Shown here: piece by piece, positions 1 through 64,000 of the stretch | Layout: every line of letters begins with the position of its first letter | Numbering within the stretch: position 1 is the stretch's first letter | Assembly: GCF_003918875.1 (NCBI RefSeq) | Contig: NW_025766012.1 | Span: 1 to 64,000 of the forward strand | Direction: 5' to 3' | DNA: 64,000 nucleotides | DNA from: Haliotis rubra | Lineage: Eukaryota | Made by a program: the position numbers and the translations under genes | The notes under the pieces: generated by a model | Seen by the model: the letters and a program-made list of their open reading frames with translations, nothing else | Databases searched by the model: none | Told to the model about the DNA's origin: nothing

Positions 1-299
1 GGTGGTTACGTATTGCTCGCCATAGTTGTTTTTAAGAAAAGGCTCATTACGTCCGCCAAACTGTGCCGGATAGCTGTTGACGGCATGGTTTGAATGATAT
101 GCACCCCAAAGGTCCCGAAGGGTAATTGAGCGTGTCCGCGTTGTAGACATGACCATACACGTCCGACAACGCAGCAGGAAGACGAAAATCGCCTCTATTA
201 TCTTACGCACCATATGTCCTGTGGCTTGTCGTATATTCCTGCTGATGGGTCTAACCACCCTTAATGTACGCAATCGTTTCTGACCACCGGCGTGCCGAA

Positions 300-750
300 G
301 CCTTTGAAAATAACCCTACGTATCGGCCTCGTTAATCGTCGTGCTGTCACTTGTCGTCTCTAATCGTCCCCTATTATATACACAATCGTGAGTGTCCACC
401 CCGTCGTCTCTACACCTCTCCTTCGAAAATAACCCTCTACGTGCTATCGTTAATCGGTCTAGCTGCTCCAATCGTCCTCCTATTATACACAAACTGCGAG
501 TGTTCACCCCGTCGTCTCTAGTACACCCTCTCCTTCGAAAAAATAACCCCTTACGCATACATCGATTAATCGGTCTAGCTGCTCTAATGCGTCCCTATTA
601 TACATGACCGCTGAGTGTCTCACCCCGTCGTCTCTACACACTTTCCTTCGAAAATAACCCCCTTACGTACATCGTTAATCGGCCTAACTGCTCTAATCGT
701 CCCCTATTATGCACAGTCGTGAGTGTCCAATCTCCCGTCGACTCTACACA
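300..750. repeat. Degenerate tandem repeat, ~112-118 bp unit, ~4 copies, inside the Polinton
   Basis: TTCGAAAATAACCC...TCGTTAATCGG...CCCGTCGTCTCTACAC recurs at ~304, 422, 534 and 646. Confidence 0.85.
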
Positions 751-2119
751 ATTTTTCCTTCACATAGAACTTACAGGAAGAAGAAGAAGAAGGAAAATAT
801 TTTTTTTTTTGTGTCACATGTTATATATAAAACATACATAAACTTAAAAACATTCAATAAAATATAACATCCGGCCATATGGCCATCTATGAGACACAAG
901 GCACTATATTATATCTAAAACACATAGTAGTAAATAAAAGATCACAGCTTTCTAAAGGAAGAATGGAGTGTGGCATATATATTTAAGTATATGACCACAA
1001 ACCACGTTTAGCAAATGAGCTACTTGAGAAGAAAAGTGTTATAATTTTGTGTTTAACATGTTAAAATTCATAAGACTTCAGACATAACATCTGGTATGTG
1101 ATTAATAGTTTCTCACTATGACTTCAATTTCCAAACAGAATAGAATATCGCCAAATTCCTAAGTATAACAGTTGGGAGTGTGGTATATTTAATTTCACGA
1201 CTACAAAGCGCAATACGCCATTAAACATTTCAGGTAACTAATGGTGCTAAGTAATTTTATTACACTTAACATTACTCTAGCATATATATGGCCTGGCTCT
1301 GAAGGATGGCAAAAGAGAGAAAAAAAAGAGTTAATATTTAGCACATTTTTCCTCTACAAATCGTATCGTAAAATCTGGAATATAGTGGATAGCTGGACCA
1401 AAAAGTGAACTTCGTCCCTCAATCTAAAATTGCTATCACAATTCCGCTACAAATTTCGAGAATTTATATACCGTCTCGAAAATAGCCTCTACGTACATCG
1501 TCAATAGGGTTAACGTCTCTAATCGTCTTCTAATACTACAGTCGCTGTTGTCTCGCACCAGTTTTCCCCAATAAAACTCACATGAAGTCGCGGAAATTAC
1601 ATCTACTATCTTATACACCATTTCTCTGCTGATGTCTTCTCCATGGTGTGCGCTGACGCGATAACTTCCTTTCAACTGTGTAAAGCAAGGCCACCACAGA
1701 CGGTTTTAAGAAAAGGGGGATAGTATTGCCAAACCATTGCAAATCTCTGCCCTCGGCAAAGTATTATTTGATGCAGTAGTGTAAACCGCCCGTCATCTCC
1801 GTAATAGTAGTATACAGCAGTACTCAAGCTAAAATGATCACATTGTAATATATACTGTCCAACTCTCTATATAGCCGACTAGTGTCAACTTCACAACACA
1901 TGCGACACTTCAATAAACCACTTTTTTAATACTGTGTATCCATCGGGAGTGAATGACTCCGGTCCGCTTCTGACAATAATCAGACACGCTAAGAAAAAGG
2001 CAGGTAAACACGGGCTTAGGTGTAGTGTGTGGTCACAGTTCGAAAACACTGTATCGTATTTCCTTTTATAAGGGTCGGTGATATTTTTGAACGGTCTAAT
2101 CTCTACTTGATGATACGGT

Positions 2120-2335
2120 ATTATCATACTTTGAAAACAGCTTATCGTATTTTATATAAGTGGTGTGTCATAATTTTGGAACAGAGTGTCATACTTTGAA
2201 AACAGCTTATCGTATTCTTATCAATGATGTGTCATATACTCTTTGGAACAGCAGGCCTACACTTCCTTTGAAAAGAGCTTATCATATTTTTATAAGTGGG
2301 GTGTCCCACCTCTTCGAACAGTGTGTCATAATTTT
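2120..2335. repeat. Short degenerate tandem repeat (CATACTTTGAAAACAGCTTATCGTATT)
   Basis: Motif recurs at ~2125, 2190 and 2262; related CATACTTTTGAA copies occur at ~4604 and 4633. Confidence 0.65.
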
Positions 2336-5300
2336 ATGCGGTTAAAATTCTCCCGCCATTTTAGTAGCAAAATCCGTGAGAAATTGTAATGCAGGCTAAG
2401 TTGCCATTAACTTCTTTGGGAGGATTTTTAGTAATACTCTGTAACGAATTGTTCCAATGTTTGGGACACTGTGTCATACCTTGGTAGGAGCACTTTCTCC
2501 TTCCGTTCCCACTGTAGATACATCTGCAGAAAAACGTACAACATGAATGCTCGAAACAGTTTCGGAAATGCGTTTGGGGAATTAGATAAGGATTGAGTGC
2601 TACTGATTAAGAAAGTACTGCATTGAAACACACAATCTAGAGGTGCGCGAGAGACAGCTGTAACATCGGTATGCAATCTCATGACCTCGCAACGGCTCAT
2701 GACTCCTCTGAGAGGACCTCCTCCCTTTATCACGTCACAAACAAGGTGAATTTGTATTAACTCTCGCTATACCTCTTCAACAACGCCATGCTCGATCACG
2801 AGGTGATGACGCCGGTGTCCCTTGGAATGAAGCTGAGCCCTGCTATATGACGGAGAGGAGACAGGGGCTGTAAGCATGCAACTGATAGGATGGAAGACTG
2901 GAGGCATAACTCATTCTCAATGGCATCAACAGAAGGCGGGGTGAGTGGGAGTCACTCGCTGCCAACGCGGAAGAGAATTGGGATTTAGAGCTGATGTCGG
3001 TGGAAGCGACTCAGCACTTCCATCGCCACCCATCACCATACCAATCAATATCATGCGTGTTCCGCATGGTGAGTGCTCACCAATGTCGGGGATGTCTACC
3101 AGTCTATGCAAAACGGGACTCATGGTAATTATAATGGTACATTTCAGTGCGCGGGCGTTATTGTAGTAATTATCCCGAGCGACACATACATGAGACGATT
3201 TACGCATGGTAGTAAGTGTCATATCAGGCGAAGGGATGACACCAACAGTGTCAGTGCACTCTACAGCCGTGGGGTTCCAATTCCTTACACCACCTTAACG
3301 GTCCTTTTCAGGACTACCCATCTCCTCCTAAAAGAATGCGCTCGTACATTGCAAAACAACGATAAAGCGGCGAGTAGCTTGTTTTCTCCAGCGGCGGTAG
3401 CACGACCAACGTCGCATTATCTTCGCGACCCCTGTAACTTTGTGCCGGACTCTATACCGTACGCCCTTCATGGCCATGAAACCAATGTCTTCGTGGATTC
3501 GCTCGATCCGCGTCCGACCGGGTGAAGAAGCTCAAGCTAGATAGTCAGTTTCTACTATAAAAGCCACGAACACCTCCTTTAGTTCGCCTCCAGCTGTATA
3601 ATTAGTCTTTTCCTCAATTCGCTCCACCGTACCATCACCTACCGGCCGCTGTCCCTACAGTCAAACGATCATATGCGTGGGGCGAACACGTACGGTTCCA
3701 AATCAGCTACGCCCTGACGCACGCCCTGTCACATCGCCTGCGGTGGCTCTGCGTCTTAGTATACAACCATCCCTCCAGCCTGTCACTCGGGACCAAAAGA
3801 GACCGCCACACCACCACCACCAACAACGACGGCGCAGACCCACCCCAGCATCGACCCTTCAAACAACGCAGCAGCACCACCGAACGCACCAATGCCTAAA
3901 AACACACTCACGGAGACGACAACCACGAACCACCCGGGCCGAAGAAAGTCCAACCACGCAACCAAAAGAGAAAAACTCGGCGCATGACGCAACGCATCTA
4001 AGAACAAGAACAAGAAGAAGAAGAAGAAGAACTCTTACAGCATTACCGTCGCCTATGCGCGACAACCGAGGACGGCGAACAGCACCCGAGGGAGGGTAGA
4101 AACCAACGCCGGTGATAGACATCGAAAGTTGCAGAAGCTCGTGGCCGAGAGCTGATAGGGCAGTACAGCAGGCTCCGATCCTGGTGCCTGAACGCGCATC
4201 AGCCTCCTCTCGGCGTGTCGATTATAAACAAACATGATGATAATAATATATTTTGTTTTAAAAATAAACGAACGGATCGCTGTTCGCTTGGAAATGTGGC
4301 GTTTCGCTGCTTTCGAAACAGTTATTCTCGTGATACCCAACAGTATGTCGGTGATCTGGATTGGCAAAAAAAGGTGCATGGCTGCCAGTTTTTTTGTTTT
4401 TTTTTGTGAACTTTCCTTCATACTTTTAGATCGTGCCATCGTACATTGGCGTATGACGATGGATACTTTTAGGAATACGTCATAATTCTTTGGAACGGTA
4501 TTACCGCACTTTGGTGCTAGATTATTCGTTCTACCCATGCTTTTTAAGTAGTAAAATCTATGGAATCGGTCCACCGCTTAATGACACGATTTGAAGGGTC
4601 TGTCATACTTTTGAACAGCCGCGGTGTGTAATTATTGCGGAACAACGCTACCATACTTTTGAAAACGACGCTACATTTGAGCCGTAAGCATTGAAGGACG
4701 GCATTAATTTTTAGAATAAGTGTGTTGTAATTTTTGGGGAACGGTGTCATGCCTGCGTGGTTATACATTCTCCCTACATGATTCATTCTTGAAGTAGTAA
4801 AATCTACGGACACTAGAAAACCCTAGACAGCAATACACGCTTCCAACGTTATCGCAATGGTTTGATAAGATTATTTTATATCGCTAATGTTAGTTATTAA
4901 TTGCCGCCATTCCCTCCCGCGGAGAGGTGGTGCCTTAAATTTTGTCCTTCTTTACCAGCTATAAATTGTCTGATATCTCTACGATGGTAATCTTCTCAAA
5001 ACAAACGGAAACACGTTTGTTGTCGAAAGCAGTTTGATTGCTGGCTACACCGCTGGCCCCGTTGACGGCACCTTGTTCCCGCCATTAAACAATCCGGGTG
5101 TTGTTCCATATGAGTGGATTTCGTAAAGCTATCAGCGCATAGCACGCGACATAGCTTCAATAATCCCAACACCGGCCAGGGCACATTACGCTTTGATAAT
5201 AATACCTAAAGTCTCTCTTTCTCCTTCGCCTTCTTTGCTGTGGTTTCCATTTTCAAATAAAGACAACTTCGGGTATTCGGATACTTAACGATACAAGATT

Positions 5301-6799
5301 TAAACACAAATACGGCAAGCGCAGATTCCTCTCTACTGTACACTCTTACCCCTTTTATATAATGTCGTTGAGAGAGAGAGAGAATTCCCCATTTATGTAT
5401 ACTGTCAGCGCTGAGAGAGAGAGAGGCTTCATAGTTGTCACCAACTCCAGGCAAACATTTTATCATCACGGGCCGACGGCAGAAACGTCTAGCCTGGCAA
5501 TCTGCTCAATCTCTAAGATATTCAGACTCTATTTAGAGGTCCCAGCCGCAAGTAAACCACTTTCGTGGAAGCACATGCTAGAAAAGGATATAGATGGTCC
5601 ATGGTCTTTACTACAAAATACACGTTATGTAGTATGGGTTCTACATCCCGAAACGCAACCCGTGATAATGACGCTTATAAAGCCATCTGCGCCAGGAGTA
5701 TCGACATTCATTTCTGCGCAGATAGTGACGACGAAGGCTACGCTGACGCCTAAGTATAATTCATTAGCCTACCCACGCCGCAGGCGATTTGACAGCGAGG
5801 ACGAGCAAGAGTTTAGATGGTCTCGCTAAGAGATCTGAGATCACAGACAGACCAGCATATACTATACTTCATAACAGAATATTTTGTTAATCGGCCTCCA
5901 TAGAACGATCAGCCACCAGGCGACATTGCTGTGTACAAGAATCCTCGACAGTCAGATAGAGCGCATTTAGCTAGACAAATATTTCCAAATAAACGCTCTT
6001 TATAAGAGAGGCTTACTTCAAATACACCGCCACACCTACATACTGCTAGATTTTAACACCGAACAAAGTCTGACGAGTTTAGAGGCGCAAGTCCGTTTAA
6101 CAGAGAAACGAGAAATAGATGAAGGCAATCAATCTAAAACAAAAGCGAATAGAATGACGCTAACGCCAGAGTTGCGCTTCGAATGAAATGCTGAGCAGAC
6201 TTATCGTCGGGGAAGCTTACCACGACAAAGACCAAGATAGCAATAGTAGCACCAGCACCTATGATTACCACTTTGATTCTTCATCGCCATACTTAATTAA
6301 TACTACAGCGATGACCTATAGTACCAGCATAGACGATAATGACGATGTCACCACCACGAAGTTCTTTTCTTTTTGTTTGGGGACACCAATGCTGCCATTG
6401 TCGACGATGTACTTTGTATAACGACGACAGCCGAAGCAGTAAATCTATTACCAGGACGACGTATACGGAGAACCAAGAGAACGGAATACCCAAGATTGTT
6501 CTGAAAAGGAAATAAATAACCATAAATGAAGATCGTGAGTTTTGTAGTCATTTTATTGTGTACACCTTGGAGTAGAGTTTACACCCTACCCTGACACAAG
6601 TAAATTCACCGTAAAATATGCCGCTCTTAACAGTAATTACACTCGATCTCGCGGCTGTGGCGCCGCTAAAGCAGGAAACACCGGGTGGTAAGCGAAAAGG
6701 TGTATTTCAAAGGCGCATTCGGCCAACAGGGTTGTGCGCCACCCGACATTATACACTACCTATGTAAAGCCCCACCCCGTCAGATGCCTAATTAATTGT

Positions 6800-7600
6800 T
6801 TACCCAAAGAGTCATAGACGTTTTACGGTGACAGCCGCTAATGGCGTATTCCGGCAATTTACCTATGATCAGAGGACTCGGGTTAAACCAGCAGTGAGCT
6901 CTTCATACCCTATGTCAGGAGACGAGCTCTACTGCAAGAGGAAAATATTGGCTAGCGCATATATTACCATTGTTGTTGTTGCTCTTTGTTCCAGTCAGAA
7001 TAAACCGTGACGTGAGGTGGTAGGGTTCATTACAGGCTCCAGATAACCACTGTCCTCCTACTAAGATACAGGAAGTACCGTGCCGTATTCCTGACTCGCA
7101 GATTCCTCGCGACGAATGGTCAGGGTCTCGGCAAGATACTCTCCCTCTCCGGAAATGCTCTTTTAACGGTAAAGAAAGGCGGCATAATTCCATGAAATGG
7201 TGTTTCGTTGTGTATGACGACGAAATGGCGAGTAGGATGTTGCGAATAGGGACGCCATCCGTACGGTTAACCACACGAGAAAATGCCATGCTTATAACTT
7301 CATTGGAAGATCGCTCTTAGATTTTATGTCGAGCCCGGCGCGGTGAAGGCAAACGCATTCTAGATGATACACATTTTCCCCGAAGCCATTAAACCACGGT
7401 GAAGGTGAAAGCAACACCGTAGCCTCGCCGTTAAGCGCCGAGTAACAACATCGGGCTTTAGATGCCAATGCTTCTGGCGTTTTGACCGAATACCGAAAAC
7501 GGGCCAGACGACAGCAAAGATATTACCGACTTTATTAAAAAACGATCCGCGACTTGGGAGTGGCTCTAATGCGCTGAACTTTGAGCTATAAGGGTTCGTC
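6800..7600 (+). pseudogene. Possible Polinton packaging ATPase remnant
   Basis: Walker-B-like WCFVVYDDEM at ~7198-7227 and position just upstream of the integrase. Walker A is not cleanly readable. Confidence 0.35.
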
Positions 7601-7879
7601 TCCAGACCAGAGACCTTGGCGCCGACGATACACGAGCTGACGCAAAGAGCAGTAAATACAACGCAGGTAGGTGCTCGTCGCCGAATGGCAGACACTGGTG
7701 CGAAAGCACTGCTTTATTAAAAACAGGTTATAAGATCGGAAAGCACCCTGGGAAGTCGCTGGAAGGAAGAAGAAACGAAGTAATGAGGAAGGTTGAGCTC
7801 GGAATACGCCGTAGAGGGAAAAGAAAGGGCGACACGGTGGGTCTACAACATCGACAGCTGAAAGCTATTAAGCCTTAAT

Positions 7880-8975
7880 GGGCTGAAATGGTTGAAACGC
7901 ATGTATTATGATGCATCGGTGCCTTTGATTCACGGGTTGGCCTCTTAAGAAAATTATCGGTATTAGGCAACGGTAATCTGGTCAAACCCCATTCTTACCA
8001 GGTGATCGTTTGGTTAAAGAGACAGCCCTACAGCCCAAGCATTAGGCCCGCCCGGCCAAGCTTTCCTGTGAACACCTCATTCCGCACCATATGTAGAAAG
8101 GATCAGTTGTGGCAGGCTGATTTGTCGGACGTCGCCAGATTAGCAAAGCTTCTAACGATGGTTGGCAAATTTATTATGTTGCGGATTTGTTCAGTAGATA
8201 CGCGTTTTGGCCGAACCGCCTGGTCTTTGATGTATATAAAACGGTAATCGCCGGTTTCGAAAAGAATTCTGGACCGCTAAGCCCTCGTATTTTCCATAGC
8301 TTAATGACTGATAAAGGTAGCGAATTTGTCAACAGTTGTTGTAAGCATCATATTAGGAACGTTCTGGGAAATAGTTTTATACCAGTCAGAACGATGACGT
8401 GAAATGTTCCGTCGTAAAAGATTTCAGAGAACTCTAAAGACCCGCATGTGGAGATACCTTAACACTGTATCGCTAACCTCGTATGTCGGGTATTGGCTAA
8501 AATATTGAAAGCCTACAATAACGATACCACACATCCATAGGACGCTAGCCCAGCGACGCGTTGATAACTATTCTCGACGATAGCTGTATGTCCGTTTGAG
8601 GCAGCAAACGAGTCAAAAGATTCCCCAAAACGTGAGAAATACTTATTGCCGCAAAACAACACCAGTCAGAATTTCGACGAGTAAAGGGAATTTTACAGTT
8701 GCCACGAGGCCAATTGACCAGGGAAATATCTACGGGTCACCGCTGATATAGGAAGAAACCGACTCAGTTCAAGTAAAATACCGACTACAATAAAACTTAT
8801 AAAAGCGAACATTTTACCGATGAGTTACAAGTCGCATCGGTTTCAGAGGCGCACGGGGCGGCGCGTTAAAGAGAAGGTCAATAAAGACTACTACGGTAAA
8901 AGAGAAATACTGGTTCGATGGAAGGGATACCCGAAAGCAAAGAATTCGACCAATGGCTACCTGAAAAGTCACATG
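7880..8975 (+). pseudogene. Polinton retroviral-like (rve) integrase with C-terminal chromodomain, frameshifted
   Basis: LKRMYYDA; DQLWQADLSD; FSRYAFW; LMTDKGSEF; RTLKTRMWRY; AYN..H.SIG; chromodomain ILVRWKGYP...EFDQWL. Confidence 0.85.
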
Positions 8976-9279
8976 GTAGGATTTCCTCAAAAAGGGCTGA
9001 CATGCATGAGGAAGCTACCACTACACACCATCCTGCTATGCGTATGCTGATCGTGATGCTACCTGTCGCTGAAAGGTACCACATTGGTCCCGGGATCTTA
9101 GCTGAGGATATAAAGAAGGTTGAAGAACCGTTGTTTGAATTACTGAAAGTGGAGCCGCTCACGGGCCGGTTCATACCCTCCCGCCCTTTAAGAAGTCGTA
9201 ACAGCAAATAAACCTCGTCTGTCAATGAACGCCAGATGTGGAGAACAGCACCCACAAGATTATGAATAACGGTAATGGG

Positions 9280-10315
9280 CTTAATAGATTTTACATTAAT
9301 TCTACAAGCTGCATGCCAGTCCCAAACCAATCGATAATGTACAACACACCTATTATCTTAGATTTTACCATACCCCTGAAGTAAAAACAGAAAGGATAAT
9401 TGGAGGGCTGGCGTTAGGTACTGTGCAGATACCCGTGACATGGCCTAATTCTACCTGTTCCTCATAACGCTTTCAGCCGCGATGATATGACTGTCCCCCG
9501 GCCCTGCGAGAGTACCAGCGCAGGGTGCATCGGTGAGAAAGGATAGATTCTGTTTCGAAACCAAATTTCTGGGGCAGCCGATGCTGTCGCGAAAAGGAAT
9601 TATACGATCGCTAGACTCTAGGATACCATGAAATAGTTCCACTAACGCTGCGGTTGCAAGTTTGGCGTGAAAAGAATATCATAAACATAGCAATGCGGGG
9701 GTGTAAGGAAATCGAGACTTAGAATTTATAACGCCCAAAAGAGACTAGCTAGTAAATATGTAAAAATTCCTGGTGACGATTTAGTCTACATGGCCTCGGG
9801 CTTCGTAGGAAATGCATTTCGAGGGGTCCCATGCTGAAGAGGTGACATACGTTTTAGGCGTAATTGTGGTCCTAGATTTCGACGGTCTCCCCTTATTGAA
9901 AGCTTCCATGCTGGAACTTCAACAACCGCGAGTGCCCGAGGCAAGGGGCTTACACCCGTGTAATGCGTACTCGACCCCAGAACGACCCCTCGTATCGCAT
10001 AATGCGTTCCAATTCTCAAAAGAACAACTTTTCCACAATATGTACGTCTATGCCGCATTAATTATAGACGACCAGATAGTTGAGGATCACGCACGGCGCC
10101 CTGTTGACATTTCTTTTCGATACCCGCCAAAAGAAAAATGTTAAAAGATGTGAAGTATACGTGAGCTAAAAAGCAACCCTATTCAATATCTGTCTTTAAA
10201 ATTTGACGCAGATACGCTCTGTAGTCTATTCTTATAAAGAGACGATCGCTGACGACCCGTATCATTTGCTAGCGGTCGGGTCGCGGTGAGTGATACTCCA
10301 TTTTAAAACGAGGGA
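9280..10315 (+). pseudogene. Polinton minor capsid (penton-like) protein, frameshifted
   Basis: N-terminal W..G....IPVTW-type segment, HNMYVYAALIIDDQIV, and C-terminal SFASGRVAV..LHFKR-like segment typical of Maverick pentons. Confidence 0.6.
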
Positions 10316-10339
10316 TAAAACGCGTAAGACGCCTGTAAA

Positions 10340-10720
10340 GTGATGTACGGGAATCCACATAACGGTGTACGGGTAAGGCATTATGGTCAAAGGTGATGCT
10401 GGACCTCGGTGAATATTTTAGGGCGCTTATAGGTAGAATAGCGATGCCTGCTAAAGCTTCAACGGGTAAAATACTATTGAGGAGGAGGGAGGCCAGAAGG
10501 CTGCTGCGGGTGTTGTGGGCGACGCGAAGTGACGGAGTAGTGCAAAAGCGTCAGAAAGTGCATAAACGACGAGGTAGCAGGGCGCTTAAAAGCACGGTGA
10601 AAGGTGTTTTGGGATCATTTCCATCGGGGACGTCGAGCCATAAAGGCGTGACTCGTTGAGTAACGGGTACTGTGACACCTGCGTAAAAAAATCACGCCCG
10701 TAAAAGAGAGAATTCCGGCC
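10340..10720 (+). pseudogene. Basic, Gly/Arg/Lys-rich core (pVII-like) protein of the Polinton
   Basis: ORF 10393-10659 LGEYFRALIGRIAMP...KILLRRR...KRRGSRALK; lies between penton and major capsid. Confidence 0.5.
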
Positions 10721-10749
10721 GTTGGATCCCCTCCTGAGCAGAAAGAAGC

Positions 10750-12310
10750 GTAGGAGAAAGTCTAAGAGGCGTTTGGCATTTTAGTAGAGATATCGGCGTA
10801 CCATCCATCACGATGTCGAGGGATATGGAACACGCCAAGCAATGTGGTAAAAGCTTAACTGGATTTATTTTCTCATTACCGGGTATGGTTTCCAATGATG
10901 ATTTATTCCCACACTGGACCAAATATAGCCACGTTACAGGCCTCCGGGCAGTTGACAAAATCGCATAAGGTTTGATACGCAGCAACCCTATAAACAGCTA
11001 CGCGTAGATTCTGGCCGAATGTTATCTTGAGAATTGTAGGCGAACTTAAGACGGAATGATGGTCGAATGCTACAGATGCGGCTGACAATGTGATGAGCGC
11101 TGATGGGGAGATCGCGCCGGCCCAGGCACGAGACGCGTGTAAGCTCGCGAGCAGCCACTTTACATTCTCTATTTCCGGGGAGGTGAGAGTAATAGCGGCC
11201 TCCTAATCAACCAGAATTAACAGACAGTTTGGGTACATAACCGCACAGAGCGCATATACATAGAAACATTCACTGAGCTGCGACGAATCGCAAACAGAAA
11301 ACAATTTGGTAGCACAGAATTTCAGTAAAAGATAAAGGCAGAAGTGTTTTAAATTTAACTTTTTCTAGGCAATGCAGATTCCAACCCGCATCTTCAGAAA
11401 CGACGCTGGCAAAATGTGTGCCCAGTAGGCCCTTAGAACTCGTTGGAAAATTACACTCCTGGATTTGTTCATGCAGCATAGATCACCTCATAGACGGGCA
11501 AAATTTCTTAAAATCCGAATTCATGTATTGAGCCTCGAATAACTTCTATATGTTACAAATTACCACGGATTTATACGGTACTCGCGATACCGGGTTATGC
11601 TTTCGCTATATACTCTCAGCCGGAATTTCATGTCAGACAAGTAAAGCGTAGCACCGTTTATTAGGAGGCATAGCCATATTAAGAGGTTTGACGTGGGAAG
11701 GGCCTCGCGAAGTATCCCGCTAGCCCAGGTGAAAACTATGGCACACCCATATTCCCCCAAATACCCTGAGAGGAATATGAATTCCGAACATTTAATAATG
11801 GGTCCACATTCCTACAAAAGAATGAGTACTCGGTCTCGTTGACAACGAATCCTTCGGTGGGTTTCGAACAAAAATCCTTTTAATTTCCAGCCTTTTGGAT
11901 TGATCGGAAACAGTCGTTAAAGTAAACGTTCAGGAGGTAGGCAAAAGATGCCATACCGTCGAATTTCTGAACCCGACTCTACACGGATGTATCAGACATA
12001 CCTAGAGCTGTTTTAGAAATACAGGGGTTTCAGGAGAAATTCCACGCACAGTAACTCCCAAAGAGTGCTTTAGACGGTAATTACATTGTTTAGGTTCGGG
12101 ATTTAACGCGCACTACTGGAGTGCCGACATGTCACATCGCGATCCGAAGAGCTCTGGTAAAGGTCGGCATAGAATTGAAATTTTTCGCGAAAAGCCAACG
12201 CCCCGAGCTCTGACGTTAATAATAATTATAGAAGGCTGGACAGCGTAATAGGAATTTGATCACTTTAGAAATGCCGCTATACACTGGCGTAGACGAGGGA
12301 CGAGTTACAT
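10750..12310 (+). pseudogene. Polinton major capsid protein (double jelly-roll/hexon-like), frameshifted
   Basis: Fragments LHSLF (~11160), a YP.RAYIET-like segment (~11240-11270) and FNFQPFGL (~11880); ~1.5 kb length; position directly before the protease. Confidence 0.7.
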
Positions 12311-12339
12311 ATCCCCTTCTAAAATGTTGTACGGTCGAG

Positions 12340-12830
12340 ATTTTGGAATGGGTTTGGTCAGTAATGGTTCCTTTCCTTAAAACAACTATGGCGGCATAGA
12401 AGTAGCAGAGATGCTTTGGAAGAGGTGTGTGGTAATAAAATAGTCGGGTTGAAGAGACTGGGAAATATCCTATATTGTTTATTTTGCAACACGGACAGAA
12501 CATGCGAACCGGGGAAGTCACTGGCTCGCTTTTAAGCGTAGAGGCACCCAGTAAGATTACATGCACGACTCCGTACGGTACTAGATCACGCGAATATGGC
12601 CGAATTTCACGATTTTGTGACAAAATACGGTCGTTTGCATTATTCCTACAACAGAGTTCGTGGTGCAAAGTCTAATATCGTCAGTAGCTTGCGGTCACCA
12701 TTGGTTTATATTTCGGTAGCTGGCGATCTCGAGGTATTTCTAACGGCGATATAGTTAGTCATTTCAGTAAAAGTAACACGCTTGCAAACGATTCCATGGT
12801 TTTCAAGATGGTATGATAATGCCAAGAAGA
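12340..12830 (+). pseudogene. Adenain-like cysteine maturation protease, frameshifted
   Basis: NTD..EPGSHWLA-like segment (~12489-12530), DSYG-like (~12566), Q..ISSVACGHH (~12665-12702). Confidence 0.7.
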
Positions 12831-14039
12831 GGAATATACTCGAGAACTTTAAGAGCTATGGATTTTTGACGAGGGAAAAATAATGGCTTGTTGATAGAGC
12901 TTCGTAGGAATGTTGTCGATTTTTCTTTGCGCCATCATGGCCGTCAAAACCGGTCTTACTGAAGGCAACCATACAAGGGAGATTGTCCAGAGCCCGCTTT
13001 TAGCTTACGCTGACAGGTACTCGCAGCCGGCTAACGACTGTGTTTGATGTAACAGGTATAATTATGTCCAGGGCCGGGATTTGACCCCTTACCGTCAATA
13101 TAGCGGGGCGATGCGCTTGTAGGTCACACACCTATTCTTCTGCGACGTAACGCTACGATGGTGTTTGCGAGGTATCGCACCCCAGCGCGCAGTAAGTAGT
13201 TGGAAATGCCGTCTGCCCGAGAGCGAGGTTGTATATTTTGAGTGCTCCATTACAGCTTTGATGTCCTGCTGCTACGTTTGCGATCCCGTATAATGATCAG
13301 ACGCAGCGATGGAGAAAAGATTGTAAACTTTCTTCAATAAGAAAGGAGAAGTATCGCCCTCAAAGGACTCTGGAAACGAAGACACTTGCTTGTCTGTGGA
13401 CCGGAAACATGGTATCCAACGTTTCCCCAGCCAATATTATGTGGATTCAAAAATTACCGTTTCGCAACAGGGAGAGAATGGAGGAGAAACGGTGATAGAC
13501 AGTTCGGGAATTACACGCAGCCGGAGACACGCGGGGGAACCCTAGGGAGGCTACTGACGGATTTAAGCCAGAATTACTGTTACCTGAAGCAATGCTCAAA
13601 GCGGCTACGCCAGGATGGACTCTTTCAGGACTGGGCCAGAACAAATGGTTCAAAGGGAAGACAGCTAGCCCGGAGGAGGATTCTTTTATACAGGCGTGGC
13701 GGACAAGGTCGTATGCATGAAGTGGTGGATTAAGACTATGGAAATGGTGTGTGCAGAAGACGCACATAGACTTTCGAACGAAACAGGTTCAACCTGTCGT
13801 GCGATTTCTCAAAATCACGTGCCCCGTCAGGGTTGATACTGACATGAAAACTGTTTTGTAATCACGGGTTGCTTCTTGGTGGGTAGAAATGTAGATGTGC
13901 ATATTTACAGAATAAAATTTGTGAAATGTTGTTTTTACTAGTCTCTGCTTGTGTTTTATATAAAAAGTGTTGACGTTGCATCTCTACCTCAAAGTAAGGT
14001 ATATTTTAGGGGTGGTTTTAAACAACGAGGGATACAATG

Positions 14040-14420
14040 TTCGCGCGGATCTAGTATTGTAGAGAGCTTTATGCATGACTGTCCTAACCCAATATCTTCT
14101 TTGTTGTATTTGGTAGAATATAACCGCCTTCCCGTGTTGTATTGTAGAGAGCTTTACATAAACTGGAGGGTGTGTTATTTTTTGAGTGTCTTGTTACATT
14201 TGTTTTGCTGCCTAGTATTGTAGAGAGCTTTACATTGGCAGTACGACATTTACATGTACCTCCTTCAAAATTATTATTCATTCCGCTTTGGGTTTGATAA
14301 CGAGGAGTAAAGAACGTAACACTCGGTACCACTCTTGCTGCTTTGCCGTTTTCTACCTCATACCTTTGTTTCATGTAGAATATCACCGTCTTACCGTCTT
14401 GCATTGTAGAGAGCTTTTTA
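14040..14420. repeat. Four dispersed copies of TGTAGAGAGCTTT near the Polinton right end
   Basis: Motif at ~14058, 14143, 14219 and 14405; reads KALYN on the minus strand. Confidence 0.55.
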
Positions 14421-14529
14421 CACAGACAGCACGAGATTCCCTAGCCTATCCTTCCAAAAACTCAAATATTATTGGCACGCTAATGGTGCATTTAAGAGGT
14501 AAAAACGCGTCTGAGAGCAATTGAGAATT

Positions 14530-14953
14530 TAGCTTGACGGATGGATTCTTATGGTTATCATTTTGGTCTGTGTGACGTCATTAGTAGATGTCACATGCGC
14601 GCGCGCACACACACACACACACACGTACATGTAACGAACACGTACTAAACGACCATTACCCTTATTTTGCTGACAGTTCAATGACCACGTGACGTCAATA
14701 CCGTCGTTGTAAGGTCGTGACGTCACGAGACCTATCGTCGTGACACGTCATACGCGTGTATGACGTCAATTAATGGTAGTATATTTTCCAGGTTGCGTCA
14801 CCATCAAGTGACGTCAATACCTTCGTTTGTAGATCGTGACGTCACGAGACCTATCGTCGTGACGTCATACGTGTATGACGTCAGTGTAGCAGCATATTTT
14901 CGGGGTTCCGTCACGTTACGTCACCACCGGATATGTGCTGCTACCATACTACT
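14530..14953. repeat. Putative right terminal (TIR) region of the Polinton with eight TGACGTCA palindromes and internal direct repeats
   Basis: TGACGTCA at 14573, 14690, 14718, 14761, 14809, 14837, 14860 and 14876; ~120-bp direct repeat starting at 14689 and 14808; terminal ACTACT. The partner TIR is outside the window. Confidence 0.65.
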
Positions 14954-15056
14954 TGCTTAATAACACATTCTTTTTAAGCCATATTCATATATCATCACCA
15001 CACACATCTGAAGTGACCAAAACATGTGAAAATCGCATATTTTGCCATAAAGACAA

Positions 15057-15320
15057 TGGAAAACACGGTGCAGGTATGCACGGGACCAGGTTAGACATGT
15101 TCAGTGGTTCAAAGGAAAACCAACAAGGTCAGGTACCAATAACTTTGTATATTCTGGTGAAGGGAACAACAGAGGCATGCACCACATGGGTGCCGCCATA
15201 TTGGTTCCCAAAAGTTGGAATGATGCAAAATGTAGGTTGAAACGGGTGGCATGCTAAAAACGAAATAAGATTCATAGATAAAGTAAATGACCATTTTGGT
15301 CTTAAAAGGAGTTTGTAACA
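15057..15320 (-). repeat. BEL 3' LTR
   Basis: TGGAAAACACGG...TTTGTAACA; about 12 differences from 21852-22113 by manual alignment. Confidence 0.95.
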
Positions 15321-15399
15321 GCCGCCCCAAAATTTAAGCATTAAATTTGAAATAAGAAAAGTCCTTAGAACGTTCTGGAATAGTTCCTAGGAATTGAAA

Positions 15400-18300
15400 T
15401 AGTAAGTCAAGTGTCATTTGGGTCCACTGGACATTCTGGCAGAGGGACGAGTTTGGCCACAGGCCTCGTATAGTCCTTGTTCTTAACAGTTACTGTGGCT
15501 GTCCGAACATGACCATCTTGTCCTGGGTGAGTCTGGGTCACACGTCCACTGGCCACTGGGCACGGATTGACTGATTGTCAACAATCATGATGACATCTCC
15601 TTCCTGGATGTTGACTCTTGGTTTCTGCCATTTGCTCCGTAGCTGCATGTCGGGCAGATAGGATTTTATGAAGTGGGTCCAGAAGTGGTCCGCTAGGACC
15701 TTGATGTGCCTCCATCTCTTCCGGCTTAGGAGTTGGCTCCGCAGGATACACAACCTGAGGTAAAGATGTGTCATGCCGCCCCATTAGGAGAATGTTGGGT
15801 GTGATTGGGTCCAAATCTCTAGCATCTGATGACACGTAGGAAAGTGGCTTCGAGTTGAGAATGCCTTCGACTTCGCACAAGACAGTGCGCAAGGTTGCTT
15901 CGGTAACAGTCTGTTGACCAAGTGACACTCTGAGGCCATGTTTGACTGATCTGATCTCCCTCTCCCACACGCCTCCATGATGGGGTGCACTTGGAGGGTT
16001 GAACACAAATTCTACCTTTTGGTTGACAAGGTAGTGACGTAGTTCTGGTTCCATTTCAGACCATGCGTTCTGTAATTCTGATTTAGCACCTTTGAAGTTG
16101 GTGCCCTGGTCTGACAAGAGTTCATGAGGTTTACCCCTTCGGGATACAAAGCGGCGGAACGCCATGAGGAAAGCATCTGAATCCATAGACTCAAGGAGGT
16201 CTAGGTGCACTGCTCGGGTAGTCATACACTTAAAAATCACTCCCCATCGTTTCTCTAAACGACGTCCTATCTTCACCTGCATCGGGCCAAAACAGTCTAC
16301 TCCAGTCGAGTAAAAGGCTGGTTTGAAGAGTCGGAGACGGGCCGGTGGTAGGTCGGCCATCTTCTGAGTTGCAGGGTTTGAACGCCACTTCTGGCAGGTA
16401 GCACACTTACGTTGATGTCGTCGTATGGCCTCTCTGCCCCGGAGGACCCAGAATCTGCGTCGGATCTCGGCAAAGAGATGTTCCGGACCGTAATGCAAGA
16501 GTTTCTCGTCATGATCTCTGATAATCAGTTTGGTGATCTCGTGGGTTGGATCAAGAACTATGGGATTCTTAATATTCGAATCCAGGGATTCAGCTCGACG
16601 GAGTCTGCCGCCTACACGGATCAAGTCAAGTTCTGGATCGTATTCAGGATCAAGTTGAATCAGTCGACTATCGTGTGGTAATTGCTTACCAGACTTGAGG
16701 CAATCAAAGTCCTTTGAGAAGCACTGTTGTTGTACTTGGCAGTACAGATAGTTCTCAGTTTGCTCAACATGTTCAGGAGTCAGTGTCTTAGTTTCCTCTT
16801 TAGGGGCCGCCCCGTCAAGGGCTTCATTTACATCAGAGATGAATACTTCCCATGATTCATACTGTGTTGGGTCAGGCAAAGTGGGTGTCTGTGTCACAAT
16901 CGTTGACAACATGGCAGATTTCCTAAGTTCTGCTGGCTCGTCACTGCCTGTTGATGGAGATTCAGGCCATTCATCTGCTGACTGTCGGAGGAAGGCAGGT
17001 CCATTTCTCCATCTGGATTCTTCAACAAGGTCTTTGACACTCAGGCCTCGAGTGATATCATCAGCTGGGTTTTGCTGTGTGTTCACATACCTCCAGCAAT
17101 GTGTGTCGGTGAGGTTCTGAATTTCAGCTACTCTGGCTCCAACGAATACCTTGTATCTGCAAGATTCAGACTGCAACCATGTGAGCACAGTAGTAGAGTC
17201 ACTCCATAGATAAGTAGCTTGGATTGGTAGCTTTATTTCACACTGCAGCAGGTCTGCTAACTGAGCACCTGTCAGAGCTGCACACAGCTCTAGCCGTGGT
17301 ATGGTTAACTGTCTCTTCGGTGCAACCTTGGATCTGGACATCACGAAGCTGACATGAACCCTTCCATGTCGATCTTCTGAGCGCAAATAGGCGACTGATC
17401 CATATACCCTTTCGGATGCGTCACAGAAGATGTGTAATTGTGTAGTTGAATCGTCTGGATCAAACCCTTGAGAGGAATATAACACCTTGGTAGAGTAATC
17501 AGAGGGATGAGTCCCAGCTCACTTTCCCAAGCAAGCCACCTGTCACGAAGTTGCCCATTTTCAATGGAATCGTTCCAGTTTCTCTTTGACTTCCATAAGT
17601 CTTGTACTATGACCTTTAGCTTGTCCAATGAACGGTGACAGATACCCGATGGGGTCATATTGGCTTGCTAGCACTTTGTATACCATTCTCATGGTTAAAT
17701 TGGGGTAGTCTACATTTCTGTGTTTGTAGGTAAGTTCATCTGACTGACAGTCCCAGCGTAAGCCCAAAGTCGGTTCTCTAGGTTCACCCTGTCCAAAGTT
17801 GAGCCACAGGTCTGCGGCCTCGGACCTCGCTTCAGCAGGGGAGATCGGCGACAACCTCAGGAACATTACTTGCCCACTGTCTTATGTTGAATCCACCGTC
17901 TGTGAGCACATTTCGCATCTTGGTGACAAGCTGCTTTGCCTGAGTTTGGTTCTCGAAACTGTCCAAACAGTTATCTACATAGAAGGATTCACTCACTGAT
18001 TTGAACACTTCCTCATTGCCTGTCTGGTTTTCAGCTGCATGTTTCAACAGTGCATAGCTTGCGCAGCAGGGGGAGCAGGTAGTACCAAAGGGCAGAACTT
18101 GCCATTCATACACGTCTGGTGGACGATCGCATTGCATGTCTCGCCACAGGAAACGAAGCAAAGGGTCGATCAGGTGGAAGCAGTCTGATTTGGTGGAACA
18201 TAGCTTTGATGTCGGCAGTTACTGCCACTGCATGCTGTCGGAACCGGAGAAGCACTCCTAGAAGTGATGATCCAATGGTAGGGCCTGCTAACAAGTGATT

Positions 18301-19708
18301 GTTAAGATTTTTAGATTCAAACTCGAATGAACAATTGAACACAAGGCGATGTTTTCCGTTATGTTCAACCACATGGTGAGGGATGTACCAGGACTCTTTC
18401 GAATCTCTTATCTCGTCATCAGTGAGTTTTTCACAAATCCAGATTCATCAAGCTTCGAATAGCCTCATTGTGCGTTCTGGCCATATCAGAATTGTCCTTT
18501 AGTCGTCGTTCAGTACGCTTCAGAGTTGGGAGAACAGCTTCCACCCTGGCATTGAAACGGGTACCATCATGAGAGCGTAAGAGTGGGGTTGCGTAGTGAC
18601 TTACGCCATCCACCTCAATTCTTGTGGTCTGAGAATCTAGTATTTCCAGTGCCATCTTGTCCTGTTTGGAGCGAATGACCTGTTTACTCGTAAAGGGAAG
18701 AGTGTCCAATTGCCAAAGTCTCTCCACACAGTGAGATGGCGAGAGCTCAGCTGGTCGAGTCTGGTTCAGCAGACAAGTGTTCCTCTTCGTCTGCCCTAGC
18801 ATCATCGACGGACCTTGGACAGTCCAGCCAAGGTTGGTGTGGACACCACTAGGAGCATCTGAATTACCAAAGCATACTGGCTCTTTAGGCAAGATCAGCT
18901 TTGAGTTGTCGGATCCTATCAGAATACTTGGCACTGCTCCATTTATCTTTGGTAGAGGAAGGTTTTCCAGATGAGTCCAGTGCTGCTGCATATTCTCTAT
19001 GGGATATGTGTACTCTGACATGCATAGATTGTCTGCAGTGAAGGCATTGTCGATGTCAAACCTAGTGGCTGGCTGGTCTGCTGACGAAATCTGGAGTTTC
19101 ACAGATTGTCCACTACAGTGCACTGATTCTTGACTTATTGTTGTAAGGAGAATGGAATCCTGCTTCCCAGTGAGTTGAAGCTGCTGAGCCGTTGATTTCA
19201 ATATCATGGTTCGCATAGATCCATCATCAAGGATTGCGTATGTCGATACTGTGCTGCAGGGACCATGTAGGATTACTGGCACAATCTTTAACATAATGAG
19301 TGCAGGATGTGATGGTTGATCCATGTAGTAAACTTTGGATGATGTCTGCTGAAGGGCATCATGTAAGACTGTTAGATGCAACTGCTTACAAATGTGACAC
19401 GGCTTTCTCAAGGTGCATTCCCTTTCTTTGTGGTTTCGGCCACACCTGCTGCATCTGTTTTGACCCAGCCACTTGGAAATCTCACTTAATGACAGCTTCT
19501 TGAATTCAGGACACCCATTCAGGAAGTGGTCCCCACTAATACAATATGGGCAAAATGGCTTAGCTCTATTCACAGATGAAGTCTTGGCCTCCCTGGTCAG
19601 GAATAAAGCTGTTGGATTAGGTTGTCTATTGCCCAACCGAGGCGGTGGAGGCTTCCAATTCTCTCTTGGGGTCATGCGAACTGCATTTAAGCTCAGATCC
19701 ATTTCCAC
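15400..19708 (-). pseudogene. BEL gag-pol remainder: zinc knuckles, aspartic protease, RT, RNase H, integrase, DUF5641-like; several frameshifts
   Basis: CPYC..H..C and CSRC..H..C knuckles; ILDDGS protease; LPFG and YVDN RT; HIFCDAS/RLELCA/WSDS RNase H; GVDCFGP, SDQGTNF, GGVWER integrase; ORFs 18431-19708, 18106-18372, 17832-18161, 17561-17866, 15578-17485 and 15538-15774. Confidence 0.92.
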
Positions 19709-21821
19709 TTTCCACTGACTTCAGCATTCCTACTAAAGAACGTACGGAGAGAGCAAAACTGTCAAATGCATCGAGATCCCCGTACCTCAGTACAGGTGTT
19801 CCCATAAGGGCTCCTAATTCACTCTGAACAAGCTGACGTGGCTGTCCATATCTCTCCTTCAATGCTTGGAGTGTGGTTGAGAAGGGCCTCTCGTCGTGCA
19901 TGAATGCTGAAGCTAGTCTCTTAGGTGGACCTCCAAGCCTGTCCAGTAGAATTTGATATTTGTGTTGCTCGGTCAAGCCTGGATGGACGCTTACCAGATT
20001 ATCCAGGGCTATCTTCAGTAGGGCAAAATCCCTTTCCTTTCCACTATTGAAGTTAGGTAGGTTTGGCCTTGGAATGAATAGTTGAGACATGGTTGGTGTC
20101 ACTTGTGGGTTGACAGGGTGGAAGTCATAGGGAATTGGATTAACATTCACAGTGTCACTCAAGGTTGAATTAGAGTTTATCAAATTCTGCCTGTGGGTTT
20201 CATAATGTGGATCAGCACAGTTTGGTTGTGAGTAACATGGTTGATAAGGGTAGTTGTGTATTCTTGGTGATGCTTGGTCAATAAAGTTTGCAAACGATGT
20301 CTGGGCTGACATGGCTGCTGGTATGCTTGATGGCATCAAGACATGAGTGTCAATCGCATCAGGACCTGGTATCCCAGAGGACATCATGATGGGAGAGTGG
20401 ACCACACCGGGAGACATCATGACTGGTGTATGGACAGCACTGGAAGCTGGTACACTGGAGGATATCTGGACGGAAGAGTGAACAGCGCTGGGAGCTGGTA
20501 CACTGGAGGATGTCTGGACGGAAGTGTGGACAGCACTGGGAGCTGGTACACTGGAGGGTGTCTGGACGGAAGTGTGGACAGCACTGGGAGCTGGTACACT
20601 GGAGGATGTCTGGACGGAAGTGTGGACAGCGCTGGGAGCTGGTACACTGGAGGGTGTCTGGACGGAAGTGTGGACAGCGCTGGGAGCTGGTACACTGGAG
20701 GGTGTCTGGACGGAAGTGTGGACAGCACTGGGAGCTGGTACACTGGAGGGTGTCTGGACGGAAGTGTGGACAGCACTGGGAGCTGGTACACTGGAGGGTG
20801 TCTGGACGGAAGTGTGGACAGCACTGGGAGCTGGTACACTGGAGGGTGTCTGGATGGAAGTGTGGACAGCACTGGGAGCTGGTACACTGGAGGATGTCTG
20901 GACGGAAGTGTGGACAGCGCTGGGAGCTGGTACACTGGAGGGTGTCTGGACGGAAGTGTGGACAGCGCTGGGAGCTGGTACACTGGAGGGTGTCTGGACG
21001 GAAGTGTGGACAGCACTGGGAGCTGGTACACTGGAAGTGTCTGGACGGAAGTGTGGACAGCACTGGGAGCTAGTACACTGGAGGGTGTCTGGACGGAAGT
21101 GTGGACAGCACTGGGAGCTAGTACACTGGAGGATGTCTGGACGGAAGTGTGGACAGCACTGGGAGATGGAAGTGGTGCTCATCACAACAGGGGAATCTTC
21201 ATTTATCATACAGTCAATGAAACTTGCCTCTTTTAATCCGGCTTCCACTTCCCGAATTCTCCTTAAGTGGGTGATCTTGGTTCCTAGTCGCTCTCGTTCT
21301 CGTTGGGCTTCGCGTTCTATCTCATGAGCCCTCCTCTGCGTCTTTAGAATTTCCATTTCAGCCTCTTCCTGTGCCTTTCGTGCTATGTCGTCACATCTTG
21401 TTAATTCCTCCTGTGTGAGGATATCCTCCTCAAATCTTCTTTGCAATTCCTCTAGTTTGGATAATTTCTTTAGTTTTTCTAACCTTGCAGTTTGCTTGTC
21501 TGACAGCTGTGAGGTCACAGATCTTATTGATCCTTGGGAAGTTCTGCTACATACAGAGCTGTGGTCAGATATTGTGGATTTTGAATTTTCTGATTTCTTA
21601 TTTCTTCCACTTCTATTCACTGATTTCGATGACTCTACTGACTTTCTGCTTCTTTGAGTCACAGATTTGTTTGCTTCTGTTACAGCAACTTCCTTATCAA
21701 CATCCATAGGGGGGTTTGATAACACATAGTCCTCCCTGAGGTGCAAGGGTAGTTTACTTTCCCTCTGTGACTGTCTTACCGGTGCTATTGGATCTTGAGA
21801 GGTGTGCTCCTTTGATGCCAT
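19626..21821 (-). CDS. BEL gag N-terminal region (coiled coil, 16-aa repeat tract, DUF1759-like)
   Basis: Within the 749-aa ORF; LPNFNSG...KYQILLDRL...LKERYGQP is DUF1759-like. Likely start MASKEH. Confidence 0.85.
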   Translation of the reverse strand: MASKEHTSQDPIAPVRQSQRESKLPLHLREDYVLSNPPMDVDKEVAVTEANKSVTQRSRKSVESSKSVNRSGRNKKSENSKSTISDHSSVCSRTSQGSIRSVTSQLSDKQTARLEKLKKLSKLEELQRRFEEDILTQEELTRCDDIARKAQEEAEMEILKTQRRAHEIEREAQRERERLGTKITHLRRIREVEAGLKEASFIDCMINEDSPVVMSTTSISQCCPHFRPDILQCTSSQCCPHFRPDTLQCTSSQCCPHFRPDTSSVPAPSAVHTSVQTPSSVPAPSAVHTSVQTPSSVPAPSAVHTSVQTSSSVPAPSAVHTSIQTPSSVPAPSAVHTSVQTPSSVPAPSAVHTSVQTPSSVPAPSAVHTSVQTPSSVPAPSAVHTSVQTPSSVPAPSAVHTSVQTSSSVPAPSAVHTSVQTPSSVPAPSAVHTSVQTSSSVPAPSAVHSSVQISSSVPASSAVHTPVMMSPGVVHSPIMMSSGIPGPDAIDTHVLMPSSIPAAMSAQTSFANFIDQASPRIHNYPYQPCYSQPNCADPHYETHRQNLINSNSTLSDTVNVNPIPYDFHPVNPQVTPTMSQLFIPRPNLPNFNSGKERDFALLKIALDNLVSVHPGLTEQHKYQILLDRLGGPPKRLASAFMHDERPFSTTLQALKERYGQPRQLVQSELGALMGTPVLRYGDLDAFDSFALSVRSLVGMLKSVESGNGSELKCSSHDPKRELEASTASVGQ
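20427..21165. repeat. 48-bp coding minisatellite (~15 units) inside BEL gag
   Basis: Unit GTGTGGACAGCACTGGGAGCTGGTACACTGGAGGGTGTCTGGACGGAA; encodes SSVPAPSAVHTSVQTP on minus. Confidence 0.97.
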
Positions 21822-21833
21822 TTTCCACTTTAT

Positions 21834-21851
21834 ATCCGCCTCGCGGGACCA
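21834..21851 (-). promoter_or_regulatory. BEL primer-binding site (tRNA-Tyr-like)
   Basis: TGGTCCCGCGAGGCGGAT directly after the 5' LTR; resembles the complement of a tRNA-Tyr 3' end. Confidence 0.65.
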
Positions 21852-22113
21852 TGAAAACACGGTGCAGGTATGCACGGGACCAGGTTAGACTTGTTCTGTG
21901 GTTCAAAGGAAAACCAACAAGGTCAGGTACCATTAACTTTGTATTCTGGTGAAGGGTACAACAGAGGCATGCACCACATGGGTGCCGCCATATTGGATCC
22001 TAAAAGTTGGAATGATGCAAAATGTAGGTTGAAACGGAATTGGCATGCTAAAACGAAATAAGAATCATAGATAAAGTAAATGACCATTTTGGTCTTAAAA
22101 GGACTTTGTAACA
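21852..22113 (-). repeat. BEL 5' LTR
   Basis: TGAAAACACGG...TTTGTAACA; immediately followed on minus by the PBS. Confidence 0.95.
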
Positions 22114-22965
22114 GAGTGGTTAATAGAAGTCTGCTGAGTGGTAAATAGAAACCTTCTGGGTGGTTAATAGAAGCCTTCTGAGTGGTTAATTGAAGTCTGC
22201 TGAGTGGTTAATAGAAGTCTGCTGAGTGGTTAATAGAAGCCTTCTGAGTGGTTAATAGAAGCCTTCTGTGTGGTTAATAAAAGTCTGCTGAGTGGTTAAT
22301 AGAAGCCTTCTGTGTGGTTAATAGAAGCCTTCTGTGTGGTTAATAGAAGTCTACTGAGTGGTTAATAAAAGTCTACTGAGTGGTTTATAGAATCCTACTG
22401 AGTGGTTAATAGAAGCCTTCTGTGTGGTTAATAGAAGTCTACTGAGTGGTTAATAGAAGTCTGCTGAGTGGTCAATAGAAGCCTTCTGAGTGGTTAATTA
22501 AAGTCTGCTGACTGGTTAATAGAAGTCTGCTGAGTGGTTAATAGAAGTCTGCTGAGTGGTTAATAGAAGTCTGCTGAGTGGTTAATAGAAGTCTGCTGAG
22601 TGGTTAATAGAAGCCTTCTGAGTGGTTAATAGAAGCCTTCTGAGTGGTTAATAGAAGTCTGCTGAGTGGTTAATAGAAGCCTTCTGAGTGGTTAATAGAA
22701 GTCTCTGAGTGGTTAATAGAAGTCTTCTGAGTGGTTAATAGAAGTCTACTGAGTGGTTAATAGAAGCCTTCTGTGTGGTTAATAGAAGCCTTCTGAGTGG
22801 TAAATAGAAGTCTACTGAGTGGTTAATAGAAGCCTGCTGAGTGGTTAATAGAAGCCTACTGAGTGGTAAATAGAAGACTGCTGAGTGGTTAATAGAAGCC
22901 TGCTGAGTGGTTAATAGAAGCCTACTGGGTGGTTATTAGAAGTCTGTTTGGTGGCAAATAGCAAA
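22114..22965. repeat. 22-bp minisatellite (~38 units)
   Basis: GAGTGGTTAATAGAAGTCTGCT and GAGTGGTTAATAGAAGCCTTCT variants, head to tail without spacers. Confidence 0.97.
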
Positions 22966-24022
22966 CGGGTTATTATGGTACAAGACTGTGTTCCTGCCGC
23001 AGTGGTGGCATAATGGCGTTTAACGTTATGGGATTAGAGGCACATTAGTTTATTTGAAAGCCTGCAGTCACTTGATCTTTCCAGTGTTCGTACCTGTACG
23101 TTGTAATACACTTAGTCATGCACCGGTTTTATGTCCGGGTCCGTTTAAGCCGTGAGTGCACAAAAGGACTTTGCTATTCGCATGGTTGGGCCATCATGAC
23201 CTAATATGCAGCTACGAACATTTCTCAGAAATGTTCCCGTTGATTTTTCTTTTTCGAAAATACATCAATGCATCAGGCCCTATTGATAGCTTGATCAGTG
23301 GTGCAGTGTTGCGTGTTTCAACCAAGCCTCCATTTCAGTCAACAACTCTTCGGAATACCTGACATTTAGTGGATAGAATTTACACCTGTTTCGTGAGTTA
23401 AATACTTTTTGACATTTGTTTTACCCCAGTAGCCCTTCACATTATTGAATGGAACAGGTAACTCCCCGATTTTGTTTGGCTGGAGAGGCATCAAAATAAG
23501 TGTTGGTTGTAACTGCAAAACATAGTAGACTGGGAACCATAGACCACAAGCAATAACGTATAAGCTTTTTGTTGGTTGATGGTTAGACATGCTCCTTTGT
23601 GTGCAAACAACTTGACCTAGCCAGCGCCCGACATTTCATAATGGACAACATTTTGCTCACATTACAACACCTTGGGGCGAAATGGGATATACAAACGGGT
23701 GCTGTGGAAATCAGACCAAGAAGTCAAAAATATGCGAGCATTTAACTGAAATTTGGGGAAGGTTTTACGTTTCAGTGGATAATGTAGAATGGTACAGGGT
23801 TAATGCTGAAAAGTACGTTTCAATAATTGCTCATAATGTTGGATATCAAATAATTATTCCGGCTTCTTTTTTTGAAGTTGTCAGCAAGACGTCGCTAAGT
23901 AGCCACTGGATAAAAGGGGGCCAAACCCGAAAGGAGGAATAAGGAAGTGAACAAAGAGTCATCAAGCAGGTTAGTCATATATCCACAATACTAGTTGGTT
24001 GCAAGCATACATTAAGTCATTC

Positions 24023-24164
24023 NNNNNNNNNNNNNNNNNNNNNNNNNNNNNNNNNNNNNNNNNNNNNNNNNNNNNNNNNNNNNNNNNNNNNNNNNNNNNN
24101 NNNNNNNNNNNNNNNNNNNNNNNNNNNNNNNNNNNNNNNNNNNNNNNNNNNNNNNNNNNNNNNN
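24023..24164. other. Assembly gap (N run)
   Basis: Run of n. Confidence 1.
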
Positions 24165-24426
24165 GAAGAGAGAGAAGAGTATGTTTATTTGAGTCTCACT
24201 TTCTGTACATTGTCATAAAATGCAAGCTTTTTGTACAAAAGTTTACAGAAACTACCCGTTAGGTTATGAGGGACTATTTAAAACCAATAAAAACATTGTA
24301 GACCAACTTAACCAACAGTATCTACTCACGTAAAATCATATTCATATAAGTTAACACGCACAGGTATGCATACAAACAAACATACATACTAACAAACATA
24401 TAATCACAAATACAAAACAGCCATAC

Positions 24427-24735
24427 NNNNNNNNNNNNNNNNNNNNNNNNNNNNNNNNNNNNNNNNNNNNNNNNNNNNNNNNNNNNNNNNNNNNNNNNNN
24501 NNNNNNNNNNNNNNNNNNNNNNNNNNNNNNNNNNNNNNNNNNNNNNNNNNNNNNNNNNNNNNNNNNNNNNNNNNNNNNNNNNNNNNNNNNNNNNNNNNNN
24601 NNNNNNNNNNNNNNNNNNNNNNNNNNNNNNNNNNNNNNNNNNNNNNNNNNNNNNNNNNNNNNNNNNNNNNNNNNNNNNNNNNNNNNNNNNNNNNNNNNNN
24701 NNNNNNNNNNNNNNNNNNNNNNNNNNNNNNNNNNN
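24427..24735. other. Assembly gap (N run)
   Basis: Run of n. Confidence 1.
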
Positions 24736-25683
24736 AACTGCAAATTATGTGAAGGACATATTGTTTAATGTTCAGTGACATTCACTACTAAGAATAATAA
24801 CCAGCCGTTTGTCCAGGTGAAATAGCTCCTCAAGACTTCATTCCGATGAATACATAAGTTAGTTGTACTCGCATACAATGTCAGGGAAGATAACACATGT
24901 ACCAGAGGCAATAGATTAAAGGTCACATGCAACCAAAAAAATCAAAAATAATTAAAACACAATTATCACTTATTCATGACATATAATATACATTGCTGAT
25001 TATGAAAAAACATAAGCGTACAATCGCAAAACAAAAGTGCAATATTTTGTACTTGGGTTTACTTCCCTCGAAACGAAGCAGCCGGGATACCGAACCCAGT
25101 CAGAGTGGGTGGGTGCGCACTCAAGTGTAACGGCTGGTTCATTTGCATATTCCCCCACGGCTCATTGTGTGTGTGTATATAAAGAGATGTTGGGTTTTGT
25201 AAATACATGCTCGTTTTTTGTGTGCAGAACTTTTTGCTATCAACAGACATCATAACATGTCATGTGTACAAGTATCACACCTGCCTGTCCGTGTAATTAC
25301 ATAATGTGACAGGGACCGAACTCGGGCCATAAATCAATGCGTCTTGTTTATGGTGTATAGCCATGTATGTATTGCAATGTGATTTTAACCTCTGCAATGA
25401 TATTGTTTTCAATATGTTTTGAATATTGAGTGTACTTGGATATCCCTGATGTTGGGCGGGAGTCACGTAAGCCTTGCTCTTGGGAAATAACCACTATTGA
25501 GTGTCTCTCATCCTGTGTATCTCTGTCAAATATATTTGGATGGAAAAGCAATCTAGAGTAATGATAACCTTGGATTAATTGACCATTTGTGATGTAAAAC
25601 ACATTGAACTGACCATGCTGTCACCCTGTTGTGTACTATCTGACTGTTATCTTGTAGAGCCAAGAAGATATTGCATAATCGTG

Positions 25684-27009
25684 ATGGCCAAAGCTCAAAG
25701 GACTGTGGACCTGCATGTTCTCGGGGATAAAGGATCGGGCAAGTCTCTTTTCATACGGCAACTGGCTAATACAGTAGACTTCAGAAAGCTGAAAATTAGT
25801 AAGAAGTGTTACGTTGTGGAATTGGATCTGGAAAAGCTTATTGGAATTCCAGTTCTTCTAAACATCAGAGAATACAGAAGTTGGAAGTCCCATAGAGCTC
25901 TTATCGCCATTAAATACTGTAGGGCAGATGCATATTTACTGTTTTATGACATAGAGGAAACAACTATCTTCGAGAGAGCTCCAAGGATAACGCGGTGGCG
26001 TTATTTGAAGGGAGGAAAAACCTATCTATTGGGAAACAAAAGTGACAGGGTAGACAGAGACAACGTTCAGTTAATGGATCCTATCACTACCAAGCGACAG
26101 CCAGTGAAGCGCCACTTGATGGTATCAGCTAAAGATGGACATAACATACATAAAATGCTGGTTGATGTTCTTGGGGATGTCTTGGGCTCCAGTTTTGTAA
26201 TCAACAGTAGTCCACCATATTTAGACGTGCCCACTAGGAGTCGGGATCGCCGCTTGGAAGTTCAAACCTATCCAGTGGGAGTTCAAGCTGGTTTGTGTGT
26301 TATTGTTAACAACGACACGTTTGACAACGCAGCAGATCGACACGGCGCTGACAAGGACGTTATTATGATCGAAACAACATTTCGACCACTTGGATTTGAT
26401 ATGGGACAAGTGAAGAACAAAGACATTTCAACACTACTGGAAGACATGATCCATATATCTAAGCTGGATTATACATCGTACAGCATGTTTGTGTGTTTCA
26501 TCATGTCTCATGGGTCAGAGAACACCATTTGTGGAGTAGACGGCCTGACTATCGAAATTGAAGAGTTAACATCTCTGTTTTGTGCCCAGAATTGTCCCGG
26601 TCTAACCGGCAAACCCAAGCTGTTCATAATTCAGGCATGTCAGGGGTCTAAGGTTAATCCGTCGGCAACCGATCAGTGCGATGGAACAGGTCTTGCGGAC
26701 ACTCGAGAGAGGACTACTGTGCCAATGGTTGGAGACTTTTTAATTGCATATGCTACCAGTAAAGGATTCATTGCGTACCGCAATTCCAAAATGGGTTCTC
26801 CGTTTATACAGACACTGTGCGAGACAATTCGGGATTTTCCTGAAAATCACATTGTGGATATTCTGACCGTGGTAAACGAGAAGGTTGCCGCTATGAAATT
26901 TAAAGGGTCATTTAAACAGATGCCTATGTTCCAGTCGCAACTTAGAAAGCACCTGTACCTGAAGAGGCCGTCCGTGAGATCGGGCCATGATGACATTGTC
27001 GACCAATGA
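25684..27009 (+). CDS. Small-GTPase-like (Ras/Rab/Roc fold) domain fused to a caspase-8-like catalytic domain (p20+p10)
   Basis: Uninterrupted ORF (open from 25579; ATG MAKAQ at 25684 after a candidate acceptor TTGTAG at 25657). GTPase motifs: G1 GDKGSGKS, CRADAYLLFYD, G4 LLGNKSD, G5 VSAKDG. Caspase motifs: GLCVIVNN, RHGADKD, MSHG, GKPKLFIIQACQG, DFLIAYAT, AYRN..GSPFI, KQMP. Confidence 0.9.
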   Translation: MAKAQRTVDLHVLGDKGSGKSLFIRQLANTVDFRKLKISKKCYVVELDLEKLIGIPVLLNIREYRSWKSHRALIAIKYCRADAYLLFYDIEETTIFERAPRITRWRYLKGGKTYLLGNKSDRVDRDNVQLMDPITTKRQPVKRHLMVSAKDGHNIHKMLVDVLGDVLGSSFVINSSPPYLDVPTRSRDRRLEVQTYPVGVQAGLCVIVNNDTFDNAADRHGADKDVIMIETTFRPLGFDMGQVKNKDISTLLEDMIHISKLDYTSYSMFVCFIMSHGSENTICGVDGLTIEIEELTSLFCAQNCPGLTGKPKLFIIQACQGSKVNPSATDQCDGTGLADTRERTTVPMVGDFLIAYATSKGFIAYRNSKMGSPFIQTLCETIRDFPENHIVDILTVVNEKVAAMKFKGSFKQMPMFQSQLRKHLYLKRPSVRSGHDDIVDQ

Positions 27010-27169
27010 CTGACTCTGTGAATATATCGAAACTAGTTGTCCTGTTGTCCAGTTGGATACATGTTGACAAGGCAACAATCAACAATAATGGTAATCTGCG
27101 GATCTGCCAGTAGGAAAAGTAGGTGTTCAGTTGGATACGTGTTGTCAAGGCAACAGGCACCCGTACGTG

Positions 27170-27315
27170 ACTGTAGCCTGTGGATCTGTCAGTGACAAAC
27201 CTAGGTGTTCAGATGGCTGTAATCTCTGGACTGACAGTAGTTTGTGGATCTGTCAGTGACAAACCTAGGTGTTCAGATGGCTGTAATCTCTGGACTGACT
27301 GTAGTTTGTGGAACT
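27170..27315. repeat. 64-bp tandem duplication downstream of the caspase gene
   Basis: GGATCTGTCAGTGACAAACCTAGGTGTTCAGATGG... at 27182 and 27246. Confidence 0.85.
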
Positions 27316-28208
27316 GAGAATGGCAAAACTGTCAAGGCGACAGACAACCATTACGGACTGTTAAATGCTGATTGTTGATGTATTGATAATCTATAATTTT
27401 GTTGACATAGACTGATATTTGCATGTTAGTAGATTTGACGTACAGAAAAAGATTTATGCTAGACCAATGTAAATCATCGAACTGCTTTGAAGTGGATCCA
27501 TTCAAAGTGAATATTTGCATAATTCATCGGTTTTGGGCAGGTGCAAAGAGACTGGTTAGTTTATGATTAACAGATACACAAATTATTTACACCATGAAGA
27601 CAATGAACTTAAGCATTGTTATTTGTTGTAAACCAGTGGTATTCATAAAGCCAATGTGCAATGAGATGAACTGTATTTAAATGGAATAGATATTTTGACT
27701 GAGCACTACATATGCATATATTATTTCAGATGTGTATAGGCTTTGTGTCAAGCAACTACCGTAAATGATAAACGGAAATAATCTTTTTTAATATGTCTTG
27801 TCTGATTTGCCTGTTTGTAATCAATTCATAACACCTTAAACAAAAATTCAACAGTCAGTAAAAAGGTTTATATTTCCACAAGTCCATGATTTATTTACAG
27901 CCAACACTGGGTCAAGGGTCAAAAGTAGTTCCTATGCAAATTAGCCAACTCTCAATGAGGTCAGGTCTGATGTCTTGCCCCTGGCTTTCATTGGCTGAAG
28001 ATGTCCAACATGTTGAAGTTAGATGCATTAGGAAAGTGTGGAGTTTGTTCACTAGCTGTTTTTCTCCCAATCTGGCACGGTGGTTAAAAGGTCATAGAGG
28101 AGGATTTTGAATTGGCGAATTACAGGTTAGTTTCACTTGGTTTCATAAAAAAATGAAATTAAAATACAAAAATATGTCTAATTTTTGAAAGTTTAATTCA
28201 ATATTCAT

Positions 28209-28597
28209 CATAGCTGTATTTATGCATTTGGTGGAGGTATACTTTGACTTATAGTTAGAAGGTGGTGTCAATAATTTCACTTGCAATTGATTCAGATTTA
28301 TGTTTGAGTCCAAACATACTGTACATTTACTTTACTGGTTAGAATTATCATTTCCATGCTAATTAAGGCATACTATATTCAGTCCTTGGTTGGTCCTTGG
28401 TCATAGCTGTATTTATCCATTTGGTGGAGGTATACTTTGACTTATAGTTAGAAGTTGTTGGTGTCAATAATTTCACTTGCAATTTATTCAGATTTATGTT
28501 TGAGTCCAAACATACTGTACATTTACTTTACTGGTTAGAATTATCATTTCCATGCTAATTAAGGCATACTATATTCAGTCCTTGGCTGGTGCTTGGT
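28209..28597. repeat. ~193-bp tandem duplication
   Basis: CATAGCTGTATTTAT...CAGTCCTTGG at 28209 and 28402, near-identical. Confidence 0.9.
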
Positions 28598-28685
28598 GCA
28601 CGTTGATGTTTCACAACATGAGGCAAGTTTGATGCAAGTTGTCCCATAGATGGTAAGACACGCTGAGATGTGTCATGGTCGTTTG

Positions 28686-28854
28686 GGGGCGGTGGGGTAG
28701 TCTCATGGTTAAAGCGTCCACTCTTCACGCTGAAGTCCCGGGTTCCATTCCCCACATGGGTACAATGTGTGAAGAACATTTCTGGTGTCCCCCGCTGCGA
28801 TAGTGCTGAAATATTGCTAAAAGCGGCGTAAAACCATACCCACACACTCACTCA
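28686..28854 (+). mobile_element. tRNA-derived SINE (family 1)
   Basis: A box and B box (GGTTCCATTCC), (CACT)n tail, TSD-like TCATGGTCGTTT/TCATGGTTATTT; homologous to 49031-49200. Confidence 0.85.
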
Positions 28855-30416
28855 TGGTTATTTTGAAGATGCTATATATATTCACTAATTGCACTCCCAA
28901 GGATTTGAATATGTAACGGAACTATTAGTTTTGTGATGTCCATTTGTTTTGAGTTTGTTGTATATGTTCAGCGGTAATAATGGTATTCATAAAGCCATAT
29001 TTGCAATGACATGAACTGAATTTAATGGAGTAGATATTTTGGCTGAGCGCTATGTATACATGTATTATTTCAGATTTGTGTACACTTTGTGTAAAACAAC
29101 TACCGAAAATAATAAACAGACTTACAGCCTCAACGGAGTTGTGTTGTTGTGGACACAAAGCCATCCCCGTTACAATAATATCCACAAGAATTGCTCATAA
29201 TTATTTGGTTTTGAAATCGAAATGCCTTTGACGGGAAATATTCTCATCTCATAAAGCCGTATATGTTATTATATTGTCATTAGTCTGTGACAACGGTATT
29301 CAGTTGTCGTTGAAGGGCTCATTGCCCATTGCACCATCTGGAGTCCATTGCAGCCCCTGCATGAAGTTCTGTCCAACTTTCAGGTGTGTGTACGTACTGG
29401 CCTCGAGCGGGGTATGCATACTCTCATGACTCAAGTGAATGTTGCTTTATGCCGCAAGTATAATGCCCTAGCCAACAATATTCCAGTTAATTCCACCCAT
29501 CAACACGAATTGGTTACTAGGGGACAGTTTGAACCCGAAATCTTGGCGAAGATCGGTCAGTCATATTTTGTATCTGAAACAGAGAGCAGCTATATGTACT
29601 ACATTTGTCATACTTCCTATTTAGATGCCTGCTTCGTATCGATAAATTGATTTACTTGAACTTTAAACCGTTATTGGTAATGATTGACAAGGTCCATTGC
29701 GAAAAGGTGAGGGGATCCGGGTCGCTGGTGTAACTCGTCAGAAGCACGTGCAAAGGCAAGGCAATTGTTCCCTTGAAAAAACACCAAAAAAAAGCGCAGC
29801 CATTTTGTATGAGTCAAAATAAGGAATTTCATCGTTCATTTTCTGTCACTGATGCTTCAGATTTGGAAATGTCCTCCTCATGGCTGTCTAAAACCGTTTT
29901 GAAAGTTTATCTGAGGTCTTTTATGTTGTAACATTAATCAACCAACTGCTCAGCAAGAGTCGAAAAGAACTTGTTCACTCGTACACAGGTGTGAAGTGTA
30001 ACTTCTAAATATTTTAGGACACAAAAGAAAAGTTGAAATCATCACCCATGCCACACTGTCTTGGGTATTGTCAATATTCTTTTCCACTCCTTTGTCCTCC
30101 TTTGTTTCTAGTTTAGACAGGTAGATCATTGGAAGGGACTTAACCTGAAGGTGAAGTTGAACATCTTGGACAAATAACCTTCGTTTGACTTTGAGAATCC
30201 GATTCATACTGTATAATGCAACAGATCAACAAGAAAGGGAGTACTACAGATTCTTGTCAAAATGTCTTGCCTCTAAAATGTACATAAATGTTACGAGATA
30301 AGTATTTCAGATTTTCTTTTCTCAATAAACTCCAGATAGCATTTTGTTTTTATTTTTGAACTTCTGAAGAGAGGGATATGTAACTGTATCTATATTCACC
30401 GGGTTTTATAACAAAT

Positions 30417-30600
30417 CGTTGTTGTTTAACGCCGCACTCAGCATATATATGACGGTGGTCTATAAATAAGCTGGACCAGACAATCCGGTGATTGACGTTA
30501 TAGGCATCAATTTACATATTTGGGATACAATGGCATGTGTCAACCACGTCAGCAAGCCTGACCACCCAGTCACTGCTGAAGACCGAATCTAACCTGGATC
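30417..30600 (-). mobile_element. Degenerate SINE (family 2)
   Basis: Homologous to 58825-59029 (GGACCAGA.AATCC.GTGAT...GAGCCTGACCACCC). Confidence 0.7.
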
Positions 30601-31296
30601 ATTTCCCGAATGAATTAAAGAAAGTTTCCCTTAGGTTTCGCATGTCTGCGTTTTTCATTTTCGTACAAACCCCACGCCGATGATGGTAGATCATTGTGAG
30701 ATTCTAGCATGTAAACAAAACAATGTAATAACGAAATCATCTGTGGTGTGTATGATAGCATAAAAAGGTACTGAACGTATTTCTGCGAGGAGATTCATGA
30801 ATTAATAGGTTTTGTTACTGATGTGTGTTCCCTGTCTACGTAAAGAAAATCACTACGTTGCCATTATACAGCTGGTACAATATTGATCAAAGTAAGTTCA
30901 GCTTAATGCTTATAGTAAACACTATTGCAGTGGTGGTATTGGAGGTAAATACAAAAGTAATGATAACTGTCTTATGTTTTGCTCCCTTCAAAGGTAGCGC
31001 CCAAGACAGTAACACGGTGTTTCCACTTAACAAGAATAAGCGAGCCATGAGTGAGTGAGTTTAATTTTACGCCGCTTTAAGCAATATATCTAATACCTCC
31101 TATATATGACAATCCAACATCTCGAATAGATAGAAAAGAAAGGCAATAGTTGAGAATCTAACATTTTAAAAAACGAATTTCGATTTTCAACCTTGAAAAT
31201 CCATTTCTAAGTTTAATGTCGATGAAAGTCAAAACTGCAGAGCTGATGTTTTGGAGTACACATCACCAATTAAATTGAGCACTTGGCCTTCAATAT

Positions 31297-33335
31297 TGTA
31301 ACACCCTTGGGGTGCACATGGGAAAACAAATAACACAAGGAGACGATGAAGTAGAGAGCAAAGTTTGCCGGGATATATGCAAACTGTGTTTTAATTTTGT
31401 TTCAATGGCAAGAATGTAGATGGGATTTTGTTAGCAATGCAATAAAATAAATGATGCCAATAAATATCACACACTACTCGGCCTATATATATCTATATCT
31501 AATGGCAAGGCTCAGTCTCCAAGGAAATAGTTATTTTGTTATTTCAACTCAAATATCTAGCAGAAATGTTACTGAGTATGTAATATAGTTATTAAATTGA
31601 TTGTAATTTGTCTTAAAATATATACCTAGAAGCAGTTATGATGATAAATCTAAGTCAGTAGAGGTGCCAGGTAAAACTAGAGCAGGAGCCTTTAATCAGA
31701 CCGAAAGTCTTATTGTATCTAAATCGAGTGACCCGAGTGAATCGAATCCGAATCGAGTCCGAGTCGAGTGTGTGAATCGAGTGTCAGGCCTTGACCAGTG
31801 ATCGTATTTATAGGCATCATCAGGAGGTCATGTGACCTTTCTCAACCAATCAGAACACAGGTTTGATGGCTTGCATACAAGAAACGCTGCCTAGGCAGTT
31901 TCATTTCTAACACAAGTAAGTGACTACTAATTGTCCTTATGTTGTTCTTCTTGTCCGAATACAATTAGGACACAGTAGAAATAATCAGGACATCGAGACA
32001 GTTTGTTATAATAAAACGGACAATATCTTTCCGTCAACGTAGCGTCAGTGGCCGCCATCTTGGTTTGTGGTCGGCTCTATGACAAGTGAAATTTACAAAA
32101 GCATCAGTTTCCTTTATCATATGGTATTGTCCTTATGTTAAATAAAGTGTCCGAAAAGATCAACCATGATGGACAAGTGAGATTTGTGTAAACATGTTGT
32201 ATAACAAGAATAGGGACAACGATTATATTCAGGCCAAGCGGCGGGACGACATTTTGACAGACGTCAAATGTATACTAAGACCATTGACAACTTTGGCCCA
32301 GTGTAGCATCAATATGCCCTGTATCCAGGAATTGATGTTGTCCTATGTGTCCTTTAACAATTCGGACACTAACAAGATTGCTAAAATATTTGGTAAATGC
32401 AAACAGAGAAAACGGACAGCAGACTGTCAATTAGTGCCTAGAATGATTGTCGGCAACAAATGTCAACACACGAAACGACTGTCATATTGCAGGTACAAAT
32501 GTCGGAAATACAGGTGGTTATACATTGTCCTCTATATCGTAAAGCAAGGCATTTCTACCATAGAATGCAGGAAAATACCAGATAATGAATATGTGGCTTT
32601 GATATAAAAACGGACATCGAATTTATAATTAGTCACTCAGCCTAACGTAAATGTTGTTGACAGGTCACCGTAACCCGAGAAATGTCAAACAGATCAAATT
32701 CGTTATTCAGTTCAATCAAGTGTAATTTTCATTAGTATCCATCATGGAATACACTTTAAAACACTTCTGAGCAAGAAAGTTATCAGAAAATCGTCATTAA
32801 CAAGTGTAATAAGTCATTGTTTATCTGGGTCAAAAGTCACACTTACTTTCTATAAATAGCCACGAAGCAGGAGTGTACACAAGAAATAGTCCCTGACAAA
32901 CATCGGTGTTAACACTCAAAATACACAATGATTCAAGACAGTGAATAAATATATCATTTGGAGACATGGAATACATAAGTCTGTACAATAATAGTACACA
33001 CAATGACATCAGTAGTAGAATCCTTCATGGATGTAAATAGCGTAGTGACACTCAGTGGTAATTAGGTCATGTCTGACAAGTGCTGCTACCGCGAACGTTC
33101 AGTGCTTGATAAAACAACTATCAACAGTGAATATGCCCCCCTTAAAGACGCCTCAGATCTGTGAACTTCAGAACCAGGTAACTGTCTATGATGTTGTTAG
33201 GTTGTTATTTACTTTAATGTTAAAAATATGGATGGACATTTGCAGATAGATCGTGATATAACGAAAATAGGTGACACTTGTGATTGACAAAGTTTACATG
33301 ATGTTTTTAATACTTATACTTTAGATTCTATTACA
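31297..33335 (-). repeat. Gypsy 3' LTR (2039 bp)
   Basis: Matches 40608-42630; preceded on minus by PPT GGGAAGGGGGAAG (33336-33348). Confidence 0.97.
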
Positions 33336-33386
33336 CTTCCCCCTTCCCACTAAAATCCTAAATACTCCTGTATTTATAATGGCTGT

Positions 33387-34793
33387 CTATGCTTCGAGGC
33401 GCAGCGGCACATCGTCTAGTTGTTTGAGAAAAGGATCCAGGTCTTGGTCTCTCATGGTGGCTAGACTTGCCATCATCTGGACTTGTCTGGCAGCAGTTGG
33501 GGGCAGGTCGCTCTCTTTTTCTGCTCGGGCCACCATCACCAAGAACTTATATTGGTACAGTCTCATCTTGTGTAGTTCGCTCAACTCAACTTTGGCGTCT
33601 CCAGTGCCAGGAAGTCCTAGGAAATTATACTTGTCAAGAAGGTCCTGTCTACTGGATGTCGGCATGCAACCTCTGAGCTCTTCCTCAAACTTCATAGCTG
33701 CGAACTCCCAGCTCAACAGCTTCTTGTCTGCTGTCATGGCCGTCCATCCCTTGGGTGGCCAGAGGATGGAGGTCCCACCAAGGCGAAGAGGGCTTCCCGC
33801 CTGGTCCATTCCCTCGGGCTGGGGAAACTGGGGCATCGCTCCTGTTTTAAAAGGTTGTGTGCTTGCTTCATGGTACTTCGATGCGCTGAGAGGTCAGGTC
33901 TGTGAGGCACTGTTTCTTGGAGCTTGTAGCAGGCTTCTCTCCTTGTGAGCTACGCTTTGGCGGATGGATGGTCGATGGCCAAGAGAATGCACGTTTCACC
34001 TCGGACATTGGGACTTCAAAGCCTAGTTAGTCGGTTACAACCTTCGAGAATCCTAGGCAGGTGGGCAAGATCCACTGGTGTTGACGAGTTTGATGGCAGC
34101 TCAGGAGTTTCTCTTCCCACTAATTGGAAAAGGTTTCTTGCAAGGACTTCTCCAATGATTGTGTTCTTTAAGATGTTGGGAGATAGATCGAGTTGAACCC
34201 AGCTGAAAAAAGACCACCTGTAATCTTGAAATCGAGAGTTATATCCTCTTTTCCTACCTTGACAGCATTCAGATGATAATTTGGGTCTTGAATCCTTGGT
34301 GTTTCCGGATCATATGCCTCTAAAGGTTGGAGCTGGTGAGGTCATCATCAAGAGTTTGTTCTGCTGGTGGAATGTCCAATGATAATACCTCTTCAGGAGA
34401 AGTCAAGCTCCACCCAGCCTCCCATTCCTTCCTGGTTCTGTGTATGAGTGAGTCGGTATTGCCATCTTCCAACCACTGGAGCACAAGCTCCCTCGCTCTG
34501 ATGGCTGGTTCATTCGATGCCGGTGTGTAGTCAAGAGCCCGAGCATAGTCCTTAGGGCATAGCGAAAACCAGAAACCGTTTGCTTCAGTTAGCAAAGACC
34601 CATCAATAGCCTCGTCTTGGTGCTCAGCTTGTATGTGCATCTTTAAGTCGCAAACTCGACGAAATGTTCTCCCTTCATCGCACCACACGCAGAGGACCCG
34701 TAGCGCACCATGATCATCACGTGCTACATGGTTCTTCAACTCCCTTTTGGAGGTACAGACAGCAGGACACATCCAGCAGGTGAATTTCCCCAT
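33387..34793 (-). CDS. Gypsy extra ORF3 with two C2H2-type zinc fingers (disrupted in this assembly)
   Basis: MGKFTCWMC..H....H and CVWC...H....H in ORF 34320-34895; further coding-like segment 33387-33836 ending ~40 bp before the PPT; acceptor-like TTTCAG 2 nt before the ATG. Confidence 0.6.
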
Positions 34794-35361
34794 TGCTGAA
34801 ATAATATTGTAAATATTAGCACTGATACGACCATCATATATGGTATTAATGGAGACGAGAGCCCTGTCAAGTATGTTCAGTTTTTTTTTCTTCACTCATA
34901 AGTTCCTAATGCTATCCCTGACAAAAAAAATGGATGTACCATGCAGAAGCTCCAAGATATAAAACCGGTATCCATTCTTATTTCCAAATAAGTATAACCC
35001 TGGTAGGTGCCTCTCACATATTTGGGTATAAAAGTACAAGTGTATATGTGTCCCAGTGAGTTGCACTCGCCATTTTGCCATAATGTCCAAAAGTTAGACA
35101 ACAGAAAAGTTGCTTCTCCAATTCAGTCAAGGATAACATCATCATCTCGGACAGGAACATGTGAACATTAGATATTCAGCACATCATAGGGCTGACAAAC
35201 ATCTTCCAGATATGTTAACAACCAGATCATCCAGGGAGCATCGGGTAGGGGGACTTGAGAATTTCATCAGGCGGAAGTAATGTTTAGTGTTAATTATCAT
35301 GTTTATTGTTGAACAAATATTTACAGCGAACAGTCATCAGAAAATCATGGAAATCATGGGC

Positions 35362-38300
35362 CTAGTCTCTTGTTTTGCATCTGCTGATCCATCTGGGCAC
35401 ATTCCGTCCCAAGTATGGAAGTAGTCTGTCAATGTGGATTGCCTTAGCCATCTGATGTTGCGACTTCTTCACCAAGTAAGTGAGATCATCTAACTTTCTC
35501 AGTATGACATATGGACCTTTCCAGGGCGAGGTAAGTTTGCTGCAGACGCCAACCTTCCTGACTGGATTTAGAAGCCAAACAGGTTGCCCGGTGGTGAGAA
35601 CACGCTTCTTTGCTCTAAGGTCATAGTGACGCTTCTGGTAAGTTGTTCTCTTCTTCAGACATTGTCTGCTTATGTTGTGGATGTTGACCAGCTTTTCCTT
35701 CAGATGACTGATGTACGTGTCAGGAGTTTTATTTTCCTGGTCCTTATCTTTAGGACGTATTATCAGAGCTTGCACTGGGAGGGTAATCTCTGCCTAGGAC
35801 CATCATGTTTGGTGTTTTACCTGTGGTTGCATGCTCTGAAGCTCGATATGCCATCAGGATCTGAGGTAGGAATTCATCCCAAGACCGTTGGTCTGATTCT
35901 GCATACATGGTCAGCATCTGTTTTAAGGTGCGGTTAAACCGCTCAACACAACCATTAGACTGTGGATGCAGACTTGTTGTCCTTGTTTTATCAATGTGGA
36001 ACAGGTCACACATATCCTTGAATACAGCAGACTCGAAGTTTGAGCCTTGATCAGAGTGAAGCTGCAGTGGTACACCAAAACGACAAATAAAGGTGTCAAT
36101 GAAGGCCTTAGCAACTGTCTTTGCCTCCTGATCAGGTAATGCAACAGCTTCTACCCACTTGGTAAACTGGTCTACCATCACCAGAATGTATCTGTTACCA
36201 TTCTTAGACTTGGGGAGGGGCCCAACAATGTCAATAGCTACCCGTTCCATTGGTTCACCAACCTGATAGGATCCCAGTGGAGACCTCTGGAGGGTAGGAG
36301 ACTTTCTAGCAGAGCATCGATCACACAGAGAACAGTATGTCGATATGTCATCTTTCATGGCTGGCCAATAAAAAAGATTGTCTGACTTTGCCCAAAGTCT
36401 TTTCAGAACCCAAGTGACCAGAGGAAGGAACATCATGACAGTATCTCAAGACGTCATCCTTCTTTATCTCAGGTACTATGAGCTGCAGAACTTCCTGGTC
36501 CTCGTCTTCACTTATCCATCTACGATACAGTAGCCCGATGTGAGCCTCAAGTCTTTCCCACTGTCTCCACAGAGTTTTCAGGGAAGAGGTAAGATGGGAA
36601 ATGGTATCCCACTTGGGTCTTGACAAGCCGTCTTCTTTAGCGGTAAGAAGAATGCCAATGTTTTTGTCCTCTAACTGCTCTTGTCTTAGTTGTGCTATTT
36701 CCCATCCATCGAGCAGACGAAGTCCAGATTTGGTGAGGCAACCATTCTCAGAAGATTTTTGTCTTGTGATAGCTCGCGAAGCTAAAACATTACTGCTTAA
36801 TTCTGGAGAACCATTTTCATCAACAAATTTGATGCTACCTTGTGCAGACTCTGCTTCATCGTCACTAAGACTCGGATTAGAACTCTGCCTTACACATGTG
36901 GCACATGGAGATCTCAAAAGTGCATCAGCATTCCCATGTTGTCTGCCTGGGCGATGAGTGACCAACAGGTTATAATTCCCCAGCTCTTGAAGCCATCTTG
37001 CTACCTGTCCATTTGGATTCTTGAGGTTCTTCATCCATGAAACTGCAGCATTGTCAGTCCTCAGCAGCACTTCTTGTCCATACAGGTAAGTGTGGAAGTG
37101 TTTTAGTGCTGTAACAACTGCAAGAAGTTCTTTCCGCGTGATGCAGTAAGACCTCTCATGGCTGTTCATTGCTTTGCTCATATAGGCAATCACTTTTTCT
37201 GACCCATCTTGTTCCTGAGATAGTACTGCCCCCATTGCATTGTCACTGGCATCTGTGTCCAGTATGAACTTCTTGCCTAGAATGGGATATGACAGAATGG
37301 GAGATGAAATCAAAGCATGCTTCAGGGTTTCAAAAGCTCTTTGACACTCATCAGTCCACTTGAACTGTGCTTTCTTGTCAGTCAACCTGTGAAGTGGTCT
37401 CGCAATGTCAGCAAATCCTTTGACAAACCTCCGATAATAGGAACACAGTCCCAGGAAGCTCCTCACCTCTTTGACACGAGTTGGTGCAGGCCAGTCTTTT
37501 ACTGCTTCAGTCTTTTTGGGATCAGTTTCCACTCCCTGAGCAGACACAATATGGCCCAGAAACTTTATTCTTTTCTGGAAGAAAGAACACTTAGAGGGTT
37601 TTAGTTTCAACCCTGCTTGTAACAGCCTCTGGAATACATGTTCTAACTTCTGAAGGCACTGGAATACACCATTTCCAGGAACAATTACATCATCCATGTA
37701 AATTAAGCATTCAACCCACTGCATGCCAACAAAGACATTTTCCATCAATCTTTGAAATGTTGATGGAGCATTTACGAGACCAAAAGGCATAACTGTAAAC
37801 TGGTACAGACCAATGCTGGTGGCAAATGCAGTTTTGTGTTTGTCACTTTCCTCAACACCCAGCTGCCAGAAGCCAGAGTTAAGATCCATGCAATTGAACC
37901 ATGATGAGCCAGCGAGAGCATCAAGACATTCATCTATCCTCGGTAAAGGATATGCATCCTTCAACGTGACTTCATTCAAACGCCTTTAGTCAATGCAAAA
38001 TCTCCAGCTATCGTCAGACTTCTTCACTAAGACTATAGGGCTTGCCCAAGGACTGTTTGAAGGTTCGATGACTCCACGGTCCAACATCTTGTAGATTTCA
38101 ACTTTTTCAGCTTCCCGTTTGCCAAATGGCAGACGCCTCGGAGGCTGTTTGATAGGCCTTGCATTGCCTGTGTCAATATGGTGTTCAACTAGATTGGTCC
38201 GTCCCAGGTCCTCAGGTGACTTTGAAAAGACATCTTGGTACTTGGTAAGTAACCCTGATAAGGCATCTGATTCATTGGGGGATAGGTGTATAGTACTTCT

Positions 38301-39128
38301 TTCCCACAATTCCTTTAAGTGCTCAGGAAGGGTAGGTGAATGCTGTTGTTGAATTTCATCAACAGATTGGGTAACAGAATTATCTAAGCTAGATTCCCTT
38401 GTCTCAGGCAGCACAGCTTCACATATTCCTAAGTTCATTTTAGGGTGTACGATGACCTCCTTCTCTCCCATGTTAACTACATTAACAGCAATAGTAGAAG
38501 CCTTTGTATCAATTATTCCTCTGGTTAAACATATCCCTTGTTTTTCATATAGGTCCTCAGAGGCTTCGATGATACCATTTTTAGCCATGCCAAGACCATG
38601 AGGAAGAACAACAGGAACCAATGACCCGGAGTGAGGTGGAAGCGTGACTGCCTCTTTAACTTGTACTCTACAAGACAGTATAGCCTCCCCTCCAGCACTA
38701 CAGACCAATAGTGAACCTTGGTTTGTCTTAAGCATCATGTTTTTGTAGTCAATGCTACTAATGTATTTGGTAAGAAAATCTTGACCAATGAGCCCTTCGG
38801 GAGTTATGTCACACACCACAACCTCATGAAGATAGGTAACATCCCCGAAGTCAAGAGGAACAAGGGCTGTCCCAGAAACATTCAGTGTAGAGCCATTGAC
38901 ACCTTGGATATCCGATGTCCATGGTACAAGTTCTGGCTTACATGTAAGGGTATCATACTTTCCTTTAGACAGAAGAGTCACTGTGGAACCAGAATCAACC
39001 AGAAATCTCACCTCCATGGTGTCTACTATTCCAGTAACATAGACACCATTGTCACATTTGTGGATAGATTCGCCAACCTGTCCTATTCTAGGAATGTCTC
39101 TGTTACTGAGCCTTTGTTCCTCTGTCAA
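35362..39128 (-). pseudogene. Gypsy pol (protease, RT, RNase H, integrase with GPY), broken by ~3 disruptions
   Basis: FLVDSGS; YPLPRID, MPFGL, YMDD; LDTDAS, KELLA, RTDN; HHCC, AIDIVGP, HSDQG, VERFNRT; WKGPY. Confidence 0.95.
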
Positions 39129-39139
39129 GATTCGGCCCT

Positions 39140-40522
39140 CTACCTTGACAGATTGAAGTTTCCCTGTCCCTTAGAGTTTTCCTGCCTGTGACTCTGTTGT
39201 GACATCTGAGTCCCACAATTAGAGTTTGGGGGCATCTGAGGCATCGTTTGCGTCCTCGGCATTTGGGCATACGTTATCTGAGATTGCTTGAAGCTCTGGC
39301 ACATCTGATTATAGATGGGACAGTTCCTGAGGAGATGCCCATTTTCGTTGCAGACAAGGCAACGTCGTGCAGGCCTCTGAGACTGAGCAGTGTAATATCT
39401 ACCCTCAGGTATAGGCACAGTGCGCCGTTCTCTATTGGACTCATACCCTTTGTTTTCAAGCCTAGATATGCTCGAGGCAATGTCCTTGAGGTACTTCTCA
39501 AGACCTTTATCATCTGGTAATTCAGCAGATGGTGGACCAACATAACGTACAGATGGCCTCTTTCTGTCCTTAGAATCATCCATTATTGCCTCATAGCGTT
39601 CAATAACATCAACAGCTTCAGAGACAGAGCGACAGTCACGATCCATGCATCTACATTTCATTTCTAGAGGTATTGCTTTATACAGCTGGTTTAGGGCTAG
39701 GGCTTCCTGAGCTCTAGCATCAAGGTTAGAATAGGCTCGCTGTGCCATCTGCCTCAGATCATCACCTAAAGTAGCAATTGTTTCATTGGGTCGTCTTTGC
39801 CTCATCTCTAACCGTGAGAGCCAACGACTTTGCTGACGTGAACTGCCAAATCTATCACCAATTTTCCTGACAAGGTAAGTGTAGTTACGCCTCTCATCTG
39901 GAGACAGACCTATATAAAAGGTACGTGCTGAAGCTCTTAAACTAGCTGCAAGGGCCAAAACCTTGTCCTGGTCATCCCATCTGCCAAGCTCAGCACATGC
40001 CTCAAAGTGACACAGGTATTCTTCCCAATCACCATGACCATCATATGAGTCAGGATGGAAATTAAGACCAGCCTTGGGTTTAAAATGTGTGTTTGCCTTA
40101 GTAATAGGCCTTAGCCGTGTTTGGTTGGGTCTCGGGAAGGGTAAGTAATCATCAGTACCCTCAGCATGGGGTAACTCAGATGAGCCTGGCATGAGTCCCT
40201 CTACCGGAGGAGCAAACATTCGCCCATGGCTGTGAACATAGGTAGCACCATCAGCTATTGTACAATTATTCCTAGGACCACTCCTCGAGAAGAATTGGGA
40301 CACCCATAAAGTACATCACCCTCGGAGCGACTATGTTTGTACCAATGGATGTGGAGTTCCCGGCCTCATTGGTAGCCTATCATCAGAAACAGATCTAATA
40401 CTTGAGCCACAACTGACCCTGGAGATTTGAGACATCTGATCATCATCTGGTTCATCATCAGGAGAATTCCTTGCAACATCAATAGTTTTGAATAAGACAT
40501 CTGGGTCTGGTGACTCTGCCAT
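39140..40522 (-). CDS. Gypsy gag (one disruption near 40310-40335)
   Basis: YDGHGDWEEYLCHFE capsid motif and CLVCNENGHLLRNC zinc knuckle; ORFs 40331-40522 and 39140-40303. Confidence 0.88.
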
Positions 40523-40585
40523 CGTCTCCAGAATCTACCAACCCTAATGGATTCGGACCACTGGATACTAATTATGAAAATCAGT

Positions 40586-40603
40586 ATCCCACTTCTGACA
40601 CCA
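40586..40603 (-). promoter_or_regulatory. Gypsy primer-binding site complementary to tRNA-Leu
   Basis: TGGTGTCAGAAGTGGGAT, 4 nt after the 5' LTR. Confidence 0.85.
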
Positions 40604-40607
40604 AAAT

Positions 40608-42630
40608 TGTAACACCCTTGGGGTGCACATGGGAAAACAAATAACACAAGGAGACGATGAAGTAGAGAGCAAAGTTTGCCGGGATATATGCAAACTGTGT
40701 TTTAATTTTGTTTCAATGGCAAGAATGTAGATGGGATTTTGTTAGCAATGCAATAAAATAAATGATGCCAATAAATATCACACACTACTCGGCCTATATA
40801 TATCTATATCTAATGGCAAGGCTCAGTCTCCAAGGAAATAGTTATTTTGTTATTTCAACTCAAATATCTAGCAGAAATGTTACTGAGTATGTAATATAGT
40901 TATTAAATTGATTGTAATTTGTCTTAAAATATATACCTAGAAGCAGTTATGATGATAAATCTAAGTCAGTAGAGGTGCCAGGTAAAAACTAGAGCAGGAG
41001 CCTTTAATCAGACCGAAAGTCTTATTGTATCTAAATCGAGTGACCCGAGTGAATCGAATCCGAATCGAGTGTGTGAATCGAGTGTCAGGCCTTGACCAGT
41101 GATCGTATTTATAGGCATCATCAGGAGGTCATGTGACCTTTCTCAACCAATCAGAACACAGGTTTGATGGCTTGCATACAAGAAACGCTGCCTAGGCAGT
41201 TTCATTTCTAACACAAGTAAGTGACTACTAATTGTCCTTATGTTGTTCTTCTTGTCCGAATACAATTAGGACACAGTAGAAATAATCAGGACATCGAGAC
41301 AGTTTGTTATAATAAAACGGACAATATCTTTCCGTCAACGTAGCGTCAGTGGCCGCCATCTTGGTTTGTGGTCGGCTCTATGACAAGTGAAATTTACAAA
41401 AGCATCAGTTTCCTTTATCATATGGTATTGTCCTTATGTTAAATAAAGTGTCCGAAAAGATCAACCATGATGGACAAGTGAGATTTGTGTAAACATGTTG
41501 TATAACAAGAATAGGGACAACGATTATATTCAGGCCAAGCGGCGGGACGACATTTTGACAGACGTCAAATGTATACTAAGACCATTGACAACTTTGGCCC
41601 AGTGTAGCATCAATATGCCCTGTATCCAGGAATTGATGTTGTCCTATGTGTCCTTTAACAATTCGGACACTAACAAGATTGCTAAAATATTTGGTAAATG
41701 CAAACAGAAAACGGACAGCAGACTGTCAATTAGTGCCTAGAATGATTGTCGGCAACAAATGTCAACACACGAAACGACTGTCATATTGCAGGTACAAATG
41801 TCGGAAATACAGGTGGTTATACATTGTCCTCTATATCGTAAAGCAAGGCATTTCTACCATAGAATGCAGGAAAATACCAGATAATGAATATGTGGCTTTG
41901 ATATAAAACGGACATCGAATTTATAATTAGTCACTCAGCCTAACGTAAATGTTGTTGACAGGTCACCGTAACCCGAGAAATGTCAAACAGATCAAATTCG
42001 TTATTCAGTTCAATCAAGTGTAATTTTCATTAGTATCCATCATGGAATACACTTTAAAACACTTCTGAGCAAGAAAGTTATCAGAAAATCGTCATTAACA
42101 AGTGTAATAAGTCATTGTTTATCTGGGTCAAAAGTCACACTTACTTTCTATAAATAGCCACGAAGCAGGAGTGTACACAAGAAATAGTCCCTGACAAACA
42201 TCGGTGTTAACACTCAAAATACACAATGATTCAAGACAGTGAATAAATATATCATTTGGAGACATGGAATACATAAGTCTGTACAATAATAGTACACAAT
42301 GACATCAGTAGTAGAATCCTTCATGGATGTAAATAGCGTAGTGACACACAGTGGTAATTAGGTCATGTCTGACAAGTGCTGCTACCGCGAACGTCCAGTG
42401 CTTGATAAAACAACTATCAACAGTGAATATGCCCCCTTAAAGACGCCTCAGATCTGTGAACTTCAGAACCAGGTAACTGTCTATGATGTTGTTAGGTTGT
42501 TATTTACTTTAATGTTAAAAATATGGATGGACATTTGCAGATAGATCGTGATATAACGAAAATAGGTGACACTTGTGATTGACAAAGTTTACATGATGTT
42601 TTTAATACTTATACTTTAGATTCTATTACA
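40608..42630 (-). repeat. Gypsy 5' LTR (2023 bp)
   Basis: Matches 31297-33335 with a few small indels and substitutions. Contains CCAAT, a GTCACATGAC E-box and a minus-strand TATA-like CTATAAATA near 41105-41155, plus YY1-like CCGCCATCTT at ~41353. Confidence 0.97.
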
Positions 42631-43160
42631 ATATCTTGTTGACCAAACACAGTGCCCTCAGTTGAGAGAACCCAAAGCTTTATTACACAATAAAATCTAC
42701 CCTTGGATCAGGATAAATACCTTTGAATTAGTGACTGCACAGTAAATATATATGTATATCATATAGAATAACCAACCATGCATGAGACGATGAAATCACA
42801 TGGTCACTTCATGTTGATCACATGCGCTGTTGATAGTTGTATTATAGGAGAAAGAAATTGTTGTGATTCTAAACGTTTTAAGTTTTGGTAAGATACTTTC
42901 ATTTTGACAGGAGATCTGACCGATTACTGTTCACATGGTGTTTGTTGGCACTGTGTGGGACATGACAACAGACCCTTGTTCGTTAAAACGTCTTTACCTA
43001 ATGATGTCTTTGAACATTTAAGTGGATGTGTACATATTGTCACATTACCTTTCAAAGTGGTGTCCTTAGCTGGGAGTAGTATAAAGATTTCTTATCTGTC
43101 CCAATTTTACTCGCATATGGTATAAAAGATTAGAAGCCACTACCATCCCGAGAAGCTAGA

Positions 43161-44993
43161 ATGTCACTGATTGATGTTTTAGCGTTTCTGTGCAGCGCAG
43201 GTGCAAACCTGATCGTGTATGATGGCCCTGGAAACGGGGTGAATCCATCCAACAAGTATGACGTGTATGCGAGCCAAGGTGGGCACAAACACAAATTATT
43301 TGTGTACATGAGCACAGCTGAAAAACGCAACGAAGAAGCCGAAAAGAAAAACAGGACCCAGTCCTGGACGAGTTTTGCGTTCACAGGTGGACCTGTGACG
43401 GTTGAAGTCCATACAAAAGTGAAGGACTTCCACAGGTGCACTGTCAGACCAAGAAGCTACAACTACAAATGTCAGAGATCGGGGTAGAAAACTGCAACAT
43501 TCCACATAGATAAGGCCTTGAAGATGATGTCGGTTGAATTTGACTACGACACTGGTGATGGCTATGCTACTGACATCAGAGACAAGCTGTACATCTTCGC
43601 CGACCCTCCAGAAGGTAAGACGCCCAATCCTCATGATCACGGCGTGTTGTACTACGAACCCGGGGTGCACAAACTTGGAGGCACGAAGACAATCGACTGT
43701 AAATCTGGAATCAAAGAGATTTACCTTGCCCCTGGATCCTATCTCCATGGTGCTCTGGACCTCCGATGTGACGGCATCAGACTCCATGGACGAGGTATCA
43801 TTTCCACTGAATTGTTTGCTCACAAATCCGATGCTGTTGGCTGGGCCATCATCCAGGGAGACGCTGGCCACACAACTGTGGAAGGAATCACGATGGTGGA
43901 TCCAGCCAAGTTTTATTACAGGCTCCTGCATGACCATAATGTCGTGAGGAATGCTAAGATGGTGGCCGCCTGGACAGGCAACACTGACGGAGTTGCCCAG
44001 GGTGACTACGGCTTGCTGGAAGACACCTTCATCATCGCTGATGACGCCTCTGTTAAAGTAGGTTGTTTTCTTGGATATCTGCATGAATTTTATGTGTACA
44101 GGCATGTGTACAGGAATGTGTACATTGAGAAAGAATTTTGGGACAAAAATCTGAATTGCCCTCTGTATCTTTATTTAAGGAGATCGTAAAGGATGTGGGG
44201 AGGATCAGACACACAATTTCATAATTTCAATTTCTCCAGTAGGTTTGTGCTTTGCTTGTGCTGTGTGCCATAAACATCTCAATGTTTTTAAGGGACACAA
44301 AGGCCTGACACATGAACTATACGTCGATAAGAACTTGTACATATTCCAGAAAACAGCAAGATATTACGTAATCAGTCTCATTTTGTTCAGGTTTATATCA
44401 GTATTTGAAGAACTAACGCCTTGAAACTTATCATGTATACATTTCAGTTCCATGGGGACCATCTCAAAATCCAACGTTTGGTAATCTGGCAAATGCAAAA
44501 TGGCGGCGTCATTTTAACCGGATATGATACTGAGAGAGTGGGCGACGTCTCGGTTGAAGACTGTGACGTCATACATACTGATTGGTGTGACTTCAAGGGT
44601 AGGTGTATACATGTCAGCGGGAACGACGCCGTCATTGACAACAGCGGCACGAAACACTTCCACATCACCAACTTACACTTCAAGGACATCCGGGTCGAGG
44701 GACTGGTACAGAGAATCGTCCGATACGCCTTCCTTGATGACGCAGATGGCACTGTCTCTCATGTCACCGTGGAGAATCTGAGTGTTGATGAACAGCCTCT
44801 ACACGACCAGATGCATAATGAATTGTCGGGCTCCAAAAATGGACGTATCGTCGACTGGAAGTTCATTGATTTGACCATTAGAGGCCACTGCGTCAACAAC
44901 TACAAGACACCGGCGGCAGACTTCGTCATTGACGAGCAGACAGCTGATGTGACGTTTGAGTGTCGTGGCCATCATCCACCCTTGGTAGGGTAG
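43161..44993 (+). pseudogene. GH49 (dextranase-like) glycoside hydrolase copy A; exons ~43161-44057 and 44448-44993; in-frame TAG at 43485-43487
   Basis: SWTSFAF, VRPRSY, SVEFD, IFADPP, YLAPG, GRGIIS, NTDG, ADDASVK|GTAGGT...TTTCAG|FHGD..VIWQMQNG..DVIH; AATAAA at 45022. The 5' end is uncertain (possible acceptor at 43182). Confidence 0.8.
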
Positions 44994-45099
44994 TTGTATG
45001 GGGGACGTCCCCACACGTTACAATAAACTGGTTAAAACATTCTTGTTCTCACATCTTTCATTGAGTCGTTTCCTGCTATTGTCGTGTACAATGTCAGTT

Positions 45100-45345
45100 A
45101 ATAATAATAGTAATAGTAATAGTAATAGTCCGCTTATATGGCGCTCATATCCAGGCACATTGCGCTACGTACACTACTATCCCCGGTCATAGGACACTAT
45201 CGTACTTTCCGATACTTTTTCAACTCCCTGGGGAGTATACAGCCATGCTGCCTGTTAGGCGCAACGAACTAAACACTCACATTGCCAGCACATCCTCACG
45301 GGTACCCATTGTACAGCTGGGTGAACTAAGACAATGTGGATCTAA
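45100..45345 (-). mobile_element. SINE 3' part with Deu/Nin-like core and (TTA/TTACTA)n tail
   Basis: AATAATAATAGTAATAGT tail, GCGCTCATATCC, CAACTCCCTGGGGAGTATACAGCC, GGTACCCATTGTACAGCTGGGTGAAC. Confidence 0.55.
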
Positions 45346-45554
45346 GTATCAGTTAGGTTGATTAAAGTTGGAATCCTCACGACAGATCTTCTGATCCCTC
45401 TGGTCTTGACCAATACAAACTATATCATTAATCTGATGAGGACTAGGCGAGCAGAACGGTTCGAATAGTTGGTTCGATGAGATGGTGGAACACTGGGTCG
45501 TTGACGAGCTCGGGGTCAAATTTGAATTTTGCATTTTGCAGACAACGTTAGTAA

Positions 45555-46501
45555 GGGCCTTGTCACACTTCTGCGTATCCTAATTCCTTATGGGTTGCGC
45601 ATTGACATTTCTTTCATACGCAGTCGTACGCACAATGCGCACCTCATATGCATCTCAATCGTTTTCAGTAAGTTTTATGTACCCCGGCATGCGCACAGTA
45701 CGGCCCATTACGCGTGATAGTTTTGGACATGCACAAAACCATTGTGTGTACGCTGTTACACAGGTCATAAGTTATGAATACGTAGTGCATCCGCCCCACA
45801 TCGGTCGAGCGTGGTACGAGTCTGCTATGTGTTCGTGGAGGATAAACGGTTCATACGCGGCAATACGCTTATCTCCGGGCACGAGCTATGAGCCGCGTAT
45901 ATTGGGCGTATACATAGCGTACTTGCAGCGCAGATACAACGCACGCGGAACGAACTCCTCGCGAATGTCGACGTATTGCACTAATGAACACCGTTTGTCC
46001 TGCGATCGGGCAGCACATTGTATTTATTTGTAACTAATGAGAAACGCACAGCTTGCGTACAAATAACGTACTTGCCAAACATTCAGGGTACACTCGAGAT
46101 TTGGTGTAAATATGATGGCTCGGATGGCCCATGTTGACGAAAGGCTGATGTTCACGCTATGGAATCTGCACTGGTAACGAAAACACCGGGAAACAGCCGC
46201 CTTTTTCATAAATCGGGAATACGCTCGGAATACGGCTGCCATTCGTCTGAAGTGCGTGAGGCATACGTTGTATGCGTCCGAAATACGTTCGGCAGACGCA
46301 CTACATAGGCAGATATTTGCGGCTAGAAAAATAGTGTTACGCCAATCATACGTAGCTCATACGCAGTGGATACGCTGAATTCGTTATTTATACGCTAAAT
46401 AATCAAAAATAATCAAAACATTTTGAGCGTACGGGCTGTGTATTGAATTTTTTATAAGGAACTCGTAAGCACTTGACATACGCAAAAGTATGACAGGGGT
46501 G
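45555..46501. mobile_element. Non-autonomous DNA transposon (PIF/Harbinger-like MITE)
   Basis: Imperfect TIR GCCTTGTCACACTTCTGCGTAT / ATACGCAAAAGTATGACAGGGG (18/22); flanked by TAA at 45552-45554 and 46502-46504; many internal TACGC motifs. Confidence 0.6.
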
Positions 46502-46527
46502 TAATTTCTGGTTAATGTCAGGATCTA

Positions 46528-46720
46528 TAGCCTGGAACAGTCTCCCGCAGAGCCTCAGAGACTGTTGTGACTTTAACTCTTTTAGATCCAATCTAAAAAC
46601 ACACATGTTCAAGATAGCCTTTGAACTGTAGCTCTTTACCATTAATCTCATCTTTATCTTGTGCGCTTTGAGCATGCTTTAGCATGGATATATGCGCTTA
46701 ACAAATATGCTATTATCATT
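46528..46720 (+). mobile_element. L2/CR1-type LINE 3' fragment
   Basis: Encodes WNSLPQSLRD..SFRSNLKTHMFKIAF*, followed by a GCGCTTTGAGCATG...GCGCTTAACAAAT 3' stem-like tail. Confidence 0.7.
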
Positions 46721-48970
46721 TTTTACAGATTGTATGCAGCAGAAAGGGTTTGGGTGATCCTGGCACAGTCAGGCTGGTAAGGCTCATCATCAGCTCAGGG
46801 CCCTCGCCCCCTCTACACGCAGCCCAGACAGCGAATGGGACTTCTCCCAGGAAACGCTGCCTAGTCGAACCCACCAAGAACTTTCCGGAGAATATGAAGG
46901 CTCCCCAACACTGCAGCCTTCTGCATTACCCAGAGTGTCAGAAGGGCTGTACTCCCGGTGGAAAACCCGGGCACTCTCTTGATCTGCGTCAAGAGATCAT
47001 GAGGTACCAAACCAAGGGCACCGAGAACAATGGGGAGCCTGGCGACAGTGTACTTGGGATGCAAGCTAGACATTTCAAAAGCGAGGTCTGCATATCTATC
47101 ATGCTTTTCATTAATCTTTCCAATCACATTGGTGTCAAAAGGGACAGAAAATTCAATGATATAAATAAATTCATTGGCTTTATCAAAGGAATTCTCCTCA
47201 GGCTATATATGGGCCTATTCCAGAGAAGTTTGAAAGCATCATTTTCCATGACGCCCTGGACATGTTCAGGGTCGTACCATGGATGGACCTCGGAGTCAAA
47301 GCCACAGGCATGTCGGAGACGGTAGTAAAAGCAACGAGCCATGCCATCATGTCGTTTAAGATATGCTGTTTGTGTCAAGGAAGGGCATCCACTGACAAGG
47401 TGTTGGGCAGTCTCTGTGAATTCATTGCAAAGTCGACATTTCATATTGATATTTTCTTTAGGAATCACATTTAGGCGATTGCGAGTGGGAAGTGACTGGT
47501 CCTGAACAGCAAAAAGGAAGTCCTCAGCTTCACATTTAAGACCAGCCGACTTCATCCAGGCGAAGTTGTCGGTGGGATTGCTATTCGGTTCAACACACTG
47601 TATGTACACACGATGCAATGGCTTCTCAGAAAGCTTCTCCACAAAAGACCGACGCTGGGCAGACTTGGTGAAGGACTTCACCTGGTTTACTCCCATCACT
47701 GTACCGTCCAGCAGTACATCACCATCAACAAAATCAACCTCAAATCTCAGATTCTGTCCAACAACCTTGGCACGCTTAAAATAGCTGTGGAATTCCTTGC
47801 TTTTATCATTAGTATTCACATGCATCACTAGAGGATCATCTGATAAATCAATATGTGCAAAAGTACACAAAAAAATTCTATCATGAAGAGCCTCCACATT
47901 AATCAAACCCCGACCTCCAGAACTGATTGGCATGTATAAACGCATGTGTGTTGGCAGGAATTCTCCTCAGGCTGTATATGGGCCTATTCCAGAGAAGTTT
48001 AAAAGTATCATTTTCCATGATGCCCTGGACATGTTCAGGGTCGTACCATGGATGGACCTCGGAGTCAAAGCCACAGGCATGTCGGAGACGGTAGTAAAAG
48101 CAACGAGCCATGCCATCATGTCGTTTAAGATATGCTGTTTGTGCCAAGGAAGGGCATCCACTGACAAGGTGTTGGACAGTCTCTGTGAATTCATTGCAAA
48201 GTTGACATTTCATATTGATATTTTCTTTAGGAATCACATTTAGGCGATTGCGAGTGGGAAGTGACTGGTCCTGAGCAGCAAAAAGGAAGTCCTCAGTTTC
48301 ACATTTAAGACCAGCCGACTTCACCCAGGCGAAGGAGTCGGTGGGATTGCTATTCGGTTCAACACACTGCATGTACACACGATGCAATGGCTTCTCAGAA
48401 AACTTCTCCACAAAAGACTGACTCTTGGCAGACTTGGTGAAGGACTTCACCTGGTTTACTCCCATCGCTGTACCGTCCAGCAGTATGGGTAGGCCGGTGT
48501 CATCTTGACGCGTGTGAGAGCAGCACCGATCGAGTTCGATGAGAATGGAGGTTGGAGATTGACGTACACGTCTACCAATGACGTCCGGGATCCCTGACGT
48601 GTTCAAAGGGGACGTGCAGTGCTGGCCTTGACATGAAATAGGGCTTTGTAAGCATTAGGCACGACGGATGCAAAACCATCTTTGAAGATTAAATATTATC
48701 CAAAAGTTGTGCAGTATATTCCTGTCCCTATCGTCTTGGCCTGTGATATAGACGTGTCATCTTTGCAGTCGTTTTATATTCGCCGCGACTTTTGCACAGG
48801 CAACTTGTTGCAACCGGCCTCTTATTTAAATGGTGGTTTGCAACCGCCTCTTTTCTTTCTGTAGAAGCCACCATTCTGACAGATCTGTATTGTGCTAGAG
48901 TTGTTACCGTTTGCTGGTATTGGGCCAACATCTCGGCAGGACCATGTTTGTGTTCTGCAGACGTCGCAAG
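46715..48970 (-). mobile_element. R4/Dong-like non-LTR retrotransposon (restriction-like endonuclease type), internally deleted and partly duplicated
   Basis: RLYMP...GGRGL, AQDQSLPTRN, CRLC..ET.QHLVSGC..LA..YLKRHD (CCHC), LPIVLGALG, MQKAAVLGS; ~530-bp duplication 47187-47716 vs 47957-48486. Confidence 0.85.
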
Positions 48971-49030
48971 ATCAATAGTCTTACTTCCTGAGAAAATGTG
49001 TTAAATAGTGTAATTGGTTCTTAGAATACA

Positions 49031-49200
49031 GGGGCGGTGGGGTAGCCTAGTGGTTAAAGCGTTCGCTCGTCACGCCGAAGACCCGGGTTCGAATCCCCAC
49101 ATGGGTACAATGTGTGATGCCCATTTCTGGTGTCCCCCGCCGTGATGTAGCTGGAATATTGCTAAAAGCGGCGTAAAACCAAACTCAGTCAGTCAGTCAG
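49031..49200 (+). mobile_element. tRNA-derived SINE (family 1)
   Basis: GGGGCGGTGGGGTAGCCTAGTGGTTAAAGCG...GGTTCGAATCCC...GCGGCGTAAAAC..(TCAG)n. Confidence 0.9.
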
Positions 49201-49461
49201 AACGTCACTCGATACATCTATATTTAGTCGTAGATGGCGGGAAAGAGGACGTTTTGGGACATCACTATCAACACCTACAAGGTATATATAATCAGTATGT
49301 TATAAGGAGTAGATGACAACGAGGAGCATTAGTTGTTTATTTCGGCATGTAGAAAAATATACACAAAACGTTGAATTGAATTAAAATGATATGCGAAATC
49401 TCAGCAACTATATAAAACACGTGAAATATTTCTATCACCCTCTAGTAATTTCTTTCAGTCA

Positions 49462-52256
49462 TTTAGATCTCTTTGTAGCATACCCAACACGAAAATGTAA
49501 TATTGGATGTGGTAGAATTATCAATTATGAATCGCCCTGCGCCAGGGGTTGAAATACAGCGTCCGCTTACAGACAAATTAGCAAATAGCCAATCAGTCAC
49601 ATAGCCGTTGGGTTTATAGCATAGCCGCCTGCTATTTCATTCCTGAGTTGGCCAGTACTTGGCTGTGATCCAACTGAGACATCTATAAACCGGACGTTGG
49701 AGGAAGTACCACGTGTCCCTGCCGGCATTGTCCAGAAAACAAAACGAGGACACAAACCTTCCAGACGAATGTTTTGAAATACTACATCACTCATGTTGAT
49801 GACTTTGACGTTTCCGGCCAGATCGAACACTGCATCGTTTCTACTTAACATGTCACATTCCGGGCCGCGGAAAGTACACCAGTCCATGAAAATCACGTCA
49901 ATATTGGTGACGGTGAAGGTCACGTTCAGCCCACCAGCCTGTTTGGAAAACGGCACCATTTTGCATTTGCCAGATGACCACTCTCTGTATCGTCATATCA
50001 TTGTTGTACACCTGAAACGTAATGGGATATCTGATCATTATCGTGTTACATAATATCATCTACATGCCTGGAGTTTAAGGGTGTCTTCTGCGCGGGAATT
50101 CTTTTTCATGTCCATACACATTTATCAACACTGTATTGATCTTATCCTTCAATTATGGTTGTATTGCCTACAGTAATGTTTCAATCTGTGGCCCTAGCAA
50201 TAAATAAAACTATATACATTAGAAACATGACGAATTGATAACTGATAATTAATCTGTAACCATAATTATGCAAAACACACAGAGTTGTTAGATGTTAAAG
50301 TGTACATTACCTTGAGTGAGTCATCATTGGCCATGATAAAGACGTCCTCCACTACGCCTCCTACTCCCATCTCAATGCCGTCGCTATTGTAGGGACAGGC
50401 ACCCACCATCTTTACCTGTTTGATTATGTTGTTTGGACTTCCGGCAAGTATGAAAAACTGCTGGGGGTCGCTTAACGTGATACCTTCAATTGTGTGATTG
50501 GAGCCTCGTGCAGTGTTGATCAACGACCATTGAAATCGTTTGTCATGGAATTTGTACTTTCGGCCTGAACAGATTCCTCTTCCATGGATCTTGACCGTTG
50601 TGTTGTCCTCGGTAATGAACCCTCCATCGACAAAAGCTCCGGCACTGATGTAAACTTCTTTAATGCTGGAGTTTAAACTGACTTGACCACCAAGATAATG
50701 CACACCGACATCAAAGAACAAAACGGAAGGGTCACTGTTAGAGGGAACATCTCTCTTCAGAGGATCAGCAAATATCAGCAACTTGTCGACTATTTCGGAC
50801 TTCCAACTGCCGTAGTCATTATCAAACTCTACAGACATCATGCTAGAATTCCGAGTCACTGTAAACCTTGCTGTATTGTTCCCGACCCTTCTACAAGCGT
50901 ATCCGTAACTTGCTGGACGAACCAGACACTGACTGAAGTCAGTCTGCGTTCTGACCTCAACCACTACTGGACCACTACTGAACGCAAAAGACGACCAGGA
51001 CACAGAGCGGTTGGGATGGACATAGGGAATATCGGCATGTCTGTGGTTCGAGGTCGTCTGGTAAGTGAAGGTACTTGTAACGGTAACATGCCATTCCTAC
51101 TCCAGTGAGAGTAACTAGTGTTATGTGCGCGCCCTTTTTCCTTAATTATTCACGTCTGCACAACTTTCACCCATAACAGTAGGTATCATCTGAAAGATCA
51201 TGTTCTCACATTTCTTAGTGAGTAATCTGTTTTGTTATATCTATAATCTTGGAAACATACCTTCGCTACAAAGTATACCAACCTACTTCCTGTAGCTCAT
51301 TTAAATCCCTATACCCCATACTAAGTTCATATTATGATCATAAGACCCAGGTAGTCTGATAGGGAAGTTTCTCAGCTTGCCATCCACGTATGGATTTATA
51401 ACTTTACCATCACCTTAGTTAGTAATGTCGTATGCTTTCGGAATTGAAAAAGCACAATTCCTTGGGACTGGCGGGTCTGAGAGGGTTGTCCAGTTAATTG
51501 TTTCTTCCGACGTCCGCCCATTCCCCTTATCTAGACCATGGTAAAGCCCATCAGTGCCGAACATCGCCACTGCTCTAAGGAACATAGGGAGGACCTCGGG
51601 AAGCCGGACATGGGTAAATATGGTACACCTCCTTCATATGCTCTATGGGGTTGCTTTGAATAAGCCAACTGTCAGGATTTATATTGACTAGACTTCCAGA
51701 GAGTATGTCTATGTCTATTCCGTCTTTTTAAGCCTTATGAAGAATTATATTTAGTTCCTAGACTTATCCCCGGTCCGTGCTTCCCTAGTCCATAATCTAT
51801 TTTTGTGTTTGATCCACCCCGTTCCACTATTTGTAATTGTCTGGCAGTGACCATTGTGTCTTGTACTCTATGATTGAAGATAACAATATAATGTCATTTT
51901 CACGCAACCTGTGTTTGTTCATCTTTGACTCCTAGTATAGTAGTTTGTGAAAACATCCTTTGGGACACTAGTGTGGAAGTTTGGTTTGCCTAAAGCTACG
52001 TTTCTGTCTGCTATTTTTATGTTACGGTACGGGAACTAAGTCAGCAGTTCACCAGTATACTGCGAGGGGTCAGGCCGCCGTAACATAAATTGGGGGAGGC
52101 CGCCGTAACAGTACTCAATAATGGATCCCCAAGACCAACCAAATCCTCATACTTATCTGATGCCTCCATGGTCGGAGGTGCAGGGTATATGACCAGCTCG
52201 GACACACACCCGCCCACAACGGCCATTACTAAACAGGTTGCTGAAAGAATCTCCAT
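49462..52256 (-). pseudogene. GH49-like copy B (inverted duplicate of C); exon 1 52256-50311 interrupted by an LTR insertion; exon 2 50011-~49462 with indels
   Basis: Near-identical to copy C. NSDG..NDDSLK|GTAATG; TTTCAG|GTGTAC; 8-bp deletion at ~49912 and 8-bp net insertion at ~49620 relative to C; the stop TAG of C is TGG here. Confidence 0.9.
51076..52110 (+). mobile_element. LTR remnant (solo-LTR-like, 1035 bp) inserted in exon 1 of GH49 copy B
   Basis: TGTAACGG...CCGTAACA termini; 5-bp TSD GTACT (51071-51075 and 52111-52115); the empty site is seen in copy C. Confidence 0.9.
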
Positions 52257-52969
52257 GGCGTTTGTCGGTGACTTAACTAAGATGAATGGCTACCTAGAAT
52301 ATTATTTATCAGAAGCAGGATCATAGCAGATATCCTATATCTCTAATCACTGTGGCCTAGACGACGGGTGTTCCATCTGACAAATACCTTTCTGTTTATC
52401 TATGTATACAAGATAACGTATACAGAGTGTGTCTCAGGTTACATTTCTCTATGTCATAACATATTGTTGCATTGCAGATAAAGAATAGTATTGACAGGTG
52501 TTCCAATAAACTCTCTCGAAACATGGTTGTATATGAAGCCTCAACGACTAAACCATACATGGGCATGTGCACCAGCTGTCATCCAATTAACGCTGCATAT
52601 GAACAGGAATTTCTGCTTTTCCACTCAATGTGCAAAAATCAAAGTTCAATGTAAATCAATGCAAAACACATGAACACATACAATACTGTTGTATCTATAC
52701 GCGTAAAAGGCAGACAGGCCCATACACCTCTTCAAACCTAACAAACAATAACATTGGGGCCATGCCAGCATCAAAGTCACGTGATTCACTAGCATGCTAC
52801 CCATACAGAACACGCTATCCACAGAAATAATATATCTGTCCCAGATGTTGGAATGCACGTCTTGTATGGGCTCATGTACTCGTTATCCGATCCTGTACAT
52901 ATCAATCGACTTGATAAAAGATTCATTATCAGGTAGCCATTCATCTTAGCGAAGTCACCGACAAACGCC

Positions 52970-54642
52970 ATGGAGATTCTTTCAGCGATCTGTTTAGTAA
53001 TGGCCGTTGTGGGCGGGTGTGTGTCCGAGCTGGTCATATACCCTGCACCTCCGACCATGGAGGCATCAGATAAGTATGAGGTTTTGGTTGGTCTTGGGGA
53101 TCCATTATTGAGTACCTTCACTTACCAGACGACCTCGAACCACAGACATGCCGAGATTCCCTATGTCCATCCCAACCGCTCTGTGTCCTGGTCGTCTTTT
53201 GCGTTCAGTGGTGGTCCAGTAGTGGTTGAGGTCAGAACGCTGACCGACTTCAGTCAGTGTCTGGTTCGTCCAGCAAGTTACGGATACGCTTGTAGTAGGG
53301 TCGGGATCAATACGGCAAGGTTTACAGTGACTCGGAATTCTAGCATGATGTCTGTAGAGTTTGATAATGACTACGGCAGTTGGAAGTCCGAAATAGTCGA
53401 CAAGTTGCTGATATTTGCTGATCCCCTGAAGAGAGATGTTCCCTCTAACAGTGACCCTTCCGTTTTGTTCTTTGATGTCGGTGTGCATTATCTTGGAAGT
53501 CAAGTCAGTTTAAACTCCAGCATTAAAGAAGTTTACATCAGTGCCGGAGCTTTTGTCGATGGAGGGTTCATCACCGAGGACAACACAACGGTCAAGATCC
53601 ATGGAAGAGGAATCTGTTCAGGCCGAAAGTACAAATTCCATGACAAACGATTTCAATGGTCGTTGATCAACACTGCACGAGGCACCAATCACACAATTGA
53701 AGGTATCACGTTAAGCGACCCCCAGCAGTTTTTCATATTCGCTTAAAGTCCAAACAACATAATCAAACAGGTTAAGATGGTGGGTGCCTGGCCATACAAT
53801 AGCGACGGCATTGAGATGGGAGTAGGAGGCGTAGTGGAGGACGTCTTTATCATGGCCAATGATGACTCACTCAAGGTAATGTAACACTTTGACATCTAAC
53901 AACTCTGTGTGTTTTGCATAATTATGGTTACAGATTAATTATCAGTTATCAATCCGTCAGTTGTGTCGAAGTATAATCCAGGATAATCAGCATAATGTTG
54001 GTAAATGTGTATGGACATGAAAATGAATTCCCGCGCAGAAGAAACCCTTAAACTCCAGGTATGTAGATGATATTACGTACCACGGTAATGGTCAGATATC
54101 CCATTACGTTTCAGGTGTACAACAATGATATGACGATACAGAGAGTGGTCATCTGGCAAATGCAAAATGGTGCCGTTTTCCAAACAGGCTGGTGGGCTGA
54201 ACGTGACCTTCACAGAGTGAAAGTCACCAATATTGACGTGATTTACATGGACTGGTGTACTTTCCGCGGCCCGGAATGTGACATGTTAAGTAGAAATGAT
54301 GCAGTGTTCAATCTGGCTGGAAACGTCAAAGTCATCAACATGAGTGATGTAGTATTTCAAAACATTCGTCTGGAAGGTTTGTGTCCTCGTTTTGTTTTCT
54401 GGACAATGCCGGCAGGGACACGTGGTACTTCCTCCAACGTCCGGTTTATAGATGTCTCAGTTGGATCACAGCCAAGTACTGGCCAACTCAGGAATGAAAT
54501 AGCAGGCAATAAACCCAACGGATATGTGACTGATTGGCTATTTTCTAATTTGTCTGTAAGCGGACGCTGTATTTCAACCTCCGGCGCAGGGAGATTCATA
54601 ATTGATAATTCTACCACATCCAATATTACATTTTCGTGTTAG
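52970..54642 (+). CDS. GH49-like glycoside hydrolase copy C; exons 52970-53875 and 54115-54642; in-frame TAA at 53744-53746 (pseudogene or error)
   Basis: Signal peptide MEILSAICLVMAVVGGCVS; SWSSFAF, SVEFD, IFADP, GRGICSG, NSDG, NDDSLK|GTAATG...TTTCAG|VYNND..WQMQNG..GWW. Confidence 0.85.
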
Positions 54643-55434
54643 GTATGCTACAAAGAGATCTAAATGACTGAAAGAAATTTAAAGAATCCGAGGGTAATAC
54701 AAAGGCTTGAGACGTGTTTCTGAGTTGCTGAGTTTCCGCATATCATTTAATTTCAATGCTGCAATGAATTTTGTTATTTACGCAGGTCGTTGGCCTTTAT
54801 GTGGAAATATATCATTATTGCTCCTCTTCGTTTTTTTTCATATCATTATCATTATCATATATTTGATAACTGAATTTGAACACCCTCATAGTAACCCTTT
54901 CCCTTTTGTATTCTGAAGTAGATGTTTTCAGGAACGTGTTCCTCCTGAGGTACTTACTCGTTGCAAAAACAAATGAAGTGCATGAAGAATGGAAACAACT
55001 GATGATGCATTTGACAGCCTATAGTAAATGATACTACTAATCAGGTTGTCCTAGTATACACAATCTTTCCAGTAAAAGTCAAACATAAAGAAAAAAATGT
55101 TACTTGTGAGACCCTTGTCCATGTTTTGGGTATTACTTGTTACACTTTCGTCGAAAACGTAAATTCAAGACAACATCAGTTTCCGAGTTGTAGGAATGTG
55201 TCGATTTACGACGTGCGTGTGAGTGAGTGTGACAAATATTTGAGCTAATTCAGGGTGAACAGTTTGACAAATGGCTGATTGAATGAAGAACGATCTAACC
55301 CAACCTCGTGTTGTCATACCCGTCAAACATCATCCACAGTACATGGCGACAAGTGTGGGTTCTGAACAGAGCAATCCTCTCGAACAAATATTATAAAGCG
55401 TGTTTTAAAACATAGAATATATTTCCAGCGACTA

Positions 55435-57427
55435 TCATCCAATGATATGACCAGTACCACATGCAAAGTTGATTCTGTTTGTTGTGTGGGTGTCAACAGA
55501 AAAGTGTCCCGCTCCCGCGTCACTGATACAATGGCCGCCATACCGGAGATTGACAAACTCCCAGTTCTGGACATGAGCTCCGCTGTGCCTGCTATATCGT
55601 TATGCATGCTCCTTGACACGGATTCGACATTGATGTTCTCGAAACGCAGATTGCTAACTTTTCCCACAGCTCCATTGTAGAGTTTCCATTCCACCAGTCT
55701 CGGACATTCTCCCTCGATTCTGATGTCCTTCAGAATGATGTCATGGACCTCAAACTCATGGGTGTGGCCGGACACCGTGAAGACGGCGGCATTAGGCTGA
55801 AGGTGACAGTTATCTCCCTTGGTAAGCGCACCAGTCCATGTGTATGATGTCTACGTCGGAGACACGGATACCATGAACTTTCCTGGCCGTCCACCAACCC
55901 ATCTGGAAGATGGCACCGAACTGCATCTGCCACACCACTGTTCGTCTGATGGTCAAGCCCGTATGGAACAGCTGCAATGGATGATGCTCTGGTAATACAG
56001 TAACTCATCTCAAATCTAAAATAGACAAAATTGTTAACACTGCAAGTAAAATCACTGGAGTCAGATTTGAATGTTTATCATCAATATATGAGCGGCAAAT
56101 CGTGAATCAAGCTGTCAAAATCATATCTGACGGTACTCACTACTTAAATTCGGAATACAACCTTCTCCCTTCAGGCCGCCGCTACAAAGTTCCAATTGTG
56201 AAAACTAAGAGAGCCCGTACATCCTTTATTCCAAGTACCATATCTCTCTTAAACCAATGTGAAGATGCCTAAATCAAAGAATTTATGTAAATATGTTTGG
56301 TATCTCTCTAATGTGCCAGTAGCTCTGGTGATGTAACACAAATTCCTGAAAAGGCATTAAAGTATTATTCTATTCTATTCTACATTGTTATGAAATACAT
56401 TGGTATCAACAATACTGCTTAACAATTTAGATAATCATGGTTCATTACCTTTCAATGATTCCGATCATTTAGTGACATATGGTTTATCTGTAACTTGTGC
56501 TGTAACTTATACACATACCTTGATTGAGTCATCATTCGCCATAACGAAACTGTCCTCCACTAAGCCGTCCTCGCCAACGTCAAATCCGTCAGAGTTGATG
56601 GTTCAGCCTGCTACAAATTTGACGTTTCTGACAACGTTGCTGTTTCCAGAACTAACGTAGTAATATTCTTCAGGGTCAACAACAGTGATGCCTTCCAGTG
56701 TGTGATGATCACCTTTTTTCATATTAACCAGAGCCCATTGGAAGTCTGGATCGTGAAACTTGTACATTGCGCCTGATAGGACTCCTCTCCCATGTATTTT
56801 TACTCCCTGGTTTCCCGTTGTCCTGAAACCACCTTGGACATAAGCTCCAGGTGCCAGATAGACTTCCTTGATGTGCCCATCCAGAACCTTCTGGCCATGG
56901 AGGTTGTGCACGCCTACATCGTAGTACAGAACCGACGGGTCATGCCTGGATGGGATGGATGTTTCTGGTGGGTCAGCGAAAACCAACAGTTTGTCCTTTA
57001 TGTCGGCCTCGTTGCTTCCATAGTCGTAGTCAAACTCCACAGACATTAACTTCGTGTTTGCTGTTACAGTGAATAGGGCAACCTTATTTCCTGCTCGGTG
57101 ACACTTGAAGCCATAACTCTTTGGTCGAATGAGACAGTTGCGGAAGTCCTTCTGGGTGTGCACTTCAACAGCGACGGCGGATCCAGAAAAAGAAAACGAC
57201 GTCCACGACACAGATCGTCCTGGCTCGATCTTCAGTAACTTCCCCGAATACTGGACCCTGCTGTCGGAAGTGGAGATGTACGTGAAGCTCCGTTCTTTGG
57301 CACCACCTTGACTGACGTAAATGTTGAACTTGTCAGACGCCTTCTGTCCTTGTGGATGGGGATAGACGGTCAGGTCGCAGGCCACAAGGGGAACGCAGAT
57401 CACTAACGTTAAGAAAAGCGATGCCAT
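55435..57427 (-). CDS. GH49-like glycoside hydrolase copy D; exons 57427-56519 and 55971-55435; TGA at a conserved Trp (56603-56605) and small indels in exon 2
   Basis: Signal peptide MASLFLTLVICVPLVAC; VYLAPGAYVQG, GRGVLSG, NSDG, NDDSIK|GTATGT...TTGCAG|LFHTG..WQMQFG..GWW; ends CGTGHIIG*. Confidence 0.85.
56100..56383 (+). mobile_element. Rex1/Babar-like LINE 3' fragment in the intron of copy D
   Basis: LLPSGRRYKVP..KTKRARTSFIPSTISLLN and (TATTC)n tail. Confidence 0.7.
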
Positions 57428-57468
57428 TGTGGCGATTGTCGGCCCAACACTAGATGTAAGTATCCTAG

Positions 57469-57474
57469 TTTATA
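57469..57474 (-). promoter_or_regulatory. Candidate TATA box of GH49 copy D
   Basis: TATAAA on minus ~42 bp upstream of the ATG. Confidence 0.4.
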
Positions 57475-57699
57475 CAGCCTACTGACCTCTTTGACTATAT
57501 ATCAGATAAGCCATGTTTGTTCCAAGTGTTATGGCGAACAAATGGCACTGTTATATATATTCGTTTACTGGAAATTCGATAGGGTCGTTTGCTTCAATCA
57601 TAATTACTGTTTTCATCTTAAGACAAAATATAGATATTTTTCACTTCAGTTTAATTATGCTATCGGACAGGAAGACCGTAGAGGACTTGTTTTCTTGTT

Positions 57700-58070
57700 G
57701 GCAGACTTATGGGACCATGACTATGATTATATCCGATTTGGAATCACGTGTTGCAAAACATGTTTCTAAACAAATGAGTAAATATAGAACGTCAGCTACA
57801 GAGAATGTTCCGTATCGTTGATCCGCCTAAACAACATACATGTAGTCGCAGAAACTCAGGATAACAGGAGTCATTGAACTAAACCCTGGAGACGATGAGG
57901 CTGTAGACAGAGTTGTTCTGGACGTTCTAAGGGATGTTCACGGTTTTAAAAACGGTCGCAGATATAGACAGTTGTCATAGCATTGGGTAGAAGTAACCAG
58001 GCCAAGTCCAAAGCAGGGTGGTTGAGTTTGTCAGCTACAGGGACAAGAACAAGGCAATGCAAAACAAACG
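57700..58070 (+). mobile_element. Degenerate LINE ORF1 (Transposase_22/L1TD-like) fragment
   Basis: SRRN-LRITGV.E...DIDSCH..G...P...VEFVSYRDK pattern across frames. Confidence 0.45.
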
Positions 58071-58824
58071 AAAACTAGGCACTGTCCCTTTATTCTAAGA
58101 TTTCCTCCCCCAGCACTATTCAAAGCTGGTGAAGTAAACCGGAAAATATTAAAGGTACGCTTGAATTACTCTGTATATCTTTATTTGTTTCTCTCAGTAT
58201 ACATGTATATACAAGGATTCAGTATTTAAGAAACATATAGAACTAGAAAACATCTATGACGACACCTTTTGTACAACGGTATTTCTTCCTAAAACATCTC
58301 TATTTATATGTTCAGCCTAGAGAAAGTAGCCAAGTAAATTGTTGGAGTAGATTTGACAACAGTACTGAATCGGCTTTAGATATTTCTTGTTAGCAATTGT
58401 TGATGATTTAACTGAAAATTGACTTTCTCAAAGAACTCTTCATGTAACCGATATCATCGCTGGAAAGACTCAGCGTAACGTCCTAAAAGAACCCACCAGA
58501 GTCACACAAACTGCAAGTACACTTTAGATCCAGGTATAATTAGTGAGGATATAAATGTCAGAAAGTGGTGTGATAGAATTTGATAAAACAATAAGCGATC
58601 ATAAGTGGACATATTACCATAGATGTAGACATTTCAATGTCGACTCTTAAAGGCAAGTCTTGTGATGGTATTTAAAACAAGCTGAACGCACCTATAGGAA
58701 GTACAGTTTAGTTTTCCTTGTTTTACGATTGTAATAATGTGGATGAACCATGTGATGCGTTTACGAACGCTTCGATGATGAGATAAATGTAGAGTCTATG
58801 TACCGTCTAAAACTGTGTCTGAAA

Positions 58825-59029
58825 GAGTGAGTGAGTGAGTGAGTTTAGTTTTACGCAATATTCCAGCTATATGGCGGCGGTCTGTAAATAATCCATCCTG
58901 GACCAGAAAATCCAGTGATCAGCAGCATGAGCATCGATCTGCGCAATTAGGAACCGATGACATGTGTCAACTAAGTCAGCGAGCCTGACCACCCGATCCC
59001 CGTAAGTCGCCTCTTACGACAAGCATGGG
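58825..59029 (-). mobile_element. SINE (family 2), 5'-truncated
   Basis: (GAGT)n tail shared with family 1; TSD-like GTGTCTGAAAGA/GTGTCTGTAAGA. Confidence 0.8.
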
Positions 59030-59802
59030 GTGTCTGTAAGACTTAATGACAAACTATGTAATGGTATAACTGCAATATCAGACGCGAATGTAGGAAAAGG
59101 GCCAAATTATCAAAGAAAGAAATCGATTTACTTACAAACAGAAAACAGCGTGACAACGTTGGTTACATGACAAGTTTTCAAACCTTGATGAATATATTTT
59201 TTTAACTTTATGCTGTTATAAAATCTTTATATTGGAAATTGGTTCGCAATATCGTAAATGATTATGGCACGCCGAACAGATTTTTATACTCTTAAACGGG
59301 TTGGAAACTGCTTTCAGAACGCAGGACGAAATGTAAGCTGTGTTTATTTGATATCATGATATCGCTTCTTCATTTTCGAAAGATTTATATTATCTGACAC
59401 GGTTTAACTTACGCAACTCGAGTAATCTCTCTTAACCATCTACAACATTAAGGCATTCAATTGATTCTTTTTTTTTTCCTTCAACAATTAAATTGTGAAC
59501 CAGTCTACCATTAGATGTGGGGAAACTTGAATCTGCTTCAGCATTTAAGGCTCAAATACGATTGATTAAAAACTCTGTGCCTCTTTACTTTTCCTATGGT
59601 ATTAGAAAATTACAACTGGTCCGGTATGTCAGTATGAGAATGATGAACATTTATCTTTCATAATTTCCACTGTAATTCCACAGAGAGATGCTGTGTTTGC
59701 TGGTTTAAATAATATTTTACATAATAGAATACCCTTGCCCCGATGTCATTTAACATAGCAATGCAGGTCCCTCCATCAGTGAGAATCAGAATATGTTCAA
59801 AT

Positions 59803-60213
59803 CAGGGGTCGATTTAAGGAAATGAAGTCTACTTGTACCCAGTGCAACCTAAGGAAATCACCTTGTTGCACCAAACAAAACCAGGTTGCACCTGCTGCTT
59901 AATAATCATAAAATCTTATATAATGCTTGAGTTTTGGTAAAGCCGCTTTAGAACAGTATTATAACAATAGGAATATGTAGTTATCTTACTTCCCAAACTT
60001 TCATGAACAGCAAGTCCTTCAGTCACTGTCCTACAATAATCAGAGTCACTGTTCCAAGTCAGTTCCTCATCATTCTGTTTTCCACCTGAAGTCTGTGTTC
60101 TTTGAACACAAAATATTAACATGCACTTGGCGCAGGTTGATATACATAAGATGTTGCATTTAGTAGTTTCAGGTCGCGCCAGTGCAAGTTCTAAATGCTT
60201 AAATCGAGCCCTG
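59803..60213. mobile_element. hAT-type MITE
   Basis: TIR CAGGGGTCGATTTAAG / CTTAAATCGAGCCCTG (15/16); 8-bp TSD GTTCAAAT/TTTCAAAT. Confidence 0.8.
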
Positions 60214-60686
60214 TTTCAAATGTATCCAAATGTATGTAAACGACAATAAAACTAAACGATTTCTCAGATTGTAATTTCATAGCAAAGTATTACTTTTATT
60301 GTTTACTCTCTCCTTTTTTCCATTTTCACACATTCTGTTTATCTATAATGAAAATATACGTATGTAACTGCTCTGAAAGGAAAAGCTTTTTCTAAGTTGG
60401 ACAACTTGTGTCCAATAGTTTTGTTTCATGAATAGGATATGTTTAAACCGAAACAATAAATTCCACATACGATGCAGTCGTACCATATGTTTTAGAAATA
60501 GACACAGTTCCAATTATCCAACACATATTACATAATACTTGATATTCGGGGTTTTATCTCTATAGAAGGTAGGCACTTATCTTAGTGGAACAAGGTTATG
60601 GTGGTTCTGATTAGACGGGATGGTCACGTGCGTCACCAACTACATATGTAAGTTTTGTTGTCAAAGTCGGCAGTTCCCGCCACAGC

Positions 60687-63600
60687 ATGGTCGGTCTCTG
60701 TGTTCTGGTCGTTCTCGTCACCCTCGCCTACGAGGCAGTTGGAAACGTCATTGTGTACCCACATGCCAAGGGTCCGGCGGCTTCCAACAAATTCAAGGTG
60801 TATGTGAGTCAAGGCGGAAGGAAACATGAGAGTTTCACGTACATCAGCACATCCGACCAACGTTCCCACGAAGCATCCCATGTCCACCCAGGACGGTCGA
60901 TGTCCTTCACGTCATTTGCCTTCACTGGTGGTTCTGTGACGGTGGAAGTTCACACCCAGCGCAACTTCCACAACTGCATCGTCAGACCCAAGAGCTACAA
61001 CTACCACTGCCGCAGAACGGGAACCAAGGTTGCCCAATTCACCGTGTCAAACACCAAAAAGTGGATGTCCGTAGAATTTGACTACGACTACGGCAGCAGT
61101 AACGGAGGCCCCGACATAACTGACAGACTACTTGTGTTCGCAGATCCACCCGAGACACACAAACCAAACAAGAACGACAACTCTGTTCTGTATTATGACG
61201 TAGGGCTTCACAACCTGAACGGTCAGAAACAACTGGATTCACACGTAAAAGAAGTATACTTAGCACCAGGAGCATATGTTCAGGGTGGATTCAAGACCAC
61301 TGGGAACCAGCCAGTGAAAATCTATGGCAGAGGAATAGTCTCTACTTCTATATACAAGTGGCACGATTCAAGGTTTGAATGGTCAATAATCAACATGGAC
61401 AAGGGACATTCTCACGTAGTTGAGGGGATCATTATGGTGGATCCTGAGGAATACTTCTACCGTGGACTGAGCGATCACAATACGGTGCGTTATGTGAAGA
61501 TGGTTGGATCGTGGGCCTTCAACTCCGATGGTGTTGGTATTGGACATGATGGACTGGTGGAGGACTGCTTCATCTCTGCAAACGATGATGCACTGAAGGT
61601 TTGGGATTTGTTATTCAGACATTTGTTTGATGTTAGAGTTGAACGCTGAATTGTACATGACTCAAATAGTGTCCTAGTATCAAATTAAAATGACGTACAA
61701 AAGAAAGTACACACCTGGTGCTTTTGGATTACTTTCTAAAGAACGACGTAAATGTTTTGAAAAGAGTTTTTACACTTATATATGTCATAGACTTTCCTAA
61801 TATGTTGCCAAAACACCACAGATATCATGCCCAATTGCGAAGTTGCCAGTCAAAATCACAACACTTTTCAAACAATCCCAAAACACCAGATGTGTACTTT
61901 CTTTTGTACGTCATTATAGAAAGGTCTTATGAACATGCGCTGTGAATATACAATGCCATTTAGAAAGTGGTCAAATGTAAAACGTTATATTTGGGATTTA
62001 AACTTTCTCAGTAAAAGTATAGCTTCTAGTACTTTTGTTAGGTTCAGTCCCATCCGGGATTAGAACCCACACTCTCAGAGTCAGGCACGTAATTATGGAA
62101 TCCTGGAAGGGACATTGTCGCGTTGTCGCATTGTCGCGTTGTCGCCCTCTCAAATACAAGCAAAAATTAACCAAACGCGACACGCCGATAACGCTGACAT
62201 TTAAATCGCCCCATTTGTCGCATTGTCGGCGATGTCGCTTTGAATAATATTATTTTTATTCCTCCAAAGGGCGACACGCGACATAGCTTACATTAATTTT
62301 CTTTAGGTCAAATAGGTCGCGTTGTCGGCGCTTCGTGTTTTAGTGAATTGTTAGGCTTCTTTTCACACATCTTAGATAGGGCAGGACGTTAGCGACAACG
62401 CGTTTACATATTTTGACCTTGAAAATTGTCGCTATGTTGTCCCCTTTGGAGTTAATAGAAAAGTATTATTCAAAACGCTAACAACGACATCGCCGACAAT
62501 CGCCACAAATGGGCGAAATGTCACTTTTCGTATCTGATGTCGCTGCAAGGTCGCGCTTTTGGTTTATTTTGCCTCACTTTACTTGTTTTGAGAGGGCGAC
62601 AATGCGACATAGCTGAATAATGTCCCCTTCTCGGATTCCATACGTAATCACCATCATTACACAAAGTCAGCCAACTCAGCCACCACGGCTCCCACCAAAA
62701 AGTCGGACAACTGGTAATCTTGATCACGAACTTTGTCTACCCGTCTGACAAGTGTAAAGTTACACGGTTCCTACACACAAGCATGAATACGCAATGCTAT
62801 TTAGAAATATACGTTATTCAGGTATTTAGACACAGATAGATGGTAGAGAACTGTGAGGAACGTTTACACAACAGTAAATAACTCGTCTCTAACAATGACT
62901 GGTTAAGTCTCCTTTGTTGTATGGATGAGCAAGGTTTTACGTGGAACACTACTGACGGATGAATAGGGTTCAGGGAACAGTTCCCAGACATGATGAGATG
63001 ATTCCAAGGAAAAGCACTGTCCGGATGAACAGCCTTCGATGCATTCTTTCAATTACAGCCTATAAACACATGTAATATAGAACACTGTAAATGTTACTTC
63101 CCATTTGAGTAATGTATAAACAAAACTGGAACGTGTTTGTTATGTTTAGGTATACACGGACAATATGGTGGCGCAGAGGGTGGTCATCTGGCAGATGCAG
63201 AACGGAGCTGTCTTCCAGAACGGCTGGTGGAGCGGCAGAGACATGAAGAAGGTCAGAATCAGCGACATCGACGTCATTCACACCGACTGGTGCACTTTCA
63301 AAGGTTCCAACTGCCAGATCAGCGACAACGATGCAGCTTTTTGATCTCGCTGGTGACACAAAGCATTTTGCCATGAAAGGTGATGCCTTCATCTTTACCA
63401 ACATTAGAGTAGAAGGGTCTTGTCCGCGTATCGTGTACTGGAAGATGGCAAACGGGGCATCGGGTACGGCTTCCAACGTCCGCATCGTCAACTTGTCAGT
63501 GGAGTCGCAACCTGGCCACGACAGCCTCCACAACGAGATTGCAGGGAATTCTGGAGGAAGGGTCACCAACTGGCAGTTCAACAACTTTAAGATTGGCGGT

Positions 63601-63696
63601 AAATTCATCTCCAACCCAGGCCAGGCAGACTTTCACATCGATGCCCACACTACCAGCAATATCCAGTTTCATTGTGGAGGATCTATCATAGGATAA
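60687..63696 (+). CDS. GH49-like glycoside hydrolase copy E; exons 60687-61598 and 63150-63696; single +1 base near 63338-63342, probably functional
   Basis: Signal peptide MVGLCVLVVLVTLAYEAVG; VYLAPGAYVQG, GRGIVS, NSDG, NDDALK|GTTTGG...TTTAG|VYTDN..WQMQNG..GWW..DVIHTDWC; ends CGGSIIG*; ATTAAA at 63732. Confidence 0.88.
62000..62700 (-). mobile_element. tRNA-derived SINE head split by the 62094-62642 MITE
   Basis: On minus: A-box-like TGGCTGAGTTGG (~62670-62682) and B-box-like GGTTCTAATCCC (~62056-62067) on either side of the MITE. Confidence 0.55.
62094..62642. mobile_element. Non-autonomous DNA transposon with TAT..ATA termini and 6-bp TSD (IS3EU-like)
   Basis: TIR TATGGAATCCTGGAAGGGACATT / AATGTCCCCTTCTCGGATTCCATA; TSD CGTAAT at 62088-62093 and 62643-62648; internal TGTCGC repeats. 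Confidence 0.75.
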
Positions 63697-64000
63697 ATCT
63701 CAGAAACAATGGCTTCAATGCATTTTGTTACATTAAAGACCTCATTAAAGCTTCTTAAAAGTGTTAAGTTCGATGATATCTCGAAAATTATGCATCAGTG
63801 AAAAATATAATGTCGGATGCAGGTCTCTATCCATACCTCGATCAAATGTTCCAGAGGTGTTTCGTACTGTTGCAACCCGTGGGGCAGGATACACTACTCA
63901 CTCTTTTGCAAATACTTAACACACTATTTGATAGTGATTCATAGACACATGTATCAAACAATTCTGTCTGGCGTCCAAAATCACACGCATAACTCAGAAC

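Follow-up and report, generated by a model that had tools for sequence, protein, structure and literature searches.

An abalone gene family that joins a Ras/Rab-like GTP-binding domain to a caspase

The window analysed here is a stretch of 64,000 nucleotides at the start of Haliotis rubra contig NW_025766012.1 (RefSeq assembly GCF_003918875.1, 1.378 Gb in 2855 contigs). The gene under study lies between retrotransposons on this small, repeat-rich contig of 76 kb, and an assembly gap (24404-24735) is found ~950 nt upstream of it. In the list of open reading frames the gene occupies one frame (25579-27009, plus strand), within which ATG 25684 was the first ATG that agreed with the starts of homologous proteins, giving the N-terminus MAKAQ. 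The first-pass annotation, which was made from the letters of the sequence, had described one clean ORF joining a GTPase-like domain to a complete caspase, and Pfam returned both domains above their cutoffs: Ras (PF00071) matched residues 12-164 with 31.7 bits (cutoff 21.6 bits), and Peptidase_C14 (PF00656) matched residues 203-425 with an E-value of 5.4e-50 over profile positions 2-233 of 233. The two matches are far beyond chance, and full-length homologues align to the predicted protein with 61-64% identity; the window gene is a real, intact fusion of a Ras/Rab-like GTP-binding domain and a caspase. The motif positions that had been claimed for G1 (25723), NKSD (26035), SAK (26125), SHG (26506), and QACQG (26632) were all verified. 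The features of the locus are as follows, with invariance referring to members of the gene family described below.

24736..28815, no strand assigned: segmental-duplication unit (blastn, 80-94% identity across flanks; 5' limit hidden by the assembly gap, shared flanks reaching at least 28815)
25615..25617, plus strand: possible alternative in-frame ATG (conserved ACCATG), which would add 23 residues
25640..25657, plus strand: CTGAC followed by a pyrimidine tract and TAG; putative 5'-UTR intron end with branch point and 3' splice site
25684..27009, plus strand: coding sequence of the fusion gene, 441 residues and stop in a single coding exon (ORF, Pfam, full-length homologues)
25684..26193, plus strand: Ras/Rab-like G domain, residues 1-170 (Pfam Ras, profile against PDB, AlphaFold2, Foldseek)
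25723..25746, plus strand: G1/P-loop GDKGSGKS; G19, K20, and S21 invariant
25870..25881, plus strand: G3 equivalent E63-Y-R-S66, aligning with D57-x-x-G60 of Ras/Rab
26035..26046, plus strand: G4 NKSD (guanine specificity); N118 invariant
26125..26133, plus strand: G5 SAK (alignments)
26194..26283, plus strand: interdomain linker, residues 171-200, predicted disordered (pLDDT <50 at 175-192)
26284..26967, plus strand: caspase catalytic domain, residues 201-428 (p20 to D333, then p10)
26338..26340, plus strand: R219, first S1-pocket arginine (DRHG), invariant
26506..26514, plus strand: catalytic His motif S275-H276-G277, invariant
26632..26646, plus strand: active-site pentapeptide QACQG; Q317 and C319 invariant
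26680..26682, plus strand: D333 in the intersubunit linker TDQCDG, invariant in 11 of 11 members; linker predicted disordered (pLDDT <50 at 320-345)
26779..26781, plus strand: R366, second S1-pocket arginine (AYRN), invariant

When we searched for this architecture we found that the fusion recurs as a family in four Haliotis species, where it had gone unrecognised under the name 'caspase-3-like'. The sequences are public already, yet they have not been recognised as fusions: the translations of three H. rubra ORFs are identical to NCBI entries called 'caspase-3-like [Haliotis rubra]', and the NCBI name of every family member is just 'caspase-3-like'. The family consists of four subfamilies (A-D), found only in Haliotis or in a Haliotis-like sample. 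Subfamily A is represented in H. rubra by the window gene, an intact paralogue that we designate C1831 (64% identical), and two dead copies on contig C400 that are broken by frameshifts and stops, and it has orthologues in H. cracherodii and H. rufescens. Subfamily B is ~30% identical to A and has genes in H. rubra (C1890), H. rufescens, and H. cracherodii; in a further copy in H. rubra, on C891, most of the G domain is missing. Subfamily C occurs in H. cracherodii, H. rufescens, H. asinina, and H. rubra; it scores 54 bits against Pfam Ras and 32.6 bits against Pfam Roc, and its N-terminus, MGGKPS, is a predicted fit to the myristoylation consensus. Subfamily D comprises two near-identical genes with degenerate or lost G4 and G5, both from one ENA assembly with repeats that are ~85% matches to those of H. 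rubra. A search of 1.84 billion representative proteins with a family profile found the G domain, among the best 150 matches, in family members only, and a search with the G domain by itself returned Haliotis proteins alone; the family is so far restricted to abalone. We also considered whether the N-terminus of caspase-only relatives could be a decayed G domain, and rejected this on an hhalign probability of 0.1% (residues 1-135 of one relative).

The annotation had known of no described caspase with a small-GTPase prodomain, and in the searchable literature outside the subscription journals we likewise found no description of a Ras- or GTPase-caspase, which makes the prodomain class of this caspase one that is absent from that literature. 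The mollusc caspase prodomains reported there are CARD, DED, DD, DSRM, FN3, and PB1, with GTPase absent. Prodomain combinations of mollusc caspases (DSRM, DD, FN3, PB1) have been catalogued (PMC10967218), and the abalone fusion differs from these shuffled forms in that no Ras or other GTPase domain is among the catalogued combinations. It resembles shuffled caspases such as oyster CgCas1-2D (PMC12122919) in that lineage-specific domain shuffling has put a known or putative sensing module before the CASc domain.

Structure comparisons of the N-terminal half agreed with the Pfam match. The family profile matched Rab5/RabX3 in PDB with E-values of 1e-17 to 1e-23, the AlphaFold2 model of residues 1-175 has Ras topology (pLDDT 72, pTM 0.73), and Foldseek retrieved Ran, Rab, Rho, and Gem at a probability of 1.0 with TM-scores of 0.6-0.67, pointing to no clear subfamily. 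A complex prediction for a G-domain homodimer scored 0.01, which weighs neither for nor against dimerisation. Searching the H. rubra genome for a stand-alone parent of the G domain returned family members and one ordinary single-exon Rab with 30% identity, and an atlas search for such a parent returned generic Ras/Rho clusters. ROCO proteins such as DAPK1 and LRRK2 also carry a Ras-like G domain in cis with a death-linked enzyme, and subfamily C scores above the cutoff of Pfam Roc (32.6 vs 27 bits); however, the output in ROCO is a kinase whereas in the fusion it is a protease, COR is missing from the fusion by Pfam, and the window copy reaches only 12 bits on Roc, under the cutoff of 27.

At the level of motifs, G1 (GxxxxGK[ST]), G4 (NKxD), and G5 (SAK) are all present in the window copy, while its G3 has neither DxxG, which contacts Mg2+ and the gamma-phosphate, nor the catalytic Gln61 and its G2 has no switch-I Thr. 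In the pairwise and in the profile alignment E63 falls opposite Ras Asp57, S66 opposite Gly60, and W67 opposite Gln61; the same alignments ruled out that an RGK-like motif in a different register stands in for DxxG. E63 is invariant across 11 family members; position 66, in switch II, is Gly in 10 of the 11 and Ser in the window copy alone (G66S); and the equivalent of position 61 is W, V, N, D, P, or F, with Gln in 0 of 11. K37 aligns with the switch-I Thr35, and subfamilies A and B have no conserved Thr there. The retention of G1, G4, G5, and the acidic residue of G3 makes it probable that the G domain can still bind guanine nucleotide, and because the Gln61 equivalent and the switch-I Thr are both absent, it is probably poor at GTP hydrolysis. 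Small GTPases that lack the catalytic Gln are known (Rnd/RhoE, RhoH, RGK, Rap), and slow or GAP-dependent hydrolysis is implied for them. The abalone domain has in common with these a canonical P-loop, NKxD, SAK, and a residue other than Gln at position 61; it differs from them in having ExxG or ExxS rather than DxxG, no switch-I Thr, and no C-terminal lipid box. With the gamma-phosphate sensor Thr35 and the catalytic Gln61 missing, and a second such sensor, Gly60, missing as well in the window copy, the nucleotide gate suggested by the first-pass annotation is doubtful in its classical, loaded-spring form, above all in this copy. The window copy alone also has a Tyr at a near-invariant His (H263Y), and since G66S and H263Y are unique to it, its G domain may ignore nucleotide.

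The caspase half has the sequence features of an Asp-specific protease of the caspase-3/-7 (C14A) type, to which it matches over the whole domain. The dyad H276/C319 is invariant in 11 members, and the Asp-specific S1 pocket (R219, Q317, and R366, which are Arg179, Gln283, and Arg341 in caspase-1 numbering) is invariant and aligns to that of caspase-3. The arginines of RHG and AYRN and the Asp of the TDQCDG linker, claimed before, are present and invariant as R219, R366, and D333. The last of these, an intersubunit linker Asp as in caspases-3/-7, is likely the autoprocessing site, a prediction from its position; its context is xETD in subfamilies B, C, and D and DQCD in the window copy. Upstream of the caspase, the interdomain linker contains two Asp residues (YLD181 and SRD188) that are possible, putative sites of prodomain removal, and these interdomain Asp residues vary among the subfamilies and are not conserved. 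Human caspase-3 was the top solved relative (E-value 5.7e-42, residues 200-426), followed by caspase-7; lemur caspase-10 scored 148 bits, about equal to caspase-3. Caspases-3/-7 differ from the abalone protein in having a short prodomain of ~28 residues, as against a 170-residue G domain and 30-residue linker in the fusion, and in their pentapeptide, which is QACRG there and QACQG in the window copy.

On the basis of QACQG the gene had been likened to caspases-8/-10, and this typing did not hold up: caspases-3/-7 are the closest solved relatives, DED is absent, and QACQG does not characterise the family, since the pentapeptide of subfamily B is QSCRG or QACRG. There are real likenesses to caspases-8/-10, namely a long N-terminal regulatory region, QACQG itself, a comparable similarity score, and a neighbouring cluster in the caspase tree, but those enzymes carry tandem DED, and Pfam detected none (PF01335) in the window protein, in a search in which DED caspases did show a match. 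In a tree of 58 caspase domains, constructed without vertebrate caspase-3/6/7, the four subfamilies fell into one cluster (SH-aLRT 94) together with short mollusc 'caspase-3-like' proteins, outside the DED clade, which formed the neighbouring cluster. The tree neither establishes nor rejects that the fusion arose once (AU P 0.15).

The gene had been called intronless, which is correct for its coding sequence but perhaps not for its 5' end, where a putative 3' splice site lies 27 nt before the ATG. This CTGAC-pyrimidine-TAG element is near-invariant in two H. rubra copies, H. cracherodii, and H. rufescens, and looks like the acceptor of a putative 5'-UTR intron. Within the coding sequence, the QACQG codons of subfamily C are split exactly after the Q by a phase-0 GT..AG intron, which measures 3.6 kb in H. 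rubra and 10.3 kb in H. cracherodii; once it is spliced out, the H. rubra gene yields a product identical to the NCBI protein. Subfamilies A, B, and D have no such intron and are single-exon coding sequences in all species examined. Since many other H. rubra caspase matches stop near the same residue, the comparison suggests that this is an ancestral caspase intron, and its absence in A, B, and D would fit either an old retrocopy or precise intron loss. The idea of retroposition or recent shuffling therefore survives in part: the missing parental intron fits an old retrocopy, but the recent A copies are segmental duplicates, because flanking DNA is common to them. The duplicated unit is found in the C1831 paralogue and in the two C400 pseudogene copies, and homology among the H. 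rubra A copies extends ~1 kb upstream and 1.8 kb downstream, beyond the mRNA, where a processed retrogene would have homology confined to the mRNA with poly-A or target-site duplications. A Logan contig for subfamily C that was considered as a transcript extends into the intron and is hence genomic. None of the listed sequencing runs is on record as RNA, and the reads examined gave no RNA evidence for the gene, which does not argue that it is silent: runs X5 and X6 behave like genomic DNA of a related individual, and X1 and X2 lie on flanking repeats only.

Selection was estimated by Nei-Gojobori counting. For subfamily C (H. rubra vs H. cracherodii) dS was 0.63 and dN/dS 0.12 (G domain 0.15, caspase 0.05). 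The strong constraint in both domains argues that the G domain and caspase together make a working protein, and by these substitution rates the fusion is kept by purifying selection in subfamily C. For subfamily B (H. rubra vs H. rufescens) dS was 1.17 and dN/dS 0.23, and for subfamily A (H. rubra vs H. cracherodii) dS was about 0.5 and dN/dS 0.40-0.51. The window copy and C1831, the one paralogue pair from which the excess in A copies derives, had dS of 0.20 and dN/dS of 1.15 (G domain 1.89, caspase 0.83). In the G domain of this pair nonsynonymous divergence (~0.20-0.21) was greater than synonymous (0.11), differences at codon positions 1/2/3 numbered 38/38/19, and zero-fold sites had diverged by 0.229 vs 0.037 at 4-fold sites (Fisher P 6e-4). 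Over codons 1-200 pN/pS was 1.88 (P 0.013), with pN far above the divergence of the upstream flank; the 944-nt upstream flank is 4.5% diverged and the downstream flank 11.3%. Polarised with an outgroup, the window branch carries 83.5 nonsynonymous and 12.5 synonymous changes (ratio ~1.9, P 0.01). Residues 29-48 (switch-I/interswitch) had top or near-top replacement density, 0.30 and 0.20 per residue on the paralogue branches. Because drift alone cannot lift replacement divergence over all of the neutral yardsticks, we read this pattern as positive selection, and the counts indicate that it is diversifying in the A copies and centred on the G domain. Neutral divergence between the two paralogues varies along the gene, from 0.04 in its 5' part to 0.22 in its 3' part, and for this reason the 5' part may have a separate gene-conversion history.

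Caspases are normally activated via death-fold prodomains (CARD, DED) and adaptor platforms. The reading we tentatively prefer, to which we give somewhat less than an even chance, is that the abalone G domain is a GTP-binding, hydrolysis-poor prodomain for sensing or recruitment, whose engagement by a partner would cluster or release the caspase and lead to autoprocessing at D333. A divergent Rab-like G domain, acting as the sensing or recruitment module, would have taken the place of the usual prodomain, whether short or of DED/CARD type. A host or pathogen partner would bind the fast-evolving surface of this domain, and binding would concentrate or free the caspase half by proximity or release; the freed caspase would then cut itself at D333, and the active enzyme would cleave substrates after Asp, with cell death or another immune output as the result. 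The first-pass annotation had pictured a nucleotide-gated or effector-sensing switch, and of this the sensor gains indirect support from the positive selection centred on the G domain, while the missing Thr35 and Gln61 speak against a classical nucleotide gate. The immune role is probable from the evolutionary pattern. There has been birth and death in the family (the two frameshifted C400 copies and one whose G domain is truncated), and a TIR-domain gene adjoins the H. rufescens orthologue; these losses, the neighbouring TIR gene, and the adaptive divergence among the A duplicates point to an antagonistic, probably immune setting. The unusually rapid change of the GTPase half is likewise what genes in immune conflict show. 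A precedent for a novel prodomain as a mollusc caspase sensor is the oyster caspase with two DSRM domains, which binds PAMPs (PMC12122919).

One alternative, which we regard as unlikely, is that the gene encodes an integrated decoy, in which the Rab-like domain is a bait that mimics a host GTPase attacked by effectors, and the attack, whether by covalent modification, cleavage, or binding, releases or clusters the caspase. Small-GTPase guarding and integrated decoys occur elsewhere (pyrin guarding RhoA, and the integrated decoys of plant NLRs). Such a device would account for positive selection being strongest in the G domain, for the dense replacements at 29-48, and for the lineage-specific birth and death of the family, and a bait could tolerate the loss of the catalytic Gln and of the switch-I Thr. 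However, the nearest free-standing GTPase is the ordinary Rab with 30% identity, which leaves no close model to mimic, the G domain of subfamily C is highly conserved (dN/dS 0.15), unlike an arms-race bait, and no effector is known. We think still less probable the strongest form of this idea, a single-chain animal integrated decoy in which an effector attack on the bait would fire death with no NLR or adaptor, within an arms race; if true, a single polypeptide would serve as a sensor of effector-triggered immunity.

It is also improbable, in our judgement, that the protein is an ordinary effector caspase whose G-like domain is an inert or inhibitory pseudo-GTPase prodomain that an upstream caspase would remove by cleavage at a linker Asp, after which the protein would act like caspase-3/7. 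Consistent with this are the nearness of the catalytic domain to caspase-3 and caspase-7 among solved structures, the xETD at D333 in subfamilies B, C, and D, which resembles the IETD site of caspase-3, the Asp residues in a disordered interdomain linker, and the departures of the G domain itself (subfamily D without G4 and G5, the window copy with G66S). What this reading explains poorly is that the P-loop GKS, E63, N118, NKxD, and SAK have been kept across deep divergence; their retention, and the dN/dS of 0.15 in the subfamily C G domain, argue that selection has acted on nucleotide-binding features and not on a spacer. The interdomain Asp residues, moreover, are not conserved across subfamilies.

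That the window copy is a young duplicate drifting towards a pseudogene, its frame open by luck while other members are functional, seems to us quite improbable. In its favour, the two sister copies on C400 have already become pseudogenes, dN/dS is at least 1, the copy has its unique changes at G66 and H263, the runs examined gave no RNA evidence, and its contig is the small repeat-rich one of 76 kb, with the gene between retrotransposons. Against this, nonsynonymous divergence (0.20) exceeds synonymous (0.11), 4-fold (0.04-0.14), and flank (0.05-0.11) divergence, the chance of the frame staying stop-free was ~0.03, and the indels are all in frame. The copy has also changed at only 2 of 45 family-invariant columns where ~6 were expected (P 0.06). 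Weakest of all, and highly improbable, is an annotation artefact in which upstream coding exons (e.g., DEDs) are missing from the model or the G domain is spliced out, for although the open frame reaches back to 25579, with an acceptor-like motif ahead of the ATG and the assembly gap 950 nt upstream, all A homologues begin MA(K/E)G, a TAG interrupts the upstream frame of C1831 (this frame is open from 25615 in the window gene, H. cracherodii, and H. rufescens), the myristoylation-type MGGKPS of subfamily C would have to be N-terminal, and no splice-like break separates the domains in four subfamilies from several species.

Among mollusc caspases, whose domain shuffling is already known, the fusion is a new architecture. 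With one lineage keeping the arrangement under purifying selection and its young duplicates diversifying adaptively, the family offers a compact natural system for studying how a new input module becomes wired to a death protease. Diseases of abalone include herpesvirus ganglioneuritis and withering syndrome, the latter from a rickettsia-like bacterium, and the family flags candidate immune genes in animals that are both farmed and endangered.

Two further copies of subfamily A, the group of G-domain-caspase fusions that includes the window gene, lie ~85 kb apart on a single H. rubra contig (C400); both are inactivated sisters of that gene, broken by frameshifts and several stop codons. In subfamily B, protein P0031 keeps its caspase with the G domain cut to the last ~25 residues, and is an example of secondary prodomain loss. 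The related loci in the H. rubra assembly are as follows.

C400, 115176-116465: broken subfamily-A copy
C400, 200396-201702: broken subfamily-A copy
C891, 1578259-1579125 (extracted locus L004): subfamily-B copy encoding P0031
C1735, 662689-663396: single-exon caspase-only gene
C1391, 37130-37837: single-exon caspase-only gene
C374, 31873-32388 (L035, 1504-2118): single-exon Rab

The caspase-only loci on C1735 and C1391 are orthologues of the H. asinina caspase-only protein P0009 with identical scores, and probably represent haplotig or very recent duplicates. When the 130-aa N-terminus of P0009 was compared with the family's G domain by hhalign, similarity was not detected. The nearest free-standing GTPase to this G domain was the Rab on C374, a fully canonical protein (WDTAGQE, NKVD, SAK, C-terminal CCS), at an identity of only 30%.

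Within the window, the following features surround the gene.

15578-21875, minus strand: BEL/Pao-type retrotransposon ORFs (Peptidase_A17, integrase zinc-binding domain, DUF1759)
24404-24735: N run (assembly gap or masked stretch)
24856-25435: very high-copy repeat
27168-27316: short tandem repeat, 64 bp x 2.3 copies
28208-28597: short tandem repeat, 196 bp x 2 copies
36348-40303, minus strand: Gypsy-type retrotransposon ORFs (aspartyl protease, RT, RNase H, integrase H2C2)
52970-53746, plus strand: ORF of 258 aa, weakly matching Glyco_hydro_49N (Ig-like; E 6e-6)

The high-copy repeat, immediately 5' of the G-domain-caspase gene, had a word depth of 1e5-1e6 in two sequencing runs, both genomic-looking, and was found again in the duplicates of the gene on C1831 and C400. 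The N run conceals where the duplicated segment ends on its 5' side. Both short tandem repeats lie 3' of the stop codon, and the Gypsy-type ORFs adjoin an element (33387-34810) flagged in the first-pass annotation.

Upstream of the subfamily-A orthologue in H. rufescens, the adjacent called gene (locus L030, 1-247) is one for a TIR-domain protein, which matched TIR_2 and, faintly, SH3_2; the surroundings of this orthologue may be an immune-gene neighbourhood.

Follow-up and report, generated by a model that had tools for sequence, protein, structure and literature searches.

Gene layout and protein family

Does the abalone Haliotis rubra carry, at this locus, a working set of secreted glycoside hydrolases of microbial type, and where did such genes come from? 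In the window (the whole stretch of 64,000 nucleotides that was analysed), tblastn identified five paralogous units between 43161 and 63696 in the order + - + - +, and no further copies in the rest of the window. Each unit consists of two exons with 475–485 codons in total, and each contains a single phase-0 GT..AG intron located directly 3' of the DD..K motif. The units, referred to as A to E, are laid out as follows.

43161..44057, plus strand: copy A exon 1, with signal-peptide-like N-terminus, beta-sandwich domain and early beta-helix with NTDG and DD (tblastn, translation)
Plus strand, copy A exon 1 donor: AAA/GTAGGT, with the exon/intron boundary after AAA
44448..44993, plus strand: copy A exon 2, open frame, acceptor TTTCAG, terminal TAG at 44991-44993
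49484..50011, minus strand: copy B exon 2 (tblastn frame changes; nucleotide alignment of B versus C)
50311..51069, minus strand: copy B exon 1, 3' part, with NSDG and NDDSLK
51077..52110, strand not applicable: insertion within copy B exon 1, about 1,024-1,029 bp
52110..52256, minus strand: copy B exon 1, 5' part, with start codon and signal-peptide-like segment
52970..53875, plus strand: copy C exon 1, with in-frame TAA at 53744-53746
54115..54642, plus strand: copy C exon 2, open frame with terminal TAG
55435..55971, minus strand: copy D exon 2, with two frameshifts
56519..57427, minus strand: copy D exon 1, with in-frame TGA at 56605-56603
60687..61598, plus strand: copy E exon 1, intact, 304 codons
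61599..63149, plus strand: copy E intron, with a very high-copy repeat at ~61654-62793
63150..63696, plus strand: copy E exon 2, with a 1-nt insertion (C) at 63337 and an in-frame one of 6 nt

Copies B and C form an inverted duplication (49375-52311 versus 52912-54757, 91-97% identical), with their 5' ends ~700 bp from each other. An earlier sequence-only reading of the window had described five two-exon paralogous genes in alternating orientation. The layout and the introns were confirmed, but their status as genes was not, as none of the five frames is intact as assembled. Where that reading saw a clear signal peptide in four copies, we found a hydrophobic, signal-peptide-like N-terminus in all five. 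The motifs that it listed (SWxSFAF, RPxSY, SVEFD, (V/I)FADP, YLAPGAYV-type, GRG, N(S/T)DG, DD, WQMQxG..GW and DVI) were all found in the cluster, and the GH28 motifs G/SHG and RIK are indeed absent from the abalone copies.

The proposed GH49-like identity is borne out by both profile and fold. The family profile matched all four solved GH49 enzymes (PDB 6nzs at 3e-59, 1wmr and 3wwg at 2e-54, 1ogm at 3.5e-47), whereas matches to GH28 were 7e-9 or weaker. The best seven Foldseek matches were all GH49 (TM 0.75-0.78), followed by GH28 with a TM of 0.44; the AlphaFold2 model of the abalone protein had a pLDDT of 92.6. Matches to solved GH49 enzymes thus far exceed those to GH28 or GH87. Scores against Pfam catalytic-domain models were under the cut-offs. 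Residues D281, D300 and D301 of the RefSeq H. rubra "dextranase-like" protein P0001, to which copy E exon 1 is 98.7% identical, align with the catalytic Asp376/395/396 of Dex49A, as had been suggested, and are invariant or nearly so among 38 homologues. Like the GH49 dextranases and isopullulanase (Penicillium Dex49A, 1ogm; Arthrobacter AoDex, 6nzs; Aspergillus isopullulanase, 1wmr/3wwg), the mollusc proteins combine an N-terminal beta-sandwich with a right-handed beta-helix. The profile alignment spans their full length, and both have the GH49-type W..NG..Q.GW turn where GH28 has G/SHG. However, the mollusc proteins share only about 18-22% identity with the solved enzymes and are ~100 residues shorter (~480 versus 550-590 aa), with shorter loops. 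They are also encoded by intron-containing genes in animals, whereas the solved enzymes are from fungi or bacteria, and their substrates are probably unlike.

Lesions in the five copies

As assembled, an intact open reading frame was found in none of the five copies. Copies A, C and E carry one lesion each. In copy A this is an in-frame TAG (43485-43487), where the public H. rubra orthologue reads CAG (Gln), and in copy C it is the in-frame TAA, a codon that reads GGA or GAA in copy B and the public contig. Compared with the intact public allele, copy E has gained one C (GCAG[C]TTTTT), which puts it out of frame, as well as the 6-nt in-frame insertion ~40 nt further 3'; the extra base leaves homopolymer length unchanged.

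The damage to copy B is more extensive. Its first exon is cut in two by a ~1,024-bp insertion, which is flanked by a 5-bp target-site duplication (GTACT) and has TG..CA ends with short inverted termini, features that fit a solo LTR or another mobile element. Neither copy C nor the public H. rubra contig contains this insertion, and in the latter the exon is uninterrupted (L001). Relative to copy C, exon 2 of copy B lacks 8 nt after 49913 and has gained 8 nt at ~49626-49618, which leaves a stretch of ~285 nt out of frame between the two sites. In addition, its terminal stop codon is changed to TGG, and a Cys replaces the conserved Trp that precedes NSDG.

In copy D, the in-frame TGA replaces a codon that encodes Trp in all relatives and reads TGG in the public contig. 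Two frameshifts lie in its exon 2, one from an extra G in a GGG run (55816-55814) and one from the loss of 1 nt near 55586-55578. The independent public H. rubra contig carries both in identical form, which makes copy D an old pseudogene; the H. asinina orthologue (P0009) reads through intact. The other lesions are confined to the present sequence. Copies A, B, C and E thus each carry one to few young lesions that are specific to it.

Distribution and origin of the mollusc genes

Orthologues were not widespread across Metazoa. Named animal matches were confined to molluscs, namely the gastropods Haliotis, Patella, Lottia, Littorina, Batillaria and Pomacea, the chiton Liolophura and the bivalve Pinctada, and database names for family members already read "dextranase-like", although our literature search found no paper on these genes. 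This is a microbial-type gene confined to one animal phylum, as the sequence-only reading had implied. That reading placed its acquisition in the grazing abalone lineage, which is too recent: the intron after DD..K is common to chiton, Lottia, Haliotis and Pinctada (pearl oyster). As gastropods, a chiton and a bivalve share it, the gene and its intron were in place before these mollusc classes diverged.

In the phylogeny, the molluscs formed one clade (100/100) inside a eukaryote clade (100/99) that includes Salpingoeca, Artemidia and the eukaryotic contig L058 and is set among bacterial sequences. As the trees are unrooted and contain no canonical GH49 sequences, a position "nested within bacteria" depends on midpoint rooting and sampling. 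Rather than bacterial or fungal genes directly, it is protist genes, from a choanoflagellate, a diplonemid and a compact eukaryotic contig, that are the nearest relatives of the mollusc genes. Support for joining the molluscs with the seven-protist clade was weak (82/53), and several of these "protist" sequences count as eukaryotic only through clade membership or weak context. Outside the protists, relatives are bacterial (L003-L057; Lentisphaerota, Verrucomicrobiota including Opitutaceae, Planctomycetota, Bacteroidota and Paenibacillus). These proteins have about 450-480 aa, are 30-35% identical to the mollusc proteins over essentially the whole length, share their motifs and fall in the same subfamily. 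They differ in being prokaryotic and intronless, often with extra fused domains or in polysaccharide-utilisation loci, and a well-supported branch (100/99) splits them from the eukaryotic clade.

With protists and then bacteria as nearest relatives, we infer that an ancient transfer from a microbe to the mollusc stem lineage is the most likely origin. Alternatively, an old holozoan or even older eukaryotic gene may have descended vertically and been lost in all animals except molluscs. The presence among the sister sequences of a choanoflagellate, from the group closest to animals, is in line with this, as are the single clade of all eukaryotic sequences and the age of the gene, which equals that of crown molluscs. 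However, vertical descent would need independent losses in sponges, ctenophores, cnidarians, deuterostomes, ecdysozoans and other lophotrochozoans, lineages without a named match in searches of 5.8 and 1.8 billion proteins. Protist occurrence is patchy as well (one named choanoflagellate, one diplonemid and few others), which is typical of transferred carbohydrate-active enzymes. We therefore regard vertical descent as unlikely, although it fares best among the alternatives considered here.

Microbial-type glycoside hydrolases such as GH45 and GH28 occur in herbivorous invertebrates. Like these, the abalone family is secreted, intron-bearing and tandemly expanded in a herbivorous invertebrate. 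Unlike these, it belongs to a different family, is much older and mollusc-wide instead of lineage-specific, and has protist genes rather than bacterial genes as closest relatives.

Predicted substrate

If the database names are taken literally, intact members of the family would be genuine dextranases or isopullulanases with alpha-1,6-glucans as substrates. Enzymes of these kinds are indeed the closest solved structures and have the same catalytic triad, but the low identity and shorter length described above argue against a shared substrate. To our knowledge, dextran is no notable component of marine algal diets. The loci of the same-length bacterial relatives contained a sulfatase within ~4 kb in 26/55 cases, a raw count from phyla in which sulfatases are abundant, in addition to GH127 (beta-L-arabinofuranosidases) in 7/55 and GH43 in 6/55; one relative (P0056) is a GH43 fusion. 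Among the bacterial neighbours scanned, no alpha-glucan genes were seen. This gene context fits a sulfated arabinan-type substrate. GH49 is polyspecific, and two distant GH49 enzymes of Bacteroides plebeius (EDY96541.1 and EDY96565.1) do not act on alpha-glucans and cleave green-algal sulfated arabinan in endo fashion (Helbert et al. 2019, PMC6442616). We liken the mollusc proteins to these enzymes through the gene context of their bacterial relatives, not through tree position; the B. plebeius enzymes were not among the FAD(P/A)PE-pattern matches of our genome scan, either because they do not have the pattern or because the genome was outside the scan. By analogy with these bacterial neighbourhoods and the one published activity, the substrate is likely an algal cell-wall polysaccharide that contains arabinose and is sulfated, rather than dextran. 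Both an alpha-glucan and sulfated algal polysaccharides had been put forward for this locus; the neighbourhoods favour the latter, and the dextranase interpretation appears improbable.

Functional genes or a decaying cluster

Could the five copies nevertheless be functional, recently amplified digestive enzyme genes, with stops and frameshifts that arose by error in sequencing or assembly, or that mark rare null alleles in the individual sequenced? Several observations agree with this: A, C and E have a single lesion each, E has an intact, annotated allele in the public H. rubra assembly, and the public copy of A encodes Gln where the window has TAG. The intact-type allele of E is carried by run X2, whose species label matches that of the window-like run X1. 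In a related species, the E orthologue is transcribed and spliced: one 2,290-nt RNA contig joins both exons precisely (~61596 to ~63148). Inside the copy E intron, contig depth rises from ~150 to 1e5-1e6. Estimates of dN/dS are low (0.26 for B versus C, 0.20 for window E versus public E, 0.49 for A) and suggest that decay is recent, but together with the few lesions per copy they would also be expected of a functional family with a few assembly errors. When C and D are compared with their public orthologues, the differences are likewise still depleted at second codon positions.

Against this, to obtain three independent nonsense codons by error within 7.2 kb of coding sequence, substitutions would have to be miscalled at an implausible rate, and as three different stops are involved (TAG, TAA and TGA), a reassigned codon is excluded. 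Contigs of run X1 agree with the window at 99-100%, including at the listed exon 2 sites; the extra C at 63337 is not among these, and the contig that spans it has seven gap columns without located positions. As X1 may be the very sample behind the window assembly, it does not constitute independent evidence. The extra base in E is no homopolymer error, the target-site duplication marks the interruption of B as a genuine insertion, and the frameshifts in D recur in an independent assembly. On the public contig, the RefSeq annotation leaves the orthologues of B, C and D without a protein. The many 1-nt indels in those public copies may be polishing errors and thus lend little support to decay. 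Overall, we consider it very unlikely that all five are functional.

The chance of bacterial or protist contamination, for which only the microbial affinity of the protein family speaks, is negligible, as the copies have spliceosomal introns at a mollusc-conserved position, are flanked by animal BEL/Pao, Gypsy and LINE elements and a Ras-caspase gene, match the remaining window in GC content and are collinear with an independent abalone assembly, in agreement with the host integration claimed earlier.

We thus favour, with a probability of roughly 60%, a birth-and-death cluster of five paralogues from an ancient, mollusc-wide family of secreted GH49-like proteins that is here largely or wholly dead. 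The ancestral protein would have had a signal peptide, an N-terminal beta-sandwich and a right-handed beta-helix bearing the three aspartates, and by homology with other GH49 enzymes it should have cut its polysaccharide in endo fashion. Copy D would have decayed early, with A, B, C and E hit lately by a few lesions. The sequence-only reading had envisaged an expanded digestive family at work in a grazing animal; as every copy is broken as assembled, the locus appears to be a cluster in decay rather than a functioning set of digestive enzymes.

Five paralogous GH49-like copies in alternating orientation

The longest exon translations, used as tblastn queries, matched five paralogous units and no more in the window; these lie within 43.1-63.7 kb and are oriented + - + - +. 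This agrees with the sequence-only reading, which had described five paralogues in alternating orientation. Each copy (A to E) consists of two exons and one canonical GT..AG phase-0 intron immediately 3' of the DD..K motif, with a single additional residue at the DD..K/intron junction in copy A. The coordinates and lesions of the copies are as follows.

Exons of the five copies and the lesions found in them
Copy A, + strand: exons 43161-44057 and 44448-44993; in-frame TAG at 43485-43487
Copy B, - strand: exon 1 in two pieces, 52256-52110 and 51069-50311, separated by a ~1,024-bp insertion with a 5-bp target-site duplication (GTACT) and TG..CA termini; exon 2 50011-49484, with an 8-nt deletion and an 8-nt insertion and ~285 nt out of frame
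Copy C, + strand: exons 52970-53875 and 54115-54642; in-frame TAA at 53744-53746
Copy D, - strand: exons 57427-56519 and 55971-55435; TGA in place of a conserved Trp at 56605-56603 (exon 1), an extra G at 55816-55814 and a 1-nt deletion near 55586-55578 (both exon 2)
Copy E, + strand: exons 60687-61598 and 63150-63696; a single extra C at 63337

The conceptual products of the copies comprise 475-485 residues, and the N-termini are strongly hydrophobic in all five. A regular-expression scan of these conceptual proteins recovered every motif that the sequence-only reading had listed, and the G/SHG and RIK motifs of GH28 were missing in all five, as it had stated. The (S/T)DG and DD motifs are kept in each window copy. 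Copies B and C form the arms of an inverted duplication (49375-52311 versus 52912-54757), which are 91-97% identical and have their 5' ends ~700 bp apart. No Rfam match to a structured RNA was found in the 43-64 kb region.

The copies belong to a distant GH49 subfamily

Using copy E exon 1 and P0001, the RefSeq H. rubra 'dextranase-like' orthologue of copy E, as phmmer queries, we obtained matches to GH49 structures only. A profile of 38 homologues matched the solved GH49 enzymes across both domains, with E-values of 3e-59 for the Arthrobacter dextranase AoDex (6nzs), 2e-54 for Aspergillus isopullulanase (1wmr/3wwg) and 3.5e-47 for Penicillium Dex49A (1ogm); the same profile gave 7e-9 to 2e-6 for GH28 and ~0.1 for GH87. 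The AlphaFold2 model of P0001 (pLDDT 92.6) contains an N-terminal beta-sandwich followed by a right-handed parallel beta-helix. Its best seven PDB matches in Foldseek were all GH49 enzymes, which aligned over both domains at TM 0.75-0.78; GH28 came next, at 0.44. In Pfam, Glyco_hydro_49N scored above its cut-off of 21.3 bits on the exon 1 pieces of copies B (28.8) and C (26.5), and the catalytic-domain models Glyco_hydro_49 and IPU_b_solenoid gave matches below their cut-offs only. The GH49-specific Pfam models matched 15, 9 and 4 of the 38 homologues, and GH28 matched 2.

In the phmmer alignment to 1ogm, D281 of P0001 lies opposite Asp376 of Dex49A, and D300/D301 lie opposite Asp395/Asp396. 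D281 and D300 do not vary across the 38 homologues, and conservation of D301 reaches at least 90%. Profile, fold and alignment support the GH49-like identity that had been proposed from the sequence, including the catalytic aspartates. Membership of GH28 is ruled out by the missing G/SHG and RIK motifs and by the E-values. Some databases label relatives of these proteins 'endo-polygalacturonase', a name against which the motif test argues. We file the mollusc family as a distant, compact (~480 aa) GH49 subfamily.

The cluster is integrated in abalone DNA

The cluster sits within animal DNA, as shown by one BEL/Pao and one Gypsy element, remnants of LINEs and a Ras-caspase gene in the window. 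That the genes are integrated in the host genome, as first proposed, is borne out by their GT..AG introns, the flanking animal retroelements and the collinearity with an independent abalone assembly. Contamination is ruled out by the introns, the animal elements, the GC content, which is even throughout the window, and this collinearity. Several elements were found beside or between the copies.

Other elements in the window
15578-21875, - strand: ORFs of a BEL/Pao LTR retrotransposon (Peptidase_A17, integrase zinc-binding domain, DUF1759 gag-like)
25579-27009, + strand: one 476-aa ORF with Ras-family GTPase and caspase (Peptidase_C14) domains
31056-42625: ~11.5 kb missing from the collinear public contig, holding a Gypsy-type element with protease, RT-RNase H and integrase ORFs at ~35750-40303
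47124-48606, - strand: two zf-RVT ORFs, adjacent and partly overlapping, that share ~90% identity and lie between copies A and B
61654-62793: very high-copy repeat within the copy E intron

As the segment at 31056-42625 is absent from the public contig and contains a Gypsy-type element, it is a lineage-specific retrotransposon insertion. The zf-RVT ORFs are tandem remnants of a non-LTR retrotransposon. In three DNA runs, the summed depth of contigs climbs from ~150 to 1e5-1e6 over the repeat in the copy E intron, where rearranged joints are also numerous, as would fit an abundant element of the SINE or MITE type. The distance between copies A and E is 17 kb in the window, and their orthologues in the public contig are ~100 kb apart. 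This means that the public contig carries ~87 kb extra between A and B, which is either a true structural difference or an assembly artefact.

All five reading frames are broken as assembled

The sequence-only reading had counted five genes. As assembled, stops, frameshifts and an insertion break the reading frame in every copy, and none is left intact. Copy B additionally carries a Trp->Cys change beside the catalytic NSDG and has lost its stop codon. As each nonsense site carries a different stop (TAG, TAA and TGA), stop-codon reassignment and selenocysteine are ruled out, and with them a variant genetic code. Additional short introns that skip the stops are ruled out because alignments to intact paralogues pass through them without gaps. 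That copies A to E are nevertheless all functional is very unlikely.

Next, we consider how real and how old these lesions are. The window is collinear with QXJH01001358.1, a contig of the public H. rubra assembly, at an identity of only ~95%, so it may represent a divergent haplotype, a duplicate or a sister species relative to that contig. Both frameshifts of copy D are identical in the public contig, and P0009, the H. asinina orthologue of copy D, reads through them. As the frameshifts are common to both assemblies and P0009 is intact, copy D appears to be a genuine pseudogene that predates the split of the two sequences. The lesions of A, B, C and E and the TGA of copy D are confined to the window: the public contig reads CAG, GGA/GAA and TGG where the window has its three stops, and it lacks the extra C of copy E and the insertion of copy B. 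The extra base of copy E is not a homopolymer-length change, and the target-site duplication of the copy B insertion is not an assembly artefact. Over copy E, to which the read comparison was confined, contigs from one DNA run (X1) are 99-100% identical to the window and share its bases at the variable exon 2 sites listed, which do not include 63337; this run may come from the sample used for assembly. Run X2, which has the same species label as X1, and run X3 carry the intact public-type allele of copy E. Copies B, C and D of the public contig contain many single-base indels; as this pattern resembles poor polishing, we gave their breakage little weight as evidence of decay.

The dN/dS ratios were 0.26 (B versus C), 0.20 (window E versus public E) and 0.49 (A), none of them near 1, and where C and D differ from their public counterparts, second codon positions are still under-represented. 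This suggests that constraint was active until recently and that any loss of function is recent. On these sequence comparisons, either the copies died recently or some of the lesions may be null alleles or errors. Around the TAA of copy C (53729-53761, compared with 50457-50425 and the public contig), window C resembles one of the public copies and window B its partner, which may reflect gene conversion or a swapped orientation of the inverted B/C arms between the assemblies.

The family is old and mollusc-wide

Named animal homologues were found in Haliotis rubra, H. asinina, H. cracherodii, Patella, Lottia, Littorina, Batillaria and Pomacea and, outside the gastropods, in the chiton Liolophura and the pearl oyster Pinctada. 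Among the named matches of a word-indexed search of 5.8 billion proteins and an exhaustive profile search of 1.8 billion representatives (3,757 matches at E<=1e-3 in the latter), no other animal phylum was represented. The intron 3' of DD..K occupies an identical position in chiton, Lottia, Haliotis and Pinctada, which places both gene and intron before the divergence of the mollusc classes. The Pinctada genes have three introns beyond this common one. A Pinctada imbricata gene model, P0055, of 776 aa across 28.7 kb seems to fuse two GH49-like genes that stand in tandem. In Haliotis, orthologues from other species exist for each of the lineages A, D and E, B and C being a recent pair, and Patella and the caenogastropods have their own separate expansions. 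The history of the family is one of birth-and-death evolution.

The nearest non-mollusc sequences (32-37% identity) come from the choanoflagellate Salpingoeca urceolata, the protist Artemidia motanka, which we take to be a diplonemid, and several further contigs; one of these has clearly eukaryotic neighbours (zf-AN1, TMEM220, eIF2D PUA). When the choanoflagellate protein was itself used as query in another large search, no further named eukaryotes came up. In an unrooted IQ-TREE phylogeny of 69 sequences, which does not contain the characterised Bacteroides plebeius sulfated-arabinan enzymes, the molluscs formed one clade (100/100) within a eukaryote clade (100/99). This clade lay apart from all named bacterial sequences (Verrucomicrobiota, Lentisphaerota, Planctomycetota, Bacteroidota, Paenibacillus and Actinomycetota). 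Within it, molluscs grouped weakly with a seven-protist clade (82/53).

A transfer from a microbe into an algae- or biofilm-grazing invertebrate had been proposed from the sequence. The restriction of the animal homologues to molluscs fits this proposal, but the family is older and mollusc-wide, and its origin is less clear. Under the scenario that we prefer, a bacterial-type gene would have entered eukaryotes once, in ancient times, followed by patchy spread or loss, and would have reached the mollusc stem lineage before the Cambrian radiation. An alternative, which would call for many losses, is that the gene came down vertically from a holozoan ancestor; we regard it as unlikely.

Substrate and expression

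GH49 is polyspecific: the sulfated arabinan of Chaetomorpha and Cladophora cell walls is cleaved by two distant members of the family from Bacteroides plebeius (Helbert et al. 2019; PMC6442616). We counted the neighbours of same-length relatives in 55 bacterial loci, as raw numbers without a background rate: a sulfatase lay within ~4 kb in 26 loci, a GH127 beta-L-arabinofuranosidase in 7 and a GH43 enzyme in 6, with at least one of the three in 35 (our own count). In several loci such a gene directly adjoins the GH49-like gene, once beside SusD, and one relative (P0056) is a GH43 fusion. The genome scan that gave these loci did not return B. plebeius. ADP-ribosylglycohydrolase-family genes repeatedly flank the GH49-like gene in five Bacteroidota loci (L018, L024, L025, L027 and L028), together with sulfatases and GH127, as a recurrent, unexplained partner in putative polysaccharide-utilisation loci.

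By analogy with these neighbourhoods, a sulfated, arabinose-containing polysaccharide is favoured over dextran as the substrate. Of the two substrates first suggested, the sulfated one, in arabinan-type form, thus gains, and alpha-glucan becomes the less favoured.

One 2,290-nt RNA-run contig from a related species (~92% identical) covers 60604-61596 and 63148-63750 contiguously and removes the predicted copy E intron exactly, within a 2-nt GT..AG ambiguity. As it joins both exons, the orthologue of copy E is transcribed and spliced in that species; this evidence concerns the orthologue rather than the window copies.

Implications

As RefSeq already names these proteins 'dextranase-like' or 'isopullulanase-like', the genes themselves are not new. 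Our literature search found no paper linking GH49 with molluscs, abalone, snails, limpets or any other animal. Our most far-reaching reading, to which we assign a tentative probability of about 0.4, is that molluscs carry the first known GH49-family enzymes of animals. These would be secreted endo-hydrolases of sulfated arabinan-type algal or biofilm polysaccharides, taken over from a protist or bacterium of the sea ahead of the Cambrian split of chitons, gastropods and bivalves, with an intron gained once and lineage-specific expansion and decay thereafter, and the window would show an abalone cluster that is dying. The finding is that of a microbial-type glycoside hydrolase in an animal, made notable by its age, by its spread across a phylum and by a substrate that is probably not dextran. 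The automatic 'dextranase-like' names probably misstate this substrate. As a tidy paralogue cluster can consist entirely of broken copies, copy number alone is a poor guide to enzymatic capacity.

Microbial-type carbohydrate-active enzymes in animals offer a view of how herbivores acquire new diets. If gastropods, chitons and bivalves do have a GH49-like family in common, the case would be unusually old and apparently undescribed. It would also supply a candidate enzyme against the sulfated wall polysaccharides of green algae, with relevance to abalone feeds and algal biomass processing.
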